From: Candidatus Omnitrophota bacterium | GTDB taxonomy: Bacteria > Omnitrophota > Gorgyraeia > 1-14-0-20-64-10 | Reading direction: 5' to 3' | DNA: 64,000 bases | Assembly: GCA_016177405.1 (NCBI GenBank) | Contig: JACOVG010000027.1 | Coordinates: 14,733 to 78,732 of the forward strand | In this document: one piece after another, positions 1-64,000 of the stretch | Layout of the letters: the number at the start of each line of letters is the position of its first letter | How positions within the stretch are numbered: position 1 is the first letter of the stretch | Notes under the pieces: model-generated | What the model saw: the letters and a program-made list of their open reading frames with translations, nothing else | Told to the model about the DNA's origin: nothing | Databases searched by the model: none | Made by a program: the position numbers and the translations under genes

Positions 1-363
1 CTTGCGATCGGGGTCCTCTCCTGGACGGCCGGTTTCGACATCCTCTACGCCCTGTTAGACCTTGACTTCGATCGCGCCCACAGCGTATATTCAATTCCTC
101 GACGTTTTGGCATTGAAACCGCCCTCAAAATCTCCAGCGGGTGCCATGGTTTGGCTCTGTTAAGCTTTGCCTGGTTTGGAGTTGCGGCGGGGTTGGGCGG
201 GTGGTTTGGGCTGGGACTCTTGCTGGTCGCCGGGCTTCTCTGGTACGAACACCGCTTGGTTCAACCTTCAAGGCTCGATCGAATCAACAAGGCCTTCTTT
301 ACCGTGAACGGATGGGTGAGCGTTTCCTTGTTCCTCTTTACACTGCTGGATCTTAAGCTGTGA
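1..363 (+). CDS. UbiA-family aromatic prenyltransferase, C-terminal part; the 5' end lies outside the window
   Basis: Frame 1 is open from base 1 to the stop at 361-363. The translation (FDILYALLDLDFDRAHSVYSIPRRFG followed by hydrophobic helices) matches the UbiA/MenA family. Its position next to ubiX and the mqn genes suggests the futalosine-pathway prenyltransferase. Confidence 0.6.
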   Translation, partial: LAIGVLSWTAGFDILYALLDLDFDRAHSVYSIPRRFGIETALKISSGCHGLALLSFAWFGVAAGLGGWFGLGLLLVAGLLWYEHRLVQPSRLDRINKAFFTVNGWVSVSLFLFTLLDLKL

Positions 364-953
364 ACCACCCCATTGTGGCCGTCACCGGCGCCTCCGGCTC
401 CTGCTACGGGATCCGGCTGGTCCGCTGCCTGATGGAGGCCGGGTTGACGCCGCACGTGGTGGTCAGCCCCGCCGGCCGTCAGGTGATGGCGCTGGAGATG
501 GGCTCCGGCGATTTGAAACAGCACCTGGGAACCACGGGCTACCGGGAGGAGAGCGTCCGGGATCTGGCCTCTCCCTTGGCCAGCGGCTCCTTCCCGACCC
601 TGGGGATGGTCATCATCCCCTGCTCCATGGGGACCCTGGGGGCGGTGGCCAACGGGGTCGCCTCGAACCTTATCCACCGGGCCGCCGAGGTCACCCTGAA
701 GGAGGGGCGCAAGCTGATCGTGGTGCCCCGCGAGACGCCCCTGTCGCAGATTGCCTTAAAGAACATGCTTCAGCTCTCCCAGGCCGGCGCGCAGGTCGTT
801 CCGGCCAATCCCGGGTTCTACCACAACCCCTCTTCCATAGAGGATCTGGTGGATTTTGTGGTGGGCCGGGTGCTGGATCTGATGGGAGTTTCCCACCGCC
901 TGGTGAAGCGCTGGACCGGCGTTCCGGTTTTCGACGATGCTCTCCACGATTGA
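360..953 (+). CDS. ubiX: Flavin prenyltransferase UbiX/Pad1 family
   Basis: 197 aa. N-terminus MNHPIVAVTGASGSxYGIRL and a downstream CSMGTLG-type motif are typical of UbiX. It overlaps the upstream stop by 4 nt. Confidence 0.85.
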   Translation: MNHPIVAVTGASGSCYGIRLVRCLMEAGLTPHVVVSPAGRQVMALEMGSGDLKQHLGTTGYREESVRDLASPLASGSFPTLGMVIIPCSMGTLGAVANGVASNLIHRAAEVTLKEGRKLIVVPRETPLSQIALKNMLQLSQAGAQVVPANPGFYHNPSSIEDLVDFVVGRVLDLMGVSHRLVKRWTGVPVFDDALHD

Positions 954-2022
954 CCCCGCCTGTTCGGACATCGCCGAGAAGGTCCGAATCGGCGCCCGCC
1001 TGACCCGGGAAGAGGGCCTGCGCCTTTTTGAGGCCGACCTCTGGACCCTGGGGGGCCTGGCCAACGAGGTCCGGCAGCGCCTGCACCAGGGGAAGACCTA
1101 TTACACCCACACCCTGCACTTGAATTACACGAACGCCTGCGTTCTCTCCTGCGGGCTGTGCGCCTTCTTCAGGCCCCTCGATCACGCCCAGGCGTACACC
1201 TTTTCTTTGGAGGAGATCCGGCGGCGCGCCCAGGCCGCCGGAAAATTGGGGATCCGGGAGTTTCACATCACCGGGGGCCTCAACCCCAAGCTCCCCTTCA
1301 GCTATTACGAAGAGATGCTCCGGATCTTGAAGGAGGTCGTCCCCGCGGCCACGGTCAAGGCCTTCACGTCGGTGGAGATCGATTTCTTCTCCAAGCTCTA
1401 CCGGCTTTCGGTGGATGAGGTTTTTGAGCGTTTGAAGGCGGCCGGGTTGGACTGCCTGCCCGGAGGCGGCGCCGAGATCCTGGCCGCGCGGGCGCGCCAG
1501 ATCATCTGCCCGGAGAAGATGAGCGGCGAGCGGTGGCTCGCCGTTGCCCGGCAGGCCCACCAGCATGGGATCCCCACCAACGCCACGATGCTCTACGGTC
1601 ACGTGGAGACGATCGAGGAGCGGGTGGACCACCTGCTGGCCCTGCGGGATCTGCAGGATGAGACCGGCGGAATTCAGGCCTTTGTCCCTTTGAGCTTTCA
1701 TGCCGAAAACACCGCGTTCGCGGATCTGGCCCCCACCACCGGGTTCGAGGACCTGGCGGTCTACGCGGTCTCCCGGCTCCTTTTGGACAACGTTCCCCAC
1801 CTCAAGCTCCTGTGGACTTATGTCGGCACCAAGATGATCCAGACGGCGCTGGATTTCGGGGTGGACGATGTGGGCTCCACCAACCTGGAGGAGCGGATCG
1901 TCAAGGCCGCCGGGGCCGACCACTCCGACCGCCCCACCGTGGATGAGCTGACCGGCATGATCGAGCGCTCGGGACAGGAGCCTGTTCTGGTGGACAGCCT
2001 TTACCGGGAGAAGGCGCTCTGA
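937..2022 (+). CDS. Radical SAM enzyme of the futalosine pathway (MqnE or MqnC)
   Basis: 361 aa. CxxxCxFC-type cluster (NACVLSCGLCAFF) and overall similarity to the paralogous CDS at 2867..3997. It abuts mqnA. The sequence alone does not let me assign E versus C. Confidence 0.75.
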   Translation: MLSTIDPACSDIAEKVRIGARLTREEGLRLFEADLWTLGGLANEVRQRLHQGKTYYTHTLHLNYTNACVLSCGLCAFFRPLDHAQAYTFSLEEIRRRAQAAGKLGIREFHITGGLNPKLPFSYYEEMLRILKEVVPAATVKAFTSVEIDFFSKLYRLSVDEVFERLKAAGLDCLPGGGAEILAARARQIICPEKMSGERWLAVARQAHQHGIPTNATMLYGHVETIEERVDHLLALRDLQDETGGIQAFVPLSFHAENTAFADLAPTTGFEDLAVYAVSRLLLDNVPHLKLLWTYVGTKMIQTALDFGVDDVGSTNLEERIVKAAGADHSDRPTVDELTGMIERSGQEPVLVDSLYREKAL

Positions 2023-2867
2023 TGGCCGCCCCCACCGCCGCGCTCGAGGAGCGGCCCCGGACCGAGAAGCCTTCTGTCATCCGGCTCGGGGACATTCAAT
2101 TCCTCAACTCCTGGCCGGTCACCTACGCCCTTCGAATGGGGAAGGCAGGACGGGGGGCAGCCGTCACCTCCGGCACCCCGGCCGAGATCAGCCGGCGGCT
2201 GCTCTCCGGCGAGCTGGACGCCAGCGCCATTTCCTCTCTCCTCTACCTGAAGCATGAGGAGGAGCTCGCGGCCGTTCCCGGTTTTTGCATCCGGGCCGGG
2301 GGGGCGGTCGGCTCTGTTTTGGTGATCAGCCGCAAGCCCCTGGAGAGTCTTCGCTGGAAGAAGATCGGCGTCACCAGCACCGGGGCCACGACCCCGGTGC
2401 TGCTCAAAATCCTGATGGCCCGGAGAGGTTTCAGGATGGACTGCGAGGTGACCTCCCTGCGCTACCCGGAGATCCTGGAGGAATATCCCGCCGCGCTTTT
2501 GATCGGCGATGAGGCGCTGGCGGCCAGCCGCCAGGCCCGCAGCGTTTTCCTGTGGGATTTGTCCGCCAGCTGGACCCAATGGACCGGGCTTCCGATGGTC
2601 TTCGCCCTTTGGGCGGTCCGGCGCCGCCTGGTGGAGCGGGACCCCGATCTGCCCGGAAAAATCCAAGGGCTCCTGGCCCAATCGCACGCCTGGGGCAAGG
2701 CGCACCCGAATGCGCTGATCGCTGCGATGCAGGAGGTCTTTCCCTGGCCGGCTGCCTATTTCCAGCAGTACCTGGGCCGCCTGTCTTACACCCTCGACCC
2801 CAAGGCCTGGGCCGGAATCCGGCGGCTGGCCCGTGAGGCTTCGAACATCGGAGAGCTCCCCTCCTGA
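2022..2867 (+). CDS. mqnA: MqnA/MqnD family (chorismate dehydratase or 1,4-dihydroxy-6-naphthoate synthase)
   Basis: 281 aa. N-terminal RLGDIQFLNSWPVTYAL resembles the MqnA signature (riGrIpYLNalP). Periplasmic-binding-like fold. It lies between two Mqn radical-SAM genes and is translationally coupled to both. Confidence 0.7.
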   Translation: MAAPTAALEERPRTEKPSVIRLGDIQFLNSWPVTYALRMGKAGRGAAVTSGTPAEISRRLLSGELDASAISSLLYLKHEEELAAVPGFCIRAGGAVGSVLVISRKPLESLRWKKIGVTSTGATTPVLLKILMARRGFRMDCEVTSLRYPEILEEYPAALLIGDEALAASRQARSVFLWDLSASWTQWTGLPMVFALWAVRRRLVERDPDLPGKIQGLLAQSHAWGKAHPNALIAAMQEVFPWPAAYFQQYLGRLSYTLDPKAWAGIRRLAREASNIGELPS

Positions 2868-3997
2868 TGCCGGCCATCGGAGAGCTCCTGAAAAAAGCGG
2901 TGGAGGGGGAGCGTCTTTCCCCGGAGGAGGCCCTTTTCCTTTATGAGAAAGCGCCCTCCCTCGCCCTTGGGCGGGCGGCCGACCAAGTCCGGCGCCGCCT
3001 CCATCCCAAGCCGCTGGGCACCTTTGTGGTGGACCGGAACATCAATTACGCCAATGCCTGCGTCGCCGACTGCTCCTTCTGCGCCTTTTACCGGAAGCCG
3101 GGGCACCCCGAGGCCTACCGGCTGCCGACCGCCGAGATCCTGCGCCGGGTGGGAGAGCTCGTTGATCTGGGCGGCACCCAGGTTCTTTTCCAGGGAGGGC
3201 TGGACCCTGATCTGCCCCTCTCTTTTTACGAGGAGCTCTGCCGCGCGGTGAAGGCCCGCTACCCCGGGATTCACCTGCACTCCTTTTCCGCCCCGGAGAT
3301 TGACCTCATGAGCCAGGTTTCCGGCAAGAGCCACCGCGAGGTCTTGGAGGCCTTGAGGGCGGCCGGCTTGGACTCGATGCCGGGCGGAGGCGCGGAGATT
3401 CTGGTGGAGAGGGTCCGGCAGGCGGTGAGCCCCAAGAAGCTTTCGGCCGCCGGGTGGTTCGCGGTTCACCGGGCCGCCCATGAGACGGGCCTGAAGACGA
3501 CCGCCACGATGACCTACGGGATGGTGGAAACGCTGGCTGAGCGGATAGAGCACCTTGTCCGCTTGAGAGATCTGCAGGATGAGACCGGCGGCTTCCGGGC
3601 CTTTATCCCCTGGAGCTTTCAGCGGGGGCACACGGTCTTGAACACCCCTCCGGCGGGCGGGATGGAATATTTGAGGGTCATCGCCATCTCACGCCTGACG
3701 CTGGACAACATCCCGAACCTCCAGGCCGGCTGGGTGACCGAGGGGCCCAAGCTCGCCCAACTGGCGCTCGGCTTCGGGGCCAACGACTTCGGCGGGATCC
3801 TGTTGGACGAAGTGGTGGTGGGGGCCACCGGGGTGGTTTACCGGGTCGACCAGGCCGAGGTTCTTAGGCTCATCCGCGGGGCGGGGCGCGTCCCGGCCCA
3901 GCGGAACACCAAGTACGAAATCCTGAAGATCTTTCACGATGAAGACACAAACAAAGACCCTAGAGCGAATCTACAGCCCCATTCGGTCAGAGCTTAA
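2867..3997 (+). CDS. Radical SAM enzyme of the futalosine pathway (MqnC or MqnE), paralog of 937..2022
   Basis: 376 aa. NYANACVADCSFCAFY cluster motif. Colinear similarity to the upstream paralog (TATMxYGxVET, RDLQDETGG, LDNIPxL). Confidence 0.75.
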   Translation: MPAIGELLKKAVEGERLSPEEALFLYEKAPSLALGRAADQVRRRLHPKPLGTFVVDRNINYANACVADCSFCAFYRKPGHPEAYRLPTAEILRRVGELVDLGGTQVLFQGGLDPDLPLSFYEELCRAVKARYPGIHLHSFSAPEIDLMSQVSGKSHREVLEALRAAGLDSMPGGGAEILVERVRQAVSPKKLSAAGWFAVHRAAHETGLKTTATMTYGMVETLAERIEHLVRLRDLQDETGGFRAFIPWSFQRGHTVLNTPPAGGMEYLRVIAISRLTLDNIPNLQAGWVTEGPKLAQLALGFGANDFGGILLDEVVVGATGVVYRVDQAEVLRLIRGAGRVPAQRNTKYEILKIFHDEDTNKDPRANLQPHSVRA

Positions 3998-4946
3998 AGC
4001 GGCCGATACGCTTCTGGCTCGGGAGCTGTCCGCCGGCGCCGGCCTGATGGGGGAGCTCACCCGGTATGTGGCCCGGATGCAGGGCAAGCGGATCCGGCCG
4101 GCCCTGGCCCTCTTGAGCGCGAGGCTCATCGCCGGCGGGCGAAACGGCGCCTCCGGCTTGGGGAGGGAGCCCATTGCCCTGGCGGTGGCGGTGGAGCTGA
4201 TCCACACGGCCACCCTCCTTCACGACGACGTGATTGACGGGGCCAGTCTGCGCCGGGGCCTGTCCACCCTGAACGCCAAGTGGGGCAACACCCTCTCGGT
4301 CCTTTCCGGGGATTACCTCTATTCCAAGGCCTTTTGCCTTTTGAGCTCCCTGGAGTCTCCCGGCGTTCTCAAGCTCATGTCCGAGACGGCCCGGATCCTC
4401 TGTGAGGGGGAGGTGGCCCAGATCCACCATCAGTACAACACAGCCCTCTCCCGGGCGCAGTACCTGAAGATCATCGGGGCCAAGACCGCCTCCCTCATGT
4501 CGGCCTGCGCTCAAGCCGGCGCGCTGCTGGCTGGGGCAACGCCGCGCCAGGCGCTCCGGCTGTCCCGGTTCGGCCTTCAATTCGGTCTGGCCTTCCAGGT
4601 TCTGGACGACACCCAGGATCTGGTGGGAGACGAGGCCGCGCTGGGCAAATCGCTGGGGACCGACGCCGCGCTTGGAAACATCACGCTGCCCTTGATCGCC
4701 CTGATGGAATCGGGGGCCGCGGACGTTTCAAAGCGCCTGTCGGCCTGGTACGGCAACGGCCACTCCCCGGCCGCGGAGGCCGAGCTTTTGACCCTTCTGC
4801 GCGAAGAAGTGATCCGCCGAAAAATCCCGCAGGCCTGCCGAAGATTGGCGGGGCGGTTCCTCGACCGCTCCCGAGAGGCTTTGGAACCCTTTCCGGATTC
4901 GCCTGCGAAGGAAAGCCTCTTGGCGCTGGCCGATTATCTGTTATAA
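3939..4946 (+). CDS. Polyprenyl diphosphate synthase (trans-IPPS family)
   Basis: 335 aa. Both aspartate-rich motifs are present (LLHDDVIDGASLRRG and FQVLDDTQD). The 5' end overlaps the upstream gene by 59 nt, so the true start may be an internal codon. Confidence 0.8.
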   Translation: MKTQTKTLERIYSPIRSELKAADTLLARELSAGAGLMGELTRYVARMQGKRIRPALALLSARLIAGGRNGASGLGREPIALAVAVELIHTATLLHDDVIDGASLRRGLSTLNAKWGNTLSVLSGDYLYSKAFCLLSSLESPGVLKLMSETARILCEGEVAQIHHQYNTALSRAQYLKIIGAKTASLMSACAQAGALLAGATPRQALRLSRFGLQFGLAFQVLDDTQDLVGDEAALGKSLGTDAALGNITLPLIALMESGAADVSKRLSAWYGNGHSPAAEAELLTLLREEVIRRKIPQACRRLAGRFLDRSREALEPFPDSPAKESLLALADYLL

Positions 4947-4971
4947 AATAAACTCTCTAACCCGGTTACGG

Positions 4972-5580
4972 ATGGCTTACTATCCCGTCTTTCTTGAGCT
5001 GAAGGGCCGCTTGTGCCTGGTGGTGGGGGGCGGCGAGGTGGCCTATCGGAAGGCCCACAGCCTCGCCGGCTGCGGGGCGAAGGTCGAGGTGGTCGCGCCC
5101 AAACTCCACCCCGGACTCCGGCGCCTCGCGGAACGCAAGAAGATCCGCTGGGTCCGCGGCTTGTTCCGTCAGGCGCACTTGAAGGGGGCCGATCTGGTGA
5201 TTGCGGCGACCGACGAGGCGCGGGTCAACACCGCGGCCTCGGCCTGGGCCAGGAAGCGGGGTTTGTGGATCAACGTGGTGGACCGGCCTTCGTTGTGCTC
5301 TTTCATTGTTCCATCGGTCGTCCGGCGGGGCAAGCTCGTCTTCGCCGTTTCCACCGGCGGGGCGAGCCCGGCGCTGGCCAAATGGATCCGGAGGGATCTT
5401 CAGGCCCGTTATGGCCCGGAGTTCAAAGGGCTGCTCGCGGCAATCGCCAAGGTCCGCGGGAAGGTGCAACGCAGGGTGCTCGGCCTCCGGCAGCGCAAGA
5501 AACTTTTTGAAGAGGCCCTGGCGGCCTACTTCAGGGTGATACAAAACAATGCCGATCGCGGTTCTCGGATTAAACCATAA
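4972..5580 (+). CDS. Precorrin-2 dehydrogenase / sirohydrochlorin ferrochelatase N-terminal-domain protein (SirC/Met8-like)
   Basis: 202 aa. Rossmann motif VVGGGEVAYRKAHSLAGCGAKVEVVAP is typical of the CysG N-terminal domain or SirC. It is adjacent to hemA. Confidence 0.7.
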   Translation: MAYYPVFLELKGRLCLVVGGGEVAYRKAHSLAGCGAKVEVVAPKLHPGLRRLAERKKIRWVRGLFRQAHLKGADLVIAATDEARVNTAASAWARKRGLWINVVDRPSLCSFIVPSVVRRGKLVFAVSTGGASPALAKWIRRDLQARYGPEFKGLLAAIAKVRGKVQRRVLGLRQRKKLFEEALAAYFRVIQNNADRGSRIKP

Positions 5581-6577
5581 AACAGCCCCGGTAGAGCTTC
5601 GGGAGCGGCTGGCCTTTCAGAAGGAAAGGGTGCCGGAGGCGCTGGCCCGCCTGCGCCGGGAGCTTCACATCCCGGAGTGCGTGATCCTCTCCACCTGCAA
5701 CCGGGTGGAGCTGTACGCCTTCCTGCCGGAACTGAACGGCCATCACCATCGGCTCAAGGAATTCCTGGCCCGCTTCCATCAGGTGGAGCCCCAGGCGCTG
5801 GGCGACCGGCTCTATTGGCATCTGGAGCCCTCCTCCATCCGGCATCTGTTCCGGGTGGCCTGCGGCCTGGAGTCGATGGTGGTGGGGGAATCGGAGATCC
5901 TCGGTCAGGTGCGCGAGGCCTACCAGAAGGGAGTTTCCTGCGGCAGCGTGGGCGAGGTGTTTCACCGGCTTTTTCAGACGGCCTTGAAAACCGGAAAGGC
6001 CGTTCGCTCCAAGACCCGGATCGGGCAGGGGGCCGTGTCGGTGAGCTCGGCCGCCGTGGAGCTTGCCCGCCGGATTTTTCAGGACTTGCCGACGAAGACC
6101 GTCCTCACGCTGGGAGCGGGCGCCATGGGAGAGGCGACCCTCCAGTCTCTGAAGGACCAGGGGTTGGGCCGGGTTTTGGTGGTCAACCGCTCTCCGGAGG
6201 CGGCCCGCCAGCTGGCGGCCGTCTTCGGCGGGGAGGCCGTGGCCTGGGAAGATCTGGAGGCCGCGGTGGTCCGCGCCGACATCGTGATCTGCTCGACCGC
6301 CTCCGACCGCTATCTTTTGACCCGCCGCCAGGTTCAGCCCCTCGTGTCGAACCGGCCCCAGAGGCCCCTGTTTTTGATCGACATCTCGGTTCCGCGCAAC
6401 CTCGACCCCGCCATCGGCGATCTGGAGAATGTCCATCTCTACGACATCGACGATCTGGAGGAAATCGCCCTGGCCAACCGGAGGATGCGCTTGAACGAGA
6501 CGGGGGCGTGCACCCGGATCCTTGAGGAGGAGCTGGAACGCTTCCTGATCCGGTTCAGCGGCTCCCTGGCCTCATGA
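5549..6577 (+). CDS. hemA: Glutamyl-tRNA reductase (short form)
   Basis: N-terminus MPIAVLGLNHKTAPVELRERLAF and catalytic-region motifs (ILSTCNRVELY). At 342 aa it lacks the usual C-terminal dimerisation extension. Confidence 0.8.
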   Translation: MPIAVLGLNHKTAPVELRERLAFQKERVPEALARLRRELHIPECVILSTCNRVELYAFLPELNGHHHRLKEFLARFHQVEPQALGDRLYWHLEPSSIRHLFRVACGLESMVVGESEILGQVREAYQKGVSCGSVGEVFHRLFQTALKTGKAVRSKTRIGQGAVSVSSAAVELARRIFQDLPTKTVLTLGAGAMGEATLQSLKDQGLGRVLVVNRSPEAARQLAAVFGGEAVAWEDLEAAVVRADIVICSTASDRYLLTRRQVQPLVSNRPQRPLFLIDISVPRNLDPAIGDLENVHLYDIDDLEEIALANRRMRLNETGACTRILEEELERFLIRFSGSLAS

Positions 6578-7167
6578 CCCCCGCCGACCCGGCACCCTCC
6601 CCGTCCCCCCCGGCGCCCAAGGGACCCGTGAAGTCGGCCCAGCAGGTCGAGGTGGACGAATCCAAGGTCTGGTCCTTGTGGTTCACCCGGCGGGAGTTCC
6701 TCACCCTGGCGGCCTGGGGAGCCTTCCTGGCCGGGTTGGCCGGGACCCTGCTGTCGGCGCTTCGTTTTTTTATCCCCCGCGTCACGTACGATCCCCCATC
6801 GGTTTTCAAGGTGGGCAAGCCGGAGGATTTCTCCCCGGGGGTGGTGGACGAGCGGTGGAAGAAGAAATACCGGATCTGGGTGGTGCGGGACGCCCCGGAG
6901 GCCGGAAGCGGGATCTACGCGATCTTCGCCCGCTGCACCCATTTGGGCTGCACCCCCAACTGGCTGGAGGGGCTGAACAAATTCAAGTGTCCCTGCCACG
7001 GCTCCGGCTTCAGGAGGGGGGGCGTCAATTTTGAAGGGCCCGCCCCCCGGCCCCTGGAGCGCTGCCGGGTGGCGCTGGCCGACGATGGGCAGATCGTGGT
7101 GGATGTCAACACCCGCTTCAAGAATCCCAAGGACTGGAAGCGGCCGGACGCTTATCTGAAGGTATGA
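6574..7167 (+). CDS. Rieske 2Fe-2S subunit of a cytochrome bc-type complex, with a twin-arginine signal
   Basis: 197 aa. [17 protein letters not shown] is a Tat-type signal. Rieske boxes CTHLGC and CPCHGS are both present. Confidence 0.85.
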
Positions 7168-8678
7168 AGCTCGCCGACCTCGCCCGCGCCATTCGGACCT
7201 CCGCGGTCTGGAAATCGGTCTTCCGGCACGGCTATCAGGACACCCCGCGCAACCGGGCCCTGATGGTCCTCTCCAACGTCTTCCTGCACCTGCACCCCGT
7301 GAAGGTTCGGCCGGCCTCCTTGAGGTTCCGCTACACCTGGGGCCTGGGGGGGTTGTCCTTCTACCTGTTTTTGCTGCTGACGGTGAGCGGGGTCCTCCTC
7401 ATGTTTTACTACCGGCCGACCGTGGACCACGCCTACTGGGACATGAAGGATTTGAGATTTGTCGTTCCCTTTGGCTCCTTCTTGAGAAACATCCACCGGT
7501 GGTCGGCCCACGTGATGGTCCTTTTCGTCATGTTCCACATGATCTCGGTTTTTTACCGAAGCGCCTACAAGGCGCCCCGCGAGTACAACTGGGTGGTGGG
7601 GGTGATCCTGCTTTTGATCACTTTTCTGCTCTCCTTCACGGGGTACCTGCTGCCGTGGGATCAACTGGCCATCTGGGCGGTGACGGTGGGAACCAACATG
7701 GCGGCCAACACGCCCCTCCTGGGGGCCGAGGGGCCCTTCGCCATCGTGACCGCGGACAACGACGCCCGATTCATCCTGCTGGGCTCCAAGATCGTGGGAG
7801 AGGCGGGCCTGATCCGCTTCTACGTCCTGCACTGCGTTCTGCTTCCGCTTTTCTTCATCGGCTTTGTTTCGGTCCATTTCTGGCGGGTGAGAAAGGATGA
7901 GTTCTCGGCCGTGCCGCTGCCGCCCCGGGAGGAGAGGGACCGGGGGGTCAGGCCCGAGGAATGGCTCAAGGCCCACCCGGAGGCGCAGGCCCGGAAGGTC
8001 TTCACCTGGCCCAACCTCGTCTCGCGGGAGTTCGTGGCGGCGCTGGTGGTGACCGCGGGGCTCTCGATCTGGTCGGTCATCGCCCACGCGCCGCTGGAGG
8101 AGCTGGCCAACCCCAACAAGACGCCCAACCCCTCCAAGGCGCCCTGGTACTTTGTGGGGCTTCAGGAGCTGCTCGTCTATTTTGATCCCTGGATTGCCGG
8201 GGTGGTCCTGCCCACGATGATTCTGTTGGGGTTGGCCGCGCTCCCGTACCTCGACCCCAACCCCCGGGGGATCGGATACTACAACTTCCGGGACCGGAAG
8301 TTCGCTTCCGGGATCTTCACCTACGGCATCGCGTTGTGGTTCATCCTGATCGGGATCGGCTACTACCTGCGTGGTCCCGGGTGGGAGATCTACTGGCCCT
8401 GGGAGCCGTGGGACCATTTCCGGCCGGCCTCCTCGGTGGGGCTTTCCAACCTGCCGAACGGCCTTGGGATTCTCTTCCTGCTGGCCTACGGGGCTCTGGG
8501 GATGCTTCTTCCCAAGCTCTGGTTCAAGAATTTCTACAAGCAGCTTGGGCCCTTGCGGTATCTGCTCGTGATGTTCTTTGTGCTGGGGATGTTCTTTGTG
8601 CCGGTCAAGATGATTCTGCGCAACGTCTTCAGGATAAAGTACATTGTGAGCTTGCCCGATTTCAACCTCAACATATGA
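7164..8678 (+). CDS. Cytochrome b subunit (b6/b-type, N- and C-terminal domains fused)
   Basis: 504 aa, polytopic. Conserved His-bearing helices ([32 protein letters not shown]). Translationally coupled to the Rieske gene. Confidence 0.8.
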
Positions 8679-8688
8679 CGGTTCCATA

Positions 8689-9876
8689 ATGCGCCGAAGC
8701 GTCTGGAACTGGCTGTTTCTGGCCTCCAGCTTCTGCCTCGCCCTCCTCTTTATGGTGCTGGTCTGGCAGGAGACCTTCCCGGAGTGGAAGGGCTACCAGG
8801 CGCAGTATTACCGGCGGCTGGCCGATCTGACGGGGGAACCGGGCAAGGCCGCGACGGCCCTGGCCATCAAGCAGGTCCACCTGCCGGAACTGGGACGGGT
8901 GGACCGCTGCATGACCTGCCACATGGGGATAGACAATCCCAGAATGAAGGAGGAGCCGCAGCCCCTGACCACCCACCCCGATCTGGGGATCCCGGAGTTT
9001 CTGGCGAAACACCCCTTTAACGAAATGGGCTGCACCGTTTGCCACCACGGGCAGGGGCCGGCCACGGCCGCGGCCCATGCCCATGGTCCGGTGAAGCATT
9101 GGGAGCAGCCCCTCCTCGATAGGGGCCTGACGGTGGGGACCTGCGCCACCTGCCACGAGGACCTTGAGACCCTGCGGGGGGCCGAGGTGCTGAATCAGGC
9201 CCGGCAGAAATTCGTGAGCTTAGGCTGCATCGGCTGCCACACCCTCAAGGGCTCCGGCATGCTGGTGGGTCCGGAGTTGGCCGAGACCTGGGATAAGTCA
9301 ACCGCAGAGCTCGATTTTAAGTACATCCAGGGCGAGCACACCGTAGCCCGCTGGGTCTACGAGCACTTCATGAACCCGCAGCGGGTGGTTCCGGGCTATC
9401 CGGCCCTGGGGATTCCGGAGACGGCCATGCCCAACTACGAGCTGACCGAAGAGGAGGCCGAGCATCTGACCGCCCTGGTGTTAAGCTTCTCCGCTTCGGA
9501 GACGGTGGTGCCGCTCAAGTTCAAGGTGCGCTCGGGCCCTGCGGCCCCGGAGCCGGCCTACGCCTCCACGGTGGAGAGGGGAAGGGCCCTCTTCATCCGG
9601 TACGGCTGCGTCGGCTGCCACGGCCCCGAGGGGCGCGGCGGCGTTAGGAACAAGAATATGGAGCCGGCGGAGGAGGTTCCGCCGCTGACGTATGTCGCCG
9701 GCGGGTTTACCAGGCAGGAGCTTAAAGACACCATCGCCAACGGCCGCTATCCCGCGCGGGCTGACGCCAACGACCTGGCGCCGCCCCTGTGGATGCCCTC
9801 CTGGAAGGAAAAGATCTCGGAGGAGGAGCTGGAGGCGCTGGCGGATTATCTGTTGTCTCTTTCAACGGAGGGTTAA
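8689..9876 (+). CDS. Pentaheme c-type cytochrome subunit of the bc-type complex
   Basis: 395 aa. N-terminal transmembrane anchor. Five CxxCH motifs: CMTCH, CTVCH, CATCH, CIGCH, CVGCH. Confidence 0.8.
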   Translation: MRRSVWNWLFLASSFCLALLFMVLVWQETFPEWKGYQAQYYRRLADLTGEPGKAATALAIKQVHLPELGRVDRCMTCHMGIDNPRMKEEPQPLTTHPDLGIPEFLAKHPFNEMGCTVCHHGQGPATAAAHAHGPVKHWEQPLLDRGLTVGTCATCHEDLETLRGAEVLNQARQKFVSLGCIGCHTLKGSGMLVGPELAETWDKSTAELDFKYIQGEHTVARWVYEHFMNPQRVVPGYPALGIPETAMPNYELTEEEAEHLTALVLSFSASETVVPLKFKVRSGPAAPEPAYASTVERGRALFIRYGCVGCHGPEGRGGVRNKNMEPAEEVPPLTYVAGGFTRQELKDTIANGRYPARADANDLAPPLWMPSWKEKISEEELEALADYLLSLSTEG

Positions 9877-9879
9877 AAC

Positions 9880-10044
9880 ATGTTCAACATAGGTTGGCCG
9901 GAGCTCGTGCTCATCCTCGTGGTGGTTTTGCTCCTGTTCGGCGCCGCGCGTCTGCCGGAGGTTGCCAAGCAGTTGGGCAAGGCCATCCAGGAGTTCAAGA
10001 AGGCTTTTAAGGGAGAGGATGGAGAAGGAAAGTCCGCGTCCTGA
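9880..10044 (+). CDS. tatA: Sec-independent translocase subunit TatA (54 aa)
   Basis: Not in the supplied ORF track because it is under 60 aa. Translation [45 protein letters not shown] shows the classic TatA transmembrane segment, hinge and amphipathic helix. It lies immediately upstream of tatC. Confidence 0.85.
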
Positions 10045-10735
10045 CGCCCTGCCCTTTATCACCCATCTGGAGGAGCTGCGCCGAAGGCTCTTGAGGTCCT
10101 TGGGCTGGGTGGCGCTGGGGGTGGCGGTGGCCTGGGTGAAGAGCGAGGCGCTACTTTCGTGGCTCATTGAGCCGGTGGGGAAGGTGGTCTACTTGAGCCC
10201 CACGGAGCCTTTTCTTCTTCAGCTGAAGGTGGCTTTGTGGGCGGGAGGGGTGCTGGCCTGTCCCTTCTTGGCCTGGGAGGCGTGGGGCTTTCTCTCGCCG
10301 GGCCTGCTGGCCCGCGAGCGCCGGTGGATGGCCTTTCTGATCCCCGCCGGGTTCGGCCTCTTCCTGCTGGGAGGGTGGCTGTCGTTCCGGTTCCTGGTGC
10401 CCGTGGCCTTGGGTTTTCTGCTGCGCTTCGGGGTGGAATCGCTGACCCCCATGATCAGCGCGGGCCATTACTTCGGTTTTGTGATAGGATTAGCCCTGGC
10501 CGGCGGGATCATGTTTCAGACGCCGGTGGTGGTTCTGGTGTTGACCCAGATGGGTTTGGTCACGCCCCGCACCCTGCTGGCGCAGTGGCGCGTGGCGGTG
10601 GTCGTGATTCTGGTGGCCTCGGCGGTTTTGACGCCGACGCCGGATATGGCGAGCCAGCTCATCCTTTCCTTGCCCATGACAGGGCTTTACTTTTTATCGG
10701 TGGCGCTGTCCTATGTCACTTGCCGGAAGAATTGA
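10019..10735 (+). CDS. tatC: Sec-independent translocase subunit TatC
   Basis: Six-TM TatC-like protein with [12 protein letters not shown] near the N-terminus. The supplied ORF starts at 9962, but the ATG at 10019 (MEKESP) avoids most of the overlap with tatA. Confidence 0.8.
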
Positions 10736-11165
10736 CGAAGATCTCAAGACCGCTTTAAAAGCGGGCGATTCGGCCACGGTCTCCACCTTGAGGATGCTGA
10801 AGGCCGGCATGGGGAATCTGGCCATCCAGCGCCAGAAAATGGTCCTGGAGGATTCCGAGGTCCAGGAGGCGGCCCGGCGGCTCATCAAACAGCACGAGGA
10901 ATCGATCGAGGCCTACACCAAGGCCGGCAGGAGCGATCTGGCCCAGAAAGAGGCCCGGGAGCTCGCGATCCTGAAGGCTTTTGTCCCGCCCGCCCTGGAG
11001 GAGCCGGAGCTTCGGGCGATCATCCGGGAGGTTCTTCAGGAGCTTCAGGGGGCCGGGGCCCCGGCCTTGGGAGCGGTGATGAAGGCGGTGATGGCGAAGG
11101 CGGCCGGCCGCGCGGACGGCAAGAAGGTCAACCAGCTTGTCGCCCAGATGCTGAAAGGGGCCTGA
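10713..11165 (+). CDS. GatB/YqeY domain protein
   Basis: 150 aa. Begins [19 protein letters not shown], as YqeY family members do. Helical and charged throughout. Confidence 0.7.
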   Translation: MSLAGRIDEDLKTALKAGDSATVSTLRMLKAGMGNLAIQRQKMVLEDSEVQEAARRLIKQHEESIEAYTKAGRSDLAQKEARELAILKAFVPPALEEPELRAIIREVLQELQGAGAPALGAVMKAVMAKAAGRADGKKVNQLVAQMLKGA

Positions 11166-11169
11166 TCCG

Positions 11170-11340
11170 GTGCGCTGCGACACCTGCCAGAAGGAAGTGC
11201 CCGAGGTCAGCCGGGTCGTGATCTACGTCGGCTACAACAAGCTTTCCGCCAAGGCGGTCTACAACTGCCCCGACTGCTTTGCCCAAAAGGAAAGAACCAA
11301 AACCTACAACCAACCGGATCCCAAGAAGGAGAAACCCTGA
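11170..11340 (+). CDS. Putative small zinc-ribbon protein (56 aa, GTG start)
   Basis: Translation [41 protein letters not shown]... has CxxC...CPDC. A GGGG-rich SD-like stretch lies upstream. Its stop overlaps the dcd start codon (TGATG). Confidence 0.35.
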
Positions 11341-11957
11341 TGCCGACCAGCCTCAAAGAGAGCAAGGCCTCCCGGGAAGCCGCCCCAGTCAGCCTTTCCA
11401 AGAGCAAGCTCTTGATCGACCGGGAGATCAAGGAATACATCGAGCGGTTCGACATGATCCGGCCCTTCAGTCCGCGCCTCAACTCGGAGGGGGCCATCTC
11501 CTGGGGACTGTCCTCGATGGGTTACGACATCCGGGTGGCGGACGAGTACAAGGTCTTCACCAACGTCTGGAACACCGTGGTGGATCCCAAGGCCTTTGAC
11601 GCGCGCTCCTTCGTGGATTTCAGGGGGCCGGTGTGCATCGTGCCGCCCAACTCCTTCGCCCTGGCCCGCACGGTGGAGTATTTCAAGATCCCCCGCAACG
11701 TTCTGACCCTTTGCACTGGAAAAAGCACCTACGCGCGCTGCGGGATCATTGTGAATGTCACCCCGTTTGAACCGGAGTGGGAAGGCTTCGCCGTGCTGGA
11801 GATCTCCAACACCACCCCCCTGCCGGCCAAGATCTACTCCAACGAAGGGATCGCGCAAGTTCTCTTCTTCGCCTCGGAGGAGCCCTGCCAGGTTTCCTAC
11901 GCCGACCGCAAAGGCAAGTACCAGAAGCAGCAGTCGATCGTCCTCCCCAAGATCTGA
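11340..11957 (+). CDS. dcd: dCTP deaminase
   Basis: 205 aa. Matches the Dcd/dUTPase trimeric fold ([37 protein letters not shown]). Confidence 0.85.
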
Positions 11958-11964
11958 AGCCTCT

Positions 11965-12582
11965 TCAGACCTTCAGGATTTTCTTCGCGGCGGCGGCGCC
12001 GTCGGCGTTGATCTCGTAGACCATCGGCACCCCGGTGGGAATTTCCAGGGCGAGGACCTCTTCCCTCGACAGGTGATCCAGCTCCATGACGATGGATCGC
12101 AGGGAATTGCCGTGGGCCGAGACCAGCACATCCCGGCCGGCCTTCAGGTCCTTGACGATCCGCGACTGGAAGAAGGGCAGCGTCCGGCCGGCCGTGTCCT
12201 TGAGCGATTCCCCGCCGGGCGGGGCCGCGTCGTAGCTTCGCCTCCAGAGCTTCACCTGCTCCTCGCCGAATTTCTTCCTCGTTTCATCCTTGTTGAGCCC
12301 CTGCAGATCGCCGTAATGGCGCTCGTTGAGGGCGGGGTCCTTGACGACCGGGATCCTTTCCTGGCCGAGAACGGACAGCAGGATGACCAGGGTCTCCTGC
12401 GCCCGGATGAGAGCCGAGGTGTAGGCCAAGTCAAAGGAAATCCCCAGCGCCCGAAGCGCCTCGCCCGCCTTCCGGGCCTCTTGACGGCCGCCATCGGTCA
12501 GGGGGACGTCGATCCAGCCGGTGAACCGGTTCTCCAAGTTCCACTGCGATTGCCCGTGACGCACGAGCGCTAAAGCGGCCAT
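11965..12582 (-). CDS. gpmA: 2,3-bisphosphoglycerate-dependent phosphoglycerate mutase (histidine phosphatase family)
   Basis: 205 aa. N-terminus LALVRHGQSQWNLENRFTGWIDVPLT carries the catalytic RHG motif. SLRS motif and C-terminal region present. Confidence 0.8.
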   Translation of the reverse strand: MAALALVRHGQSQWNLENRFTGWIDVPLTDGGRQEARKAGEALRALGISFDLAYTSALIRAQETLVILLSVLGQERIPVVKDPALNERHYGDLQGLNKDETRKKFGEEQVKLWRRSYDAAPPGGESLKDTAGRTLPFFQSRIVKDLKAGRDVLVSAHGNSLRSIVMELDHLSREEVLALEIPTGVPMVYEINADGAAAAKKILKV

Positions 12583-12766
12583 AGGTTTCTATCCCCTTTT
12601 TATTTTTGATCTTACACATTTGGATAGGCCTTGACAACTAAAAGGTCGCATGCTATTCTCCCGTAATATTTTTGAGGCGCATTTTGCGTTGGCGATGATC
12701 CCCGAATCGCCCGTTTAGGGTGTGTTGGACTGGCGAAAGATGGTATGCCAACGAGAAGGAGGGTCG

Positions 12767-13441
12767 ATGAACTGGATCGTGCAAGCAGCGACGGATTCCG
12801 TGAGGGCGATCTTTACGCGGGTAGGCAACTTCATTCCGACCTTGCTGGGTGTCTTGATCATCCTGGTGGTCGGTTGGCTGGTTGCCGGCTGGCTGCAGCG
12901 ACTGCTGGTGGGGGCCCTGAAGGCCATCCGCCTGGATGATTTGGCTCATACGGCTCGCATCTCGGACATCTTGAAGAAGGGCGAGGTGAAGTATTCCCTC
13001 TCCGAGCTTCTGGGGATCTTCCTCTATTGGCTCGTCATCCTGGCTACGCTTCTGGCCGGGCTCAACGCGCTGGGCCTGACCATGGCGGCCGAGCTGCTGG
13101 AGAAGGTCTTGGCCTTCGTCCCGAGCGTCCTGGCCGGCGTCATCGTGCTGGTGCTGGGGCTCTTCTTTGGGACGCTGGTGTCGGGAATCGTTCAGACGGC
13201 AGCGGCCAACGCGGGCATCTCCCAGGCCAAGGGCTTGGGCCAGATTTCAAGGGTGGTGGTGATTCTCTTTGCCGTGGCGATCGCGCTGGAGAAGTTCTTC
13301 AGCTCGATCATCATCCAGACCACCTTCACCGTTGTTCTGGCGGCGGTCGCCTTCGGTTTTTCCCTGGCCTTCGGCTTAGGCTGCAAGGAAATCGCCGGCA
13401 GGGCGGTGGGCGATTTTCTGGACAAACTCCGAGGGAGATAG
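12767..13441 (+). CDS. Membrane protein with repeated conserved-TM-helix segments (MscS-N-terminal-like)
   Basis: The start is set at the ATG preceded by GAAGGAGG (MNWIVQ...). There are four or five hydrophobic helices. No catalytic motif is recognisable. Confidence 0.5.
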   Translation: MNWIVQAATDSVRAIFTRVGNFIPTLLGVLIILVVGWLVAGWLQRLLVGALKAIRLDDLAHTARISDILKKGEVKYSLSELLGIFLYWLVILATLLAGLNALGLTMAAELLEKVLAFVPSVLAGVIVLVLGLFFGTLVSGIVQTAAANAGISQAKGLGQISRVVVILFAVAIALEKFFSSIIIQTTFTVVLAAVAFGFSLAFGLGCKEIAGRAVGDFLDKLRGR

Positions 13442-13480
13442 TCGGCCTCCCATCGGCTTACCTACGACCTTAAGAGAAAA

Positions 13481-13520
13481 AGAGGGGCTTCCGGACAAGG
13501 GAGCCCCTCTTTGTTTTTTC
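13481..13520 (+). terminator. Rho-independent terminator
   Basis: GC stem GAGGGGCT / AGCCCCTC with a loop, followed by TTTGTTTTTT, directly after the stop of the membrane-protein gene. Confidence 0.7.
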
Positions 13521-13534
13521 CGCGGAGGGGCGGG

Positions 13535-14557
13535 GTGAAGATCGGCATGACGTTCGACCTGAAGACCGAGTACGTCTTCCATCCGGGCGACCCCCAGGAC
13601 GCCAACGCCGAGTTTGATCATCCCGACACGGTGGGCGTCATCGCCCAGGCCCTGAAGGACCTGGGGCATGAGGTGGTCCTCATCGGGAACGCCTCCAAGC
13701 TGATCGAGAGCCTGGACCGGCTGAAGGTGGATCTGGTCTTCAACATCGCGGAAGGGTACTTCGGGCGCAACCGGGAGGCCCAGGTGCCGGTGCTTCTTGA
13801 GATGAGCGGGATTCCCTACGCGGGATCGGACGGCCTGACCCAGGCCCTCACGCTGGACAAGGTGATGGCCAAGAAGATCCTGCTGGCCGAAGGGATCCCC
13901 ACCCCCCGCTTCTTCCAGATGGCGAGCGCCCAGGATCCGGTGCCGTCGGATCTGGCCTTTCCCCTCATTGTGAAGCCCCGTTGCGAGGGATCCAGCAAGG
14001 GCCTTTCGGAAAAATCCCTGGTGCATGAGGCGGACGCCCTCCGGGCCCAGGCGGCCGTCCTCATCCGGACGTATCACCAGCCCGCCCTGGTGGAGGAGTT
14101 CATCTCCGGCAGGGAATTCACCGTGGCCGTCGTGGGCAACGAGCCCCCGGAGGCGCTGCCCGTTGTCCAGATCAAGATCGAAGGCCAGACCGAGCTGGGC
14201 AGCCTCTTCTACACCTTTTCCCGGATCGCCGCCGGCGTGGAGTATCTGTGCCCCGCGCGGATCGATCCCGGCCTGACGGAGCGCTTGAAGGAGCTGGCCC
14301 TGCGGACCTATCAAGCGGTGGATTGCCTCGACTTCGGGCGGGTCGATTTCCGGGTGGATGAGAAGGGAAATCCCTTTGTCCTGGAGATCAATCCGCTGCC
14401 CTCCCTCTCCACCGAGGATGTCTTTATGGCGGTGGCCCGCGCCCTGGGAATCGGCTATCCGGAGATGATCGGCCGGATTGTGGAGGCGGCGGCCCAAAGG
14501 CTCGGGATCCGGGCCAAGACTCCTTCCGAGATGCCCGCCGCGAGGAGCCGCCGTTGA
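13535..14557 (+). CDS. ATP-grasp ligase of the D-alanine--D-alanine ligase family (first of a tandem pair)
   Basis: N-domain (VVLIGNASKLIESLDRLKVDLVFNIAEG) and ATP-grasp core (PLIVKPRCEGSSKG, EEFISGREFTV, LEINPLP). Start chosen at the GTG 5 nt after GGAGGGG. The supplied ORF starts earlier, inside the terminator T-run. Confidence 0.75.
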   Translation: MKIGMTFDLKTEYVFHPGDPQDANAEFDHPDTVGVIAQALKDLGHEVVLIGNASKLIESLDRLKVDLVFNIAEGYFGRNREAQVPVLLEMSGIPYAGSDGLTQALTLDKVMAKKILLAEGIPTPRFFQMASAQDPVPSDLAFPLIVKPRCEGSSKGLSEKSLVHEADALRAQAAVLIRTYHQPALVEEFISGREFTVAVVGNEPPEALPVVQIKIEGQTELGSLFYTFSRIAAGVEYLCPARIDPGLTERLKELALRTYQAVDCLDFGRVDFRVDEKGNPFVLEINPLPSLSTEDVFMAVARALGIGYPEMIGRIVEAAAQRLGIRAKTPSEMPAARSRR

Positions 14558-15834
14558 CGACCTCTTTCAAGATTGCCCTCGTCCATAACCTGAAACCTCC
14601 CGTCAAGTCGAAGCATCTTCCCGAGGACTATTACTCCGAGTGCGACAGCGCCAAGACCGTGGAGGCCATCGCCCAGGCCCTGAAGAGCGCTGGGCACAAG
14701 GTTTTGCCGGTGGAAGCGGACGCCCGGCTGCCCAAATGGCTGGGGGAGAATCCGGTGGACGGGGTCTTCAACATCGCCGAGGGTTTCGAGGGAGGATCGA
14801 GGGAGGCCAGGGTGCCGGCCCTGCTGGAGCTCATGGGCATCCCCTACACCGGCTCGGGGGTGCTGACCCTGGCCCTGGCGATGGATAAGTACCGCTCCAA
14901 GCAGATCTTCAAGGCCCAGGGGATTCCCACCCCCCACTTCCAATTGTTTGAGCATCCCGGCGAGAGTCTGGACAAGCGGCTGCACTTCCCTTTGATGGTC
15001 AAGCCCAACGGGGAGGGTTCCGCCAAAGGGATCTGGGCTTCCAGCGTGGTCTGGAATGAGGAGGCCTTGGCCCATCAGGTCGCGCGGGTCCAGAGGGCTT
15101 ATCGTCAGGAGGTTTTGGTGGAGGAGTTCATTGAGGGCACGGAGCTCACCGTGGGAATCCTGGGGGCCGATCAGCTCCTGCCCGTCCTGGAGATCGATTT
15201 CTCCAATTGCCGGGCCTCCGGAGAATCCTTCTATTCCTGGCGGATGAAGGAATTCCAAGGGGATAAGGCGCAGCACCTGAATCCCAGCTTCCACTGCCCC
15301 GCCCGCCTGTCCGAGGAGGTGACAAGGGCCGTGGCCTCCGTGGGCCTCAAGGCCGCGCGGGCCCTGGGGTGCCGCGATCTGGTCCGGGTGGACATCCGGT
15401 TGTCCACGGAGGGCATCCCCTTTGTCTTGGAGGTCAACCCCCTGCCGGGCCTGGATCCCGCCGAGTCGAACCTTCCCGTCATGGCCCAGGCGGCCGGGAT
15501 TCCTTACGAGGTTCTCATCAACCGCATCTTTGGATTCGCGATGGAACGGGCCTTGGCTCAACACCACCTATCCTTTTATCCCTTATCCCCTTCAACCCCG
15601 AGGCCCCAGGAGCCTCAACCCACCGGAAAGGAGAGGGCCGCTCTTCGCCCGAAAGCCGACAAGGCGAACGGCAGCGGAAAACGTCAAGCCGTTTCGCGCG
15701 CTTCGGTTCCGCGCGGGAGCGAACGGCAAGTTTCCCCCCTTTCCCAAGGGCGTCGAACGTCTGGCCGGCTGTGCGAGGATCGACCCCCGCCGCCCCGCCA
15801 GACCCATCCGAAGGAGGAAGACCTTGGACGATAG
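14554..15834 (+). CDS. ATP-grasp ligase of the D-alanine--D-alanine ligase family (second of the pair), with a low-complexity C-terminal tail
   Basis: TTG start overlapping the upstream stop (TTGA), preceded by GAGGAG. ATP-grasp core (FPLMVKPNGEGSAKG, EEFIEGTELTV, LEVNPLPG). Residues after about 330 are proline/arginine-rich low complexity, so the true 3' end is uncertain. Confidence 0.7.
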   Translation: MTTSFKIALVHNLKPPVKSKHLPEDYYSECDSAKTVEAIAQALKSAGHKVLPVEADARLPKWLGENPVDGVFNIAEGFEGGSREARVPALLELMGIPYTGSGVLTLALAMDKYRSKQIFKAQGIPTPHFQLFEHPGESLDKRLHFPLMVKPNGEGSAKGIWASSVVWNEEALAHQVARVQRAYRQEVLVEEFIEGTELTVGILGADQLLPVLEIDFSNCRASGESFYSWRMKEFQGDKAQHLNPSFHCPARLSEEVTRAVASVGLKAARALGCRDLVRVDIRLSTEGIPFVLEVNPLPGLDPAESNLPVMAQAAGIPYEVLINRIFGFAMERALAQHHLSFYPLSPSTPRPQEPQPTGKERAALRPKADKANGSGKRQAVSRASVPRGSERQVSPLSQGRRTSGRLCEDRPPPPRQTHPKEEDLGR

Positions 15835-17083
15835 CTACCGTCGTATCCGGCCCTGGAGGGATGTCTCCGAGGCGGAGTGGGAGGATTGGCATTGGCAGCT
15901 TCGCAATCGCCTCTACACCGTCGAACAGCTTCGGGAGGTGATTCACCTGACCCCCGAGGAAGAAGAGGCGGTGAGCCGCAAGGATGGGAGGCTTGTCATG
16001 GCGATTCCCCCCTACTGGGCGAGCCTGATGGATCCGGCGGATCCCCACTGCCCCATCCGGCGCCAGGCGGTTCCGTTGACCGACGAATTCGAGATTAAGG
16101 CCAACGACATGCTGGATCCCTGCGGGGAAGACAGCCACATGCCGGTGCCGGGCCTGGTTCACCGCTACCCGGACCGGGTGTTGTTCCTCGTGACGGAGCA
16201 GTGCGCCATGTACTGCCGTCACTGCACCCGCCGAAGGCTCGTGGGGGTCAACCACGGGCTCATGAACCATTACGAGCCTGCCTTCGACTACTTGAGAAAC
16301 CACCCGGAGGTTCGGGACGTCCTGATCTCCGGCGGCGATCCCCTCATGATGACCGACGTCCGGCTGGATAAAATCCTCACCGCCTTGAGGGAGATTCCCC
16401 ATCTGGAGTTCATCCGGATCGGGTCGCGCACCCCGGTCACCATGCCCCAGCGGGTGACGCAAGAGTACGTCGAGGTCTTGAAGAAGCACAAGCCCATCTG
16501 GATGAGCCTCCATTTCTGCCATCCCAAGGAGGTGACGCCGAGGCTCAAGAGGGCGATGGACCTGCTGGCCGACGGCGGGGTTCCCTTGGGTTCCCAGACG
16601 GTGCTTTTAAACGGCATCAACGACGAGCCCGCGGTGATGAAGAAGCTCATGCACGAGCTCCTGAAGGTCCGGGTGCGGCCCTACTACATCTACCAGTGCG
16701 ATCCGGCCCAGGGGATCAGCCACTTCAGGACGAGCGTCGAGAAGGGGGTCCAGATCATCGAGGCGCTGCGCGGGCACACGTCCGGCTACGCGGTTCCCAC
16801 CTTCGTGATCGACGGGCCCGGCGGCGGAGGCAAGATTCCCATCAGCCCCAACTATGTGATCTCCTACCAGGACGGGGTGATCCGCATGCGCAACTACGCC
16901 GGGAAAACCTACCTCTACTACGAACCCGGCTCGGAGGAGAAAGAGCTGGTTCCGGCCTCCGGATCCGCCGCCGTGCGCCAGGTCAAGAGAACCAACGGTT
17001 CCGGCAACGGAGCCAACGGTTCCCGTAAAGGGACCAACGGCTCCGGAAAAGGAGTGAACGGCTACCCGGAGTTCCTGCCCTAA
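15824..17083 (+). CDS. kamA: Lysine 2,3-aminomutase (radical SAM, PLP-dependent)
   Basis: Signature CAMYCRHCTRRR cluster motif. N-terminal EWEDWHWQLRNRL typical of KamA. TTG start 6 nt after AGGAGGA. At 419 aa it matches full-length KamA rather than the shorter EpmB. The C-terminus has an NGSG-rich tail. Confidence 0.85.
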   Translation: MDDSYRRIRPWRDVSEAEWEDWHWQLRNRLYTVEQLREVIHLTPEEEEAVSRKDGRLVMAIPPYWASLMDPADPHCPIRRQAVPLTDEFEIKANDMLDPCGEDSHMPVPGLVHRYPDRVLFLVTEQCAMYCRHCTRRRLVGVNHGLMNHYEPAFDYLRNHPEVRDVLISGGDPLMMTDVRLDKILTALREIPHLEFIRIGSRTPVTMPQRVTQEYVEVLKKHKPIWMSLHFCHPKEVTPRLKRAMDLLADGGVPLGSQTVLLNGINDEPAVMKKLMHELLKVRVRPYYIYQCDPAQGISHFRTSVEKGVQIIEALRGHTSGYAVPTFVIDGPGGGGKIPISPNYVISYQDGVIRMRNYAGKTYLYYEPGSEEKELVPASGSAAVRQVKRTNGSGNGANGSRKGTNGSGKGVNGYPEFLP

Positions 17084-17102
17084 GGCCCCGGCTTAAGTTC
17101 TC

Positions 17103-17138
17103 GGCCCCCAAACTTGCCTATGTTTGGGGGCCTTTTTG
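17103..17138 (+). terminator. Rho-independent terminator
   Basis: GGCCCCCAAAC / GTTTGGGGGCC stem followed by TTTTT, directly after the kamA stop. Confidence 0.75.
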
Positions 17139-17154
17139 ATAGAATAGCTACGCC

Positions 17155-18672
17155 GTGAACGAACTTCCCTCCCGCAAGGATTTCGTTGAGCTCAAGAGGC
17201 GTGACCGTTGGATACCGGTGGCCGTTTCCTTGCCGCTGCCTGCCGGCACGCACCCGATCCTTACCACCCCGCCCTTTGAGGCCCCCTGGGTTCTTCTGGA
17301 GTCGGCCCGCCGGCATCCCCTGACCGGACGTTTCAGCATCTGGGTTGGCGAGCCGGAGGCGCTCCTGTGGGCCCAGGGGGATGATGTTTGGTTGAAGGCG
17401 GGCGCGCGCGCCGAGCGCCTCCACGAGAACCCGCTGGATGCCTTGACCAGACTCCTGGCCTTGAAGCCGGCCGTCCGGCTGCCGGGTTTTCCTCCCTTTG
17501 TGGGAGGGGCCGTGGGCTTCTTGGGCTACGACGCCTATCGGTACACGGCGCCGCTTCCGGGCCGGGCCCCCGATGACTTCGGCGGGCCGGACCTGGCCTT
17601 CCTCTTTGTGAATGAGGCGATCGTCCTGGATCACCTGGAGGAGAGGCTTTGGCTCATGGCCTTGGCCGACCCGGCTCTTCCCCCTTCGAAATCGTACGAT
17701 CAGGCCCTGGGCCGGATCGAGGTTTTGAAGAAACGCCTCGAGGTTTCTCTCCGCCAAAGAGCGTTGGCAGAGAGGGGGGACGCGCCTCAAGTTACCTGCA
17801 CCCACACCCGCGCTTCATTCGAGGCGATGGTCCGGCAGGCGAAGACCCACATCGCGCGGGGGGAGATTTATCAGGCCAATCTCTCCCAGCGCTTTGCCCT
17901 GCCTCTTCCGGAAAACCCCTGGGAGCTTTACCGCGCCTTGAGAAGGATCAACCCCTCTCCTTTTGCCGCCTTCGCCGATTTCTCCGGCACACCGATCGGC
18001 GGAGGATTCAGGATCATCAGCGCTTCGCCCGAGCGCCTCTTGAGGGTCCGGGGCCGGAAGGCGGAAACCCGCCCCATCGCCGGGACCCGCCCCCGGGGCG
18101 AAACGAGGGAAGAGACCCTTCGTCTAAGGAAGGAGCTCCTGTTGAGCCCCAAGGAGCGCTCCGAGCACCTCATGCTCGTGGACCTGGAAAGAAACGATCT
18201 GGGCCGGATTTGCCGCTACGGTTCGGTCCGGGTGGACGAGTGGATGGCCCTGGAGGAATATTCCCACGTCGTCCACATCGTTTCCAACGTGCAAGGAACG
18301 CTTCGTCCCCAGGTGGGAGCAGCCGAGGCCATGGCCGCCATGTTCCCCGGGGGGACCATCACCGGATGCCCCAAGATTCGCTGTCTGGAAATCATCGACG
18401 CTCTGGAGCCGGTTCGGCGGGGGCCTTACACCGGGTCGCTGGGATACGTCAGCTACACCGGGGATTTGGACTTCAATCTGCTCATCCGCACCGCGTGGAC
18501 GATCGGCGAGAAGCTCTATTTCCAAACCGGCGCCGGGATCGTGGCCGATTCGGATCCTTCCTTCGAGTACGAGGAGACCCTTCACAAGGCCCAGGCCTTG
18601 ATGGAGGCCTTTGGACTTGAGCTCCATGACGAAGTGCCCATTGCCGGACTGCACACCGCCGCCGCCCTTTGA
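17155..18672 (+). CDS. pabB: Aminodeoxychorismate synthase component I (chorismate-binding enzyme; PabB/TrpE family)
   Basis: 505 aa. IARGEIYQANLSQRF and GGTITGCPKIRCLEIIDALEPVRRGPYTGSLGY motifs. Its position upstream of a class IV aminotransferase favours PabB over TrpE. GTG start only 10 nt after a TAGAAT box, so the leader is short or absent. Confidence 0.75.
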   Translation: MNELPSRKDFVELKRRDRWIPVAVSLPLPAGTHPILTTPPFEAPWVLLESARRHPLTGRFSIWVGEPEALLWAQGDDVWLKAGARAERLHENPLDALTRLLALKPAVRLPGFPPFVGGAVGFLGYDAYRYTAPLPGRAPDDFGGPDLAFLFVNEAIVLDHLEERLWLMALADPALPPSKSYDQALGRIEVLKKRLEVSLRQRALAERGDAPQVTCTHTRASFEAMVRQAKTHIARGEIYQANLSQRFALPLPENPWELYRALRRINPSPFAAFADFSGTPIGGGFRIISASPERLLRVRGRKAETRPIAGTRPRGETREETLRLRKELLLSPKERSEHLMLVDLERNDLGRICRYGSVRVDEWMALEEYSHVVHIVSNVQGTLRPQVGAAEAMAAMFPGGTITGCPKIRCLEIIDALEPVRRGPYTGSLGYVSYTGDLDFNLLIRTAWTIGEKLYFQTGAGIVADSDPSFEYEETLHKAQALMEAFGLELHDEVPIAGLHTAAAL

Positions 18673-19381
18673 CGCTGCCGGCGTCTTCGAGACCTGCCGG
18701 GTCAAGGGAGGGAAGATCCTCCACTTGAACGAGCATCTCCTGCGCCTGGCGGCTTCCTTGAAGACCCTTCGGCTGGACCCCTTGGATCGAAAGGAGCGGG
18801 AGGGTCTTGAGACGTCGGCCCGCGAAGTCCGGGATGGCTTTGTCCGGATCGCGGTCTCTCGGTCCAAGGCTCCAAGGGTCTTGATCCATCGGCACCCGGG
18901 CCTGCCGTACCCCAAATCGCTTTACCGCCGGGGAATCTCCATCCACACCGCCGCGACGCGCGAGCCCCATCCCGAAGCGGCGCCGGCCGGCGCCAAATGT
19001 TCCGAACGCCTCTCGAGTGTCCTGGCCCGCTGGGAATGGGCCGGGGACCGGGAGGTCCTGCGCCTGGGGGCCTCGGGTTTTCTCACCGAGGGGACGTCCA
19101 GCAACCTCTTTATGGTGAAGCACCGGACCCTGCGCACGCCCCCCGCCTGGCTGGGCGTTCTGGAGGGAGTCACCCGGGCCCTGGTTTTGAAGGAGGCCCA
19201 TCGCCTGGGGCTGGCGGCCCAGGAGGTTCCGATCACCCGGCACGAACTCTTCAATGCCGAGGAGGCCTTTCTCACCAATGTCCTGATGGGGATCCTTCCC
19301 CTTCGAAGCGTGGATGGCCGGAGAATCGGAACCCGCGCCCCCGGCCCGGTGACCCGGCGCCTGATGCGAGAGCTCTCGTGA
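18611..19381 (+). CDS. pabC: Aminodeoxychorismate lyase (class IV aminotransferase fold)
   Basis: FETCRV..G.ILHLNEHL.RL N-terminal pattern and class IV fold motifs (EAFLTN). The exact start is uncertain because of the overlap with pabB. Confidence 0.65.
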   Translation: MDLSSMTKCPLPDCTPPPPFDAAGVFETCRVKGGKILHLNEHLLRLAASLKTLRLDPLDRKEREGLETSAREVRDGFVRIAVSRSKAPRVLIHRHPGLPYPKSLYRRGISIHTAATREPHPEAAPAGAKCSERLSSVLARWEWAGDREVLRLGASGFLTEGTSSNLFMVKHRTLRTPPAWLGVLEGVTRALVLKEAHRLGLAAQEVPITRHELFNAEEAFLTNVLMGILPLRSVDGRRIGTRAPGPVTRRLMRELS

Positions 19382-20949
19382 AGCGGATTCGCAGGGCCCT
19401 GGTCAGCGTCTCCGACAAGGAGAACCTCATCCCCTTTGTGCAGGGCTTGAGGCGCTTAGGGGTACAGATCATCTCCACGGGCGGAACCGCCAAGCTTCTT
19501 AAGGACGCGGGGATCCCGGTCAAGGCGATCGCGGAATTCACCGGTTTTCCGGAGATCCTGACCGGACGGGTGAAGACCCTTCACCCCAAGGTGCACGGCG
19601 GCATCCTGATCAGCCGCGCCAACCGGCGGCATTTGGCCGAGGCCAAACGCCTGGGGCTTGAGCCGATCGACCTGGTGGTGGTGAACCTGTATCCCTTCGA
19701 GGAGACCGCCGCGCGGCCGGGCGTTTCTTGGGCGAAGCTCATCGAGCAGATCGACATCGGCGGGGTGGCCCTCATGCGCTCGGCGGCCAAGAACTTCTCT
19801 TCGGTCGGCGTGGTCACCGCTTCCTCCCAATATCAGGAGGTTTTAAGAGAGCTCAATCAGCGGGGGGGACAGCTCACCCACGCCACCCGGATGAGGCTCG
19901 CGGTGGAGGCCTTTTCCCAGTGCGCTTATTACGACGCGGTGATCCATCAGGTCTTGGCCCACCGACAGGGCCCCAGCCGCCGGAGCGATGGGCCTTCCTT
20001 GCTGGTCTTGGCCGCCAGAAAAAGGCAGACCCTGCGCTACGGGGAGAATCCGCATCAACCAGGTTTCTGGTACGAATGGCCCAGGCTCACCGGCGGGGCC
20101 CTTGGGATAAGCGGCGCCAGGCAATTGCACGGTAAGGAGCTTTCCTTCAACAACCTGCTGGACCTGGACGCGGCCCTCTCCATGGCGTCCGGATTCTCCA
20201 AGCCCACGGCCGCGGTGGTCAAGCACGCCAATCCCTGCGGGATCGCTTCGGCGGCCGCGCTTTCCCGGGCCGTGGCCAGGGCCTTCGCCACCGATCCGGT
20301 CTCCGCCTTCGGCGGGATTGTGGGGGTTAACCGGCGGGTTGACCCAGCCGCCGCGCGGGCCATCGCCGGAAGCGGCTTCTTGGAGTGCGTGGTCGCGCCG
20401 GGTTTCAAGCCGGAAGCCCTCCGGATTCTCACGGTGAAGAAGAATCTGCGCGTCCTGGAGGTCCCCGGATGGGGCAAGGCCCGGGGCCGGAACTGCGTGG
20501 ATTTCAAGCCCATCGGGGGAGGGCTCCTCGTCCAGGGGCCGGACCGAATCTTGAAACCTCCTTCCCGCTGGCGGGCCGCCACCTCGGCCAAGCCCACCGC
20601 CAGCCAGATGCGCGATCTCCTTTTTGCCTGGAGGGTTTCTCAACACGTCCGCTCCAACGCCATTGTGGTGGTCAAGGACGAAGCGACGGTTGGAATCGGG
20701 GCCGGCCAGCCGAGCCGGGTGGACAGCGTCCGGATCGCGCTGAAGAAGGCCGGCCGGCGGGCGCGGGGCGCGGTCTTGGCCAGCGACGGTTTCTTCCCCA
20801 AGCCGGACGGCCCGCGGCTTGCCGTCCGGGCGGGGATCGCGGCGATTGCGCAGCCGGGCGGCTCGATCCAGGATCCCGCGGTCATCCAGGCGGCGCAGCG
20901 GGCCCGCGTTCCCATGCTCATGACCGGAGAGCGCCACTTCCGCCATTAG
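19378..20949 (+). CDS. purH: Bifunctional AICAR transformylase / IMP cyclohydrolase
   Basis: GTG start overlapping the pabC stop. MGS-like N-domain (RALVSVSDKENLIPFVQGLRRLGVQIISTGGTAKLL) and AICARFT domain. The supplied ORF extends further upstream into pabC in another frame. Confidence 0.85.
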   Translation: MKRIRRALVSVSDKENLIPFVQGLRRLGVQIISTGGTAKLLKDAGIPVKAIAEFTGFPEILTGRVKTLHPKVHGGILISRANRRHLAEAKRLGLEPIDLVVVNLYPFEETAARPGVSWAKLIEQIDIGGVALMRSAAKNFSSVGVVTASSQYQEVLRELNQRGGQLTHATRMRLAVEAFSQCAYYDAVIHQVLAHRQGPSRRSDGPSLLVLAARKRQTLRYGENPHQPGFWYEWPRLTGGALGISGARQLHGKELSFNNLLDLDAALSMASGFSKPTAAVVKHANPCGIASAAALSRAVARAFATDPVSAFGGIVGVNRRVDPAAARAIAGSGFLECVVAPGFKPEALRILTVKKNLRVLEVPGWGKARGRNCVDFKPIGGGLLVQGPDRILKPPSRWRAATSAKPTASQMRDLLFAWRVSQHVRSNAIVVVKDEATVGIGAGQPSRVDSVRIALKKAGRRARGAVLASDGFFPKPDGPRLAVRAGIAAIAQPGGSIQDPAVIQAAQRARVPMLMTGERHFRH

Positions 20950-20951
20950 TT

Positions 20952-22319
20952 GTGACTTATCCTGAAGCGATTCAATACCTCAACACCCTGCCGAATTACG
21001 AACAGCTGACGGCCTACCGGTACGGGGAGGCCTTGGGGCTGGACCGGATCGAAAGCCTCCTTCGCGGGCTTGGGAATCCCCACAAGAATTTCGCCTCGCT
21101 TCATGTGGCGGGGACGAAGGGCAAGGGCTCCACCTGCGCCTTTGCCGCCTCGATCCTTCAGGCGCTGGGCCGGAGGGTCGGCCTCTACACCTCGCCGCAC
21201 CTCGCCTCGCTCCGGGAGCGGATTCAGGTGAATGGCCGGCCGGTCACGCCGGAGCGATTCGCCGAAACGGTCCAGGCCGTCATGCCCCGCATGCCAGGAA
21301 ATCTCACCTTCTTTGAAGCGACCACCGCCTGCGCCTTTCTCTATTTCGCGCGGGAGCGGGTGGAGGACGCCGTGATCGAAGTGGGTCTGGGCGGCCGCCT
21401 GGACGCCACGAACGTCATCGCCCCCGCGGTCAGCGTGGTCGCCCCGATCAGCCTGGACCACACGGACAAGCTGGGTTCCTCCCTGGGCGAGATCGCAGGG
21501 GAAAAGGCGGGAATCATCAAGCCGGGGACGCCCGTCGTTGTTTCGCGGCAGCCGAGGGAGGCTTCCCAGGTGATCGAGGCGGCGGCCCGGGCGCTTCAAG
21601 CCCCCGTGCACCGCTTGGAAGAAGAGATTCAGATTGAAGGGGTCCGCGTTTCCACCGCCGGCAGCCGGGTTTCCTTTCGGACGCCCCGCGCCTTTTACCC
21701 CGATCTGCTCATTCCCCTGCTGGGCCGCCACCAGATCGCGAACGCCGCCTTGGCCGTTCGGGCGGTTGAACTCGCCCGGCCCGAGGTGGAGGTGCCGAGG
21801 CTGCTGTCGGCGGTTCGCGAGGGATTGGCCGAAACCCGGTGGCCAGGGCGCTGTCAGCTCGTTCCGGGCTCGCCGCCTATTCTGCTGGATGGGGCGCAGA
21901 ATGGGGCCTCGGCCGAGGTGCTGGTGTCGGCGGTTCGGGAGCTCTTCCCGGGGCGCAGGGTGATTGGCGTCGTCGGGATTTCAGGGGATAAAGACATTGC
22001 GGGGATCGCCCGGGTTTGGGGCCCCTGGATGAGCGAGCTTATTCTGACCCGGGCGCAAGCGGCCCGCGCGGAATCTCCCGAGCGGTTGGCCGAGGCTTTT
22101 TCTCAATGGCACCCCAGGCCCCATCTTGCCGCTCGCGTGCCCGACGCCCTCGAGCTGGCCAGGGGCAGGTCCCGCCCAGACGATCTGATGGTGGTGGCCG
22201 GTTCTTTGTTCTTAGTCGGCGAAGCGCTGGAGGCCCTGGGGCGGTCTAGCGGCGGCGCCTTCGAAGCTTCCGGGTCAGAAAGAGGATCCCGCCCAGGGCT
22301 CCATACCCTACCTGGATGA
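20952..22319 (+). CDS. folC: Folylpolyglutamate synthase / dihydrofolate synthase
   Basis: GTG start 3 nt after the purH stop (VTYPEAIQYL). Mur-ligase P-loop HVAGTKGKGST and YTSPHL motif. Confidence 0.8.
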   Translation: MTYPEAIQYLNTLPNYEQLTAYRYGEALGLDRIESLLRGLGNPHKNFASLHVAGTKGKGSTCAFAASILQALGRRVGLYTSPHLASLRERIQVNGRPVTPERFAETVQAVMPRMPGNLTFFEATTACAFLYFARERVEDAVIEVGLGGRLDATNVIAPAVSVVAPISLDHTDKLGSSLGEIAGEKAGIIKPGTPVVVSRQPREASQVIEAAARALQAPVHRLEEEIQIEGVRVSTAGSRVSFRTPRAFYPDLLIPLLGRHQIANAALAVRAVELARPEVEVPRLLSAVREGLAETRWPGRCQLVPGSPPILLDGAQNGASAEVLVSAVRELFPGRRVIGVVGISGDKDIAGIARVWGPWMSELILTRAQAARAESPERLAEAFSQWHPRPHLAARVPDALELARGRSRPDDLMVVAGSLFLVGEALEALGRSSGGAFEASGSERGSRPGLHTLPG

Positions 22320-23193
22320 AGGCGCACACGAGAGACAAGGACAAGGCCCCTTCCGCGGATACCCCCACCCGGCCCATGAACAGGATCGTGGCCCCCTCCC
22401 GGATTCCCCAGCCGTTCAGGGAAACGGGAATCATCGCCACCGTCGAGATGATGGGAACGGTCAGCAGGAGGTAGACGGGCGGGATTCCGAGCTTCATGCC
22501 GGAAGAGACGGCCCAATAGGTTCCGGTCATCAGAAACTGAAGGCCCACCGACAGGCCAAACGCCGACAGCAGGATCTTCGGTTTGCGCCGGTACCGGACG
22601 ATCGATTCCTGAAACTGCGTGGTGTGGGCCGCCAGCGTGCCCAGGCCGATCTTCCCAAACGGCTTCAGGAAGGTTCGCAGCACCCGGCGGGAGCCCAGGA
22701 TGCCCACCGCGATTGCCATCGCCCCGCACAATCCCAGGAATCCCGCCCGAACGATCGGATCCTCCCGAGCGGCAGGGAAGGTGAACCAGGAGATTGACGC
22801 CAGCGTGACCAAACCCGCCATTCCGGCGAGGCGGTCCACCAGGATCGAAGCCAGGGAGTCCCGCCAGTTCCCCGTGACCTTGATCAGGTCGTAAGCCCGG
22901 AAGACGTCGCCGCCGATGGTGGTGGGCAGGAAGATGTTGAAGAAGTGGCTCACGAAGAAGGAATTGGCCAGGAAGGGCCAGCTCAAAAGGGGATGGGCGG
23001 GGACCAGGAGCTTCCAGCGGGTGACACACAGCAGCTCCGACACCCCGAACAGCAGCACCGCCGTGACGAGCCACCCCGGATGGATCGACCGGGACACCTC
23101 CCAAAGTCTCTGGACGTCCACCTCCCGGAAGATCCAGAGGAAGGCGCCGGCGGTGATCGCGGCCCGGACAACGAACGAGAGGATGGCGCGCAT
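22246..23193 (-). CDS. UPF0104 / lysylphosphatidylglycerol-synthase-TM-like (flippase-like) membrane protein
   Basis: 315 aa, about eight hydrophobic helices. Family-typical N-terminus MRAILSFVVRAAITAGAFLWIF and RRRRR C-terminus. It overlaps the 3' end of folC convergently. Confidence 0.55.
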   Translation of the reverse strand: MRAILSFVVRAAITAGAFLWIFREVDVQRLWEVSRSIHPGWLVTAVLLFGVSELLCVTRWKLLVPAHPLLSWPFLANSFFVSHFFNIFLPTTIGGDVFRAYDLIKVTGNWRDSLASILVDRLAGMAGLVTLASISWFTFPAAREDPIVRAGFLGLCGAMAIAVGILGSRRVLRTFLKPFGKIGLGTLAAHTTQFQESIVRYRRKPKILLSAFGLSVGLQFLMTGTYWAVSSGMKLGIPPVYLLLTVPIISTVAMIPVSLNGWGIREGATILFMGRVGVSAEGALSLSLVCAFIQVGYGALGGILFLTRKLRRRRR

Positions 23194-23978
23194 CAGGGGG
23201 TCTGGTTGATGTAGTCGTCGAACTGGATCTGTCCGGTGGCCTCCGAGCGGACCTCCCGGAGCCGCTGGCCGAAATAGGGATGGGTTCTGAAGTAGGAGAA
23301 TCTGCGCGGGGCCTGCCGGAAGGTGTGCTCTTTAAGCCGCGTCAGGAAGTCCACCCCCGCCAGGGGCGCGTATCCGGCCCGCTTGAGATAGCGCGTGCCC
23401 AGGCGGTCGGCCTCCAGCTCGTCGGCCTGGGAATAGGCCAGCAGCAGCGAAGCAAAGGCCAGGTCCATGCCGGCTTGGGTCCTGGCATCGGCCGACCCGG
23501 TGCTGGCGGTCAGCACCTGCAGAAGCTGCAGCCCCATGGCCCCCTGGATCCTCTTCACCACGTGTTTGGCGGCCACGTGCCCGATCTCATGGCCCAAGAC
23601 CGAGGCCAGCTCATCGTCGGATTTGGCCATCTCCATGAGCCCGGAGGTGACGTAGATGATCCCTCCCGGCAGGGCAAAGGCGTTGGGCTCCTTCTCCTCG
23701 ACGATGTGGAAGCGGTAGACCAAGTCCTTCCGGTCGCTCTGGGCCGCCACCCGGGCGGAGGTCTTATCCAACCGGGCCAAAAGCTCCGGATCGTGGACGA
23801 GCTTATACTCCTGCTCCACCCTCTTGGCCACCGCCTCCCCCATCTGGACCTCCCGCTCGGTGTTGAAGAAAAGGGTTTCGCTCTTGTCGGTGGCCACGTT
23901 GTAGCTCGTGGCGCAGCCCGAAAAAACAGCGGTAAGCAGTAGATGGTAAGCAGTAGGCAATAAGGAAAACCGTTTCAT
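23193..23978 (-). CDS. M48-family zinc metallopeptidase lipoprotein (BepA/YfgC-like)
   Basis: Lipoprotein signal MKRFSLLPTAYHLLLTAVFSGC and HEIGHVAAKH zinc motif. The start is set at the internal ATG that yields the signal peptide. Confidence 0.75.
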   Translation of the reverse strand: MKRFSLLPTAYHLLLTAVFSGCATSYNVATDKSETLFFNTEREVQMGEAVAKRVEQEYKLVHDPELLARLDKTSARVAAQSDRKDLVYRFHIVEEKEPNAFALPGGIIYVTSGLMEMAKSDDELASVLGHEIGHVAAKHVVKRIQGAMGLQLLQVLTASTGSADARTQAGMDLAFASLLLAYSQADELEADRLGTRYLKRAGYAPLAGVDFLTRLKEHTFRQAPRRFSYFRTHPYFGQRLREVRSEATGQIQFDDYINQTP

Positions 23979-24117
23979 CCCGTCTAGTTTCCCACAGATG
24001 CCAGGTGCCCGCAAGACCCCAGGTCGCGAAACACGTTAATAGGAATAGAAATCTCGTGTACACACTTGATTATTTCGAGGGCATCAGGTAGGCTTTTTGT
24101 ATGGGTCGAATTCCGCC

Positions 24118-27105
24118 ATGAGGCCAAACCCGCGATTCTTCTTAGCAAGATTTTTCGCCCCTTTGCTCTCGCTGGGGCTTGCCCTGCCCGATGTCTCTTT
24201 CGCACTTCGGCAGAACATCGAGGGTACCACCCAAGCTGGCTTAGAGGAGGCCCTTCGGCCCATTGTTGCCGCCGGCTTGGAGGAGGAGAGGAGACTGTCG
24301 GAGGCCTTGGAGGGGGCGGCTTTCCAAGGAGGGGCGCGTCTCATGAAGGACATCATCCGGTGGGCCGAAAAAGATCTGGCGGCAGCCGAAGCGGCAACCG
24401 CCGGTTTTTACGAGTTTTCTCAAGCGCGGCTCCCGGATTCGGTCGGCCAAGACAGTAATGGATCAGGCCATCTTATCGCCAGGTTTCTGCGGCTCGCCCA
24501 AAGAGCTCCCACCAGCCCTCCTCCAGCCTGGCCTCGGGCGGGGCCGAGTCAGGAAGAGTCCGCCGGGTCTGACGGAAGGCAAAAAAGCCGTCTCCTGAAG
24601 GCGCCCAAAAGCTATTTCCCCTGGGCCGGCCCCAAGGAGTTTCAGGCAGGCATGAAGGCCGCCCGGGAACGGTTGGCCACAGCGGGGACGGATGAGGAAG
24701 AGGAAAAGGATCCCCCCAGCAAAGAGGAGATCAAGCGGCTGGAAGGGCCCCTCCACCAAGGGCTTCACGCTGAAAACATCCTCCGAGACTATTCGCGCCT
24801 TGTTCAGGAGGCGGAGGATCTGCTGGTCCGGCTTCACCACAGGCTTATCCTCGCTTGCATGAAGGATAAAGGGATTACGCGCGACAGGGATCATCAAATC
24901 TTTGAGGATGTACGCCAAGGCGGCTACCTGGCCTTGCTAAACGCGATTCGGAACTACAATCCCAATCAAGGAACCGCCTTTTCCACCTATGCCTACCAGG
25001 CCATCCGCCGGGAGATCCACGACACCCTTCAGGCGATGTCCAGAAGACTTAGAATTCAGCCGGACGATCTGGAACTCTTTTTCAAGACCGCCCAAGAGCT
25101 GGAGAAGAAGCAGGGGATAGAGCCAGGGCCCGAGGAGATCGCGGAGGTCTTAGAGAAAGAATCCTCTTGGGCCGAGGCGATCTCCCATTGGAGGCAAAAC
25201 CCAGACTCCCTCAACCGGCCGGTAGGCGACGCCCAGCTTCTTGATCTCATCGAGCCCGAACCATTGGAGCCAGAATGGGAGGAAATCGAAGAGGAGAAGC
25301 GCGGCGTCCGTAAGGTTCTTGAGGCGGTGCGCCGCGAGAGCCCCGATGGCAGGCGAGACGCGCTGGTCCTCAAACTTTATTATGAGCTGGGAACCAGGAA
25401 TGGCCCTTACACACAGGAGTGGATCGCCAAGAGAACGGGGATCACCCCTCAACGGGTCAGCCAGATTATCCAGGATGGCATCCAGACGGCCCAAGAGCGT
25501 CTTGAGCTGACCCGTGAAGGGCGCGTGGAACCGATTCGTCCCGAGGCCCCCGGCCCCGCCGCGGGGGTTGCTTCCGGCGACGGCCGGGACAACGATGCCG
25601 ATGTCTATCTGATCGACGTGATGGGGATTCCGTACACGAGCCCCCTCTTTGAGCCGCTAAGCCGGCTTAAGAGGAGAGATCTCGAGAAGATCCAAGGGGC
25701 GCTGTCGGCCCATAGGCCCTTTCCCCTTAAGATCAAGCCAGGGGAATCTTTCCCGCGGCGCTTGACGCGGATCCGCCAATTTTACGGCCTGACCTCCAAG
25801 GCGGCAGCCCAAGGGGCAGGGGTGAGCGCGACAACCTACTCCGCCTGGGAGAACGGGCGCCAGTTGCCCAAGGGAGATTCTCTCAAGCGGCTGGCCCGCT
25901 TCTATGCTGAAGCCTACCGTCTCCATCCGGACGCGGTTCAGAGATACTTGGGGATGAGATCTCCTTGGTCGGTCTTAAGAAAGCTGAAGGGCAAGCCCTC
26001 GCGGCTGATCCTGAAGGGTCTGCGGGTTTCACAGTGGCACTCCGCCGAGGGATTCGCCAGGGCCGCGCTGCCCGGGATGAATCCAAAGAGCTACGTCTTA
26101 TGGGAGAAGGGAAGGAACGTCCCGCCGCTGGCCTTCTTGAGAAGGATCGTCTCCTTTTACGTGAGAGAGCGGGGTTTTCCCCAGCGCTCCCTGGAGAGGA
26201 CCCTTGGGATTCCAAGCCCCAAAGAGGTTCTTAAGGAGTTGAAGGGCAGGCCCCTGCCTGAAATACTGCGCGGCCTGCGCGAGTCGGTTCCCCTGACCAT
26301 CGCCGAACTGGCCTCTTTGGCAAAGATCGGCCCCAGAACCGTCACCCGGTGGGAAAAGGGCGAAGTGGTTCCCCTGCCGGCCAATCTTCGGAAGCCGGCG
26401 GAGGTTTATGCGCGGGGGGGTCATTTTCCAGAGAAAGAGCTCTTGGCCCTTTTGGATATCCCTTCGACAGAGCTGTTTCTTCAAGAGATCGCCTCTCGCC
26501 GGGGCGATGGGCCCAAGCTTCTTGATTCGCTGGAACACTACCTCGGCCTTTCCCAGTCTGGGATGGCCCGCCTGGTCGGTGTCGAGAAATCAACCTATCG
26601 GTTTTGGAAGCAAGGGAGGATAAAGCCGCCTCTTTCCCGGCGCTATCAAATGGTTGCGCGCCTCGCTGAAGAGGGCCGCCTTCCTGTCGAGCCCCTCCGA
26701 GAGGCCTTTGGCCTGGATGGGCCCGAGAAGACGTTGAGCCGTTTAAGAAGCATGCCGTTTCCGAAGGCCCTCCGGCACCTTCGCTGGGTGTACGGCATCG
26801 GAATGTCGAAGGTCGCCGGCCGCCTCGGTGTTTCTCGGTTTACCTACCGAGGACTGGAAAAGAGGGGGACCTTGCCGGCCCGATATCTTCCGACGCTGGC
26901 CGCTTATTACAGCGGTCTGGATGGCCTGCCTTCGCCCAAGCTCTTGGCTGCCCTTGAGGCCGGCCGTCAAAGGTGGCAGTCGGCTGATCGTGTCCGCAGG
27001 ATGGCGGCCGCCCCCGCCGCGCTCTCCGGCGCGGGGCTGGAGGAGGGTCTTTCGGAGCGGCTTCAGAGAGAACGCGGGACCGCCTGGCTCGGCGGGCAGG
27101 CATAG
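24118..27105 (+). CDS. GLEE-punctuated family protein: leader, sigma-70-like module (regions 2, 3, 4), five tandem HTH (XRE-like) repeats of about 85 aa each
   Basis: The start is set at the second ATG (MRPNPRFFLARFF...) because the first ATG lies inside the conserved promoter-like box. Leader ends ...VSFA-LRQ. GLEE at aa 48 and 60 (24097 numbering) and AGLEE 23 aa before the stop. FSTYAYQAIRREI (region 2-like) and LKLYYELG...TQEWIAKRTGITPQRVSQI (region 4-like). Five repeats carry the wEkG core of Cro/C1-type HTH. Confidence 0.6.
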   Translation: MRPNPRFFLARFFAPLLSLGLALPDVSFALRQNIEGTTQAGLEEALRPIVAAGLEEERRLSEALEGAAFQGGARLMKDIIRWAEKDLAAAEAATAGFYEFSQARLPDSVGQDSNGSGHLIARFLRLAQRAPTSPPPAWPRAGPSQEESAGSDGRQKSRLLKAPKSYFPWAGPKEFQAGMKAARERLATAGTDEEEEKDPPSKEEIKRLEGPLHQGLHAENILRDYSRLVQEAEDLLVRLHHRLILACMKDKGITRDRDHQIFEDVRQGGYLALLNAIRNYNPNQGTAFSTYAYQAIRREIHDTLQAMSRRLRIQPDDLELFFKTAQELEKKQGIEPGPEEIAEVLEKESSWAEAISHWRQNPDSLNRPVGDAQLLDLIEPEPLEPEWEEIEEEKRGVRKVLEAVRRESPDGRRDALVLKLYYELGTRNGPYTQEWIAKRTGITPQRVSQIIQDGIQTAQERLELTREGRVEPIRPEAPGPAAGVASGDGRDNDADVYLIDVMGIPYTSPLFEPLSRLKRRDLEKIQGALSAHRPFPLKIKPGESFPRRLTRIRQFYGLTSKAAAQGAGVSATTYSAWENGRQLPKGDSLKRLARFYAEAYRLHPDAVQRYLGMRSPWSVLRKLKGKPSRLILKGLRVSQWHSAEGFARAALPGMNPKSYVLWEKGRNVPPLAFLRRIVSFYVRERGFPQRSLERTLGIPSPKEVLKELKGRPLPEILRGLRESVPLTIAELASLAKIGPRTVTRWEKGEVVPLPANLRKPAEVYARGGHFPEKELLALLDIPSTELFLQEIASRRGDGPKLLDSLEHYLGLSQSGMARLVGVEKSTYRFWKQGRIKPPLSRRYQMVARLAEEGRLPVEPLREAFGLDGPEKTLSRLRSMPFPKALRHLRWVYGIGMSKVAGRLGVSRFTYRGLEKRGTLPARYLPTLAAYYSGLDGLPSPKLLAALEAGRQRWQSADRVRRMAAAPAALSGAGLEEGLSERLQRERGTAWLGGQA

Positions 27106-27171
27106 GGGCGGATTTTTTTGTCTTGGGAATTAATTTATATGCAAAATATTTATTGATTTATAACTATCGGT

Positions 27172-27752
27172 GTGTTAAGCTTCCTCCCCATGATGAAAAG
27201 AGAAAAACACAAGCCACTTCCAACAGCGCAAGTCGCGCAGAGGATCCTTTTCATCCGCGGGCAGAGGGTGATGCTGGACAGCGACCTAGCGGTCCTTTAT
27301 GGAGTTGAGACCAAAGTCCTTAATCGAGCGGTGAGGCGGAATGAAGCCCGCTTTCCTGCAGATTTTATGCTCCAACTCACCCAAGAGGAATACAGATTTT
27401 TGAGGTACCAATTTGGCACCTCAAACTTGAGGTCACAAATTGTGACCGCAAGTTCCAGGCACGGCGGGAGACGCTATCTGCCCTTGCTTTCACCGAGCAA
27501 GGCGTCGCTATGCTCTCAAGCGTTTTGAATAGTGAGCGAGCAATTCAAGTGAACATCTCCATCCTACGGGCTTTCGTGAGGCTGCGAAGGCTCTTGGCCG
27601 CCCACAGGGGGCTTGCCAGAAAGCTGGAGGAGATGGAGAGAAAATACGACGCCCAATTCAAGGCGGTGTTTGACGCGATCCGACAGCTTATGGCGCCGCC
27701 GAAAGAATCCCGCCGGAAGATTGGGTTTCATACCCAAGGGTGCAGGGCTTGA
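27172..27752 (+). pseudogene. ORF6N-domain (KilA-N-related) gene disrupted by a 1-nt deletion and a roughly 33-nt palindromic insertion; paralog of 29615..30148
   Basis: Two overlapping ORFs (27172..27528 and 27510..27752) together align colinearly with the intact paralog ([18 protein letters not shown], RFPxDFMxQL, ...[20 protein letters not shown]). Relative to the paralog, one base is lost after GGRRYLP. An extra segment made of two back-to-back perfect hairpins is present at 27418..27447. Confidence 0.6.
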
Positions 27753-27781
27753 ACCCGGCTCCCCTTACAAAGGAGAAGACG

Positions 27782-28078
27782 ATGACGAAAACGGTTGAGT
27801 TGTCGGTGGTGAGGCTAAACAAGTTCGAAGGGGAAGGGACCGCCAGGGCCTTTTGCGATGTGGCGGTTGCGCAGTCGTTTCTCATCAAGGGAGTGAAGGT
27901 GATCGAGGGAAAGAAGGGGTTATTCGTCAGCATGCCGCGCGAGCAGGGCAAGGACGGCCAGTGGTACGACACCGTGATTCCCTTGTCCAAGGAAGCTCGC
28001 CAGGAGATCTCCGAGGTGGTCTTGGAGGCCTACCGGTCGGGCGCCCAGGCGCCGGCGCAGGCCCCGGCAGGGGAATAG
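27782..28078 (+). CDS. spoVG: SpoVG family protein
   Basis: Translation MTKTVELSVVRLNKFEGEGTARAFCDVAVAQSFLIKGVKVIEGKKGLFVSMP... matches the SpoVG fold signature. The start is taken at the internal ATG. Confidence 0.7.
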   Translation: MTKTVELSVVRLNKFEGEGTARAFCDVAVAQSFLIKGVKVIEGKKGLFVSMPREQGKDGQWYDTVIPLSKEARQEISEVVLEAYRSGAQAPAQAPAGE

Positions 28079-28267
28079 AGGAAAAGAGGATACAGGATGG
28101 GGCGGCCGCTCCCCGCGGCTGCCCTCCCCTTCCCATGAAAGAAGCCGTTCTCACGGAGCAGATAGATCCCCGGATCTTGTTGATCCGCTTGGCGCTCAAA
28201 ACTTGAGATCGCATTGGCTACAGTCTGAGGAGATGGGGTCTAGGGGATGATATAATTTCAGCGACGG

Positions 28268-29521
28268 ATGCGACTCTCCCAATGCCCTGGCAAAGTCTTC
28301 AGCGTGAGGGTTGTTGCCACTTTTCTGGCCCTGAGCCCCATTCTGTCTGCGCCCGCCCTTGCCCTGCGTGACCCAGAAGCGCGAGAGAAGAAGCCGGAGG
28401 TTCTGGGTGGTCTGGAGGAGGTTCTTCGCGGCGATCCCACTACTTCTGCAACGGCTCCTTCCGCGGCTGTCTCCCTAAGCTCCGCCGCCGGGCTGGAGGA
28501 GGGGTATCGGGTGGTACCTGTGACGGAAGAGTACGCCCTGCGGCACGCGGAGGAGTTGGCGGCCATCGATGCGGGGGATCCCGTGTGGAAGAAGGAAGGG
28601 CGTTGGGGTCCGGAGCGTTTCGCCACGGACGTGCGGCCTACCACGGGGACGCGGCTACAGGGTCTTTGGAAGTTCAGCTTCGTTGCGGAGGATGTTTCGG
28701 GGATTCCCGTGGCCTATATCTACGCAGCCGATGGCCAGCCGGACATCCCCGTGACCGCAAGGTACCGCGGGGCGTTTATCGCCCGGGTGAGTGTACGGCC
28801 GAACCAACAGGGACGCAGATTGGGCCCGCGTCTTCTGTTGGCCGTCGCCCGCGCGGCGAAGGAAGCTGACGTAGGTCCCTACGTGACGCTGGAAACGGAC
28901 AAGGAGAACACCCGCGCCCGCCATGTGTACGAGTCACTGGGTTTTCGGAGCGTCGGGGAACGGCTTGAAGAAAAGAAGGGAGTTACTTTCATCGAGTACG
29001 CTGTTCTTGTAGAAAACCTCATCCAGCGCGCGGAGGAGAAGCTCGCCGCCGGCCTGGAGGAGTGGGTGCCGAGGTGGCTGAAGGGACTGGCGACGCCTGA
29101 GGAGTTGGAGCATTGGATTCATCATGGGCACGAAGCCCTGGCGGGGTCTCCGTCGGTGGCGGTGCTGTTTGATCCGGGCTTGGTGCCTGGGAGGGACGAC
29201 GGGGATCGGGAGCTGTTGCTGCTCGAACTGGAGGGACAGATGCGGTCGGTGTTTGCCTTGCCGGAAGAGGTACGGTTCCGGATTGGACTGCGGGGGGCGA
29301 AGGCGGATTGGGAAAGAGAATTCCGGATTATCGAGGTGGTGCGGCATCCGGAAGGCAGGCCGGAGGCCCCTCCCCTTCCGATGGGTGCGTTGCCGTTGGT
29401 GGTTGCGGAGGCGCTGGCCTCTCCCCACCCGCGGTTCTATACCGACCCGCTGATTTACGCCGATTTGACGGAGCTTACCCTGCCGCAGGCCCTGACGGAC
29501 CTGACGGATCTGTTCGCCTGA
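28268..29521 (+). CDS. GLEE-punctuated family protein: leader, GNAT acetyltransferase domain, unknown C-terminal domain
   Basis: Leader ...PALA-LRDPE. GLEE at aa 48, 75 and 262. Canonical GNAT motif A (ARVSVRPNQQGRRLGPRLLLAV) and motif B (YESLGF). TATAAT lies 12 nt before the ATG and there is no SD. Confidence 0.65.
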   Translation: MRLSQCPGKVFSVRVVATFLALSPILSAPALALRDPEAREKKPEVLGGLEEVLRGDPTTSATAPSAAVSLSSAAGLEEGYRVVPVTEEYALRHAEELAAIDAGDPVWKKEGRWGPERFATDVRPTTGTRLQGLWKFSFVAEDVSGIPVAYIYAADGQPDIPVTARYRGAFIARVSVRPNQQGRRLGPRLLLAVARAAKEADVGPYVTLETDKENTRARHVYESLGFRSVGERLEEKKGVTFIEYAVLVENLIQRAEEKLAAGLEEWVPRWLKGLATPEELEHWIHHGHEALAGSPSVAVLFDPGLVPGRDDGDRELLLLELEGQMRSVFALPEEVRFRIGLRGAKADWEREFRIIEVVRHPEGRPEAPPLPMGALPLVVAEALASPHPRFYTDPLIYADLTELTLPQALTDLTDLFA

Positions 29522-29614
29522 GCTGGGCCGCGTTTTTATCCCCCTCGCTATTTGCTTTATTGATAAAATATTTGTTGACATTGCGCTTAGCGTGAAGTAG
29601 CCTATTTTGCCCCG

Positions 29615-30148
29615 ATGCGGAAGAACCCTCTTGCTCTCGCCAGGTCAGTTCATGCGGAAATCATCGAGCGCCGGATCCTGCTGATCCGTAAGCAGCGGGT
29701 CATGCTGGATTCGGATCTGGCCCAGCTTTATGGAGTAACCACGTTTAACCTCAACAAGGCCGTCAAGCGCAACAGGGAACGCTTTCCAGAGGATTTTATG
29801 TTCCAGTTGTCCGTGGGAGAGGCCGGAAACTTGAGATTCCAATTTGGAATGTCAGGTTGGGGAGGCAGACGCTATCTTCCATACGCCTTCACTGAGCAGG
29901 GAGTGGCTATGCTCTCCGGCGTTCTGCGTAGCAAGCGAGCCATCCAAGTGAACATCGCCATCGTGCGGGCATTCGTGCGGTTGCGGCGAATGCTGGCGTC
30001 ACACCGTCACCTGGCGCAGAAGCTGGTGGAATTGGAGCGCAAGCTCGCGAATCATGATCAGAAGATACATTCGATCTTCGACGCGATCCGGCAGCTGATG
30101 GCGCCACCCGCTCCGGCTCGACGCAGGATCGGTTTTCATTCCACGTAA
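29615..30148 (+). CDS. ORF6N-domain (KilA-N-related) protein
   Basis: 177 aa. [42 protein letters not shown] is the ORF6N signature. A TTGACA-17-TAGCCT promoter-like element sits upstream. Confidence 0.7.
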
Positions 30149-30160
30149 AGGAGGCAAACG

Positions 30161-31687
30161 ATGTTGGCAAGGGTGGAGACGGCGGCGGTGGTGGGCATCT
30201 CGGCGGCGCCGGTCACCGTGGAGGTGGACGTGGCCGACGGGCTGCCGGCGGTCACCATCGTGGGGCTTCCGGATCCGTCGGTCAAGGAGTCCAAGGAGCG
30301 GATCAAGTCGGCCCTGAAGAACACCCAGTTCGCCTGGCCCCAGACGCGGATCACGGTGAACCTGGCGCCGGCCGATGTCCGCAAGGAAGGCTCGGCCTTC
30401 GATTTTCCCATCGCCCTGGGGCTTCTGGCCGCCTCCAAACAGCTGGATCCCCAGCTCTTTGCCGACGCGGTGGCGCTGGGAGAGCTGGCGCTGGACGGCG
30501 CCTTGAGGCCTATCCCCGGCGCCTTACCGGTGGCCTTGAGTTTAAAGGGAACGGGCAAGCGGCTTCTGCTGCCGGCGGCCAATGCCCGGGAGGCGGCCGT
30601 GGCGGAGGCGGTTCGCGTCTATCCGATCGAGCACCTTCAGCAGGCGATCGCCTTCTTGAGGGGCGAGGCGCCTCTGGCGCCCTGCCGGATGGATCAGGGC
30701 CAACGGGCCAAACCGGCCGCGCCGGAGGCGCTGGATTTCTCGGAGGTGAAGGGTCAGGTTGTCGCCAAGCGGGCGATGGAGGTGGCGGTGGCCGGCTGGC
30801 ACAACCTGCTTTTGGTGGGGCCCCCGGGGGCGGGCAAGACAATGCTGGCCAAGCGGATCCCCACCATCATGCCGCCCTTGTCGCTGACCGAGTCGCTCGC
30901 GGTCACCCAGATTTACAGCGTCATGGGCATGATACCGCACGGCCAGGCCCTTCTGGACGAGAGGCCCTTCCGGGCGCCTCACCACACCATCTCGGATGTG
31001 GCCTTGATCGGCGGCGGCTCCCTTCCCAGGCCCGGAGAGATCTCTCTGGCCCACCTGGGCGTTCTCTTCTTGGATGAACTGCCGGAGTTCAACCGTCCGG
31101 CCCTGGAGGCCCTTCGTCAGCCCCTGGAGGAAGGGATTGTCACGGTCAGCCGTCTGCATGGAAGGATGGTCTTCCCGGCCCAATTCATGCTGGCGGCTTC
31201 CATGAACCCCTGCCCGTGCGGGTCGGCCGGGGACCCGGCCAGGAACTGTCTTTGCAGCCCGATACAGATTCAGCGATACCGTTCCAAGGTCTCCTGGCCC
31301 CTCCTGGACCGGATCGACATCGTTCTGGAGGTGCCGGCCCTTTCGTACGCCGAGCTTAGCTTTGAGGGCCAGGGAGAATCCTCCGGGGCGATCCGGGCCC
31401 GCGTGGCGGAGGCCCGCCGGCGCCAGGAAGAACGGTTTAGAGGGGAAGGGTTCTTCTTCAACGCCCAGATGCGCCACCGGCATCTGAAACGATTCTGCCG
31501 CCTCGATGAGACGGGCCGGAAGCTTTTTAAAGATGCCGTCTTGAACCTGGGGCTTTCCGCCCGGGCCTACCACCGGATCTTAAAGGTCTCCCGCACCATC
31601 GCCGACCTGGCCGGCTCCGACGAAATTCGTCCGGAGCACCTGGCCGAGGCGGTTCAATACCGCGCCCTGGACCGATCTGCGCCTTAG
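30161..31687 (+). CDS. YifB/ComM family Mg-chelatase-like AAA+ ATPase
   Basis: 508 aa. Lon-like N-domain, Walker A GPPGAGKT, Cys-rich zinc insert (CPCGSAGDPARNCLCS) and C-terminal domain. Confidence 0.8.
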   Translation: MLARVETAAVVGISAAPVTVEVDVADGLPAVTIVGLPDPSVKESKERIKSALKNTQFAWPQTRITVNLAPADVRKEGSAFDFPIALGLLAASKQLDPQLFADAVALGELALDGALRPIPGALPVALSLKGTGKRLLLPAANAREAAVAEAVRVYPIEHLQQAIAFLRGEAPLAPCRMDQGQRAKPAAPEALDFSEVKGQVVAKRAMEVAVAGWHNLLLVGPPGAGKTMLAKRIPTIMPPLSLTESLAVTQIYSVMGMIPHGQALLDERPFRAPHHTISDVALIGGGSLPRPGEISLAHLGVLFLDELPEFNRPALEALRQPLEEGIVTVSRLHGRMVFPAQFMLAASMNPCPCGSAGDPARNCLCSPIQIQRYRSKVSWPLLDRIDIVLEVPALSYAELSFEGQGESSGAIRARVAEARRRQEERFRGEGFFFNAQMRHRHLKRFCRLDETGRKLFKDAVLNLGLSARAYHRILKVSRTIADLAGSDEIRPEHLAEAVQYRALDRSAP

Positions 31688-31726
31688 CTGGACGGTCGCG
31701 CGGCCTCGCGATAGAATAGAAGGATT

Positions 31727-32176
31727 GTGAATCCGATAACCCAAGCGTTCCAAAACCAGGTGCTCTTGTCCACCCTCGCCGCTTGGGTGGCGGCCCAGAC
31801 ACTGAAGGTCCTGCTGGCGGTGAAGAATCGGCACCACTTTGACGTCCGCTGGTTCCTCGGCACAGGCGGCATGCCCTCGGCCCACTCGGCCGGCGTCTCC
31901 GCCCTGGCCGTCGGGGTGGGTCTGCAGGTGGGTTTCCATACCCCCGGCTTCGCGGTGGCCGCGATGTTCGCGCTGGTGACCATGTTCGATGCCCAGGGGG
32001 TGCGCCGCGCCGCCGGGCGCCAGGGGATTGTCCTCAACAAGATGATTGATGAACTGTACATCAGAGGTCAAGTGAGCCAGGAGCGGGTGAAGGAACTGCT
32101 GGGGCACACGCCCATCGAGGTGTTCGCGGGGGCGGCCATCGGCTGTTTGGTCGCCTTGCTTTTGTGCAGGTCATGA
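31727..32176 (+). CDS. Divergent PAP2 (DUF212) family membrane protein
   Basis: 149 aa. GGMPSAHSAGVSALA motif. Confidence 0.6.
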   Translation: MNPITQAFQNQVLLSTLAAWVAAQTLKVLLAVKNRHHFDVRWFLGTGGMPSAHSAGVSALAVGVGLQVGFHTPGFAVAAMFALVTMFDAQGVRRAAGRQGIVLNKMIDELYIRGQVSQERVKELLGHTPIEVFAGAAIGCLVALLLCRS

Positions 32177-33021
32177 CCCCGCGGCGCTGGCTCTTTCTGG
32201 GGGTTGTCGCGGCGATCGGGTTGGGCCTGTGGGCGGGCGTCTTCTCCCGCGGGCGCTCGAAGATCTCACCCGCCGGCGCCCCCCAGGCCGAAAAGCCTTC
32301 CGCTGTTTCTCCGGCCCCCAAGTCGGCCCGCTTGCTGATGGCCAAGGCCGACCGGGCCCTGGCGGAGGGAAACCTCCTGGAGGCCAAGCGGCTCTACCAG
32401 GAGATTCTTCAGCAGGAGGACGCGGGGTCGGTGGCGGCCGCCGTGCAGGGGCGCCTGGGCGAGGTGAACCTCAAGCTCCTCCTGTCGCCGGCGTCCACCC
32501 CCGCGTCGGTGATCCACACCGTGGCCTCCGGCGACACCCTGACCAAGATCGCGAAGAAATATGGAACGACAATCGAGCTTCTGATGGCCTCCAACGGCTT
32601 GACCAGCGACCGGATCCGGCCGGGGCAGCCGCTGAAGGTGAGCCGGGCGCAGTTTTCTCTGGTGGTGGACAAATCCCAGAACACGCTCACCCTCAAGGAC
32701 GGCCAAGAGGTCCTCAAGGTCTACCGCTGCTCCACGGGCAAGGGCGGGATCACGCCGGAGGGAACCTTCACCATTGTGAACCGGATCGTGGATCCCCCGT
32801 GGTTCACGCCGGAGGGGATCATCCCGCCGGGCGATTCCCGGAACATCCTGGGCACCCGGTGGCTCGGGTTTAACCTGGCCAGCTACGGCATTCACGGCAC
32901 CACCGACCCCGCATCGATCGGCAGGCCGGTCACCCAGGGCTGCGTGCGCTTGACCAATTCCGACGTGGAGGAGCTTTACGCGCTCCTCCCGGAAGGAACC
33001 TTGGTCACCATCGTCGAGTAA
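32164..33021 (+). CDS. LysM-domain L,D-transpeptidase (YkuD family)
   Basis: N-terminal TM. LysM (HTVASGDTLTKIAKKYGTTIELLMASNGL). YkuD catalytic motif GIHGT...GCVRL. Confidence 0.8.
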   Translation: MQVMTPRRWLFLGVVAAIGLGLWAGVFSRGRSKISPAGAPQAEKPSAVSPAPKSARLLMAKADRALAEGNLLEAKRLYQEILQQEDAGSVAAAVQGRLGEVNLKLLLSPASTPASVIHTVASGDTLTKIAKKYGTTIELLMASNGLTSDRIRPGQPLKVSRAQFSLVVDKSQNTLTLKDGQEVLKVYRCSTGKGGITPEGTFTIVNRIVDPPWFTPEGIIPPGDSRNILGTRWLGFNLASYGIHGTTDPASIGRPVTQGCVRLTNSDVEELYALLPEGTLVTIVE

Positions 33022-33033
33022 CCCCGCCTCTCT

Positions 33034-33996
33034 ATGGCCACCGGTTTCTCCCTCGAGTTCGAGCGCCCCATCATTGATCTGGAGCAAAAGATCCAGGAGC
33101 TCAAGAATCTGCCCGCCTCCAAGGCGATCGATTTGGCCGGCGACATCGAGCGTCTGGAGGAGAAACTCGAAGAGGCCAAACGCAGGGTCTACCAGAGCCT
33201 GACCCCCTGGCAGAGGGTCCAGCTGGCCCGCCATCCCAAGAGGCCCTACACCCTCGACTACATCCGGATCCTGATGACCGATTTCGTGGAGATTCACGGC
33301 GACCGGGCCTTCGCGGACGACAAGGCCCTGATCGGCGGTCTGGCCCGGATGGACGGCGTGAAGCTGATGGTGGTGGGGCACCAGAAGGGCCGGGACACCA
33401 AGGAGAATCTGTACCGCAACTTCGGCTCCGCCCACCCGGAGGGGTACCGCAAGGCGATCCGGCTGATGCAGATGGCCGCCAAGTTCGACCTGCCCATCCT
33501 TTGTTTCGTGGACACCCCCGGCGCCTACCCCGGCATTGGCGCCGAGGAACGCGGGCAGGCCCAGGCCATCGCCTACAACCTTCGGGAGATGGCGCGGCTT
33601 GCCGTGCCGATCATCGTGACGGTGATCGGCGAGGGGGGTTCCGGCGGGGCGCTGGGAATCGGGGTGGGGGACCGGGTGCTCGTGCTGGAAAACGCCTACT
33701 ACTCGGTCATCTCACCGGAGGGATGCGCCGCGATCCTCTGGAAAGACCGGGCCAGGGCCCCGGAGGCGGCCGAGTGCCTGAAGCTGACCGCCACCGAGCT
33801 CCTCAAATTCAATCTGATCGACGAGGCGGTGCCCGAGCCCCTGGGCGGGGCCCACCGCGACCACGAACAGACGGCCAAGAACCTCCATAAAATTCTGGCC
33901 AAGCATTTGAAGGAGCTGAAGGCCCTGCCGCCGTCGGAGCTTTTGAAGGGCCGTCACGCCAAATTCCGGAAGATGGGCCTGTTCACGGAGCTTTAG
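33034..33996 (+). CDS. accA: Acetyl-CoA carboxylase carboxyltransferase alpha subunit
   Basis: 320 aa. Colinear AccA motifs (ARHPKRPYTLDYI, FVDTPGAYPGIGAEERGQA, GEGGSGGALG). Confidence 0.85.
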   Translation: MATGFSLEFERPIIDLEQKIQELKNLPASKAIDLAGDIERLEEKLEEAKRRVYQSLTPWQRVQLARHPKRPYTLDYIRILMTDFVEIHGDRAFADDKALIGGLARMDGVKLMVVGHQKGRDTKENLYRNFGSAHPEGYRKAIRLMQMAAKFDLPILCFVDTPGAYPGIGAEERGQAQAIAYNLREMARLAVPIIVTVIGEGGSGGALGIGVGDRVLVLENAYYSVISPEGCAAILWKDRARAPEAAECLKLTATELLKFNLIDEAVPEPLGGAHRDHEQTAKNLHKILAKHLKELKALPPSELLKGRHAKFRKMGLFTEL

Positions 33997-33997
33997 G

Positions 33998-34552
33998 ATG
34001 GCCGGGAAACGCAGGGGCCTCATCATCGTCTACACCGGCGACGCCAAGGGGAAAACCTCCGCCGCCCTGGGGGCGGCCCTGCGGGCGCTGGGCCACGGCT
34101 GGCGGGTCCTGATGATCCAGTTCATGAAGGGGGACTGGCCGGTCGTTTACGGCGAGCTCGAAATGGCCAAGAGGCTCTACCCCCAGTTCGAGGTTCTCCA
34201 GCTGGGCCGCGGCTTTGTGAAGATCATGGGGGACAAGAAGCCCTTCAAGGAGCATCTGGCGGCCGCCCAGGCGGCGATGGAGATCACCCGGGAAAGGATC
34301 TTCTCCGGGCGGTACGATGTGGTGATCCTCGATGAGATCAACTACGCCCTGGGCTACCTGGACTTCAAGCTGATTGAGCTCTCCGATGTGCTGGAGCTCT
34401 TGCGCACCAAGCCCCCCGATCTGCACCTCATCTTGACCGGCCGCAACGCCCACCCGAGGGTGATCGAGCTGGCCGACCTGGTGACCGAGATGCGGGAGAT
34501 CAAGCACCCGATGAAGAAGGGAATCCCCGCCCAGCAGGGGATTGATTACTAG
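33998..34552 (+). CDS. cobO: Cob(I)yrinic acid a,c-diamide adenosyltransferase (CobO/BtuR family)
   Basis: 184 aa. P-loop-like YTGDAKGKTSAALG and MIQFMKG motifs. Confidence 0.75.
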   Translation: MAGKRRGLIIVYTGDAKGKTSAALGAALRALGHGWRVLMIQFMKGDWPVVYGELEMAKRLYPQFEVLQLGRGFVKIMGDKKPFKEHLAAAQAAMEITRERIFSGRYDVVILDEINYALGYLDFKLIELSDVLELLRTKPPDLHLILTGRNAHPRVIELADLVTEMREIKHPMKKGIPAQQGIDY

Positions 34553-34936
34553 CTAACGGCGGCCGGTCAGCATCTCCTGAACGGTTTTGACCAGATCCTC
34601 CAGGCGGGCCGGTTTCTCCAGCGCGCGGTCCCGAGACTCCGAGAAATCAGCCAGCTTCCCCAGGACATCGGACTTCGCCGTCACCAGGAGAACCGGGATC
34701 GTCTTGGTGATCGGGTCCTGGCGGAGCTTCTCGAAGACGACGGTGCCGGGGATGTCCGGAAGGACGATGTCCAGGATGATCAGGGCGGGCCACTCCTCCT
34801 TGGCGCGCGACAGGACCTCGCCGCCGGTGGCCGCCTCCAGCACCTCATAGCCCCTTAAGCGCAGGGTGCGGGCCACCCCGGCCCGGGCGTCCAGCTCGTC
34901 ATCCACCAGCAGGATCTTTAATTTTGCTCGCGCCAT
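34553..34936 (-). CDS. Single-domain response regulator (CheY-like receiver)
   Basis: Start set at MARAKLKILLVDDE. Phospho-acceptor Asp context (ALIILDIVLPD) and a conserved Lys are present. The supplied ORF is longer only because it runs antisense through the tRNA genes. Confidence 0.75.
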   Translation of the reverse strand: MARAKLKILLVDDELDARAGVARTLRLRGYEVLEAATGGEVLSRAKEEWPALIILDIVLPDIPGTVVFEKLRQDPITKTIPVLLVTAKSDVLGKLADFSESRDRALEKPARLEDLVKTVQEMLTGRR

Positions 34937-34953
34937 TCGCTGCCCTTTGTTTG

Positions 34954-35037
34954 TGCCGAGGGAGAGAATCGAACTCTCATGGGGTTTCCCCCACAGGTTT
35001 TTGAGACCTGCGCGTCTGCCGGTTTCGCCACCTCGGC
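34954..35037 (-). tRNA. tRNA-Leu (anticodon CAA), type II with long variable arm
   Basis: Reverse complement folds as GCCGAGG acceptor / D-arm / CAGGU-CUCAAAA-ACCUG anticodon arm / long variable arm UGGGGGAAACCCCAU / GAGAG-UUCGAUU-CUCUC T-arm. No encoded CCA. Confidence 0.8.
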
Positions 35038-35044
35038 GAAAAAG

Positions 35045-35120
35045 TGGTGGAGCTGAGGGGGATCGAACCCCTGACCTCCTGCATGCCATGCAGGCGCTCT
35101 CCCAGCTGAGCTACAGCCCC
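35045..35120 (-). tRNA. tRNA-Ala (anticodon GGC), CCA encoded
   Basis: Reverse complement GGGGCUGUAGCUCAGCUGGGAGAGCGCCUGCAUGGCAUGCAGGAGGUCAGGGGUUCGAUCCCCCUCAGCUCCACCA. The G3:U70 alanine identity pair is present. Anticodon loop AU-GGC-AU. Confidence 0.85.
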
Positions 35121-35257
35121 GAAGTTTCTAGGCGACCTTGAGGTCGCCCGTAAACTGGAGTCCCTTTTTGGGACAGCCCCGAAGTACGCAAGCAGTCTAC
35201 TGGCGAACCCCTCGCGTTGTCAACCTTTCCGGCCGCGTGCTAGAATGATTTTCGACG

Positions 35258-37645
35258 ATGAGTTACCCCTTTGCCGAGATAGAGCCGAAGTGGCAGGCCC
35301 GCTGGGACGAAAAGAAGGCCTTCAGGGCTGACCCAGGAGATAGGGGAAAGTATTACCTCCTCGAGATGTTCCCCTACCCCTCGGGCCGGATCCACATGGG
35401 CCATGTGCGCAACTACACCATCGCCGATGTCCTGGCCCGCTTCCGGCGGTCGCAGGGCCATCGGGTGCTCCACCCCATGGGATTCGACGCCTTCGGCCAG
35501 CCGGCCGAGAACGCCGCCATCAAGAACAAGACCGATCCCTCCGCCTGGACCCAGGGCTGCATCCGGCAGATGCGCTCGGAGCTGGAGCGGATGGGCTTCT
35601 CTTACGACTGGGAGAGAGAGGTCGTCACCTGCGAGCCGGACTACTACCGCTGGAACCAGTGGATCTTCCTGCAAATGCTGAAGAAGGGCCTCGCCTACCG
35701 GGCGGGGGCCAAGGTGAACTGGTGCCCGAACTGCCAGACCACCCTGGCCAACGAGGAGGTGGTGGAGGAAGCCTGCTGGCGCTGTGCCACCCCGGTGGAG
35801 CTTAAGGAGCTCACGCAGTGGTACCTGAAGATCACCGCCTACTGCCAGGAGCTTCTGGACGACCTGAAACAGCTTTCCCGTTGGCCCTCGCGGGTGATCA
35901 CCATGCAGGAGAATTGGATCGGAAGAAGCGAGGGGGTGGAGATTGGGTTCACGGTGAAGGGAAGCGGACAGCGCCTGCCGGTCTTCACCACCCGGCCCGA
36001 CACGATCTTTGGGGCGACCTACGTGGTGGTGGCCCCGGAGCACCCCATCCTCAAGGAGATCCGGACCGCCGCCGACGTGAAGAAGGAGGGGATGGCCACC
36101 GGCGCCCAGGCGATCAATCCGGTCAACGGCGAGGCGATCCCCATCTGGACGGCCGATTACGTCCTCATGGAGTACGGCACCGGAGCCATCATGGCGGTGC
36201 CGGCCCACGACCAGCGGGACTTCCTCTTCGCCCGGGAGCATAACCTCCCGGTCCGGGTGGTCATCCGGCCGCCGAAGGGAGGGCCGGATCCCTCCCAATG
36301 GACCGAGGCTTACGAAGGGGAAGGGACACAGGTGAACTCCGCCCAGTTCAACGGGCTCTCCAGCGCCGAAGGCAAGAAGAAGATCGCCGCCTGGATGGAG
36401 GAGAAAAAGTTTGGGAAAAGAACCGTCCGGTGGCGGCTCCGAGACTGGCTCATCTCCCGCCAGCGCTACTGGGGGACTCCCATTCCCGTCGTCCACTGTC
36501 AGGCCTGCGGGGTGGTGCCGGTGCCGGAGGATGAGCTTCCGGTCACCCTTCCCGCCAAGGCCCCCTTGACCGGCGAGGGGGGCTCGCCCCTGGCCAAGGT
36601 GAAGGCCTTTGTGGGGGCGAGCTGTCCCCGGTGCGGGAAGCTGTCCCGGCGGGAGACCGACACGATGGCCACCTTCTTTGACTCCTCCTGGTACTTCCTC
36701 CGCTTCTGCTCGCCCAAAGAGGCGAAGCTCCCCTTTGATCCCAAGGAGGCGGCTTACTGGATGCCGGTGGACCAGTACATCGGCGGCATCGAGCACGCGA
36801 TCCTGCACCTGCTTTATTCCAGATTCTTCACCAAGTTCCTGCGGGATGAGGGGCTCTTGGCGCTCGATGAGCCCTTCACGCGGCTGTTGACCCAGGGGAT
36901 GGTCCTCAAGGGCGGCGAGGTGATGTCCAAGTCCAAGGGCAACGTCGTGGACCCCGACGGGGTGATCCAGCGGTACGGGGCCGATGCCCTGCGGCTCTTT
37001 ATCCTCTTCGCGGCGCCCCCGGAGGATCAGCTGGAGTGGAATACCCAAGCCATCGAGGGGATCTCCCGCTTCTTGAACCGGGTCTGGGATCTGGCGGAAT
37101 CGTCATCGCCAGGAGGTCCGAAGGACCGACGTGGCGATCTCGAGATTGCTTCGCCCCCTGCGGGGACTCGCAATGACATCTCGCTGCGCCGTGCCGCCCA
37201 CGCCGCGATCAAACGGGTCACCGAGGACCTGGAGAGTTTCAAGTTCAACACGGCGATCTCCGCCTTGATGGAACTGAAGAACGCCATCGAGAAATCCCCG
37301 CGGTCTCCCGACGCGCGGGAGGCGGTGGAAACCCTCGTGCGGCTGCTTGCCCCCTTCGCTCCCCACATGGCCGAGGAACTCTGGGAGCGGCTGGGCCACA
37401 AGGAGCTTCTGGTCTCAAACCCTTGGCCCGCGCATGAGGCCTCGCTTCTGGTCGAGAAGGAGGTCACCCTGGTTATCCAGGTGAACGGCAAGGTCCGCTC
37501 CCGCGTCACGGTGCCGGCGGGCCAGGACAAGGAGACTCTCAAGGCCAAGGTCTTAGCCGACCCGGCTGTCCAGAAGTGGCTGGATGGCAAACCAGCCCGC
37601 GACCTCATCGTTGTTCCCGACCGCCTGGTCAACGTCGTCGTGTAA
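35258..37645 (+). CDS. leuS: Leucyl-tRNA synthetase
   Basis: 795 aa. HMGHVRNY (HIGH motif), editing domain, KMSKSKGN (KMSKS motif). Confidence 0.9.
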
Positions 37646-37724
37646 GGATTAATTAAAGGCAGTTATTTTTCTGGTTTTACCCGCGTTTCTTAGGTATACT
37701 TCTTGTATCCGACGCTCTAACCCC

Positions 37725-40700
37725 ATGAAAACAACCCCGATGCGGCGTTTCTTTTTTCTCCGCTTTGTGAGCGCTTTTCTTATTCTCACGCTGGCCGTTC
37801 CCTGCCCAGCCCACGCCCTGCGCGCCGAGGGTCCCACCTCCAGCAAGGTTGCGGCCGGCTTGGAAGAGGCCCTCGGATCTAAAGCCGCCGACCCGCCGAA
37901 GAAGTCCAAGATTGATGTACGGACGAAAGAACTGTCGGTAAAAGACACCGTGCTGACGGTTCAACCCCTTTCACCGGACGATCTCCTGAATTACCGAGAG
38001 GATCTTTGGGAGCTCCTTAAACTCATCCCTACGGACATTCCGCACGATGAAACAATCATAGATGAGATGCGGCAAGGGAAGTGGTACGACCGGGATTTAA
38101 GTTTCGCGGTCTGGGATAAAATGTCGAATCGCCCCATCGCTCTGGCCACCCTGATGATCTCTACAGATCCCCGCTACAAGCTTGGGACGGCGGTCATCCT
38201 TGAGAACTTCGCTGTCCATCCGGATTTTCAGGGGACCCCCGCAACCAGCTGGCTGCTCCACCGTGCCTTTTCCAACGCGCACGCGCTCCTTTCTCGACTT
38301 CATAAGGGGGGACCTCTCTATGCGCACCTGCTCACCATGAAGGGGGGTCGTCCGGATAAGCTGGGTTCAGAACGGGCGGAGCGTTTTTACACCAAGATGG
38401 GAGGGGCGGTCAAGACAAGAATCCCGGTAGGTTGGGAGGTTAAGGCCGGAGAATTCGAGGGTCATGTCTTCAAGAATCCTCATCTGGAGTTTGAGTTTGC
38501 CCTTCCTGGATGCCTCGCGACGATCGAGCAGGAGTTTCAAAAAAAGCTGTCCTCCGGCCTGGAGGAGACGCAGGCGGTGGAGGTTCTTCAATGGAGCATG
38601 GAGGATCTTAGAGAGGTCCTAAGGAAGCGCGGTCTCCTTCGGCTGGGTCAAACCGATGACCAAGCGGCCGAGCTGGCCTTGAAGATGACGCTTGAGGAAA
38701 GATTCAAAACCCGGCCAACGAAACCGATTCTCCTTCGGGTTCTTCCTTCTAACCAGACGCAGGCGAGATCTCTGGAGGAGATCGGGCTTCAGCCTTTGGT
38801 GAGCCGAGAGGATATCGTAAGCCGCCTGGAACTTAGCGCTTATGAGGACCACGCCATTTCCCGCATCCGCCTGGAACAAGAAGGAGAACACCAGCATCTC
38901 TCGGTGCCTCTTTCCAAGCCGCTTAAAATTCCTGGGACAGGGCAATCTCTTGTGGAGGTCCGGATATCGTCCGGAGACCGGCGTTTTGATCAGCTTCCAG
39001 AGGTGTCGCGGCTTGTCCAGGAGCTTCGTGAAAGGAAGGCCAGCGCCTCCGATAAGCGAGATTTCCTCCAAGAGCTGCCCGGGCGGCTGCGAAACGGGAA
39101 GCTTCGCCTCTCTCACCTGCCGGCGTTTCCGCTTGGGTTGAGGGAGGAAGCGGACGTAGAAACGTTTGCCCGACGGGTTCAGCTTGACCCCTCCCACTCA
39201 AACCTTCTGGTATCGGAGGGGAAAGCCCAGGAAGCGCGCGAGCGCGAGGAACGATCCGCCAAGGCGAAGCCTCGAGAATCTCTTCCGGCGGAACCTCCAA
39301 AGAAGGATAAGCCCCCCGCGGCTGATCAGGAATCGGTGGCCCAGGCGCGCGAACTGGCCCGGAAGATTGCGCCGGAGGCCGCCCACGCCCTGGAGAGGCT
39401 TCTTAAAACCTTGGCTCTGGCGGCCTCTTGGGCTGGGATGCCGCCCAATTCAAAGGAGGTTGAAGCGCTGGGGGAAGAGATGCGCCGAGCCCTTGAGCCA
39501 GAACAGGTTGTGAGGAACCACGTTCGGAAAGGCCGCGCGCCTAACGAGGAGGAAGCGAAACGACAGCTTGCCCTGCTGGAAAAGCAGCTGCGGGAACGGA
39601 TGAGGCGATTGTACAAAACGAAATCAAGGGATGAGGTGGTAGCTTCCTTTCTCTCGCAGATTCAGCGGATGGCGACGGAAAAGAATTGGGCCAGCTATTG
39701 GTGGCTGGATCCGGACGTCGAAGTGCCTGTGCCCGAGGCGGTGACGGAGCTCTACCTGGTGGATCCTCCCGAGCTGGATGAGGCCGCCACCGCGGTCCTC
39801 TTGGAAGCGACCCGCTTGCTTCAGGAGGCCTTGGTACACCATCCGCCGGAAGATCCGAAGAGCTTGCTGTTTCTTCGAAAACTTCAGCTTAGCGGGGTGA
39901 GCTACTTGGCGTCAAAGAAAAAGCTTCCCACGGAACTGGCCGACGCCTTCGTTCGCGACCCAGGGACCTACCAGGGGGAGCTTTGGCTGGTGCGCCAGAA
40001 CTTTTGGTACCAGAAAATGCGCACGCAGAAGATTAGCGAAAACCACACGGGTCCACCGGGCTTGGTGCAGAGAGCTCCTCGTAAGGGGAGGGTGGAGAAT
40101 TCCAGCCATGAAATTGATTTTGGAACCCCCGGGCAGCTTTCAAGATCCTCTTTGAAGAAGATGCTTCTGACCAAGATGAAGCTGGTCCAGCAGCCCGTCG
40201 TCAGCGCTCCCCGAACGAATGGGGAGCCCGCAGGGCCGACGTATGACGACCATACCCGAGCCTTCATCCTTCTGGAGGTGGCCAGTCAGCCGGGGCACTT
40301 TTCGAAACCTGGAAAGTTGGAGGACGAGAGAAAATCATTCCTGCGGGTTATGTGGATTAGGGTAAGCGAGTTACAGCGCGCGCTCAAGCAGCCTGAACCG
40401 ACGTTTAAAGATGCCTACCAAAGAGGAAGACCTTTTCTTGAAGCCATTCAGATACCGGAAGAGGTCAGGCGGGATGTCCTCTTGGAGGATCCCGCGGCCG
40501 TTATCAACCTCTCTGCGATTATGTTGGAGGTGATGGCCCGGATCGCCCAGAAGCTGTCAAGCGATTTTCCGTTGGAAGAGGGTCTCGAAGGTAGTCGGGT
40601 CTTGCGCAGAGAGCTGACGTGGCGCTACCCCGCCTATCGGCCCTGGTGGCCCGGTCTGGCAGCCGCCGGCAAAGGTCAACCCTCCGCCGGCCCCTCGGCA

Positions 40701-43700
40701 GAGCTCGGGGCCGGGCTGCCCCAAAAAGGGGCTCCAGTTTATGGGCCACATGAAGGTGGCCCGAAAACTTCGGGGTTGGAGGAGACGGAGGGGAAACCCA
40801 AATCGACGGAGGAGTGGTTTCAAGCGGGGCTTGAATTTCTCCAGGAGAAGGATTTTCCATCGGCCGCTATCGCCTTCAGGGCGGTCACGGATCTGGATCC
40901 TGGCCTGGGAGAGGCGTGGTCGAATTTGGCCATTGCTCTTCTTGAGCAAGGCCTGTTGGAAGAAGCCCTTGCGGCCTCCCAGAAGGCCGTTATTCACCTG
41001 CCAAATTGCGCTGCGTGTTGGCTTATTCTCGGAAACATCCACCGCAACGCGGGCCGCCTCTCCAAGGCCATCAATGCTTATGGGACCGCTCTCGAGCTTG
41101 ATCCCAAGTTGTCCCAAGCCCATTCCCAGCTGGGTTTAACCTATCATCGAATGGCAGTTCTTATTTTGGGACGCCAACCCCCTCCTGATAGTGCCGAAAG
41201 CGAGACCGCTAAAGAATGGCTTCATCTGGCGAAAGAGGCCTACAAAGCGGCCATCGGCTTGAATCCGGATGACCCGCTGACCTTGAACAACCTTGGAAAT
41301 GTTTTCTTAAGCCTGGGCGATCCGGCTTCGGCAGAGGAAAACCTCCGGGGCGCCGTCATGGCCGATCCGGAATATCTGAACCCGTGGATCAACCTGGGCC
41401 ATCTCTACAGAGAAACCGGCCGCTTTTCCGACGCGGCAAAGGCCCTCTGTGAGGTGCTCAAGCTTAAGCCGGAGGACTTTGACGCCTGGGATTTGTTCCT
41501 CAAGATGAGACTGGATTCGCGGGGGCAGGGGCTGGAACGGATTGGCCGCCTTCACCTGATCTGGCACTCCATCTTGAGGTTCTCAAGAGCAGCAAAATCA
41601 CCGGAAGAAATGCCTGAACTTGCCAGGCGGCTGGAGGATGTGAAAAACCACGGGTTCCTCCCAAGCGATGTTCCCTTCATTCTCGGCATACCTGGCGGCT
41701 CTCCCGAGAGGATGTGGAGTTTGTTCTTTGAAAAGAAGGCAATCCGGAAACGGTTCCTGGCGCTGGGCGGGATACTCATTGCCATGGACGGCGCCTGGAG
41801 GACCAACGCGGATGCAGGCCGCTCACTCTCCCCCGATGAGAGAATCAGACAGCTCACAGAAGATACCACCCGAGGCTTGGGAGAGCTCCACACTGAAACA
41901 GGGCTCCCCTTCCTGGATCTCGATGGAGATCCGGAGCTGATGGATGTGATCGCCAGAACGCTCCAGTTCCTATTGTCTCCTCCACCCGAGGCCGGGCTGG
42001 AGGAGAAGATTGAACGATTTGGGGAATTGGTAAGGCAAGCCGGCAAGATCCTCGATGGACAGACGAAGCAAGGCCTCCTGAAGCCCAAGATCCAGCAGAT
42101 TCAAGAAGAAAGGTTCTTCATCGAGGGAGGAATCGCTTACCTTCCGCACCGGCAAGGAAAGGCCGTGGTGATCGGAGACCTCCATGGCGATCTCGAAGCC
42201 CTCCAAAGGACTCTGAAGATGGTAAGAAAGGAAACCGGCTACGACCCCAAGACCAACAAAAACTCCGCCGCTCCGGTCTACCTCGTTTTTGTGGGGGATT
42301 ACCAGGATGCGGGCTCCCAAAGCCTGGAGGTCCTCCTGACCGTTCTGGATCTCTACGCGGAAGACCCGAATCACGTCATCCTTTTGGGGGGTAACCACGA
42401 ACGGGGCCGGGCGCAGTACTGGAGCCCGGACGTGCGGGCGGAGGGCCCTGACTCCCATTGGTTTTTCAAAGACATCAATAAGATCGTGGGCAGAAAAAAA
42501 GGAGGAACGCTTTACGACAGGTGGCATCGGTTGTGCTTAAAGATGCCGGTTTTGGCGGTTGCGTCCCAGGGGCTGGTGGTTGCCCACGCGGGTTCCTCCA
42601 ATACGGTTTTGGAGGGGCCGGGCATCGCTGAAAAATATGGCGAGAAGCTCGATCCCAGGAAGGGACTCTTAGGCATTGCCCAAAGCAGGGATCTCCAGGA
42701 CCAGATCAGCTGGAATCCCATGCCCAGCCCAAAAACAGAAGAAGCGCTTCAACAGGCCCAGCAGGCACCCGATCGGCGCAACGATGCATTCAGGCGGCTT
42801 AATCCCAGGCGGCAAAAGAGAGGTTTTTGGACGGGGCGAGAGGGATTCGATGTCTTCATGGAGGCCATCGGCGGCAAGGTTATGGCGCGGGGGCATGACC
42901 GCCTGGCCCCGTGGTGGGTGACCCTTTTTAACGGCAGGGTGATCACCCTGATTGGGACCCACCACCAGAGCCCCCATTACGGATACCGCAAGGATCAGAT
43001 CACCGCCCGCTTTGCCGTCTTCGACCTTGCCAAGAGCTACGACCGTGTCGATCCCGGGGAAGTGCTCCGATTCCCTTGGGGCAAACCTTCCGCCAAATCC
43101 GGCCTGGAGGAGACGCAGGAGCTGATTGACCGATTGGCCAATTCAGAAGAGCCGATCACCGAGGCAGACGTCCGGGAGCTTAATGGCCATTACCAAGAAC
43201 CTTCCTCTCCAACCTACCGGGAGGCCATGACCTTGCCTCCAAACGCTGAACATGAAGCGGCCGGTGGTTTCCGGCCGGAGGCGCCCATTGCCGAGCAGAT
43301 GAGCGACTTTCTGAAGTGGCTGAATACCGCAGCCGGCAGCCGTCAAGACCCCCGCGTCTATCCGTCGCTGGGGCAGAGCATTCCCGATCGAAAGCCCTGG
43401 AATCTGGATTGGAATGACCCGGCTACCCATGCGGCGATGGCGCACTGGCTTTTCCATCAGGTGATCCATCCCTATGACGATGGAAACGGGCACACCGGCT
43501 GGGCCTTATTGAACATCCTCCGGCGAAGAGCCGGACTGCCGCCGGTTCGGTTCTTAGCGGAGAGAGAAGCCGGCTATCTCAAAACCTTCCGTTTGAATCG
43601 GGATCCCTTTCCGTATCTCCAGTTTATGGAGGAACCGACGGGGATGCAGGCAGAGGGAGGCCTGGAGGAGGGGATGCGGAAGTGGCGCCCGGAGCTGACC

Positions 43701-46004
43701 AGGAGAGTGAGGCAAACCGCCCGGGCGTGGAAAAGGAGGGGATGGCTGCGCTCGACCAGGGCATTCACCCAACCGGTCGTGGAGGCGGCGCGCTATGCCG
43801 AGATAGGCCTTCAAAAATCTCAAGGCAAAATGGGAGGAAGGCAGAGGATTTGGGAAAAGCGACTTCGAACCGTCATGGCCTTCAGCCGCTTTTTGCAGGC
43901 CCTCGAGGCCGATTCCCCTTCCCAGAGCCCCGCGAGAATCCTGGAGGGTTTTTCCCGCGGCCGATCCGGCGAATGGATCGAGTTTCCCGGCTCGGAAGGG
44001 GAGGCATTCCGGGTGAGGGTGGGGATTCGCAGGAGGACCAACCGCGGGGTTGGCCCGCGCAGGGTTGTGCCGCTTATCTCGATGAATTTTGAGGAAGGAT
44101 CTGCCTCGGACGGCCCTTTCCGTCCCATTGGCTCTGTGAGGATTGGTACGGATGAGGACGGAGGCTGGGAAAGGCCCCTGGTTCACCTGGACCTCTCCGA
44201 TCCCGTCAGAGGCGGCAGACAGAGGAATTGGTTTTCGCACGGCGAGATGGCCCTTGCCTGGTCTAACTCGCTAAGGGCTGGCAGGATTCATGAGGCCTTC
44301 GGCGGGTTTCTCAACAAGCTCATCCGCCACATCGAAGCCCTCCCCCGGAAAACAGCCGCTGGGCTGGAGGAGGGGGAAGAGGTGCAGAAGAAATTTAAGG
44401 AAACACTGCTCCGGCTGAATCCGGCTTGGAGACCTTTTATTAACCCTCTCGGTCCCGAACAGCTGAAAGATCTCATGGCCCAACCCTCCCGGGCTTCCCG
44501 ATGGCTGGGCCCACTTTGGGGGGGGATGGGGGGACGTAAGAAAGAACGGATGGAGGCGGAGCTTCAAGAGGCGAAGGGAGTTGCCGATCGTTACGCGCAG
44601 TGGTTAAGGCGGGAGAAACAGAGGCGCTCCTCTCCAGAGGGAATCCGACGCGCGATCGAAGAAGTAAGCCACAGGATTTTCCAATTGGAGCCGCCAGACC
44701 TTCGTGCATCGGTAGGAGAAGTCACGGCAACCATGACTGGCGATCCGCAGTTTTCGGGATTGCGCTACATCCCCATGAGAAGAATGGTCCAGGCGCTTCC
44801 TGTCCTCTCTGAAACGCTGGGGTTGGTCCCAGGCCCAGGCAGGCGCTTTCTGGAGATCGGCGCAGGTCCTGGCGGTGGAATGGGCCTTGTTGCTGCCCTG
44901 AAGGGAATGGAGGTGTTCCTGGTGGAGACCGACCAGCCCTTCGATGTGAATCTGGGTGAAATGAGGGAACATTTTCAACGGATGGACCTCACCTCAGAGA
45001 CGCTGGATCAGATGACGGCGAAAGGTGGAGTGGCGAAGGTAAATCCCCTCGAGAAGCTGGAAAAAACTCTGGCACCCCACCGGGAGGCGATCAAGGCAGC
45101 CAACGGTTCTGTGACCGTCATTCCCGGCGACTTCTCCCGTCCCGAGGTGCAGAAGAAGGTTATTGAGGCCGGACCCTTCTCCATTATTGTGGCAACGGAC
45201 GTAGTCGATCCAGCCGGCGGACAATTTAGAGCCTCACTGGGCGCTACCACAACGGGAGAACCCTCGGCGGCGAGGGCCATTCTCGAGGGATTGGCCAAGG
45301 TGGCGTCGGCTTCCAGTGAGAGGGGGAGATTGTATGTGAGTTTCGTGGGCAGTGAGATGGGTCTCTTGGGCTCAAAGGTTCAAGAGACTTACCAGACCCT
45401 TGAGGAACTCCTTCGAGCCGAGGGTCTTCCGGCAGACCGTTTTGAAATGGCGCCCTCTCCTTCATCAGGGGGAGTTCTTCGGGCTCGGATTTATCGCTTA
45501 GACGGCACCCCCACGGAAGGTTCCTTCCAATCTTTAAGTGAGGTGATGGGGGCCGGGCTGGAGGAGAAGCCGGAATGGGTGCAGGGGATCCGGGCGGCGC
45601 AGAAGCTGGGCAAGGTGGCGGTGCTGTTTGATCTGGAGCTTTTGGCTGAACTGGGAGAAGATGAATTTGCGCTTCGGATGATGCTCGTTGAGCTGGGAGG
45701 CATCTTGCGGAATACCTTGGCTTGGCCCAAAGAATCTAAGCTTCGGCTCGATTTGTCCAGCGAGGCGGATGAATACGTTGGGGAACAGGGGTGGGAGGTG
45801 ATTCGTGTGGTTCGGGATTCGACAAGGGGTGAAGACGAGGAGGCGCTGACCGTGGCCTCACTGCCAGGCATTGTTGCCGAAGCCCTTCAGGCCCTGGCGC
45901 TAGGAGGCGAAATCTTCCCGGTGGTGGTGGGGGTCTATCGAGCGGGGCTGAAAGAGAAAACCTTGCCGGAGGTGTTGTCGGATATGGCCAAGCAATTCGC
46001 GTAA
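37725..46004 (+). CDS. Giant (2759 aa) GLEE-punctuated family protein: leader, GNAT-like, unknown 740-aa region, TPR, PPP-type phosphatase, Fic-like, unknown, class I methyltransferase, C-terminal domain
   Basis: Leader ...CPAHA-LRAEG. GLEE at aa 45, 278, 1017, 1424, 1793, 1979, 2213 and 2611, each at a domain boundary. PPP motifs GDLHGD and GNHE, with GDYQDAG in place of GDxVDRG. Fic-like core HPYDDGNGHTGW. MTase motif I LEIGAGPG. TPR repeats at aa 1050-1400. The first domain is homologous to a domain of the 54178 protein (LIPTD...LSFAVW...AVHPD[FY]Q.TP...WLL..AF, NPHLEFE). Confidence 0.65.
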   Translation: MKTTPMRRFFFLRFVSAFLILTLAVPCPAHALRAEGPTSSKVAAGLEEALGSKAADPPKKSKIDVRTKELSVKDTVLTVQPLSPDDLLNYREDLWELLKLIPTDIPHDETIIDEMRQGKWYDRDLSFAVWDKMSNRPIALATLMISTDPRYKLGTAVILENFAVHPDFQGTPATSWLLHRAFSNAHALLSRLHKGGPLYAHLLTMKGGRPDKLGSERAERFYTKMGGAVKTRIPVGWEVKAGEFEGHVFKNPHLEFEFALPGCLATIEQEFQKKLSSGLEETQAVEVLQWSMEDLREVLRKRGLLRLGQTDDQAAELALKMTLEERFKTRPTKPILLRVLPSNQTQARSLEEIGLQPLVSREDIVSRLELSAYEDHAISRIRLEQEGEHQHLSVPLSKPLKIPGTGQSLVEVRISSGDRRFDQLPEVSRLVQELRERKASASDKRDFLQELPGRLRNGKLRLSHLPAFPLGLREEADVETFARRVQLDPSHSNLLVSEGKAQEAREREERSAKAKPRESLPAEPPKKDKPPAADQESVAQARELARKIAPEAAHALERLLKTLALAASWAGMPPNSKEVEALGEEMRRALEPEQVVRNHVRKGRAPNEEEAKRQLALLEKQLRERMRRLYKTKSRDEVVASFLSQIQRMATEKNWASYWWLDPDVEVPVPEAVTELYLVDPPELDEAATAVLLEATRLLQEALVHHPPEDPKSLLFLRKLQLSGVSYLASKKKLPTELADAFVRDPGTYQGELWLVRQNFWYQKMRTQKISENHTGPPGLVQRAPRKGRVENSSHEIDFGTPGQLSRSSLKKMLLTKMKLVQQPVVSAPRTNGEPAGPTYDDHTRAFILLEVASQPGHFSKPGKLEDERKSFLRVMWIRVSELQRALKQPEPTFKDAYQRGRPFLEAIQIPEEVRRDVLLEDPAAVINLSAIMLEVMARIAQKLSSDFPLEEGLEGSRVLRRELTWRYPAYRPWWPGLAAAGKGQPSAGPSAELGAGLPQKGAPVYGPHEGGPKTSGLEETEGKPKSTEEWFQAGLEFLQEKDFPSAAIAFRAVTDLDPGLGEAWSNLAIALLEQGLLEEALAASQKAVIHLPNCAACWLILGNIHRNAGRLSKAINAYGTALELDPKLSQAHSQLGLTYHRMAVLILGRQPPPDSAESETAKEWLHLAKEAYKAAIGLNPDDPLTLNNLGNVFLSLGDPASAEENLRGAVMADPEYLNPWINLGHLYRETGRFSDAAKALCEVLKLKPEDFDAWDLFLKMRLDSRGQGLERIGRLHLIWHSILRFSRAAKSPEEMPELARRLEDVKNHGFLPSDVPFILGIPGGSPERMWSLFFEKKAIRKRFLALGGILIAMDGAWRTNADAGRSLSPDERIRQLTEDTTRGLGELHTETGLPFLDLDGDPELMDVIARTLQFLLSPPPEAGLEEKIERFGELVRQAGKILDGQTKQGLLKPKIQQIQEERFFIEGGIAYLPHRQGKAVVIGDLHGDLEALQRTLKMVRKETGYDPKTNKNSAAPVYLVFVGDYQDAGSQSLEVLLTVLDLYAEDPNHVILLGGNHERGRAQYWSPDVRAEGPDSHWFFKDINKIVGRKKGGTLYDRWHRLCLKMPVLAVASQGLVVAHAGSSNTVLEGPGIAEKYGEKLDPRKGLLGIAQSRDLQDQISWNPMPSPKTEEALQQAQQAPDRRNDAFRRLNPRRQKRGFWTGREGFDVFMEAIGGKVMARGHDRLAPWWVTLFNGRVITLIGTHHQSPHYGYRKDQITARFAVFDLAKSYDRVDPGEVLRFPWGKPSAKSGLEETQELIDRLANSEEPITEADVRELNGHYQEPSSPTYREAMTLPPNAEHEAAGGFRPEAPIAEQMSDFLKWLNTAAGSRQDPRVYPSLGQSIPDRKPWNLDWNDPATHAAMAHWLFHQVIHPYDDGNGHTGWALLNILRRRAGLPPVRFLAEREAGYLKTFRLNRDPFPYLQFMEEPTGMQAEGGLEEGMRKWRPELTRRVRQTARAWKRRGWLRSTRAFTQPVVEAARYAEIGLQKSQGKMGGRQRIWEKRLRTVMAFSRFLQALEADSPSQSPARILEGFSRGRSGEWIEFPGSEGEAFRVRVGIRRRTNRGVGPRRVVPLISMNFEEGSASDGPFRPIGSVRIGTDEDGGWERPLVHLDLSDPVRGGRQRNWFSHGEMALAWSNSLRAGRIHEAFGGFLNKLIRHIEALPRKTAAGLEEGEEVQKKFKETLLRLNPAWRPFINPLGPEQLKDLMAQPSRASRWLGPLWGGMGGRKKERMEAELQEAKGVADRYAQWLRREKQRRSSPEGIRRAIEEVSHRIFQLEPPDLRASVGEVTATMTGDPQFSGLRYIPMRRMVQALPVLSETLGLVPGPGRRFLEIGAGPGGGMGLVAALKGMEVFLVETDQPFDVNLGEMREHFQRMDLTSETLDQMTAKGGVAKVNPLEKLEKTLAPHREAIKAANGSVTVIPGDFSRPEVQKKVIEAGPFSIIVATDVVDPAGGQFRASLGATTTGEPSAARAILEGLAKVASASSERGRLYVSFVGSEMGLLGSKVQETYQTLEELLRAEGLPADRFEMAPSPSSGGVLRARIYRLDGTPTEGSFQSLSEVMGAGLEEKPEWVQGIRAAQKLGKVAVLFDLELLAELGEDEFALRMMLVELGGILRNTLAWPKESKLRLDLSSEADEYVGEQGWEVIRVVRDSTRGEDEEALTVASLPGIVAEALQALALGGEIFPVVVGVYRAGLKEKTLPEVLSDMAKQFA

Positions 46005-46047
46005 GCAGATTTTTGTTTGACTATGGTTTGCATAATACGCATAATTT

Positions 46048-46446
46048 ATGTCAATGAAGGAAATACACGGAAGATCAGCGGGTACCGGGTTAAAACCTGG
46101 CACCCGGAGAGGGTTGACTCTCTGGCTCGCGGGGATCTTCACCCGGCAGGAGCGGCTGGCCCTGGCCTTCCTGATGGGGGTGAGCGTGGGCGGCTTGCTT
46201 CTCATCGGCTGGGGCAGGCGGCCCCCTTTTCCGGCGCCGGAGCGCGCGGAGCTTGCCGTGGACGTCAACCGGGCGAGCGCGACGGAGCTGGCCGCCCTGC
46301 CGGGAATCGGGCCCAAGCTGGCGGCCCGGATCGCGGAGGACCGGAAACGGCGCGGGCGGTTTCTGACGCTCAACGACTTAAAGCGGGTCAAGGGGGTGAC
46401 GCCGAAAATTATCCAGAGGATCAAAGGGATGGTCTGCTTCAACTGA
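46048..46446 (+). CDS. comEA: Competence protein ComEA (helix-hairpin-helix DNA-binding)
   Basis: N-terminal TM followed by VDVNRASATELAALPGIGPKLAARIAEDRKRRGRFLTLNDLKRVKGV (HhH pair). Confidence 0.8.
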   Translation: MSMKEIHGRSAGTGLKPGTRRGLTLWLAGIFTRQERLALAFLMGVSVGGLLLIGWGRRPPFPAPERAELAVDVNRASATELAALPGIGPKLAARIAEDRKRRGRFLTLNDLKRVKGVTPKIIQRIKGMVCFN

Positions 46447-47822
46447 TGCGGGGGCCCCTGGCGTACGCGGCGGCGGCCTTCGCGGCCGGGATCGGGCTGG
46501 CCGGATGGGTTACCCTGCCGCCGGCGTGGCTGGGGCTCTTCCTCTTAATAGGGGCCGCGGCGGCGCTCCTATCCTGGAGGAGGGGCGCCGCGGCGAATAT
46601 CGCCCTGGCGGCCCTGATGGCGATGCTGGGTTTCTTGAGGGCCGAGGTGGACGCCCGGCCGCCCCAGGATTCGGTGGAGCGGCTGATCGCGCGGGAGCCC
46701 AGACCGATCGCGGCGCAGGGGATTCTTGCCAGCTCTCCGGAATGGGCCAGAGCCCCTTCCGGTTTTGTCCGGCGCCGGGCCTGGCTCACTCTCGCGGTGA
46801 TTCGGCAGGGCGAGCGATGGCGCGCCGCCTCCGGCAAGGTGCTCCTTTATTTGCCGGCCAGGGCCGGCCATTTCTCTTACGGCGATCGTCTGGAGCTTGC
46901 CGGCGAAATCCGGGCGAGCCCAGGCCGCTGGATGCGGCTTTCCGGCGCCTGCGGGACGCTGACCGTTTCCGAAGCCGGTGCCATCCGAGGCCTGCCCAGC
47001 CGCCCGTCGGTTTGGGTCCGGTATCGCCGCCGGATCGAGGCGCTCCACGGCCGGCTCACGACACTGGGCCGGTCGTTGCTGGATCAGGAGGGGTCGGCTT
47101 ATCTGGAGGGGCTTCTCTTGGGCAACCGCCAGGGTTTCTCCAAGGAGCTGGCGGAGGCCTTCCGGAAGACCGGCACGGTGCATGTGCTGGTGGTCAGCGG
47201 CCTCAACGTGGGGCTGGTCGGTTTTCTGGGGATGGTGACCCTGTCGTTTCTCCGCCTGCCGAGAAATGCTTGCCATCTCCTCATCGCGGCGGGGCTTATC
47301 AGCTATTGCCTGCTGACAGGAAGCGATCCTCCCATTCTGCGGGCCACCCTCATGGGTGTATTGCTCTGCGCCAGCGCGGCGGCCGGGCGGGAATTCTCCG
47401 GATTCAACGCCCTGGGGGCGGCGGCCCTGGGGATTCTGGGCTGGGATCCGCGCGCCCTGGCCGACGTGGGCTTTCAGCTTTCCTTCGCGGCGGTGGGAGG
47501 AATTTTGCTGGCCGCCCCCTGGGTTGAAAAGGGCCCGCGGATTCTGAAGCCATTCGCCGTTTCTGTGAGCGCGTGGCTGGCGGTGCTGCCCTTGCTGGCC
47601 TGGCATTTCCATCTGGTGACGCCGGTGGCGCCGCTGGCCAACCTCTGGGTGATCCCCTGGGCGTCGTTCCTGATGGCGGTGGGATTCCTCCTGTTTCTCC
47701 TGGCCGGCCTTCATCCGGCGCTGGGCCTGCCGGCCGCCTCGGTCTTCACCTGGATGGCCTGGGTCCTGACCCAGGGGGTCACCTGGTTTTCCCGTTGGCC
47801 GGGAGCGTCTTTTTCCTGGTGA
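46446..47822 (+). CDS. comEC: ComEC/Rec2 competence-channel domain protein (short form without metallo-beta-lactamase domain)
   Basis: ATG overlapping the comEA stop (TGATG). Polytopic. Competence-domain motifs (GTVHVLVVSGLNVG, GFQLSFAAVGGIL). The supplied ORF begins earlier, overlapping comEA. Confidence 0.7.
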   Translation: MRGPLAYAAAAFAAGIGLAGWVTLPPAWLGLFLLIGAAAALLSWRRGAAANIALAALMAMLGFLRAEVDARPPQDSVERLIAREPRPIAAQGILASSPEWARAPSGFVRRRAWLTLAVIRQGERWRAASGKVLLYLPARAGHFSYGDRLELAGEIRASPGRWMRLSGACGTLTVSEAGAIRGLPSRPSVWVRYRRRIEALHGRLTTLGRSLLDQEGSAYLEGLLLGNRQGFSKELAEAFRKTGTVHVLVVSGLNVGLVGFLGMVTLSFLRLPRNACHLLIAAGLISYCLLTGSDPPILRATLMGVLLCASAAAGREFSGFNALGAAALGILGWDPRALADVGFQLSFAAVGGILLAAPWVEKGPRILKPFAVSVSAWLAVLPLLAWHFHLVTPVAPLANLWVIPWASFLMAVGFLLFLLAGLHPALGLPAASVFTWMAWVLTQGVTWFSRWPGASFSW

Positions 47823-47848
47823 GGGAAGGGTGTATACTATCTTTTGCC

Positions 47849-48247
47849 ATGGAAGCCGCGCCCCAGAATTCCGTCGAATCCCCCGTGGAGCGGCGCCGCC
47901 TGCCCCGCCTTCGGACGGTCCTGCCGGTGCAGTTTCGCAGCATCGCGAAACCGGAGGAGCCCTTCAGGGGCTGTCTCTCGAAGGACTTGAGCGCCGGAGG
48001 GATTCGCGTCACCGTGACGGGGTTCCTCGCGAGGGAGGCGAGGCTGGTGCTTCTGTTGTCTCTGCCGGCCCATCTGAAGCCCATCCGGACCATCGCCCAG
48101 GTGGTCTGGGTTCAGAAAAAGTCCTTGACCGAGATCTGCGATTGCGGCATCCGTTTCCTGGAAGTCAGCCCGCAGGACCGAGAGCTGATCGCCGATACGG
48201 TGGAGCGGGGCGTCGTCGGCCGCGTCGGCTCCCGCGATCGGTTTTAA
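47849..48247 (+). CDS. PilZ-domain protein (c-di-GMP-binding type)
   Basis: RRRLPRLR...LSAGGIRV pattern (RxxxR and D/NxSxGG). Confidence 0.65.
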   Translation: MEAAPQNSVESPVERRRLPRLRTVLPVQFRSIAKPEEPFRGCLSKDLSAGGIRVTVTGFLAREARLVLLLSLPAHLKPIRTIAQVVWVQKKSLTEICDCGIRFLEVSPQDRELIADTVERGVVGRVGSRDRF

Positions 48248-48262
48248 CCTCTTTAAGACAAG

Positions 48263-49225
48263 ATGAAAAAGACAATCCGAATTTTAAGTTTCCTTTTCCT
48301 GTGGGCCCTGGCCGCCTCCGAGGTTCAGGCGGCCTGGGTCTGGACGCCCCAGACCCGCCGGTGGGTCAACCCCAAGTACGCCACCAAGGACACGCCCAGC
48401 GCCCAGATGGATTGGGCCTTGGGATTCTTTGAGGATCGGGATTACGCCCGCGCGGCCAAGGAATTCATCCGGCTGGTGCGGGCCTTCCCCCGGTCGGAGA
48501 CGGCCCCGGAGGCGCAGTTTTTGGCGGGGGTTTGCTACGAGCAGTTGGACCAGCAGGGCGGGGCCCTGGCGGCCTACAAGAAGCTGATCGAAACCTACCC
48601 CTTTTCCTCCCGGTTCAAGGACGGCATCGAACGGGAGTTCGCCATCGCCGAGTCCTTCTTTTCCGGCAAGCCCCTGCGCGTTTTTGGGCCGCTCAAGCTG
48701 CCTTCCCTGGACAAGGCGGTAGAGGTTTACGAGCACGTCGTGTCCCAGGCCCCTTACGGCGAGTATGGAGACCGGGCCCAGTTCAGGCTGGGGGAGTGCT
48801 ACCGGAAGCAGGAGCGCTTCGAGGAGGCCAGCCGCGCCTTTCAGAAGCTGATCGATGAATACCCGGCCTCCTCCCTGGTGGAGCAGGCCAAGTACAACAT
48901 GGCCTTCTGCGCCTATCGGCTCTCCTTGAAGCCCAGCTACGATCAGTCGGCCACCGACGAGGCGATCCGCTGGTACGAGCAGTTCATCGCCACCCATCCG
49001 GAGAGCGATCTCATCCCGGAGGCCCAGCAGAGCCTGAAACAGCTCAAGGAGTTCAAGGCGCAGGGGCTGATCCAGATCGCCGAGTTTTATGAGGTCCAGA
49101 ACAAGCTTCGGTCGGCGGCCGTCTACTACCGGCAGTTGATCGAGAGCTACCCCCAGTCTCCGCAGGCGGCCAAGGCGGTTTCCCGGCTGACCGAGCTGGA
49201 GCAATCCGGAGCGCTGAAGCCATGA
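48263..49225 (+). CDS. TPR-repeat outer-membrane lipoprotein, BamD/YfiO-like
   Basis: Signal peptide MKKTIRILSFLFLWALAASEVQA. Several TPR-like helices (EAQFLAGVCYEQL, DRAQFRLGECYRKQ). Located upstream of lptE. Confidence 0.5.
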   Translation: MKKTIRILSFLFLWALAASEVQAAWVWTPQTRRWVNPKYATKDTPSAQMDWALGFFEDRDYARAAKEFIRLVRAFPRSETAPEAQFLAGVCYEQLDQQGGALAAYKKLIETYPFSSRFKDGIEREFAIAESFFSGKPLRVFGPLKLPSLDKAVEVYEHVVSQAPYGEYGDRAQFRLGECYRKQERFEEASRAFQKLIDEYPASSLVEQAKYNMAFCAYRLSLKPSYDQSATDEAIRWYEQFIATHPESDLIPEAQQSLKQLKEFKAQGLIQIAEFYEVQNKLRSAAVYYRQLIESYPQSPQAAKAVSRLTELEQSGALKP

Positions 49226-49770
49226 GAAAACGGTTCCTCTTGCTGCTTGCCGCTTACTGCCTGCTGCCGCTTTTTCTGTCTTCCTGCGGCTACTCGGTGA
49301 CCCGCCTGCTGCCCGCCAACTACCGGACGATCTACATCGATCCCTTCGCCAACGAGATCCCCTTCACCGAGGAGGTCAGCGAGCGGTCCGGATTTCAGGC
49401 GATCCTGCCCAAGCTGGAGGAGGATGTGACCCGCGGGGTGATCAACCGCTTTTTGTTCGACGGCAACCTCCGGGTCACCACGAAGGCGGACGCCGCGGAC
49501 CTCCGCGTGGCCGGCGTCATTAGGGATTTCTACCGCCAGCCGGTCCGCCGGAAGGACGACGAGACGGTGGAGGAGTACCGGCTCAATCTCGTGGCCTCGG
49601 TCGTCTGCCGCGACCGGGAAGGGAAGGTCCTCTTCGATGAGCCCAACCTGATCGGCGACGCGACCTACTTCGCGAGCGGCTCCTCGGCCGTGCCGGAGTC
49701 GGCCGCGGTGGACAACCTCATCACCGATTTCTCCCGCCGGGTGGTGGAGCGGGTCGTTGAAAACTGGTAA
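49222..49770 (+). CDS. lptE: LPS-assembly lipoprotein LptE-like
   Basis: Lipobox LSSCGY. About 180 aa. Sits between the leuS region and holA, as in the conserved leuS-lptE-holA arrangement. Confidence 0.55.
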   Translation: MRKRFLLLLAAYCLLPLFLSSCGYSVTRLLPANYRTIYIDPFANEIPFTEEVSERSGFQAILPKLEEDVTRGVINRFLFDGNLRVTTKADAADLRVAGVIRDFYRQPVRRKDDETVEEYRLNLVASVVCRDREGKVLFDEPNLIGDATYFASGSSAVPESAAVDNLITDFSRRVVERVVENW

Positions 49771-50620
49771 GCCCCCATCGCCCCCCGCGGTTCTCCTGTG
49801 CGTGGGTCCGGAGAGCTGGCTTAAGGAACAGGCCGTCCGGCGCCTTCAAAAGGAGTGCTTGGCCCCCGGTTTTGAGGAGATGGATTTCGTCCGCTTCGGC
49901 GAGCCGCCGGAGGATGCAACCGAGCTCCTGGCCGTCTTGAGAACCCCGCCCTTCGGGTCGCCGTTCCGGCTGGTGGCGGCGGAGGGCTTTCTCACCCTGA
50001 ACGAGACCTCCGCCCCCTGGCTGGCCCCCTACGCGCAAAATCCCAATCCGAAAACACGCCTGGTGGTCTGCGCCCAAAAGGCCGCGCTGTCCGCTTCCGT
50101 GAGAGAGGGGGTTTCGTGGGTCAGCTGTGAGCCCTTGAGGGGAGAGGCCTTGAGGGCCTGGGTGATGGATCAGGCGAAGGCTCTGGGCAAACCGATCACG
50201 CCGGAAGGGGCCGCCCTTCTCACCGCGCGGTTGGGCGGCGAGCTGCAGACCCTGCGCGGCGCCCTGGAGGCATTGGCCCTTTTCGCCGGAGGGGCCCAGC
50301 GGATCGGCGAGGCCGACGTGGAAAAGCTTATCCTGCCCTCGGTTCGGGAGACCGCCTTCGACATCCTGGACCGGGCCGCCTCCGGCAAACCCGGCGCCGC
50401 CCTGGAGGTTCTAAGAATGTCGCTTCAGGAAGGGAAGATCACGATGGAGCAGATGATGGGGGCGCTGGGCTGGTATTACCGCAATCGGGCCGAACGCCTA
50501 AGCGGCGCCGAGCTTCGAAAGGCGCTCGCGGAAATCTTGGAAGCGGACCGCCAGCTGAAATTGAGCCACCCGGCCCCGGAGCTTCTCCTCGATCAGCTTT
50601 TGATTCGTTTGGCGAGTTGA
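49757..50620 (+). CDS. holA: DNA polymerase III delta subunit
   Basis: 287 aa, with a size and helical C-terminal pattern compatible with HolA. It follows lptE. Sequence motifs are weak, so the assignment rests partly on synteny. Confidence 0.55.
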   Translation: MKTGKPPSPPAVLLCVGPESWLKEQAVRRLQKECLAPGFEEMDFVRFGEPPEDATELLAVLRTPPFGSPFRLVAAEGFLTLNETSAPWLAPYAQNPNPKTRLVVCAQKAALSASVREGVSWVSCEPLRGEALRAWVMDQAKALGKPITPEGAALLTARLGGELQTLRGALEALALFAGGAQRIGEADVEKLILPSVRETAFDILDRAASGKPGAALEVLRMSLQEGKITMEQMMGALGWYYRNRAERLSGAELRKALAEILEADRQLKLSHPAPELLLDQLLIRLAS

Positions 50621-50862
50621 CGGGCGAGCCTGGATTTCTTCCTGGAGGCGGTGTTGCGCGGGATGACCTTCTTTTGGGCGGCCTGATCCAGCTTCTTGAC
50701 CAGGAGTTGGAGAATTTGTTTGGCGGCGTCGGCCTCCCCCTTTTGGAGCGCCTCGGCAAACTTCCGGTGCGCGGTCTTGAGCTCCGACCGGACCGCCAGG
50801 TTCTTGAGCCTCCTCTTCCGGTCGGCCCGCACCCTTTTGGCCGCCGCGCGAATGTTCGGCAT
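50593..50862 (-). CDS. rpsT: 30S ribosomal protein S20
   Basis: Start set at MPNIRAAAKRVRADRKRRLKN. 89 aa, basic and helical. Confidence 0.85.
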   Translation of the reverse strand: MPNIRAAAKRVRADRKRRLKNLAVRSELKTAHRKFAEALQKGEADAAKQILQLLVKKLDQAAQKKVIPRNTASRKKSRLARQLAKRIKS

Positions 50863-50893
50863 AGACGAAGAACGTAGCACACCCAGCCGACCG

Positions 50894-52456
50894 ATGTCAA
50901 CGGCTCGCGATCCCCGGCGCCTTTTCAAAGCGGCCGGGACCATGGGTCTGGCCACGGCGGTCAGCCGTCTCCTGGGCTTCGCCCGAGACTGCCTGATCGC
51001 GGCGGCCTACGGAACCTCGGCCCCGGCCCAGGCCTTTGTGGTGGCCTTCCGGATTCCGAACCTCTTGCGGGATCTGGTGGCGGAGGGAGCGGCCAACTCC
51101 GCCTTTGTGCCGGTCTTCTCGCGCGTTCGCGCCCTGGAGGGGGAGGCCTCGTGGGCCGCTTTGTCTCGGGCCCTGTTCAGCCGTCTCTTCTTCGGTTTCG
51201 CGGCGATTTCCATTCTGGGGGTGTGGCTGGCGCCGTGGCTGGTGGCGGTGACGGCCCCGGGTTTCCGGTCCGACCCGGAGCTGGCTGCCCTGACGGTGAA
51301 GCTCACCCGGATCCTCTTTCCCTTTGTGGGCCTGGTGGGGATCTGGGCCTTTTTCATGGGGCTCTCTAACAGCCTCGACCGCTTCACCCTGCCGGCCCTG
51401 GGGCCCATCGTGCTGAACCTTTGCATGATCGGGGGCTTGATCCTCTTCAGGCCGGATGCCCTTGGGATTTCCTGCGGCTTGCTCCTCGGGGGAATTCTCC
51501 AGATCGCGATTCAGTGGCCGGCCCTTCACCGGGCCGGAGTGAGATTCCGGCTTCGGGTGAGGAGCCATCCCGGGGTCGAATCGATCGGCCGGATGATGGG
51601 GCCCAGGCTCGTGGGAAGCAGCGTTCACCAGGTGGGCGTGCTGGTGGACACGATCTTCGCTTCCTTCAAGGAGCTGGTGGGCGCGGGCGGCATCGCCACC
51701 CTTTATTACGCCCACCGGTTTCTGCATCTGCCCATGGCCCTCTTTGGGATTTCGATGGCCCAGGCGGCCTTGCCGGCCCTCTCGAGCCTGGCGGCCCGGA
51801 ACGATTCCGAGGGGGTCCGACGGACCACCGCCCTGGCGCTGCGCTCCTCCCTATTCGTCGCGGTCCCTTCCTGCCTGGGGCTGATCGCGCTGGCCCATCC
51901 CATCGTCGAGACCCTTCTGGAGCGCGGGGCCTTCACCCCGGAATCCACCCGGATGACCGTCGTGACCCTGCAGTGGTACGCGCTGGGGCTTACGGCCATG
52001 TGCACGGCCAAGGTTCTGACCAACGTCCTTTACGCCTTCCACGACACCTGGACGCCGGTCCAGTCGGCGGCCTTGGCGCTGACGGCCAACGTGGCGCTGA
52101 ACTTCCTTCTGGTCAAGCCGATGGGCTTGGCCGGCCTGGCGCTGGCCACATCGCTGGCCTCGGGCCTGAACAGCTGGCACCTCTACGCGAGGGTTCACCG
52201 GAGGATCGGCTCCCTGGAGGCCGGCCTCAAAAGCTGGGCGGCGCGGCTGACCGCCGCCTCGCTGGCGATGGCGGTCTGGGCGCGGCTCCTCTGGCCTGCC
52301 GGGCTTCGTTGGTTTGGAATCTCCGGCGCTCCGGCGGCCGCGGCGTGGCTGTTGGCGGTGATTGCCCTGTCGGCGGCGCTCTTCTTTGGGCTGGCCCTCC
52401 TGCTGAAGCTGGAGGAGGCCCAGGGGGTGGTCCGATGGCTCTTCAGGAAAAGCTAG
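50894..52456 (+). CDS. murJ: Lipid II flippase MurJ (MviN)
   Basis: Start set at the ATG giving MSTARD..., which avoids rpsT on the opposite strand. AAGTMGLATAVSRLLGFARDCLIAAAYG N-terminal signature and 14 TM segments. Confidence 0.8.
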   Translation: MSTARDPRRLFKAAGTMGLATAVSRLLGFARDCLIAAAYGTSAPAQAFVVAFRIPNLLRDLVAEGAANSAFVPVFSRVRALEGEASWAALSRALFSRLFFGFAAISILGVWLAPWLVAVTAPGFRSDPELAALTVKLTRILFPFVGLVGIWAFFMGLSNSLDRFTLPALGPIVLNLCMIGGLILFRPDALGISCGLLLGGILQIAIQWPALHRAGVRFRLRVRSHPGVESIGRMMGPRLVGSSVHQVGVLVDTIFASFKELVGAGGIATLYYAHRFLHLPMALFGISMAQAALPALSSLAARNDSEGVRRTTALALRSSLFVAVPSCLGLIALAHPIVETLLERGAFTPESTRMTVVTLQWYALGLTAMCTAKVLTNVLYAFHDTWTPVQSAALALTANVALNFLLVKPMGLAGLALATSLASGLNSWHLYARVHRRIGSLEAGLKSWAARLTAASLAMAVWARLLWPAGLRWFGISGAPAAAAWLLAVIALSAALFFGLALLLKLEEAQGVVRWLFRKS

Positions 52457-53829
52457 CGAAGCTCCCGGACCGCCCCGGCGTCTACCTCTTCAAGGACGAA
52501 GCCGGGCGGGTCCTCTACGTCGGCAAAGCGGTCTCCCTGCGCAAGCGGGTCCTCTCCTATTTTCGCCGGCCTGCCGGCGGAAAGGTTTCGCGCCTCATCC
52601 GGGAGGCGGCCGATCTGGACTGGATCATCGCCGGCTCCGAGGCCGAGGCCCTTCTGGTGGAGTCCAGCCTCATCAAGGAGAAGAGCCCCAAGTACAACGT
52701 TCTGCTTAAAGACGACAAGTCCTATCCCTATCTCAAGGTGACGGCGGAGGAGGAGTTCCCCCGGCTCTTCATCGGGCGGGGCCGGCCGGAGCCCGGCACC
52801 AAGGCGATCGGTCCCTTCACCGAGGCGGCTCTTTTGAAGCAGGCCTTCCAGGCGATCCGCGGGGTGATCCCTTTTCGCACCTGCAGGACGCTGCCCAAGC
52901 GGGCGTGCCTGGATTTCCATTTGAGGCTTTGCCCGGCTCCCTGCGAGGGAAGGATAAGCCGGGAAGCGTACCGGCAGGGTCTCGAGCAGATCCTTCTCCT
53001 CGCGGAGGGGAAGAAGGAGAGGGTGGTGGATCTCCTTCGCGACCGGATGGAGGAGGCCTCCCGGGCCCAGCGGTACGAAGAGGCGGCCCGCTGCCGGGAT
53101 CAGATCTCGGGCTTGGCGGAGCTGACCGCCCGGCCCAAACGCTTCGCCCCCACCGAGGCGCTGGCCGACTGCGCCGGCCTCCTGCGGCTCGCCAGGGTTC
53201 CGCGGCGGATCGAGGCGTTCGACATCTCCAACCTCTTCGGCCGCGAGGCGGTGGGAGCCTGCGTCACCTTCCTGGACGGCAAGCCGTTCAAGCCCGGCTA
53301 CAAACGATTCAAGATCCAGACGGTCGCCGGCATCGACGATTACGCCATGATGCGGGAGGTCATCCGGCGGCACTTTCAGGATTTGGTGGAAGCCAAGAAG
53401 GGCCTGCCGGATCTGGTGGTGATCGACGGGGGCCGGGGGCACCTGAACGCGGCCCTGGAGGCGCTCGCGGAGCTCTCCCTGGAGCTCCCGGCCCTGGGGA
53501 TCGCCAAGGAGTTTGAGGAGATCTTTCTTCCGGGCCAACAGGAGCCCCTGCTTCTGCCGCCCCAGTCCAAGGTGCTCCAGCTGATTCAGCGCCTGCGGGA
53601 CGAGGCCCACCGCTTCGCGATCGGCTATCACCGGCTGCTCCGGGGCAAACGGGTCCTGCGCTCGGCCCTGGATGAGATCCCCGGGGTGGGCCCGCGCCGC
53701 CGCCAGGATCTTTTGGTCCGCTTCGGGTCGGTGGAGGCGGTTCGTCAGGCCCCGGTCGAGGAGCTGACCCAGGTGCGCGGCGTCTCCCAGATGCTCGCCG
53801 AGAGAATCCACCAGAAGCTGCGCCGATGA
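52435..53829 (+). CDS. uvrC: Excinuclease ABC subunit C-like (GIY-YIG nuclease, UvrBC-interaction region, C-terminal (HhH)2), short form
   Basis: Start at MALQEKL. GIY-YIG motif GVYLFKDEAGRVLYVGKA. UVR motif (YEEAARCRDQISGL). C-terminal IPGVGPRRRQDLL HhH. At 464 aa it is shorter than canonical UvrC. Confidence 0.7.
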   Translation: MALQEKLAKLPDRPGVYLFKDEAGRVLYVGKAVSLRKRVLSYFRRPAGGKVSRLIREAADLDWIIAGSEAEALLVESSLIKEKSPKYNVLLKDDKSYPYLKVTAEEEFPRLFIGRGRPEPGTKAIGPFTEAALLKQAFQAIRGVIPFRTCRTLPKRACLDFHLRLCPAPCEGRISREAYRQGLEQILLLAEGKKERVVDLLRDRMEEASRAQRYEEAARCRDQISGLAELTARPKRFAPTEALADCAGLLRLARVPRRIEAFDISNLFGREAVGACVTFLDGKPFKPGYKRFKIQTVAGIDDYAMMREVIRRHFQDLVEAKKGLPDLVVIDGGRGHLNAALEALAELSLELPALGIAKEFEEIFLPGQQEPLLLPPQSKVLQLIQRLRDEAHRFAIGYHRLLRGKRVLRSALDEIPGVGPRRRQDLLVRFGSVEAVRQAPVEELTQVRGVSQMLAERIHQKLRR

Positions 53830-54113
53830 GCCCCGGCTGGCAAAGCCAGGTGACGCCGTTTCAGCGGAGGGTGTACCTGGCGGTCCTCCGGATTCCCAAG
53901 GGACAGGCGCGCACCTACGCCCAGATCGCCCGGGCGATCGGCAAGCCCGGCGCTGCCCGCGCCGTGGGTCAGGCGCTCAAGCGCAACAAATGGGCTCCCC
54001 AGATTCCCTGCCACCGGGTGATCTCCTCCGGCGGCCTGGGCGGGTATTCCGCTCCGGGGGGATTGCGCCGCAAGCGCCGGCTCCTTCGCCTCGAAGGGGC
54101 GAAGTTAAAGTAG
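53826..54113 (+). CDS. Stand-alone methylated-DNA--protein-cysteine methyltransferase DNA-binding/active-site domain (95 aa)
   Basis: IPCHRV active-site motif with the Cys retained, preceded by an HTH-like region (RTYAQIARAIGKPGAARAVGQALKRN). The N-terminal MGMT domain is absent. Confidence 0.7.
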   Translation: MSPGWQSQVTPFQRRVYLAVLRIPKGQARTYAQIARAIGKPGAARAVGQALKRNKWAPQIPCHRVISSGGLGGYSAPGGLRRKRRLLRLEGAKLK

Positions 54114-54177
54114 CATATAGCCAGATATATTTCCACACCCCGCGCTGCCCTTCAGGTATACTTTTTATCACCATCCC

Positions 54178-57100
54178 ATGAGAAGACCTACCGTTGCGCT
54201 GGCCACAGGCGCCTTTTTCCTTGCCCAACTCTTTGGGCCGGGGCCCTCCCATGCTCTCCGCCCGCAGCAGGACGTGAGGGTCGGCTTGGAGGAGGCGCTC
54301 GCGCCCGCCGCTGGGCTTGAGGAAACGGCGAAGGCGGCGAATATTATCCGAAAGAACCACCTGGTGGAGGGATTACGCGGAGGCGAGTCAGACGCGACGG
54401 TAGTTTCGGCCTTCCTGAATCAGATACGAAGGCCGCCAACGGATGCGATAGCCATCTCAAGGCCCCCCTTGTCTGAAGAGCCGTACCGGACCGGCCCCCT
54501 CCTGCGGCGGGAGATGGAGAAGGTATCGTGGGGCAGAAGCTACGATGAAAAATACTGGCTGCCGGCCTTGGAACTGGTTCTTCAAGCGGCGGCCAGGCGG
54601 TTGAAGGTCGCCCCCAAAGAGCTTGGTCTCGTGAGCATGAAGCATCTCATGAGGCATCTCTTTCATGCCCGCGATCTCCAAGGGGATCTTCTCATGGGGG
54701 AGGATTCCGAATTGGATCTCTTCCGCTGGGCCTACCGGGAGATTCCCCGGACGGTAGCGCCCAAGCTTGCCTCCGGGGAGATCGATTCAAAGAAGCTCCA
54801 CGACGCCCTCGCCAATCCCTTCAAGGATTCCAACGATCGAGGCAACGACCAGGTGCAGCAAGCGATCTTTGAGTTGATGAGGGAGCATCCCGAACGGTTT
54901 GTAGATGATCCGAAAGAGCTGAAGGATAAGCCGCTGGAAGAGCTCGCGCCGATCGTCGAATCCTGGGTTCGCTTGGCCCTGGCCGCCAACCGGGTGGATT
55001 ACAGCCGGCCGGTGGCCTTGAAAGAGATCGAGAGGGTAGGAGGTCTGATTCCCTTTGTGAGGCGGGGGTTAGACACCCCATTTCTCGAGGCGCTGGGGCG
55101 AGACAACTATCTTAAGGAATTTGTTCAGCAGACCCTCGTCGGCTCTCCCGAGGTCTTTTTGGTCTATCTCGCCGACAACAACGCCGAGCTGACCGCGAGC
55201 TTGAAGCTGGCAGAGGTTCTCTTGTCGGCCAACCCCAACCTGGAGATCGCCTTTGTGGTCAAGGAGGATAACGGCGTCATGAACGACGCCTCGCACGAGG
55301 ACGCCTGGAGGATGATTTCCCACCAGCGCGATGGGGTGCCGGACATCTACGAGAAGCTGCGCGGCTATTTTCCAGATCGGTTCAGACTGCTTAAGGGACC
55401 CGGCTCCCAGGGGCTTCCCCTCAACGCCTTGCGAGCGGATGTGGCCGAGGCCTTGAGAGAGGCGGATGTCATCCTGGCCGAAGGGGAGGCCAACACCTGG
55501 ACGTTGAACGGACTGGACAAAGAGAGAATCTATCTTGCCTTGCGGCTAAAACAGGAAACATGGACGCGCCTCGTGTGGGGCATCGGCAAGGAGATTCTTT
55601 CTGATGATAAGCTGAAGTCCGAACAGCCGCCCGTCTTCGTCCGGATCGATGGGGCCCAGGGGGCATACTACCAGAACCCGCTCAAGGACCCCGACGGGGA
55701 AAACCCTTCCTGGACCATCTTAGAGAACTTGGACCCCTTGAAGCCGGCCCACGCGGGCTTGGAGGAGAAGGTGGCGCGGATATTGCCCGAGCAAATACTC
55801 CGGCAAGATTTCGGGAGGGTAAGGGAGGTTTCCTTTTTAATGGGTGGAGGGCTCGCGGCCTCAACGGAGAAGGCGCGTTTCCTGAAGTGGGATTCTTTCG
55901 AAGGCGAGCCGAGGGTTTTTGGGCACGACTCTTTCAAAACAGTTGTTTTCAGCCGCGGCGGAAATACCATCGCTTACGTGCCTTTCGATCAGACTGAAAA
56001 TAAGGGAGTCTCGGTCTACGATCTCGCCGAAAGGGCTGGCCGATTCATCCGAGTGGAAGAAGCCCGGGGCCCTGTCTTTCAGGCGGCGCTCGATCCCGAT
56101 GGAAAGCGATTGGCCCTTCTGTTTCTCGGCGAACCTAAAACCAAGGGAAAACCTAAGATCAAACTTCAAGTGAGAAATTCCACAACGGGCGAGCTTGAGC
56201 ACGACCTTGATATTTCAACGAAAGGCAAAAAGGTGCCGCTCCTTTTTACTCCTGATGGAAAGAAGCTGATAGCGGGGGAGTTTTTGGGCGATAACCCAGG
56301 TACCTCCCTCCGGTTTCTGGATCTTGAAACGAAGAAGGTTCATCCCTTGGCAGGCTCTTCCTCCGGCCTGCTCCAGTCGCTCCAGGCCTCCGACACCGCT
56401 TTGGTGGCCGCGGTGGCCGATGCCGATGGCAGCCGGTTCTACGCGATGACTTGGAATCTTACGGGAAAACCCACATCTCCCCGCGCCTGGCCGTTAGATC
56501 ATTCGGCGAGGTCGGTGGCCCTAAGCCCTGATGGTCGAACGATTGCCACCGGTAGGATAGAAGGGGAAATCCACCTTTGGGAAGTTGGCACGGGAAAAAA
56601 GAAGGCGATCTTGGAAGGCCACACCGGCGAGGTTTCCGCGCTGGCCTTCAGCCCGGATGGCAAGCGGCTGGCCAGCGGCAGCCGCGACGCCACGGTCCGC
56701 CTCTGGGACCTCGCCGGGCTGGAGGAGACGGAACCCGGCGTGCCATCGGCGGATGTGCGTTCCGGAGTATTGTCTGTCTATGGAAAACAGGCCCAGGCGC
56801 GTCCGCTGACGGAAACGGAGCTAAGAACGCACGAAGATACGTTCCGTGGGTTGCTGGAGTTGATCCCCACCGACAAAGATCGAGAAACGGATTTTATGGA
56901 CAGGCTTTTGAAAGGACACGAAGGGCCTGATCCGGGTTTAAGCTTCGCGGTTTGGACAGGGGGGCGCCCCATCGCGGTGGCGATCTTGACGAAATCGAAG
57001 AATCCCCGCTATCAAAATCGAAAGGCGGTCGTTTTGGAAGATGTCGCGGTGCATCCGGACTATCAGAGGACCCCGATCGCGGCTTGGCTGCTTTACCAGG

Positions 57101-58161
57101 CGTTCGCCAACGCTGCGCAACAGGGTTATTCATACGCCCATTGGCTGACGATGAGCGGCGGCCCTCAAAAAGAGGGTTGGCCGAATAAGTGGCCCGGCGC
57201 GGAGCGATCCGTCCCATTCTACAGGAAGTTCGCCGCCGTCATCAGGGAGGTCCGAATCGGTGATGCGGCGGCCGAATTTCCTGGGTACGCTTTCAGGAAT
57301 CCACATCTGGAGTTTGAGCTGGAACTGCCGGCCGGACTTGGCCAGCTCAAGACCAGTTTCGACGAGAAATCGAAAGCGCTGGTTACCGTCTACGGCGACC
57401 CTTGGGGCGAAGGTGTTCTGGACATCAGTGTTGAAATTCCGGTTGAGCCGGGAGCGAAGCGATCCGAGTTAGAGCGATTGCGGGATACTGCCGCGGATCG
57501 CCTGCACGAAGCGTTTCGTCAAAGCGCGTTGGTTTCACAAACCTCCTTCACGCTGACCCGTTTAGACGACAGCCTTTACTTGAGAGACCAAAGCGATGAG
57601 GTGAGCATACCCAACATTCATTTGTGGGAGGCGATCAAGAATACGGTGGATGCCTTGGCGGACCGTGCCGACGTGGAAAACCGGAGAATAGACGGCACGT
57701 TGTACGTTCGCGTTAGACGAAGAGAGGATCGCTGGCGAATTGAGTTTTCGGATAACGGCATCGGCTTTCCGGAACCCCCTTCAGATGTGTTCCGTTATGG
57801 ACCGTCGGCGCCCAAAGACAAAGAGCGCCGCTTGGGTTCGTTGGGAATGGCGTTAAAGGAGGGGTATTACGGCAACACGTTTTTGGGGCGGCACAGCGGT
57901 TTGTTGGTGATCGACAGCACGGATCGAAATTACAACGGTAGGCGAATGGTCTATGACGCGGTGGAGAAGAATGTTTTTCAAGAGCCCAGCCAAAGGAATG
58001 GCGGAATAGGGACGACGGTCATTTGGGAGTTCGGACCTTTGGCTGCCGGGCTGGAGGAGCCGCGGGCGGAGGCCCTGCGGGATGCGGGGTCCCCGCAAGC
58101 CCTGATCCCGACGTTTTCCGAAGGACTCAAGCAGACGCTGGAGTTGGCGGATGACCCCTGA
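54178..58161 (+). CDS. Large (1327 aa) GLEE-punctuated family protein: leader, DUF89-like, WD40 beta-propeller, GNAT-like, GHKL-type ATPase
   Basis: Leader ...[9 protein letters not shown]. GLEE at aa 36, 46, 527, 847 and 1291. DUF89-like motifs ([24 protein letters not shown]). WD repeats ([31 protein letters not shown]). GNAT-like domain paralogous to the first domain of the 37725 protein. Bergerat-fold motifs EAIKNTVDA (ExxxNxxDA) and DNGIGFP. Confidence 0.65.
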   Translation: [1327 protein letters not shown]

Positions 58162-58207
58162 CCCCAGGAGTTTTATTTTATAATAGAATATTGACTAATA
58201 TGAAATC

Positions 58208-58414
58208 ATGCGGTATGCTGGGAATGTGAATCAACGCCAGCGGGAAAGCGTAGCGAGGTACCTGTACGACTTAAGCAAGATAGTCTTTGCGACGGCCGTG
58301 GTCGGTAATCTCGTTGCTTGGGAGAACTTCAACGTGATAAACTTGGTCCTGGGTGGGATTACGGTGTGGGTATTCTTGAAATGGGGACTTTCCTTAGACG
58401 AGGAGAAGAGATAG
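58208..58414 (+). CDS. Hypothetical small membrane protein (68 aa)
   Basis: One hydrophobic helix (VFATAVVGNLVAWENFNVINLVLGGITVWVFL). The ATG lies inside a TTGACT-17-TATGCT promoter-like element, so the true start may be downstream. No homolog is recognisable. Confidence 0.25.
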   Translation: MRYAGNVNQRQRESVARYLYDLSKIVFATAVVGNLVAWENFNVINLVLGGITVWVFLKWGLSLDEEKR

Positions 58415-58596
58415 GTCGTGAATCGTGTCACAGTAACCTATTTGTTTCTTTTGGTGGTTGGGCTGATCGGGATCACGCTGACCTACTGGTCGCAGTACCG
58501 CCACCGGCACCAGCGCCACCGCCCCTGATTTTCTTCCTCGCGGAAGCCCGCCTCTTTTCTTGCCCCAGGCTCCATCGGACGCTATAATCGTTCATC

Positions 58597-59701
58597 ATGC
58601 CAGAGACCATCACCGTGCAGCTTACGACCCTCCGCGAGACGCTCTCCAACCTGCGGAGGTATCTTTGACCTGGACCAAGCCGAGTCCAGGATAAAGGCCC
58701 TCGAGCAAGCCCTCGCCACTCCCGGCTTCTGGGACGACCCCTCCAAGGCCAACCCGACCATCCAGGAATTGAAGCGCCTCAAGTCCGTCTCCGAGCCTTG
58801 GGCCGCCTGCTGGCGCGAGCTTCAGACCCTGGAGGAATTGTCCGCCCTGATCGAGAAAGAGGACACCGCCTCCCTGGAGGATTTGAACCGCTCGATCGCC
58901 GCCCTGTCCAAGGAGGCCGCCGCCCTGGAGAGCAAGACCCTTTTCCGGGGGGAATCCGACCCCAGCAACGCCATCGTTTCGATCGCCGCCGGGGCCGGCG
59001 GCACCGAGAGCTGTGACTGGGTGTCGATGCTCTTTCGGATGTACAGCCGCTGGGCCGAGACCAGGGGGTTTGGGAAGCAGGTGATCGATTACCTGGCCGG
59101 GGAAGAGGCCGGGATCAAGTCGGTGACCGTTGAGATCCAGGGGGATTACGCCTTCGGCTGGCTGCAGGGGGAGGCGGGGGTGCACCGGCTGGTTCGGATC
59201 TCGCCGTTTGATTCCAACAAGAGGCGGCACACCTCCTTCGCGGCGGTGGATGTGATTCCGGAGATCCCCGACGACATCGCCGTGGACCTTCAAGAGAAGG
59301 ACCTTCGGATCGACGTCTACCGGGCCAGCGGCCCCGGCGGCCAGGGGGTCAACACCACCGACTCGGCCGTCCGGATCACCCACCTTCCCACCGGGCTCGT
59401 GGTTCAATGCCAGAACGAGCGCTCCCAGCACAAGAATAAGGCCTTCGCGATGAAGGTCTTAAGGGCCCGGCTCCACGAGCTGGAGCGCAAGCGCCGGGAG
59501 GAGGAGCTGGCCAGGCAGCACGAGAAGAAGCAGAAGATCGAATGGGGCTCCCAGATCCGCTCCTATGTCCTTCAGCCCTACCAGATGGTGAAGGACCACC
59601 GCACCGAGGTGGAGACCGGCAAGACCCAGGCGATCCTGAACGGGGAGGAGCTGGACATTTTCCTCGACGCGTATCTGCGGTGGAAGGCCCAAAGGAAATA
59701 A
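58597..59701 (+). CDS. prfB: Peptide chain release factor 2 with programmed +1 ribosomal frameshift: frame 1 runs 58597..58665, then shifts to frame 2 for 58667..59701
   Basis: Canonical autoregulatory site GGAGG-TAT-CTT-TGA-C at 58655..58669: an internal SD-like GGAGG, then a slippery CUU followed by an in-frame UGA. The shifted frame encodes the RF2 body (SPF/GGQ motifs: RASGPGGQGVNTTDSAVRITHLPTG). Confidence 0.9.
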
Positions 59702-62493
<2,792 letters not shown>

Positions 62494-62512
<19 letters not shown>

Positions 62513-63906
62513 TTCTCGCCACCTCCCTTCTTCTTGTTCTGGCCTACCCGCCGTTTGACCTGGGGTGGCTGGCCTGGATCGCCCTGGTTCCGTGGCTTTT
62601 TTCCCTCGAGAAAGCAACCGCCCGGCAAGCCTTCCGGCGCAGTTACCTCGTGGGATTTCTTTTCTTCGGCGGGACGATCTGGTGGGTTGGCCACGTGACC
62701 ATCGTCGGCACCGTTCTTTTGGCGGCCGCTCTGGCGTTGTATTTCGGGCTCTGGGGCTGGCTCGCCCAAAAGTTTTTCTTACCGCTTACGGCTTACCGCT
62801 TACCGCTTTTTACCTTGCCGGCCTCCTGGGCGCTTGTGGAGTTCCTGCGCTCCAACCTCCTGACCGGTTTCGGGTGGAATCTCCTGGCCCACACCCAGTG
62901 GAACTGGCTGCCGCTCATTCAGATGGCCGACCTGACCGGCGCCTACGGGGTCTCCTTCCTCGTGGTGCTGGTGAATGTCGCGGTGTGGAGATTGCTTCGC
63001 CCGCCAAAGGCTGGTGGCGGGCTCGCAATGACGATAGCCCTGCCCGTTTTCTTACTCGCTGGAGCGTTAAGCTACGGGGCCGTCCGCTTGCACCAGCTTG
63101 ACCGTGCCCATTCTCCTTCTTTCCGGGTGGCGGTCCTGCAGGGCAACATCCCGCAATTTGAGAAATGGGATGAACAATTCGCCGAGTCGATCTGGCTGCG
63201 CTACGAGACCCTCACGTTGGAGGCGGCCCTGGGCCGGCCGGACCTGATCATTTGGCCCGAGACCTCGGTGCCGGGGTTCTTGGATGAGCCGGCCGTCAGG
63301 CAAAGACTCACGACGCTGGCCAGACTCGTGGAGACTCCTCTTCTCGTCGGGGTCCCGGCCGCTTCCGCCGACGGAAGCCGGTTCTTCAACCGGGCGCTCC
63401 TTGTCGATTCGCGGGGGGGGCTCACGGAGCATTACGACAAGCTCCACCTGGTTCCCTTCGGGGAGTATCTGCCTCTTACCCCGATCTTGGGCTGGCTGCG
63501 CCAGCTGGTCCTGATGGGCGACTTCTCCCCCGGGAGCCGGCATACCGTGTTTCGGCCGGCAAGCGCCCCGGTGCCGGATTTTTCGGTCTTGATCTGCTTC
63601 GAGGATCTCTTTCAGAGCCTGCCGCGCCGCTTTGTGAAGGAGGGGGCCCGGTGGCTGGTCGTGATCACCAACGACGCCTGGTTTGGGCGGTCGGCCGCCA
63701 GCCTCCAGCACCTCCAGGCCTCGGTCTTCAGGGCGGTGGAGTCGCGCGTCTGGGTGGTCCGGGCGGCCAACACCGGCTGGTCCGGCTTTGTTGACCCCTC
63801 CGGCCGCCGGCTGCCGTACCCCCGCCAGATTCCCCGTTTTGAGGCCGGTTTCGCCGAGGCCGATCTTGAGCTTTCCTTCCGTCGAGAAAGCCGATATAAT
63901 CGGTAA
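62494..63906 (+). CDS. lnt: Apolipoprotein N-acyltransferase
   Basis: 470 aa. N-terminal polytopic region. C-terminal CN-hydrolase domain with catalytic Cys context (LICFEDLF). TTG start overlapping the secA 3' end. Confidence 0.75.
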
Positions 63907-63939
63907 TCTCGGCACCTTAACGCCGTTTCAAAAATGGAA

Positions 63940-64000
63940 ACGCTGGATCAGCTTATAAAACAACGCCTTACGAAGCTCGCGAAGGCGCGCAAAGCCGGCC
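63940..64000 (+). CDS. 5' end of a CDS that runs beyond the window; N-terminus resembles a class II aminoacyl-tRNA synthetase of the LysS type
   Basis: Translation METLDQLIKQRLTKLAKARKAG... Only about 20 codons are visible, so the call is tentative. Confidence 0.3.

Follow-up and report, generated by a model that had tools for sequence, protein, structure and literature searches.

The unit described here lies at positions 13535-17083 (+) of a 64,000-nt stretch from Candidatus Omnitrophota bacterium (GCA_016177405.1 JACOVG010000027.1:14733-78732), which as a whole is referred to below as the window, and it consists of three genes in the order lig1, lig2 and kamA. The first two encode ATP-grasp ligases of the Ddl family and the third a short-form lysine 2,3-aminomutase. 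lig1 (13535..14557, +; 340 aa) starts with GTG at 13535 and ends with TGA at 14555-14557, lig2 (14554..15834, +; 426 aa) extends from a TTG at 14554 to a TAG at 15832-15834, and kamA (15824..17083, +; 419 aa) also has a TTG start. lig1 and lig2 overlap by TTGA and lig2 and kamA by 11 nt, and each gene has a separate Shine-Dalgarno site, namely GGAGG at 13525-13529, GAGGAG at 14542-14547 and AGGAGG at 15812-15817, which confirms the tandem arrangement of Ddl-like genes reported in the initial annotation. The start of lig1 agrees with the orthologue N-termini (M-x-I-G-M-T-F/Y-D-L-K). Both overlaps recur in orthologous loci; the 11-nt overlap is accompanied by the same KamA N-terminus, MDDSYR, in L005, L006 and L002 of the related loci surveyed below. 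The three genes are translationally coupled and made together.

Organization and transcription of the locus

The unit is bracketed by two strong hairpin/T-run elements. The 5' element (13479..13520, +) has its stem and loop at 13479-13512 followed by a T-run to approximately 13520, with a GC-rich 14-bp stem preceded by an A-tract; its folding energy (dG -29.6 kcal/mol, z -4.4) was equalled by none of 200 shuffles. Analogous hairpins of different sequence are found in L005 and L001. As predicted from its sequence, this element terminates or attenuates transcription past the upstream gene and is the 5' boundary of the unit. The 3' boundary is an intrinsic-terminator-like hairpin with a T-run (17103..17138, +; hairpin at 17103-17132), which has an 11-bp stem with 8 GC pairs and folds at dG -24.0 kcal/mol (z -5.1; 0/200 shuffles). 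Only 5 nt separate the 5' T-run from the Shine-Dalgarno site of lig1, and a sigma70-like promoter could not be found there. The unit is therefore bracketed by hairpins as proposed, but the claim of an autonomous operon is weak, since a promoter would not fit 3' of the first hairpin.

The gene upstream (12722..13441, +) encodes a small membrane protein with MS_channel_1st_1 helices (Pfam PF05552, E 3.5e-17). It lies directly 5' of lig1 in eight loci (L001, L002, L003, L005, L006, L022, L026 and L029), in L006 with a gap of only 15 nt, and is not found there in the remaining loci that share the clade A ligase-clade B ligase-KamA order; the gene and the unit may be co-transcribed. Besides the membrane protein, the neighbours are gpmA, dcd, pabB, pabC, purH and folC, and within Omnitrophota the order pabB-pabC-purH-folC directly follows the unit. 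Around the ligases there is no mur/dcw or van-operon context.

KamA retains the residues of a lysine-specific enzyme

KamA, which contains CAMYCRHCTRRR, is approximately 57-60% identical to the lysine 2,3-aminomutase of Clostridium subterminale, matches PDB 2A5H at E 3e-144 and has the Pfam domains Radical_SAM and LAM_C. Its CAMYCRHC segment is the CxxxCxxC radical-SAM motif, aligned to C125, C129 and C132 of 2A5H, and R134, D293, D330 and K337 are retained as well; this entire signature occurs in 48 of the 49 complete ligase-linked KamAs. In 2A5H, Lys337 is the PLP-binding residue, Arg134 binds the carboxylate, and Asp293 and Asp330 are lysine-specific; at the two Asp positions glutamate 2,3-aminomutase has Lys and Asn, respectively. 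Given that the motif and these four residues are kept, KamA should convert free L-lysine to beta-lysine (3,6-diaminohexanoate), and the beta-lysine-forming role first assigned to it is thereby supported at the level of predicted activity.

The KamA subfamily model TIGR00238 is matched at 371 (cut-off 199), and the AblA equivalog TIGR03820 at 508.5, narrowly short of its cut-off of 525.4, the match ending at model position 384 of 417. The EpmB model gives 246 against 369, and the glutamate and arginine aminomutase models are also far below their cut-offs. Cys268, which together with a C-terminal Cys motif forms the Zn site of 2A5H, is replaced by Glu, and the clostridial C-terminal domain is absent, its place being taken by a low-complexity NGSG(K/N)G tail encoded by a 21-nt tandem repeat (16992..17061, +; 3.3 copies). 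Ligase-linked KamAs end at approximately 365-395 aa.

The ligases are distinct from Ddl and Van enzymes

Both ligases match Pfam Dala_Dala_lig_C (PF07478; E ~1e-34), and the AF2 model of lig1 (pLDDT 87) has a Ddl fold, with Ddl enzymes as all of its top Foldseek matches. Nevertheless, lig1 and lig2 reach only 194 and 202 bits against NCBIfam NF002378 (cut-off 243) and 157 and 181 against TIGR01205 (cut-off 246), are far under the cut-offs of every Van model, and fall in clades, A and B, that are separate from E. coli DdlB. Clustering with bona fide Ddl or VanA, one of the two refuting conditions named in the initial annotation, is thus not what these ligases show. The HGxxGEDG motif, present in the aligned Ddl enzymes, was found in 0/162 Ddl-like hits from the window and 100 related loci; neither lig1 nor lig2 has the longer HGxxGEDGxxQG, and His63 of Ddl is replaced by Glu. 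What lig1 and lig2 share with Ddl and VanA-G is the fold, the domain architecture, and the residues for ATP/Mg and acyl-phosphate: by DdlB numbering, K97, K144, E180, E187, R255, D257, E270, N272 and the equivalent of E15 are retained in clades A, B and C. Comparison of the pockets with Ddl thus reveals altered second-substrate positions alongside a complete set of ATP-grasp catalytic residues.

The Lys215-Tyr216 (or His/Phe) omega-loop dyad of Ddl is conserved in neither ligase. The region reads SRIA in lig1 and MKEF in lig2, and the alignment here is uncertain by 1-2 positions, which makes inferences on the pocket soft. Further along, the segment P-S-L-S-T-E-D-V-F is invariant among 32 lig1 orthologues, and its Glu-Asp aligns to DdlB His280-Ser281, so that Ser281-Leu282 is replaced, the sequence reads E-D-V and an Asp occupies the Ser281 position. 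Since this invariant Glu-Asp sits where Ddl holds the carboxylate of D-Ala2, the partner of lig1 is probably cationic and amine-bearing. As judged from the same alignment, lig2 (E-S-N-L) keeps the more Ddl-like Ser. lig2 consists of a catalytic core (approximately aa 1-335) and a low-complexity tail, about 90 aa long here and of varying length among orthologues (344-426 aa in total); overlap with the Shine-Dalgarno site and start of kamA accounts for the conservation of its C-terminal KEEDLGR. Weak matches of lig2 to BL00235 (E 5e-9) and to cyanophycin synthetase (CphA; ATP-grasp domain, E 4e-6) were also recorded.

Conservation of the linkage to KamA

Linkage was surveyed in 100 related loci and counted in the 36 that have 2.5 kb or more of sequence on either side. 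KamA was near the ligases in 27/36, whereas by a rough estimate a single-copy gene would fall within ~6 kb by chance in well under 1% of loci. Six or more gene orders and about seven named lineages show the linkage, the groups recorded being Omnitrophota, Planctomycetales, Phycisphaerales, Krumholzibacteriota, Victivallales, Bacteroidales, Syntrophobacteraceae and Margulisiibacteriota. With A, B and C for the ligase clades and K for KamA, the architectures are A-B-K, A-K, K-A-C-GNAT(-GNAT'-HDAC), K-B-C(-), A-HK-sigma54RR-RR-K-C and K-A-RimK-like-S66-MFS. The adjacency is therefore conserved, in rearranged orders, well beyond related genomes. In the other nine loci, including archaeal Nitrososphaerota and L039, KamA is absent nearby, so the ligase family is not strictly bound to beta-lysine. 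In five loci a related ligase pair without KamA precedes an S58 (DmpA/BapA-type) aminopeptidase, an arrangement consistent with unusual small-peptide products within the family.

Most of the other lineages combine KamA and a clade A or B ligase with a clade C ligase and a GNAT acetyltransferase, often fused or adjacent (ligase::GNAT fusions in L017 and L020), and sometimes with an HDAC-type deacetylase. The Omnitrophota unit has two type-1 ligases, with neither an acetyltransferase nor a clade C ligase, and its product may therefore differ from that of the other lineages.

Proposed pathway and alternative explanations

KamA, a radical-SAM and PLP-dependent enzyme, would make beta-lysine from free L-lysine, as its catalytic and substrate residues indicate. 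Each ligase would activate a carboxylate as its acyl-phosphate at the expense of ATP and then join it to an amine, and the conserved linkage and intact catalytic residues suggest that lig1 and lig2 build beta-lysine into an amide-linked product in this manner. On balance we favor this reading, though by no great measure, the product most likely being a small soluble di- or tri-(pseudo)peptide; beta-lysine is assigned as the ligase substrate through gene linkage. Compatible solute, nitrogen-rich metabolite and bioactive peptide are possible roles. The closest relatives are groundwater MAGs, an origin that lends no particular support to an osmolyte. The ATP-dependent ligation of beta-lysine predicted in the initial annotation is supported by the conservation of the linkage and the non-Ddl features of the ligases, whereas the kinds of product considered there (dipeptide, oligomer, solute, wall precursor) are conjectural.

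The ligases might instead form an oligo- or poly-amide of beta-lysine, with or without another amino acid, that would be a nitrogen store like cyanophycin or a polycation resembling the streptothricin tail. Cyanophycin-type polymers require two ligase activities, lig2 weakly resembles the CphA domain, some clusters include a histidine kinase and a sigma54 regulator of the NtrC type, and S66 peptidases, GNAT and HDAC proteins in some clusters could manage a cationic polymer; the GNATs match streptothricin acetyltransferases only faintly. However, both likenesses are far under family thresholds, the nearest structural relatives are dipeptide-forming Ddl enzymes, lig1 has no primer-binding or additional domains, and the Omnitrophota unit has no dedicated hydrolase, so that we regard a polymer as improbable. 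Attachment of beta-lysine to a macromolecule or cofactor, such as a protein lysine or C-terminus (EpmA-like), the peptidoglycan stem or bridge, or the tail of folate or another cofactor, has precedent, as RimK, TTL, LysX, MptN/CofF and D-Asp ligase are ATP-grasp enzymes that modify proteins, cofactors and wall precursors. The 60-79% identity of lig1 among Omnitrophota orthologues, unusually high for an accessory gene, would fit such a function, as would the position directly upstream of pabB-pabC-purH-folC, the sub-threshold resemblance of the cluster GNAT to RimI, and the RimK/LysX-like ATP-grasp and LD-carboxypeptidase-family (S66) genes of Margulisiibacteriota clusters. This reading is nonetheless quite unlikely, given that neither the window nor L001-L020 yielded an efp, epmA, mur or target-protein gene, the folate synteny is confined to Omnitrophota with a terminator in between, the Ddl-type pockets are small and closed, and KamA is of the KamA/AblA type rather than EpmB.

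It is very improbable that lig1 and lig2 are the peptidoglycan D-Ala-D-Ala ligases (DdlA/DdlB-like) of the organism and adjoin kamA by chance or without relation to it. Ddl enzymes are their best database matches and the 64-kb window holds no further ddl, but the missed curated cut-offs, the absent HGxxGEDG, the lost Lys-Tyr dyad, the Asp of lig1 and the lack of mur/dcw context all argue otherwise, as do the GNAT fusions and a KamA linkage that survives changes of gene order. An equally faint prospect is a catabolic unit, with KamA at the head of lysine fermentation or degradation and the ligases either working on later intermediates or having no part in the route. In its favor, clostridial lysine fermentation begins with KamA, and kamA of B. 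subtilis adjoins acetyltransferase and deacetylase genes. Against it, no lysine-fermentation genes (beta-lysine 5,6-aminomutase, 3,5-diaminohexanoate dehydrogenase, cleavage enzyme or CoA-transferase) were found around the unit in the window or among the annotated neighbours in L001, L002 and L004, and a fermentative route is not expected to use ATP-consuming ligases. We contend that the unit, with a beta-lysine amide as its favored product, is a real, conserved and uncharacterised variant of beta-lysine metabolism.

Comparison with known systems

The searchable literature yielded no description of this pathway, in line with the earlier impression of novelty. Its separation from the ablA-ablB route and from EpmAB, also proposed at the outset, is borne out by a unit without AblB, EpmA or efp. 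AblA-AblB, known from methanogens and some bacteria, shares the KamA/AblA-type first step co-encoded with an enzyme that derivatises beta-lysine, and the ligase clusters of other phyla resemble it further in carrying a GNAT, but AblB works through acetyl-CoA and the Omnitrophota unit would use ATP-grasp ligases. AblB (TIGR03827) is absent from the unit, no homologue of the cluster GNATs is encoded in the window, the window GNAT at 28268-29521 has no AblB match, and the cluster GNATs of other phyla reach 24 bits against a cut-off of 205. As for EpmA-EpmB, efp was found neither in the window nor in L001-L020 (L021-L100 lay outside this search), no EpmA-like gene occurs among the annotated neighbours, and the mutase differs from the EpmB type in being of the KamA/AblA type.

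lig1 and lig2 differ from Ddl and VanA-G, which have HGxxGEDG, His63, Lys215-Tyr216, and His280-Ser281 in place of the Glu-Asp of lig1, and also differ in being linked to KamA. The L-amino-acid ligases BacD/YwfE, BL00235, RizA and TabS and cyanophycin synthetase make di- or oligopeptides from free amino acids by ATP-grasp chemistry; they are far more distant than Ddl, and we know of none that uses beta-lysine or is linked to KamA. Ngg/AsnO, which forms the acetylated dipeptide osmolyte N-acetylglutaminylglutamine amide, combines ATP-grasp and GNAT domains, fused in Ngg in parallel to the fusions of L017 and L020. The families are however different (TIGR03103 is matched faintly, at 17.5 bits against 569), no aminomutase is involved, and the Omnitrophota unit has no GNAT.

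Negamycin-type clusters of actinomycetes likewise bring together the formation of beta-lysine and an ATP-grasp amide ligase (bioRxiv 10.1101/2025.05.27.656397). The negamycin cluster additionally requires a heme enzyme that forms hydrazine, a lysine hydroxylase and an N-methyltransferase. The Omnitrophota unit lacks these three enzymes and is unrelated in taxonomic range and architecture.

The same logic of a mutase product followed by ATP-grasp ligation is seen in PylB-PylC-PylD. There, a radical-SAM lysine mutase makes an unusual diamino acid, which the Ddl-like ATP-grasp enzyme PylC joins to an amine. PylC structures were absent among the PDB sequence matches of lig1 and lig2 at E <= 1e-3. 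Unlike the KamA-type enzyme encoded here, PylB does not act as a PLP aminomutase and is a member of another radical-SAM family, and where the Pyl system has PylD, the Omnitrophota unit has no dehydrogenase gene and carries two ligases.

Conservation of the ligase-KamA linkage

Homologues of lig1 with 59-79% identity come without exception from Omnitrophota MAGs, and the order lig1-lig2-kamA is seen in three long contigs. For a wider comparison, 100 loci were collected by scanning one genome per GTDB species together with metagenomes, the latter scan yielding at least 600 candidate stretches, of which at least 589 encode a relative; the loci were mapped by tblastn and their ligases grouped by tree. 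Four groups emerge: clade A (lig1 type), its sister clade B (lig2 type), a more distant clade C, and a clade lacking KamA, the predicted lysine 2,3-aminomutase. KamA is present in 27 of the 36 loci having at least 2.5 kb on both flanks, 22 of these 27 having two ligases.

The gene orders are varied. Omnitrophota have ligase A, ligase B and then KamA, and ligase A followed directly by KamA is a further architecture. Krumholzibacteriota, Phycisphaerales and Bacteroidales have KamA, ligase A, ligase C and a GNAT acetyltransferase, sometimes followed by a GNAT-HDAC fusion, and in Victivallales and Syntrophobacteraceae the clade C ligase is itself fused to the GNAT. Other loci have KamA and ligase B with ligase C on the opposite strand, or, in Margulisiibacteriota, KamA and ligase A with a RimK-like ATP-grasp protein, an S66 peptidase and an MFS transporter. 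What stays constant is KamA together with a ligase of clade A or B. The adjacency from which the initial annotation had predicted ATP-dependent ligation of beta-lysine is thus conserved, in several gene orders, in other genomes. We regard the linkage as robust, and its persistence through rearrangement and gene fusion is strong evidence that KamA and the clade A/B ligases belong to a shared pathway.

The remaining nine well-flanked loci, Nitrososphaerota archaea among them, have a ligase without KamA, which indicates that the ligase family is broader than beta-lysine. In three archaeal loci (L008, L010 and L011) a single clade A ligase, about 40% identical to lig1, adjoins a large STAND/AAA_16-TPR protein, and KamA was not found within 6 kb. 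The KamA-less clade has tandem pairs of Ddl-like ligases followed by a gene for a Peptidase_S58 protein (DmpA/BapA-type aminopeptidase) in five loci (L094, 4969-8405; L088, L055, L081 and L093), a hint that unusual (beta- or D-) aminoacyl peptides are more generally the products of this ligase superclade. In a further architecture, seen in one lineage (L057, 5980-12984; also L050, L056, L066 and L073), genes for a PAS histidine kinase, an NtrC-type sigma54 activator and a single-domain response regulator lie between the clade A ligase and a KamA-ligase C pair, which suggests regulated, possibly nitrogen-linked, expression.

Gene organization and flanking elements

All three genes lie on the forward strand. 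The first, lig1, extends from a GTG at 13535 to a TGA at 14555-14557, with GGAGG at 13525-13529 and the start six bases later; this start is supported by the N-terminus MKIGMTFDLK, which agrees with the orthologue consensus M-x-I-G-M-T-F/Y-D-L-K. The TTG start of lig2 (14554) overlaps the lig1 stop codon in a TTGA and is preceded by GAGGAG, and the gene ends with a TAG at 15832-15834. The kamA gene starts with a TTG at 15824, behind AGGAGG at 15812-15817, and overlaps lig2 by 11 nt; the same overlap and the KamA N-terminus MDDSYR are also found in three related loci (L005, L006 and L002). Hairpins with T-runs are located at 13479-13520 (dG -29.6 kcal/mol, z -4.4) and 17103-17138 (dG -24.0 kcal/mol, z -5.1). 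On re-checking, all that the initial annotation stated at the sequence level proved correct.

Its description of the unit as an autonomous operon is less secure. Only 5 nt separate the end of the 5' T-run from the lig1 Shine-Dalgarno sequence, too little for a promoter, and a promoter scan found no sigma70-like promoter between the 5' hairpin and lig1. An Rfam scan (E <= 1) returned no riboswitch or leader in 12400-17400. In the close relative L006, where the hairpin is missing, an upstream membrane-protein gene ends just 15 nt before lig1. A strong hairpin with a T-run stands right before the lig1 ribosome-binding site in the window (13442-13534), in L005 (1990-2105) and in L001 (7915-8000), the three sequences being unrelated. 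Given the lack of a promoter-like site, the spacing in L006 and the separate hairpins of L005 and L001, the unit may be transcribed by read-through from upstream, and the hairpin before lig1 may act as an attenuator or a bidirectional terminator.

Three other open reading frames of the window, all on the forward strand, deserve mention. In a giant ORF of 2759 aa (37725-46004), mostly without Pfam match, a TPR block (about aa 1030-1260) is followed by a calcineurin-like metallophosphoesterase domain (aa 1480-1724) and then by a weak match to Fic/DOC (aa 1855-1931); the 3' end of this ORF coincides with the 2-kb bin of highest GC skew in the window (44001-46000). An ORF of 1002 aa (24097-27105) is an unusual fusion of sigma-70 regions 2, 3 and 4 with several Xre-type HTH_3 domains, and in one of 1327 aa (54178-58161) an ARMT1-like damage-control phosphatase domain occurs together with WD40 repeats and a GNAT domain.

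The aminomutase

KamA aligns over residues 6-368 with the lysine 2,3-aminomutase of Clostridium subterminale (structure 2A5H, whose numbering is used here; E 3e-144), and it retains the cluster cysteines, Arg134, Asp293, Asp330 and the PLP lysine 337. In that structure Asp293 and Asp330 bind the epsilon-ammonium of lysine; glutamate 2,3-aminomutase has Lys and Asn at these positions. The best NCBIfam model is AblA, with a score of 508.5 bits where the cut-off is 525.4, and KamA falls far under the cut-offs of the glutamate, arginine and EpmB aminomutase models. Asp293, Asp330 and the model scores rule out a glutamate or arginine 2,3-aminomutase, and KamA is best read as a putative lysine 2,3-aminomutase using free L-lysine. 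The narrow miss of the AblA cut-off is explained by its short form, with Glu at Cys268 and a low-complexity tail in place of the C-terminal domain; other linked KamAs are also short (365-395 aa).

Part of this tail is encoded by a 21-nt repeat of 3.3 copies (16992-17061). The KamA C-termini of the window (16900-17083) and of L001, L002, L005 and L006 form a variable Asn/Gly/Ser-rich linker, which ends in a conserved [FY/I/V][P/Q][DE][YF][LV]P in the window's Omnitrophota subgroup and in EPSYAL(A/V/I)(D/Q) in a second subgroup; this conserved end may be a docking motif.

The ligases

Both ligases have the Ddl C-terminal domain, and the structures they match best are those of Ddl enzymes (24-36% identity). 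An AlphaFold model of lig1 (pLDDT 87), predicted from an Omnitrophota-only alignment, likewise returns Ddl structures only. Since every residue for ATP, Mg and the acyl-phosphate is retained, as is the equivalent of Glu15 (DdlB numbering), lig1 and lig2 should be active carboxylate-amine ligases.

They score, however, under every curated Ddl/Van cut-off. His63 is replaced by Glu, at residue 73 of lig1, the HGxxGEDG motif present in the aligned Ddl enzymes is absent from all 162 relatives examined, and the Lys215-Tyr216 dyad is unconserved. At His280-Ser281, residues adjoining the D-Ala2 carboxylate, lig1 has the invariant pair Glu294-Asp295, whereas lig2 retains the Ser. Scores, missing motif and altered pocket residues together set lig1 and lig2 apart, at the sequence level, from bona fide Ddl and Van enzymes. 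The acidic pair points to a lig1 acceptor that would offer an ammonium rather than a carboxylate group, the omega-loop alignment being uncertain by one or two residues.

The low-complexity tail of lig2 (about 90 aa; 15559-15834) is missing from other orthologues or differs in them (344-426 aa). The conserved KEEDLGR at its end is accounted for by the overlap with the kamA Shine-Dalgarno sequence and start codon, and the low complexity, variable length and nature of this end rule out a degenerate GNAT.

Proposed pathway and alternative readings

Beyond the observed gene structure, residue conservation and linkage, we infer beta-lysine as ligase substrate, as well as the order of steps, the product size and the physiological role. 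KamA would supply beta-lysine, translational coupling would keep the two ligases at a fixed ratio, and each ligase would join a carboxylate, activated as an acyl-phosphate, to an amine, giving a di- or tripeptide-like compound containing beta-lysine. With neither GNAT nor clade C ligase, the Omnitrophota unit may yield a simpler compound than other phyla make, related to theirs but unacetylated. A bolder and rather doubtful reading is that KamA and the clade A/B ligases constitute a widespread, previously unrecognised beta-lysine branch in Omnitrophota (as a core phylum-wide trait), the PVC and FCB groups, Margulisiibacteriota and some Desulfobacterota, making a new class of beta-lysine amides, such as an epsilon-linked oligomer or polycation or a beta-lysyl conjugate, without NRPS or tRNA.

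The main rivals to a small beta-lysine peptide are a polymer, the modification of a macromolecule or cofactor, housekeeping Ddl activity and catabolism. Housekeeping Ddl activity could draw on the Ddl fold of both ligases, and no second, canonical ddl is found within the 64-kb window; it is nevertheless the rival most clearly contradicted. Catabolism would agree with a lysine 2,3-aminomutase, but the gene context of the window and of the three long contigs led us to reject a lysine-fermentation pathway. For macromolecules, the EpmAB system, from which the initial annotation had distinguished the unit, is ruled out by the sub-cut-off EpmB score and by the absence of efp from the window and L001-L020, which the search covered. 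A cofactor-tail role is possible for ligases beside folate genes: downstream of the unit, the window (17155-22319) and L001, L002 and L004 carry pabB, pabC, purH and folC in an order conserved across Omnitrophota, and this proximity is probably plain synteny. A mechanosensitive-channel-like gene upstream gives weak support to an osmolyte role, its synteny being confined to one Omnitrophota subgroup.

To our knowledge, few fates of beta-lysine are known: an osmolyte by acetylation, EF-P modification, fermentation and NRPS-built antibiotics. If correct, an ATP-grasp route would add a further fate, give a function to a large, conserved group of proteins mis-annotated as "D-alanine--D-alanine ligase" or "ATP-grasp domain", and open a conserved trait of the uncultivated Omnitrophota to biochemical study for the first time. 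The ligases are also a possible source of new enzymes for beta-amino-acid peptide synthesis. No long-standing question depends on the unit.

Comparison with known systems

The unit is an undescribed but widely conserved combination of known enzyme families. In agreement with the initial annotation, which did not recognise a described pathway, full-text searches returned no account of it; an earlier in-silico mention is possible, most likely in the amidoligase survey of Iyer et al. (2009). With AblA-AblB it has the first step in common and differs, as first proposed, in that AblB was not found in the unit; an AblB identity was also rejected for the nearby GNAT of the window and for the GNATs of ligase-KamA loci in other phyla. 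The ligase-GNAT fusions of other loci resemble Ngg of the NAGGN osmolyte route, although the families differ. The negamycin cluster co-localises beta-lysine formation and an ATP-grasp enzyme, as the unit does, in an unrelated architecture (bioRxiv 10.1101/2025.05.27.656397). PylB-PylC follows the same logic in pairing a lysine mutase with a Ddl-like ligase, the protein families being different from those of the unit.

What the first reader, a model, noticed from the sequence alone, without database searches (positions are those of the whole stretch)
24118..58161. A four-member family of multidomain proteins punctuated at every domain boundary by [AS][AG]GLEE
Four genes (24118..27105, 28268..29521, 37725..46004, 54178..58161) encode proteins with a common grammar.

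The pentapeptide G-L-E-E, usually preceded by two small residues (AAG, SSG, TSG, EAG, KSG, EGG, GAG, LAG), occurs 8, 5, 3 and 3 times. I find no occurrence in any other protein of the window.

In the 2759-aa protein the motif falls at aa 45, 278, 1017, 1424, 1793, 1979, 2213 and 2611. Those positions coincide with the starts of recognisably different modules:
- GNAT-like
- unknown
- TPR
- PPP phosphatase
- Fic-like
- unknown
- SAM methyltransferase
- C-terminal domain

In the 1327-aa protein the motif separates DUF89-like, WD40 and GNAT-like+GHKL modules. In the 417-aa protein it brackets the GNAT domain.

At the DNA level the motif is written with different synonymous codons (ggc ttg gaa gag, ggg ctg gag gag, ggc tta gag gag, ggt ctg gag gag ...). 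The conservation is therefore on the peptide, not a nucleotide repeat.

Possible readings:
- a processing or cleavage signal that turns these into polyproteins;
- a short linear docking motif;
- a linker signature of a shuffled-domain effector family.

I do not recognise it as any described sorting or cleavage signal.
Basis: seen in the sequence. Interest (0 to 1): 0.9.

Follow-up and report, generated by a model that had tools for sequence, protein, structure and literature searches.

The report
Invariant GLEE junctions in modular proteins
Four exported multi-enzyme proteins of an uncultured Omnitrophota-like bacterium, and about fifty relatives in other metagenomes, are built from interchangeable modules that each begin with the same four amino acids (Gly-Leu-Glu-Glu), an undescribed mark that is most likely where a protease cuts them into separate proteins.

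Summary
Exact GLEE occurs 19 times in the four ORFs (expected 0.42) and in no other real protein of the window. One-residue variants sit at background frequency.

The four proteins belong to a rare family. All four carry a conserved Sec-like leader (signal peptide, A-x-A, LR, then GLEE). Two of them (B, C) end in a ~150-aa C-terminal domain with no Pfam, NCBIfam or PDB relative. A profile of that domain found only 50 proteins among 1.84 billion representatives. These carry 123 GLEE in 41.6 kaa (about 2.5 expected).

Homology blocks between members start and stop at the motif. Modules occur in different orders and at syntenic loci with different content, so GLEE delimits shuffled modules, not every Pfam domain.

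Synonymous codons vary, Asp never replaces Glu, and one subclade has changed position 2 at nearly all its sites. This points to selection on the peptide by a co-evolving reader.

Best explanation (inferred, about 0.45): a recognition site for a site-specific protease that converts exported polyproteins into separate modules. No protease was identified and no cleavage was shown. The main rival is a non-proteolytic docking motif. No paper in the searched library mentions a 'GLEE motif'.

The parts
24118..27105 (+). Gene A (995 aa; NCBI MBI1953606.1): leader, GLEE x2, one 920-aa module (sigma-70 r2/r3/r4 plus several Xre-type HTH), GLEE, 19-aa tail
28268..29521 (+). Gene B (417 aa; MBI1953608.1): leader, GLEE x2, GNAT module, GLEE, conserved C-terminal domain (CTD)
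37725..46004 (+). Gene C (2759 aa; MBI1953617.1): leader plus 8 GLEE-initiated modules (GNAT-like, 739-aa unknown, TPR, PPP phosphatase, Fic-like, unknown, MTase-like, CTD)
54178..58161 (+). Gene D (1327 aa; MBI1953628.1): leader, GLEE x2, ARMT1/DUF89 module, WD40/beta-propeller module, GNAT+GHKL module, GLEE, 33-aa tail
24118..24207 (+). Leader of A: MRPNPRFFLARFFAPLLSLGLALPDVSFA | LR (Sec-type signal peptide judged by eye, A-x-A then LR)
28268..28363 (+). Leader of B, ending ...SAPALA | LR
37725..37817 (+). Leader of C, ending ...PCPAHA | LR
54178..54255 (+). Leader of D, ending ...GPSHA | LR
24238..24249 (+). GLEE site A aa41 (post-leader)
24274..24285 (+). GLEE site A aa53 (doubled post-leader site)
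27034..27045 (+). GLEE site A aa973 (before the 19-aa tail)
28409..28420 (+). GLEE site B aa48
28490..28501 (+). GLEE site B aa75 (start of GNAT module; aligns with GAEE at aa251 of P0020)
29051..29062 (+). GLEE site B aa262 (start of CTD)
37857..37868 (+). GLEE site C aa45 (start of GNAT-like module; homologous to D aa847 onward)
38556..38567 (+). GLEE site C aa278 (start of 739-aa unknown module; aligns with GLEE at aa1132 of P0003)
40773..40784 (+). GLEE site C aa1017 (7 aa before the first TPR hit)
41994..42005 (+). GLEE site C aa1424 (start of PPP module; aligns with GLEE of P0026 aa1421 and P0034 aa1028)
43101..43112 (+). GLEE site C aa1793 (start of Fic-like module; aligns with GLEE at aa477 of P0003)
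43659..43670 (+). GLEE site C aa1979 (aligns with GLEE at aa1383 of P0034)
44361..44372 (+). GLEE site C aa2213 (start of MTase-like module; homolog in P0058 aa217-508)
45555..45566 (+). GLEE site C aa2611 (start of CTD)
54283..54294 (+). GLEE site D aa36
54313..54324 (+). GLEE site D aa46
55756..55767 (+). GLEE site D aa527 (between ARMT1 and beta-propeller)
56716..56727 (+). GLEE site D aa847 (2 aa after the last WD dipeptide; start of GNAT+GHKL module)
58048..58059 (+). GLEE site D aa1291 (before the 33-aa tail; aligns with GMEE at aa509 of P0024)
29051..29518 (+). CTD of B (aa262-417): alpha/beta domain ending ...TLPQALTDLTDLFA-COOH; no Pfam, NCBIfam or PDB relative
45555..46001 (+). CTD of C (aa2611-2759), 31% identical to the CTD of B
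29615..30148 (+). ORF6N/KilA-N-type gene directly downstream of B. The same pairing follows the CTD gene in L006, L007, L008, L011, L013 and L017 (association, function unknown)
27172..27734 (+). Second ORF6N copy directly downstream of A, split over two frames (frameshifted)
23193..24014 (-). M48 zinc-metalloprotease with a lipoprotein-type signal (FSGC lipobox, HEIGH), divergently adjacent to A. Its 57%-identical ortholog is divergently adjacent to the GLEE gene P0022 in L013. Candidate processing enzyme only, a weak lead

Best explanation
The tetrapeptide G-L-E-E, usually preceded by Ala, is kept by selection on the peptide. It marks the first residues of each module in a lineage-specific family of exported modular proteins.

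The architecture is a Sec-type leader (signal peptide, A-x-A, LR(P), a short spacer, then GLEE), followed by n modules that each start with GLEE, and optionally a conserved ~150-aa C-terminal domain.

Modules are independent evolutionary units. They are swapped, reordered, gained and lost between paralogs and between positional orthologs.

Proposed mechanism (inferred, not shown): the chain is exported through Sec. A trans-acting, site-specific endopeptidase that co-evolves with the motif then recognises A-G-L-E-E at each junction. It releases the chain from its leader and cuts it into separate modules, so these genes encode polyproteins. The modules include acetyltransferases, a phosphatase, a Fic-like domain, a sigma factor with HTH arrays, propellers and TPRs.

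The scissile bond is unknown. G|L, with Leu/Met in a hydrophobic S1' pocket of a metalloprotease, is one concrete possibility. The neighbouring M48 lipoprotein is a candidate.

Shown: the motif, its enrichment, its coincidence with module boundaries, module shuffling, and the clade-specific change of the motif.
For: 1. Enrichment and strictness. There are 19 GLEE against 0.42 expected in the window's four proteins, and 115 against 2.1 in the other family members. GMEE is 29-fold enriched. All 3-of-4 variants, Asp substitutions and the reversed EELG are at or below background.

2. Selection is on the peptide. Every synonymous codon class is used at the motif. GGAGG is common throughout these genes, so the motif is not a special Shine-Dalgarno-like site.

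3. The motif bounds homology blocks. 67 of 136 internal HSP ends lie within 25 aa of a GLEE, against a null mean of 20.8 and a maximum of 43 in 1000 permutations. Many HSPs start 1-4 aa from GLEE in both partners.

4. Modules are shuffled. The unknown and Fic modules are in opposite order in C and P0003. The same GNAT, PPP, MTase-like and CTD modules occur in different company. Syntenic loci hold different module sets: B versus P0003 versus P0022, C versus P0026, and D versus an HTH/MTase/ROK protein.

5. The motif also sits where no upstream or downstream domain exists. It follows the leader directly, often doubled 6-40 aa apart, and it precedes 19-33-aa tails in A and D. This fits 'release' better than 'linker'.

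6. One subclade (CTD ending ...LYA) has L at position 2 in 1 of 10 sites, against 131 of 145 elsewhere (Fisher p=7e-8). Coordinated change across sites is expected if they share one reader.

7. The six residues upstream are P/S/K-rich and linker-like. In the CTD model the motif has lower confidence (pLDDT 61-68) than the domain (>90), and Gly breaks a helix.

8. The modules are functionally unrelated enzymes and regulators with no evident reason to stay tethered.

9. The literature on Omnitrophota long proteins raises post-translational cleavage as an open question and notes that cleavage points are unknown (10.1101/2023.11.21.568195). It reports a partly overlapping domain repertoire (MTase, GHKL, GNAT, ROK) in Omnitrophota long proteins, 94% of which carry a signal peptide or TM helices (10.64898/2026.06.07.730766).
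Against: No cleavage was observed, because no proteomic data could be consulted.

No protease domain is shared by the family. None is consistently adjacent. The M48 gene is adjacent in two genomes but within a syntenic block. A borderline transglutaminase-like protease lies near P0003 only.

Some CTDs carry extra GLEE at three fixed positions inside the confidently folded domain. A very efficient protease would destroy that domain unless those sites are buried.

The full-length model of B runs a helix straight through the motif at aa262, though at moderate confidence. The rest of that model is unreliable.

Export rests on reading the leader by eye. No signal-peptide predictor was available.

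Motif codons are biased (GAG 84% against 62% background, GCC 80% against 43%). Some DNA-level homogenisation therefore cannot be excluded.
Confidence: 0.45

Rival explanations
1. GLEE is a non-proteolytic short linear recognition motif. It would be bound repeatedly by one partner, so the proteins stay intact and use the motif for handling, sorting or assembly. Candidate partners are a periplasmic chaperone, an outer-membrane translocon component, a TPR-type acidic-peptide clamp, or the family's own C-terminal domain.
For: The same strictness, peptide-level selection and clade-specific change of position 2 fit any co-evolving binding partner. Doubled motifs after the leader could raise avidity. 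Extra GLEE inside folded CTDs are easier to tolerate for a binding motif than for a cleavage site. The CTD nearly always starts with the motif and has no known fold relative, so its function is open.
Against: A docking motif need not sit exactly at every module start, or precede 19-33-aa tails. Functionally unrelated modules would gain nothing obvious from staying tethered. No partner was identified, and CTD-peptide binding was not testable here because the structure jobs were exhausted.
Confidence: 0.25
2. GLEE is mainly a structural punctuation, and its uniformity is a by-product of cassette exchange. Gly would act as a helix breaker and Leu-Glu-Glu as a helix N-cap at the start of a module. 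The conserved 12-15 nt GCC-GGS-YTG-GAG-GAG would serve as junction microhomology, so no dedicated reader exists.
For: Modules are demonstrably exchanged, with breakpoints at the motif. Constant ends (leader, CTD) flank a variable middle at the B locus. Motif codons are more uniform than background codon usage. In the CTD model Gly breaks a helix and LEE starts a short one. The genes have atypically low GC3 (0.66-0.72, against 0.74-0.91 in neighbours), as expected for mobile or fast-turnover DNA.
Against: Shared modules are only 27-57% identical, yet the motif is invariant. All synonymous codons occur, so the amino acids are what is conserved. A helix cap would tolerate Asp, Ser or Thr, but GLDE, GLED and GLDD are absent and 3-of-4 variants are at background. 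Twelve nucleotides is too short for RecA-type recombination (established knowledge). The coordinated L-to-M/Q/A/V shift in one clade is not expected of a structural cap. Codon bias toward preferred codons at critical residues is also expected from selection for translational accuracy (own knowledge, Akashi 1994).
Confidence: 0.15
3. The signal acts at the translation level. GGAGGAG within CTG-GAG-GAG would act as an internal Shine-Dalgarno-like element. It would either pause ribosomes at module boundaries for co-translational folding or drive internal initiation of each module.
For: 16 of 19 window sites contain TGGAGGAG. GAG is over-used at the motif (84% against 62%).
Against: GGAGG is abundant throughout these genes (56 copies in C, of which only 8 are at motifs), so the junctions are not distinctive. 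Two sites use GAA and lose the element. Gly and Leu would not need to be conserved. In-frame start codons within 12 nt downstream occur at only about 5 of 14 sites inspected, at inconsistent spacing (by eye). The motif occurs in one frame only, as a peptide.
Confidence: 0.03
4. The motif is a compositional accident of Ala/Gly/Leu/Glu-rich proteins in a high-GC genome.
For: The proteins are rich in G (8%), L (12%) and E (8-10%).
Against: Enrichment over composition is 46- to 55-fold. Variants and the reversed word are at background. The motif is absent from all other proteins of the window and from 11 unrelated TPR giants (1 hit in 28 kaa). All six-frame hits but one fall in these genes.
Confidence: 0.005

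Closest known systems
MARTX multifunctional-autoprocessing toxins (Vibrio RtxA)
   Same: One giant polypeptide carries an array of unrelated effector modules. These are released by cleavage in the inter-module linkers, with Leu at the site (own knowledge). Module repertoires are shuffled between strains.
   Different: MARTX toxins use type I secretion without an N-terminal signal peptide. They have glycine-rich RTX repeats and carry their own InsP6-activated cysteine protease domain. Their linker sites are loosely defined, not an invariant tetrapeptide. None of these features was found here.
Gingipain/HagA polyproteins of Porphyromonas gingivalis (T9SS cargo)
   Same: A Sec signal peptide is followed by several modules and a conserved C-terminal domain. 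The precursor is cut at defined residues between modules after export (own knowledge).
Pre-toxin junction motifs of polymorphic toxins (VENN in CdiA, PxxxxDPxGL in Rhs)
   Same: A short conserved peptide demarcates the boundary where variable cassettes are exchanged. It is thought to serve both recombination and processing (own knowledge).
   Different: Polymorphic toxins have one junction per protein, between a constant trafficking region and one C-terminal toxin, followed by an immunity gene. Here there are up to 8 junctions per protein, with constant ends and a variable middle. The downstream gene is an ORF6N/KilA-N-type protein, not an evident immunity gene.
Polyvalent proteins of phages and conjugative elements (Iyer, Burroughs, Aravind 2017; own knowledge)
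   Same: Arrays of unrelated enzymatic and DNA-binding domains (MTase, helicase, SLT, HTH, acetyltransferase) are predicted to be processed into units after delivery to another cell.
   Different: Polyvalent proteins are encoded on mobile elements and usually embed their own peptidase. The genes here sit between housekeeping genes at syntenic chromosomal positions. They carry a Sec-type leader, have no relative in viral contigs, and share no peptidase.
Viral polyproteins cut by 3C-like or other Glu/Gln-specific proteases
   Same: A short, strictly conserved peptide recurs at each junction of functionally unrelated units. It co-evolves with its protease. An acidic or amide residue in the site with a small residue after it is typical (own knowledge).
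   Different: In viruses the protease is part of the polyprotein and the system is viral and cytoplasmic. Here the genes belong to a cellular chromosome, the protein appears to be exported, and the protease is unknown.
LapG (BTLCP protease) cleavage of LapA-type adhesins at [T/A/P]AA[G/V]
   Same: A periplasmic protease releases a giant exported protein by cutting at a small-residue motif that ends in Gly (10.1101/198937). Nine of 28 junctions read A-A-G. A borderline BTLCP/transglutaminase-like gene lies 1.7 kb from P0003.
   Different: LapA has a single site in an N-terminal retention module of an RTX/T1SS adhesin. Here only a minority of sites fit the consensus, L-E-E is the invariant part, and there are no RTX repeats.
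Long multi-enzyme proteins of Omnitrophota (West-Roberts 2023; 2026 complete-genome preprint)
   Same: The organism carries the same phylum label. The domain repertoire is similar (GNAT, GHKL, MTase, ROK, TPR, WD40) and sits behind signal peptides. Those papers ask the same open question, whether the proteins are cleaved.
   Different: Those papers describe proteins of 10-147 kaa, often with many TM helices, and report no junction motif and no cleavage points. The proteins here are 0.4-3.9 kaa, with a defined leader, junction tetrapeptide and CTD.

Membership tests
MARTX toxins | Glycine-rich RTX/HemolysinCabind repeats and a C-terminal T1SS signal, with no N-terminal signal peptide | tested here: not met
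   No RTX-type Pfam or NCBIfam hit in A-D. All four start with a signal-peptide-like leader.
MARTX toxins | Embedded cysteine protease domain (Peptidase_C80) that autoprocesses the linkers | tested here: not met
   A-D have no peptidase Pfam hit at the thresholds used (E<=0.01; their modules without a first-pass Pfam hit at E<=0.1). No peptidase family is among the 25 commonest Pfam families in 35 members.
Polymorphic toxin systems (CdiA/Rhs/MafB type) | Constant N-terminal region, a single pre-toxin motif, a variable C-terminal toxin, and an immunity gene immediately downstream | tested here: not met
   There are multiple junctions, a constant C-terminal domain and a variable middle. The downstream gene is ORF6N/anti-repressor-like.
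Polyvalent proteins of phages/conjugative elements | Encoded on a phage, plasmid or conjugative element | tested here: not met
   The flanking genes are LeuRS, ComEC, UvrC, SecA, PurH, FolC and AccA, in conserved synteny. A CTD scan of viral contigs found nothing. Low GC3 and the ORF6N neighbour leave some mobile ancestry possible.
Polyvalent proteins of phages/conjugative elements | Array of unrelated enzymatic and DNA-binding domains in one polypeptide | tested here: met
   GNAT, Metallophos, Fic, SLT, DEAD helicase, HTH, sigma-70, GHKL and MTase-like modules.
Site-specifically processed polyprotein (viral type) | The same short peptide recurs at each junction between functional units | tested here: met
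Site-specifically processed polyprotein (viral type) | A cognate protease is encoded and cleavage products are observed | not testable with these tools
   No proteomic data and no whole genomes were available. There are only weak candidates: M48 at 23193-24014 and a transglutaminase-like gene at L006:23430-23975.
LapG/BTLCP substrates | N-terminal [T/A/P]AA[G/V] site in an RTX adhesin with a retention module | tested here: not met
   A-A-G occurs at 9/28 sites, and few of those have T/A/P before it. There are no RTX motifs. Consensus taken from 10.1101/198937.
Double-glycine leader / C39 peptidase substrates | A GG, GA or GS pair at P2-P1 of an N-terminal leader, and a C39 peptidase domain or transporter | tested here: not met
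   The residue before Gly is Ala in 22/28 sites. The only C39-family hit (NF033920) aligns to the TPR part of C, far below cutoff.
Known sorting signals (LPXTG, PEP-CTERM, GlyGly-CTERM, T9SS CTD, Tat) | Match to the curated NCBIfam/Pfam models of these signals | tested here: not met
   [not shown]
GLEE-junction modular protein family (defined here) | Leader (signal peptide, A-x-A, LR, spacer, G[LM]EE), at least 2 junction motifs at module starts, and an optional ...LTDLFA C-terminal domain | tested here: met
   A-D all have the leader and 3-8 motifs. B and C have the CTD. 50 CTD-bearing relatives share the grammar.

The most novel reading that the evidence does not exclude
A cellular, chromosomally encoded polyprotein system. 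A lineage of Omnitrophota-like bacteria would export long chains that concatenate enzymes, a sigma factor, HTH regulators and even metabolic enzymes. A dedicated, co-evolving site-specific protease would cut them at an invariant A-G-L-E-E junction. This would release a cocktail of proteins, possibly for delivery into a host or prey cell. The junction peptide would then be the first defined 'grammar' for the enigmatic long proteins of this phylum, and the conserved C-terminal domain a new export or assembly module.
Probability: 0.25. Interest if true: 0.9.

Novelty: new variant of a known kind. Interest (0 to 1): 0.78.

Why it matters
Multi-module proteins that are cut into working parts are known from viruses and from a few toxins. 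In those cases the junctions are loosely defined or cut by the protein's own protease.

Here a strictly invariant four-residue junction, a conserved leader and a C-terminal domain with no detectable relative among solved (PDB) structures define a family that no database model covers and for which the full-text search found no mention of a 'GLEE motif'.

It gives exact, testable predictions of where cleavage or docking should occur. The proteins belong to a phylum whose long multi-enzyme proteins are an open puzzle. The authors of the giant-gene study state that the lack of known cleavage points blocked their analysis (10.1101/2023.11.21.568195).

If cleavage is confirmed, three things follow:
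- A bacterium would be shown to use polyproteins as a general way to export regulators and enzymes.
- A new protease specificity would be defined, which could be useful as a tool.
- It would explain why cytoplasmic-type domains such as a sigma factor sit behind signal peptides.

If cleavage is refuted, the motif still marks the breakpoints of a natural module-shuffling system.

Tried and rejected
Searches that led nowhere:
- A profile of 44-aa motif contexts searched in the 5.8-billion-protein index gave no hit at E<=10, because the motif alone carries too little information.
- A profile of 17 leaders gave only four short fragments.
- Searching with full-length C was swamped by TPR proteins and recovered only P0003.
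- The genome-collection scan with the CTD gave two tiny contigs labelled 'uncultured Planctomycetia'.
- The viral-contig scan found nothing.
- Exact look-ups of C and D found no contig on record.
- The AFDB Foldseek library was unavailable.
- The unknown modules of C have no PDB sequence relative.

Structure: the AlphaFold model of full-length B was unreliable for residues 1-250. The test of whether junctions are exposed linkers is therefore inconclusive.

Readings considered and rejected:
- Compositional artefact.
- DNA uptake-sequence or other strand-symmetric DNA motif. The word is restricted to one strand, one frame and these genes, and it has synonymous variation.
- Shine-Dalgarno-like pause or internal initiation (start codons by eye).
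- CTD remnants after A and D (tblastn).
- Tat signal. Most leaders have a single Arg, and the proteins are far too large (own knowledge).
- Prepilin-type cleavage after Gly, because no hydrophobic segment follows the site.
- Sortase, exosortase or rhombosortase signals, because no TM segment follows and there are no model hits.
- C39 double-glycine and LapG sites, because the consensus is not met.

Full report
**1. Observation**

The four ORFs are present as described: A 24118-27105, B 28268-29521, C 37725-46004 and D 54178-58161. Exact GLEE occurs 3, 3, 8 and 5 times, at the reported residues.

A six-frame translation of the 64-kb window holds 20 GLEE. Nineteen are in these genes and none is on the minus strand. 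The remaining one (16474) is out of frame inside a radical-SAM/lysine-2,3-aminomutase-like gene.

Composition predicts 0.42 occurrences in the four proteins, so the enrichment is 46-fold. Words differing at one position (GLE[^E], GL[^E]E, G[^L]EE, [^G]LEE) are at 0.3-1.9 times expectation. GLDE, GLED, GLDD and the reversed EELG are absent. The motif is therefore discrete, not a compositional tendency.

The preceding residue is Ala in 22 of 28 sites and small in 27 of 28. Position -2 is variable. Positions -4 to -6 are rich in Pro, Lys and Ser.

**2. Anatomy**

All four proteins start with a related leader. It has:
- a basic n-region;
- a short hydrophobic stretch of the type R-F-L-S-A-F-L-I-L-x-L-x-L-P;
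- an A-x-A site followed by L-R (SFA|LR, ALA|LR, AHA|LR, SHA|LR);
- the first GLEE 9-20 aa after the A-x-A site, often a second one 6-23 aa later.

I read this as a cleavable Sec signal peptide. That is an inference by eye, because no predictor was available.

Behind the leader come domains normally found in the cytoplasm:
- A: sigma-70 r2/r3/r4 plus several Xre HTH domains.
- B: GNAT.
- C: GNAT-like, a 739-aa unknown module, TPR, PPP phosphatase, Fic-like, an unknown module, and a module with a FLEIGAGPGGG motif-I-like stretch.
- D: ARMT1/DUF89, a beta-propeller, and GNAT+GHKL.

The motif bounds modules, not Pfam domains. The 920-aa sigma+HTH block of A is uninterrupted.

B and C end in a shared ~150-aa C-terminal domain (CTD) that starts with GLEE and ends ...LTDLFA or ...KQFA. 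A and D end with short tails of 19 and 33 aa after a last GLEE.

**3. The family outside the window**

The organism is a MAG labelled Candidatus Omnitrophica/Omnitrophota. The four proteins are deposited as MBI1953606.1, MBI1953608.1, MBI1953617.1 and MBI1953628.1, named only 'sigma-70 family', 'GNAT family' and 'TPR protein'. The same genes were assembled independently from several sequencing runs.

A profile of the CTD searched against 1.84 billion representative proteins found only 50 proteins at E<=0.001. In nearly all of the hits that look complete the CTD ends at the C-terminus. In these proteins GLEE occurs 123 times in 41.6 kaa, against about 2.5 expected. Eleven unrelated TPR giants have one GLEE in 28 kaa.

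The CTD almost always begins G-L-E-E-R-x-P-x-W-L. The leaders of these proteins share the consensus ...P-A-x-A-L-R-(P)-x-x-(N)-A-G-[LM]-E-E.

The metagenome scan added seven loci with further GLEE-rich ORFs. Two contigs carry two such ORFs each. The two hits in the species-representative genome collection are labelled 'uncultured Planctomycetia'. I did not verify the taxonomic placement within the PVC group.

**4. Modules are the evolving units**

C and the 3913-aa P0003 share the unknown module and the Fic-like module. Each starts at GLEE in both proteins, but the two modules are in opposite order.

Other shared modules, each aligned from the motif:
- the PPP module of C (1424-1793) with P0026 (1421-1774) and P0034 (1028-1383);
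- C 1979-2213 with P0034 (1383-1595);
- C 2213-2611 with P0058 (217-508);
- the GNAT module of B (75-262) with P0020 (251-448, where the motif reads GAEE);
- C 45-277 with D 847-1064.

Over all non-CTD alignments in the family, 67 of 136 internal alignment ends lie within 25 aa of a GLEE. With randomly placed motifs the mean is 20.8 and the maximum 43 in 1000 trials.

Synteny shows turnover in place:
- Between M48 or upstream genes and ORF6N-ComM sit B (417 aa) here, P0003 (3913 aa) in GCA_964373715.1, and P0022 (1372 aa; epimerase, PLP enzyme, ROK kinase) in L013.
- Between LeuRS and ComEA/ComEC sit C here and P0026 in GCA_947085675.1.
- After UvrC sit D here and, in that genome, an HTH/MTase/ROK protein with the same leader.

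These comparisons rest.

**5. Peptide or DNA?**

At 34 sites in six genes every synonymous class is used: GGC/GGG/GGT/GGA, CTG/TTG/CTC/CTT/TTA and GAG/GAA. The shared modules are only 27-57% identical. Selection therefore acts on the amino acids.

The codons are nevertheless biased toward GCC-GGS-YTG-GAG-GAG. GAG is 84% against 62% background, and GCC 80% against 43%. Two explanations are possible, and they cannot be separated here:
- Preferred codons at critical residues. The genes themselves have low GC3 (0.66-0.72, against 0.74-0.91 in neighbours).
- Some homogenisation by recombination.

GGAGG is frequent all along these genes (56 copies in C). The junctions are therefore not special Shine-Dalgarno-like sites.

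**6. A co-evolving reader**

In the subclade whose CTD ends ...LYA (P0036, P0044, P0049, P0053), position 2 is Leu in 1 of 10 sites. The others are M, Q, A, V and I. Elsewhere it is Leu in 131 of 145 sites (Fisher p=7e-8). The leader site, the internal sites and the pre-CTD site changed together. Independent sites sharing one recognition partner would behave this way.

**7. Structure**

The full-length B model is unreliable before residue 250. It runs a moderate-confidence helix through the motif. Exposure of the junctions is therefore unresolved.

A subset of CTDs has extra GLEE at three fixed internal positions.

**8. Context**

The genes are scattered among housekeeping genes: PabB-like, PurH, FolC, AccA, LeuRS, ComEC, BamD, LptE, MurJ, UvrC, SecA and Lnt.

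No secretion or protease operon accompanies them. There are two weak leads:
- An M48 zinc-metalloprotease with a lipoprotein-type signal is divergently adjacent to A. Its 57%-identical ortholog is divergently adjacent to P0022 in L013.
- A borderline BTLCP/transglutaminase-like gene lies 1.7 kb from P0003.

An ORF6N/KilA-N gene follows the CTD gene in seven loci, and a frameshifted copy follows A.

**9. Mechanism**

The motif has these properties:
- It is strict and acidic-specific.
- It sits at each module start.
- It also sits directly after the leader and before short tails, where no domain needs linking.
- It separates functionally unrelated units.
- It changes coordinately in one clade.

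The most economical reading is a recognition site for a trans-acting site-specific protease that releases the modules after export. Under this reading the genes encode polyproteins (confidence about 0.45).

The tolerated residues at position 2 (L, M, and in one clade I, V, A, Q) resemble the S1' preference of zinc metalloproteases (own knowledge). This makes G|L cleavage by an enzyme such as the neighbouring M48 a concrete but unproven proposal.

The rivals are:
- A non-proteolytic docking motif (0.25). It explains the internal CTD sites better, but the positional pattern worse.
- A structural cap kept uniform by cassette recombination (0.15). It is contradicted by the intolerance of Asp and of one-residue variants.
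- A translation-level signal (0.03) and chance (<0.01). Both are disfavoured by the data.

**10. Comparison with known systems**

The closest known systems are:
- MARTX toxins;
- gingipain-type polyproteins;
- pre-toxin junction motifs of polymorphic toxins;
- polyvalent proteins of mobile elements;
- viral polyproteins;
- LapG-cleaved adhesins.

The defining features of each were tested where possible and are not met. There are no RTX repeats, no embedded protease, no single junction followed by an immunity gene, no mobile-element location, no [T/A/P]AA[G/V] consensus, and no double-glycine or C39 features.

The full-text library holds no paper with 'GLEE motif'. The hits listed for the string AGLEE are unrelated to this motif.

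Two preprints on Omnitrophota long proteins describe a similar domain repertoire behind signal peptides. One asks whether such proteins are cleaved and notes that cleavage points are unknown. The family described here offers precise candidate points.

**11. Limits**

- Taxonomy rests on the submitters' labels.
- The family census rests on the CTD, so members without it, like A and D, are under-sampled.
- No whole genome could be scanned for co-occurring proteases.

Noticed in passing
window 29615-30148 (+) and 27172-27734 (+); L006 21943-22440, L007 3419-3694, L008 1030-1395, L011 1537-1767, L013 9587-10075, L017 619-1110: An ORF6N/KilA-N-type gene sits 60-200 nt downstream of the CTD-bearing GLEE gene in seven loci. 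It matches a phage anti-repressor PHROG and, strongly, the PADLOC candidate defence family PDC-S05 (E=5.5e-57). A second copy follows gene A but is split over two frames (frameshift or pseudogene). The public gene call there picks an 80-aa ORF instead.
   Followed up: partly
window 23193-24014 (-); L013 4226-5008 (-): An M48 zinc-metalloprotease with a lipoprotein-type signal (lipobox FSGC, HEIGH motif) is divergently adjacent to GLEE gene A. Its 57%-identical ortholog is divergently adjacent to GLEE gene P0022 in another metagenome. This may be plain synteny, or it may be a candidate processing enzyme.
   Followed up: partly
window genes A-D and ORF6N versus their neighbours: The four GLEE genes and ORF6N have much lower GC3 (0.66-0.72) than the surrounding housekeeping genes (0.74-0.91). 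Their codon usage is atypical, which could mean mobile ancestry or low expression. The motif codons themselves follow the GC-rich preference.
   Followed up: partly
CTDs of P0019, P0024, P0025, P0030, P0032, P0034, P0040; L008 678 and 759; L011: A subset of C-terminal domains carries additional GLEE at three fixed positions inside the confidently folded domain, including one about 20 aa before the C-terminus (Y-A-G-L-E-E-V-T-L-P-E). In B the same positions read LELEG, ADWERE and ADLTEL. No explanation considered here accounts for this.
   Followed up: partly
[not shown]
   Followed up: partly
window 24118, 28268, 37725; L009 26505-26810: Public gene calls shorten the conserved leader. NCBI has A as 980 aa, B as 405 aa and C as 2754 aa. 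The D-locus gene in L009 is called from 26808, although an in-frame ATG near 26505 gives a full leader (MKPTKTALQTALGLFLCLALALPGSSYALR...ASGLEEK).
   Followed up: yes
L006 23430-23975 (+): A 181-aa exported transglutaminase-like cysteine-protease-fold protein lies 1.7 kb downstream of the 3913-aa GLEE protein P0003. Its scores are DUF553 28.3 bits and Peptidase_C93/BTLCP 26.4 bits against a cutoff of 27. It sits next to a 1352-aa RHS-repeat protein.
   Followed up: partly
window 13511-17083 (+): Two tandem D-Ala-D-Ala-ligase-like ATP-grasp genes are followed by a radical-SAM/lysine-2,3-aminomutase-like gene. This may be a small amino-acid-modification or peptide-ligation cluster.
   Followed up: no
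window 34953-35120 (-): tRNA-Leu(CAA) and tRNA-Ala(GGC) lie side by side between a response-regulator gene and LeuRS. They are the only Rfam or ARAGORN hits in the window.
   Followed up: no
window 24238-24285, 54283-54324, 28409-28501; P0015, P0016, P0022, P0034, P0037, P0058: The first motif after the leader is very often doubled, with only 6-40 residues between the copies (for example GLEE-ALRPIVAA-GLEE). If the sites are cut, this would release a short peptide.
   Followed up: no
window 58622-59431 (-) and 47830-48432 (+): Two ORFs of 269 and 200 aa, next to D and ComEC respectively, have no Pfam hit.
   Followed up: no

What the first reader, a model, noticed from the sequence alone, without database searches (positions are those of the whole stretch)
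24118..24290. Shared N-terminal leader: signal-peptide-like h-region, AxA-LR junction, then GLEE about 15 residues later
The four N-termini align as follows:
- MRRFFFLRFVSAFLILTLAVPCPAHA|LRAEGPTSSKVAAGLEEAL
- MRRPTVALATGAFFLAQLFGPGPSHA|LRPQQDVRVGLEEAL
- MRPNPRFFLARFFAPLLSLGLALPDVSFA|LRQNIEGTTQAGLEEAL
- MRLSQ...VVATFLALSPILSAPALA|LRDPEAREKKPEVLGGLEEVL

Each has a positively charged n-region, a hydrophobic core, and a small-x-small site followed by invariant L-R. That looks like a signal peptidase I site, which would leave LR... as the mature N-terminus. The first GLEE follows at a fixed short distance.

The domains behind the leader are of typically cytoplasmic types: a sigma-70 module, GNAT, Ser/Thr phosphatase, Fic, methyltransferase, GHKL ATPase, WD40. 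So either these are exported or injected effector-like proteins, or the leader is a novel targeting tag rather than a Sec signal. The same leader occurs at 28268, 37725 and 54178.
Basis: seen in the sequence. Interest (0 to 1): 0.75.

Follow-up and report, generated by a model that had tools for sequence, protein, structure and literature searches.

The report
Conserved export leader, modular Omnitrophota proteins
Four large genes in this window from an uncultured groundwater bacterium (Candidatus Omnitrophota) start with the same unusually conserved secretion-type leader; at least 81 protein clusters share it, their cysteine-poor, interchangeable enzyme modules look like a candidate exported toolkit, and nobody seems to have described it.

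Summary
Four + strand genes (24118, 28268, 37740/37725, 54178) begin with a positive n-region, a hydrophobic core, L-P-x-P-A-x-A | L-R, and then [AST]-G-L-E-E-[AV]-L 9-15 residues later.

An exhaustive profile search found 81 protein clusters with this leader, always at the extreme N-terminus. All those traced come from groundwater or Candidatus Omnitrophota assemblies. A leader HMM built without the window's sequences still scores the four at 33-62 bits; the next-best window ORF scores 7.7.

The anatomy fits a Sec/signal-peptidase-I signal peptide. Tat, lipoprotein and prepilin signals fail their defining tests.

Two independent results support real export:
- Cysteine is 1.13% in the leader but 0.12% after the junction, against 1.03% in housekeeping proteins of the window.
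- In a syntenic relative (LeuRS 73% identical), the genes at the same two positions keep only the leader, and the cargo is entirely different.

The cargo consists of shuffled modules bounded by [AS]-G-[L/A/M]-E-E, found 238 times against 6.6 expected.

Best reading: a portable export cassette, made of a signal peptide and a conserved pro-segment, heads exported modular proteins that may act as effectors. Cleavage, the export route and the role of LR/GLEE are inferred, not shown. No prior description was found.

The parts
24118..24204 (+). p1 leader: predicted signal peptide, residues 1-29 (MRPNPRFFLARFFAPLLSLGLALPDVSFA)
   Evidence: leave-window-out HMM 45.8 bits
24205..24255 (+). p1 conserved pro-segment LRQNIEGTTQA plus first junction motif GLEEAL. 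A second AAGLEE lies at 24274-24285.
24118..27105 (+). p1, 995 aa: leader, sigma-70 r2/r3/r4, then about seven Xre-type HTH repeats. It has 3 GLEE motifs and 1 Cys. NCBI MBI1953606.1 is annotated 15 aa shorter.
28268..28363 (+). p2 leader: predicted signal peptide, residues 1-32 (...SPILSAPALA)
   Evidence: 46.1 bits
28364..28426 (+). p2 pro-segment LRDPEAREKKPEVLG plus GLEEVL (the 'EKKPEVL' leader subtype, shared with P0007, P0008 and P0013)
28268..29521 (+). p2, 417 aa: leader, GNAT module, then a 156-aa C-terminal module ending ...DLFA that is homologous to the last module of p3. It has 3 GLEE motifs.
37740..37817 (+). p3 leader: predicted signal peptide, residues 1-26 (MRRFFFLRFVSAFLILTLAVPCPAHA). 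An alternative start at 37725 adds MKTTP.
   Evidence: 62.1 bits
37818..37874 (+). p3 pro-segment LRAEGPTSSKVAA plus GLEEAL
37740..46004 (+). p3, 2754 aa: leader followed by 8 GLEE-bounded modules (GNAT, unknown, TPR, metallophosphatase, Fic, unknown, SAM-motif module, C-terminal module ending ...KQFA)
54178..54255 (+). p4 leader: predicted signal peptide, residues 1-26 (MRRPTVALATGAFFLAQLFGPGPSHA). It has the weakest h-region of the four.
   Evidence: 32.6 bits
54256..54300 (+). p4 pro-segment LRPQQDVRV plus GLEEAL. A second AAGLEE lies at 54313-54324.
54178..58161 (+). p4, 1327 aa: leader, ARMT1-like module, WD40 beta-propeller, then GNAT plus a GHKL-like module. It has 5 GLEE motifs and 0 Cys.

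Best explanation
The shared N-terminus is a lineage-specific, unusually conserved Sec-type (signal peptidase I) signal peptide fused to a short conserved pro-segment. Its consensus is ...KKRKFLRRFLALFLILSLALPSPAFA | LRPQQEESPKVRAGLEEALRG. Together the two parts act as a portable export cassette.

Proposed steps:
1. The n- and h-regions engage the Sec machinery (SecA is in the window). Signal peptidase I cuts after P-A-x-A.
2. The mature chain then starts with L-R and a pro-segment of about 8-17 residues, which ends at the first [AST]-G-L-E-E junction.
3. That junction is the same motif that separates all downstream modules. Any cargo module recombined behind it therefore inherits an export-competent N-terminus.

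The cargo consists of cysteine-free versions of normally cytoplasmic domains: sigma-70/HTH, GNAT, Fic, phosphatases, WD40, TPR and GHKL. This is what one expects of proteins that cross a further barrier unfolded or work outside the producer's cytoplasm. In a phylum proposed to be predatory or parasitic, the most plausible role is as effectors.

What is shown:
- the anatomy of the leader;
- the family and its strictly N-terminal position;
- conservation of the leader while the cargo turns over;
- cysteine depletion that begins at the junction;
- shuffling of modules between proteins.

What is inferred:
- Sec dependence and cleavage at A|L;
- export beyond the inner membrane;
- the pro-segment (LR...GLEE) acting as a secondary sorting or processing handle;
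- G[LAM]EE sites being cut, probably at A|G, to release modules.
For: Anatomy:
- Across 80 family members, position -1 is A in 77 and G in 3. Position -3 is A in 68, V in 9 and S in 3. Position -4 is P in 72 and -6 is P in 59. Position -2 is F, L, W, Y or H.
- Positions -7, -9 and -11 are mostly Leu. Position +1 is L in 76 and M in 4. Position +2 is R in 79.
- Median leader length is 29 residues. The n-region net charge is +1 to +5 in 77 of 80. The best 10-residue hydrophobicity has a median of 2.6.
- p1-p4 have no other hydrophobic segment.

Family:
- An exhaustive HMMER search of 1.84 billion representatives gave 81 hits at E<=1e-3. Every hit starts within the first ~28 residues of the protein.
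- The window-free HMM still recovers all four window genes.
- Ordinary signal peptides of the same lineage lack the motif: BamD ...ASEVQA|AW, and fibre proteins GSAWA|ET and ASARA|ES.

Export:
- Cys is 0.15% in p1-p4 and 0.16% in the family, against 1.03% in 30 housekeeping proteins of the window (Fisher p 2e-12). Other amino acids are similar.
- Within the family, Cys is 1.13% before the junction and 0.12% after it. 28 of 48 members of at least 300 aa have no Cys after the junction.
- SecA, TatC and Lnt are present.

Cassette behaviour:
- In the syntenic locus L082, LeuRS is 73% identical, BamD 65%, MurJ 64% and LptE 59%.
- The genes after LeuRS and after UvrC/MGMT keep only the leader (58% over 43 aa and 45% over 51 aa). 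Nothing else aligns at E<1e-3.
- Homologous modules occur at different positions in different proteins.

Coupling of leader and motif:
- G[LAM]EE occurs 238 times in 60,961 residues, against 6.6 expected.
- In the window it occurs only in the four leader-bearing genes, apart from one stray copy.

Context: Omnitrophota are proposed to be predators or parasites (PMC10066038).
Against: - No signal-peptide predictor, proteomic or reporter evidence was available, so cleavage at A|L is inferred from rules only.
- An invariant Arg at +2 is atypical for Gram-negative Sec substrates. From general knowledge, basic residues just after the cleavage site tend to impair translocation.
- The leader carries more conservation than signal peptidase I needs (P-4, P-6, L+1, R+2). 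This points to an additional, unknown recognition partner.
- A sigma factor with seven HTH domains has no obvious job outside a cytoplasm.
- The h-region of p4 is weak (best 19-residue Kyte-Doolittle (KD) hydrophobicity below 1.6).
- No secretion, protease or chaperone gene is consistently next to these genes. The neighbours are housekeeping genes.
- Cys depletion is also compatible with periplasmic residence alone.
Confidence: 0.6

Rival explanations
1. Uncleaved signal anchor. The hydrophobic N-terminus inserts N-in/C-out and stays in the inner membrane, tethering the module arrays to its periplasmic face. The conserved P-x-P-A-x-A-L-R is a membrane-boundary or partner-binding motif, not a cleavage site.
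For: It is the only hydrophobic segment in p1-p4. The Arg at +2 and the extra conservation are not needed by signal peptidase I. Preprints on Omnitrophota giant proteins predict mostly membrane-associated architectures. Cys depletion would still be explained.
Against: The uncharged stretch has a median of 18 residues, and its last six form a Pro-rich c-region (P-6, P-4). That leaves about 12 hydrophobic residues, which is short for a stable transmembrane helix. The near-perfect -3/-1 small-residue rule (A77/G3 at -1) is the signature of a cleaved site.
Confidence: 0.12
2. A dedicated, non-canonical route. The leader plus the LR...GLEE segment is recognised by a lineage-specific translocon, accessory Sec component, paralogous signal peptidase or outer-membrane exporter. 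The signal-peptide look is only half of the signal. This would work like the accessory-Sec signal peptide plus accessory Sec transport (AST) domain, or like the eukaryotic RxLR-dEER/PEXEL host-targeting leaders.
For: Conservation extends beyond generic signal-peptidase-I needs and into the mature N-terminus. LR is retained even when it is displaced by two residues from the A-x-A site. Leader subtypes are conserved at orthologous loci while the cargo is replaced. Ordinary signal peptides of the lineage lack the motif.
Against: No candidate machinery was found next to any of the loci examined. The n/h/c anatomy is fully sufficient for ordinary Sec targeting. This rival overlaps with the best explanation, which already allows a secondary role for the pro-segment.
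Confidence: 0.15
3. Tat-dependent export of folded cargo. This would suit cofactor-binding domains of cytoplasmic type.
For: TatC is in the window, and a Rieske protein there carries a TRREFL signal. p3, p4 and a few relatives start MRRFFF.../MRRP.... A basic residue near the cleavage site resembles a 'Sec-avoidance' feature (general knowledge).
Against: Only 11 of 80 leaders have RR followed by two hydrophobic residues. There was no hit to the Tat-signal models of Pfam or NCBIfam. The leaders are short (median 29 residues) with strongly hydrophobic cores (median KD 2.6). Cys avoidance argues for unfolded rather than folded passage.
Confidence: 0.04
4. A cytoplasmic membrane tether or pro-sequence. 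The proteins stay in the cytoplasm, held at the membrane by the leader, and are activated by proteolysis, as with pro-sigma-K and pro-sigma-E of Bacillus. This would explain the sigma factor and the other cytoplasmic-type domains.
For: p1 is a sigma-70 family protein, and all recognisable cargo domains are cytoplasmic types.
Against: It does not explain the ten-fold drop in cysteine that starts at the junction. It also does not explain the classic -3/-1 cleavage geometry on the trans side of a positive-inside n-region.
Confidence: 0.07
5. Chance resemblance of ordinary signal peptides, or an artefact of start-codon choice.
For: Signal peptides in general look alike. NCBI and other gene callers chose different starts for p1, p2 and one L082 gene.
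Against: The independent HMM scores 33-62 bits, against no more than 12 bits for all other ORFs in 1.4 Mb. The exhaustive search gave 81 N-terminal hits. Positions flanking the junction are conserved at 74-99% (-6, -4, -3, -1, +1, +2).
Confidence: 0.01

Closest known systems
Generic Sec-type (signal peptidase I) signal peptides of diderm bacteria
   Same: Positive n-region, hydrophobic core of about 12 residues, six-residue c-region with Pro at -4/-6 and Ala at -3/-1, no Pro at +1, strictly N-terminal position.
   Different: They are far more conserved than generic signal peptides (L-P-x-P-A-x-A). They have invariant L-R at +1/+2, where Sec substrates usually avoid basic residues. They are followed by a conserved pro-segment ending in GLEE[A]L. 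Ordinary signal peptides of the same lineage lack all of this.
Specialised signal peptides with an added conserved element. These are YSIRK-G/S and KxYKxGKxW signals, the accessory-Sec signal plus AST domain of streptococcal serine-rich adhesins, the autotransporter extended signal peptide region (ESPR), and the Bacteroidota lipoprotein export signal that sits just after the cleavage site.
   Same: A Sec-type signal carries an extra conserved motif, sometimes in the first residues of the mature protein. That motif marks a cargo class and directs a later sorting step rather than export as such.
   Different: The motif sequences are unrelated, and no Pfam or NCBIfam model for any of these signals matches. 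Here the motif lies in the c-region and early mature region. The phylum is Omnitrophota, and the cargo is modular and of cytoplasmic type. The comparison rests on general knowledge of those systems.
RxLR-dEER (oomycete) and PEXEL (Plasmodium) host-targeting leaders of translocated effectors
   Same: A signal peptide is followed within a few tens of residues by a short L-R-containing motif and then an acidic E-E(-R) motif (here ...A|LR...GLEEALR). The leader is conserved while the downstream effector part is modular, very diverse and quickly replaced. The producers live at the expense of other cells.
   Different: Those are eukaryotic, ER-based pathways. The first Arg of RxLR is absent here, and LR sits directly at the predicted cleavage site. 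No evidence was obtained that these proteins enter another cell. This is an analogy of design only, drawn from general knowledge (prompted by PMC3091767 in the list).
Multi-effector polyproteins (MARTX toxins) and the proposed cleavage of Omnitrophota giant proteins
   Same: Arrays of unrelated enzymatic modules sit in one polypeptide, separated by short conserved junctions that could be protease sites. The bioRxiv preprint 10.1101/2023.11.21.568195 proposes cleavage of giant Omnitrophota proteins but states that cleavage points are unknown.
   Different: No cysteine protease domain, RTX repeats or type I secretion signal were found. These proteins have an N-terminal Sec-type leader instead, are 0.4-4 kaa rather than more than 10 kaa, and lack the TM-rich architecture of the giant proteins.

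Membership tests
Sec / signal peptidase I signal peptide | Positively charged n-region at the extreme N-terminus | tested here: met
   Net charge is +1 to +5 in 77 of 80. All 81 HMM hits start within the first ~28 residues.
Sec / signal peptidase I signal peptide | Uncharged hydrophobic h-region of roughly 7-15 residues | tested here: met
   Best 10-residue Kyte-Doolittle mean has a median of 2.6 and a minimum of 1.9. The uncharged stretch has a median of 18 residues including the c-region. p4 is the weakest.
Sec / signal peptidase I signal peptide | c-region with small neutral residues at -1 and -3, a helix breaker at -4 to -6, and no Pro at +1 | tested here: met
   -1 is A77/G3; -3 is A68/V9/S3; -4 is P72; -6 is P59; +1 is L76/M4.
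Sec / signal peptidase I signal peptide | Early mature region neutral or acidic, without basic residues next to the site (a statistical tendency in diderms) | tested here: inconclusive
   Arg at +2 in 79 of 80. It is followed by a mixed-charge segment of roughly neutral net charge (logo).
Sec / signal peptidase I signal peptide | Positive call by a trained predictor, or demonstrated cleavage or export | not testable with these tools
   No SignalP- or DeepTMHMM-type tool and no experimental data. Indirect support comes only from Cys depletion starting at the junction.
Tat signal peptide | Twin-arginine motif (S/T)-R-R-x-F-L-K in the n-region | tested here: not met
   RR followed by two hydrophobic residues occurs in 11 of 80. 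No Tat-signal model hit in Pfam or NCBIfam. A genuine TRREFL signal is present on the window's Rieske protein for comparison.
Lipoprotein (signal peptidase II) signal | Lipobox with invariant Cys at +1 | tested here: not met
   +1 is Leu or Met in 80 of 80. Real lipoboxes in the window (LptE ...LSSC|G, M48 peptidase ...FSGC|A) look different.
Type IV prepilin-like (class III) signal | Short charged leader, G|F/M, Glu at +5, with the hydrophobic stretch after the cleavage site | tested here: not met
   The hydrophobic stretch precedes the junction, and the segment after it is polar.
Known specialised sorting signals (YSIRK, KxYKxGKxW, ESPR, T9SS C-terminal domain, PEP-CTERM and relatives) | Match to the curated profile of the signal | tested here: not met
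   No such model among the Pfam hits at E<=0.01 or the NCBIfam hits at E<=1 for p1-p4 and P0001. For p1 and p4 only the best 25 rows of longer hit lists were shown.
MARTX-type multi-effector toxin | Internal cysteine protease domain, RTX-type repeats and a type I secretion signal | tested here: not met
   None detected in p1-p4 or among the matched families shown for 45 family members (25 of 52 families listed). An N-terminal Sec-type leader is present instead.
RxLR-dEER / PEXEL host-targeting leader | RxLR (or RxLxE/Q/D) motif downstream of a eukaryotic signal peptide, with host translocation | tested here: not met
   The sequence is x-A-L-R with no Arg at the first position, and the organism is bacterial. 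Translocation into another cell cannot be tested here. This is a resemblance of design only.

The most novel reading that the evidence does not exclude
This Omnitrophota lineage has a previously unrecognised effector-production system with three parts:
- A dedicated leader (signal peptide plus LR...GLEE pro-segment) marks proteins for export and onward delivery.
- The [AS]-G-[L/A/M]-E-E junctions, kept at the nucleotide level as an SD-like GGAGGAG, serve both as processing sites that release individual modules and as microhomology for cassette shuffling.
- The cysteine-free 'cytoplasmic' enzymes, including a sigma factor, act inside host or prey cells.

This would be a bacterial counterpart of the RxLR/PEXEL effector repertoires.
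Probability: 0.22. Interest if true: 0.85.

Novelty: new variant of a known kind. Interest (0 to 1): 0.62.

Why it matters
Omnitrophota are widespread, uncultured, ultra-small bacteria thought to live as predators or parasites, but the molecules they use on their hosts are unknown (PMC10066038).

A recognisable leader would give a one-line sequence rule for listing a candidate exported or effector repertoire directly from genomes. In this window that repertoire takes up 26% of the DNA.

The junction motif would give concrete candidate processing sites. The giant-gene literature explicitly says such sites are missing.

It would also add a new member to the small set of specialised signal peptides that mark a cargo class. 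Finally, it offers a natural example of domain shuffling behind a constant export cassette.

If instead the leader is an ordinary Sec signal conserved only by descent, the finding is still a useful family marker but is mechanistically ordinary.

Tried and rejected
- **Word-indexed homologue searches.** The leader profile of four sequences found only P0001. The first 297 residues of p3 found nothing. The 69-sequence leader profile found six short fragments. The exhaustive search was what revealed the family.
- **Genome-collection scan with p2.** No relatives found.
- **Locus scan with the five-sequence alignment.** A subtype alignment gave only five metagenome loci.
- **AlphaFold of p2 without an alignment.** Mean pLDDT 34, unusable. 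The C-terminal module of p2/p3 has no further relatives among the family modules, so no second model or fold search was attempted.
- **Literature searches.** Searches for the motif or for a described Omnitrophota sorting signal found nothing relevant.
- **Internal translation starts.** I tested whether the SD-like GGAGGAG inside the junction motif drives internal starts, which would give leaderless cytoplasmic modules. Rejected: only 3 of 19 window motifs have an in-frame ATG or GTG two codons downstream, 3 more have one four codons downstream, and the family logo shows no M/V enrichment.
- **Shared upstream operator.** The element TTAGCAGTAA seen in relatives is not enriched in the window (11 matches against 10.4 expected).
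- **Tat, lipoprotein and prepilin signals.** Rejected on their defining motifs.
- **A co-localised secretion or protease gene.** None is recurrent. Neighbours are housekeeping genes in every locus examined. The M48 lipoprotein peptidase next to p1 is a single case.

Full report
**What is there.** The window has 62.7% G+C. It belongs to a metagenome-assembled Candidatus Omnitrophota genome. The four proteins are NCBI MBI1953606, MBI1953608, MBI1953617 and MBI1953628 on a 117.6-kb contig, annotated only as 'sigma-70 family', 'GNAT family' and 'tetratricopeptide repeat' proteins. The LeuRS of the window is about 61% identical to those of other Omnitrophota.

Together they take up 16.5 kb, 26% of the window.

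They sit between ordinary housekeeping genes: PurH, a Mur ligase, an M48 lipoprotein peptidase, AccA, LeuRS, ComEC, BamD, LptE, HolA, MurJ, UvrC, PrfB, SecA and Lnt, with TatC and a bc-type complex further upstream.

**Is it more than chance?** Yes. I searched a profile of the four leaders plus one metagenomic fragment against 1.84 billion representative proteins. It found 81 clusters at E<=1e-3, and every hit lay at the extreme N-terminus.

An HMM built from the 76 members that are not from the window scores the window's four ORFs at 62.1, 46.1, 45.8 and 32.6 bits. The next-best ORF of the window scores 7.7 bits. No ORF in 1.36 Mb of 80 control loci exceeds 11.8 bits, and about 17 of those loci are from other Omnitrophota. 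The ordinary signal peptide of BamD in the window does not score.

**Anatomy.** I aligned 80 members on the junction.

| Position | Residues (count of 80) |
|---|---|
| -11, -9, -7 | mostly Leu |
| -6 | P 59 |
| -4 | P 72 |
| -3 | A 68, V 9, S 3 |
| -2 | aromatic, Leu or His |
| -1 | A 77, G 3 |
| +1 | L 76, M 4 |
| +2 | R 79 |

The leader has a median length of 29 residues, a positive n-region and a strongly hydrophobic core. This is the textbook geometry of a signal peptidase I substrate, but with much more sequence conservation than such signals need.

After the junction comes a polar pro-segment, mostly 8-17 residues long (median 13). It ends in [AST]-G-L-E-E-[A]-L-[R].

Leader subtypes exist...PEQSPKVKAGLEE...EKKPEVL[AS]GLEE...PGIEG..Q[AS]GLEE and ...QQDV.VGLEE. 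Each of the four window genes has a different one.

In two tandem giant genes of related contigs the sequence reads A-x-A|D-T-L-R or A-x-A|N-E-L-R. LR therefore belongs to the pro-segment and is not strictly part of the cleavage site.

**Other signal types fail their defining tests.**
- Tat: only 11 of 80 leaders have RR plus two hydrophobic residues, and no Tat-signal model matches. The organism does have TatC and a Rieske protein with a genuine TRREFL signal.
- Lipoprotein: there is no Cys at +1.
- Prepilin: there is no prepilin geometry.
- No curated sorting-signal model in Pfam or NCBIfam matches.

**Independent evidence for export.** The proteins are strikingly poor in cysteine. Cys is 0.15% in p1-p4 and 0.16% in the whole family. 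It is 1.03% in 30 housekeeping proteins of the same window (Fisher p 2e-12), while the other amino acids are similar.

The depletion starts at the junction. Cys is 1.13% in the leaders and 0.12% after them, and 28 of 48 members of at least 300 residues have no cysteine at all after the junction.

From general knowledge, this pattern is typical of proteins that work outside the cytoplasm. It is most pronounced in proteins that must cross a second barrier unfolded, such as autotransporter passengers, and type I and type III substrates. p1-p4 have no other hydrophobic segment.

**The leader is the conserved part and the cargo is not.** A syntenic relative, L082 from a groundwater metagenome, has LeuRS 73% identical, BamD 65%, MurJ 64% and LptE 59%. 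It carries leader-bearing genes at the same two positions: after LeuRS, and after UvrC/MGMT.

Only the leaders align (58% over 43 residues and 45% over 51). Nothing else in 2,754 against 2,379 residues aligns at E<1e-3.

Other members also lie among housekeeping genes, for example between fabG and smc, or in tandem arrays of giant genes.

**The cargo.** The proteins are arrays of modules, with a median length of 142 residues. The modules are bounded by P-x-[AS]-A-G-[L 62%, A 25%, M 12%]-E-E. This motif occurs 238 times in 60,961 residues, against 6.6 expected.

In the window the boundaries fall between the Pfam domains. Homologous modules appear at different positions in different proteins.

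The recognisable domains are of cytoplasmic type: sigma-70 with Xre HTH, GNAT, WD40, TPR, metallophosphatase, Fic, ARMT1-like, SIS and GHKL. Most modules match nothing.

The leader and the motif are coupled. In the window, GLEE occurs 19 times in the four leader genes and once elsewhere in all six frames.

**Interpretation.** The most economical model is a portable export cassette. A Sec-type signal peptide and a standard early mature segment are joined to the cargo by the same junction that joins the modules. Any module array recombined behind it would then be exported.

The producer is probably a predator or parasite, as proposed for most of the phylum (PMC10066038). The cargo looks like a set of enzymes and regulators meant to act in a cytoplasm. 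An effector role is therefore the most plausible reading, but nothing here shows delivery into another cell.

The design resembles three known kinds of system: specialised bacterial signals that carry an extra motif, the accessory-Sec signal with its AST domain, and the RxLR-dEER and PEXEL leaders of eukaryotic pathogens. These are analogies, not memberships.

Preprints on Omnitrophota giant proteins report signal peptides on multi-enzyme giants. They suspect cleavage but know no cleavage sites. They do not describe this leader or this motif, and three literature searches found no description of either.

**What remains open.**
- Cleavage at A|L.
- The role of the invariant L-R, which is unusual next to a Sec cleavage site.
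- Whether G[LAM]EE is cut.
- The export route beyond the inner membrane.
- The machinery. No co-localised machinery gene was found.

The rival readings are an uncleaved anchor, a dedicated non-canonical route, Tat export and a cytoplasmic tether. They are ranked in the report sections together with the experiments that would separate them.

Noticed in passing
window 24238-58059 (19 GLEE motifs); L082 5839-12978: The junction motif is constrained at the nucleotide level. In the window, 17 of 19 motifs read NTG GAG GAG. 36 of 38 Glu codons are GAG, against 63% gene-wide, and Leu is xTG in 17 of 19, against about 52%. In the relative, all six GAEE motifs use GCG for Ala (39% of Ala codons gene-wide) and five of six read GGC GCG GAG GAG. 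The L, A and M variants therefore nearly all preserve GGAGGAG, a Shine-Dalgarno-like string. Possible causes are anti-SD pausing at module boundaries (the first one about 40 codons in, when the signal peptide emerges) or microhomology and gene conversion during cassette shuffling.
   Followed up: partly
C-termini of family proteins, e.g. window 29516-29518 (p2 ...DLFA) and 45999-46001 (p3 ...KQFA): The last residue is Ala in 32 of 50 family members of at least 300 aa, against a background of 10%. Ala is also the residue at position -1 of the junction motif in 64% of cases. Many C-terminal modules end in a hydrophobic strand plus Ala (VLVLQMA, LLFA, AIFA). This is consistent with modules defined as G-L-E-E...A and with cleavage at A|G, but it is unexplained.
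   Followed up: partly
window 24078-24117, 28228-28267, 37690-37739, 54138-54177: None of the four genes has a Shine-Dalgarno sequence, although some housekeeping genes do (for example AAAGGAGG before 30161). Each has a TATAMT-like -10 box about 14-41 nt upstream of the ATG. Three of them share AGGTA(T/G)(A/G)CTT(T/C)TT. This suggests independent, possibly co-regulated transcription units with short 5' leaders.
   Followed up: partly
L082 about 5770-5790 and 21075-21095; L085 about 9880-9900: Relatives share an upstream element, GTTAGCAGTAA(C/T)(A/T)(A/T)AATCTA, about 60-75 nt before the start of the leader genes. In the window it is not enriched (11 matches against 10.4 expected).
   Followed up: partly
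window 27172-27752 and 29615-30148; 27740-28078: p2 is flanked on both sides by ORF6N-domain (KilA-N-like, phage-associated) genes. The upstream copy seems split by a frameshift (118 aa plus 80 aa), and a SpoVG-like ORF follows it. The stretch around 27100-27900 has a lower G+C content (0.45-0.56). This may be a remnant of a mobile element.
   Followed up: no
window 24118, 28268; L082 21141: Gene callers often clip or miss the leader. NCBI starts p1 15 codons and p2 12 codons further in. On L082 the second leader gene was called from an internal ATG, because the real start is a GTG. Surveys based on annotated proteins will under-count this family.
   Followed up: yes
window 23193-24014 (- strand): An M48-family metallopeptidase with a lipoprotein signal (...AVFSGC|A) is transcribed divergently from p1. 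It could be a candidate processing enzyme, but no such neighbour recurs at other family loci.
   Followed up: partly
L086 255-22488; L087 10001-24709: Some relatives carry tandem arrays of giant genes (4077, 1544 and more than 1780 aa; 3773 and 1122 aa). The first gene has the canonical leader, and the later ones have variant leaders with two extra residues between A-x-A and LR. Genes for Peptidase_S74/BclA_C fibre proteins lie upstream in L087 and L082.
   Followed up: partly
window 34954-35120 (- strand): Two adjacent tRNA genes overlap the 5' part of the mechanical ORF 34553-35089. The real response-regulator gene therefore probably starts further in, at MARAKLKILLVDDE.
   Followed up: no
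window 13511-15834: Two tandem D-Ala-D-Ala-ligase-like ATP-grasp genes have weak TTL and RimK (amino-acid-ligase) similarity. They are noted only because the junction motif ends in Glu-Glu. No link was established.
   Followed up: no
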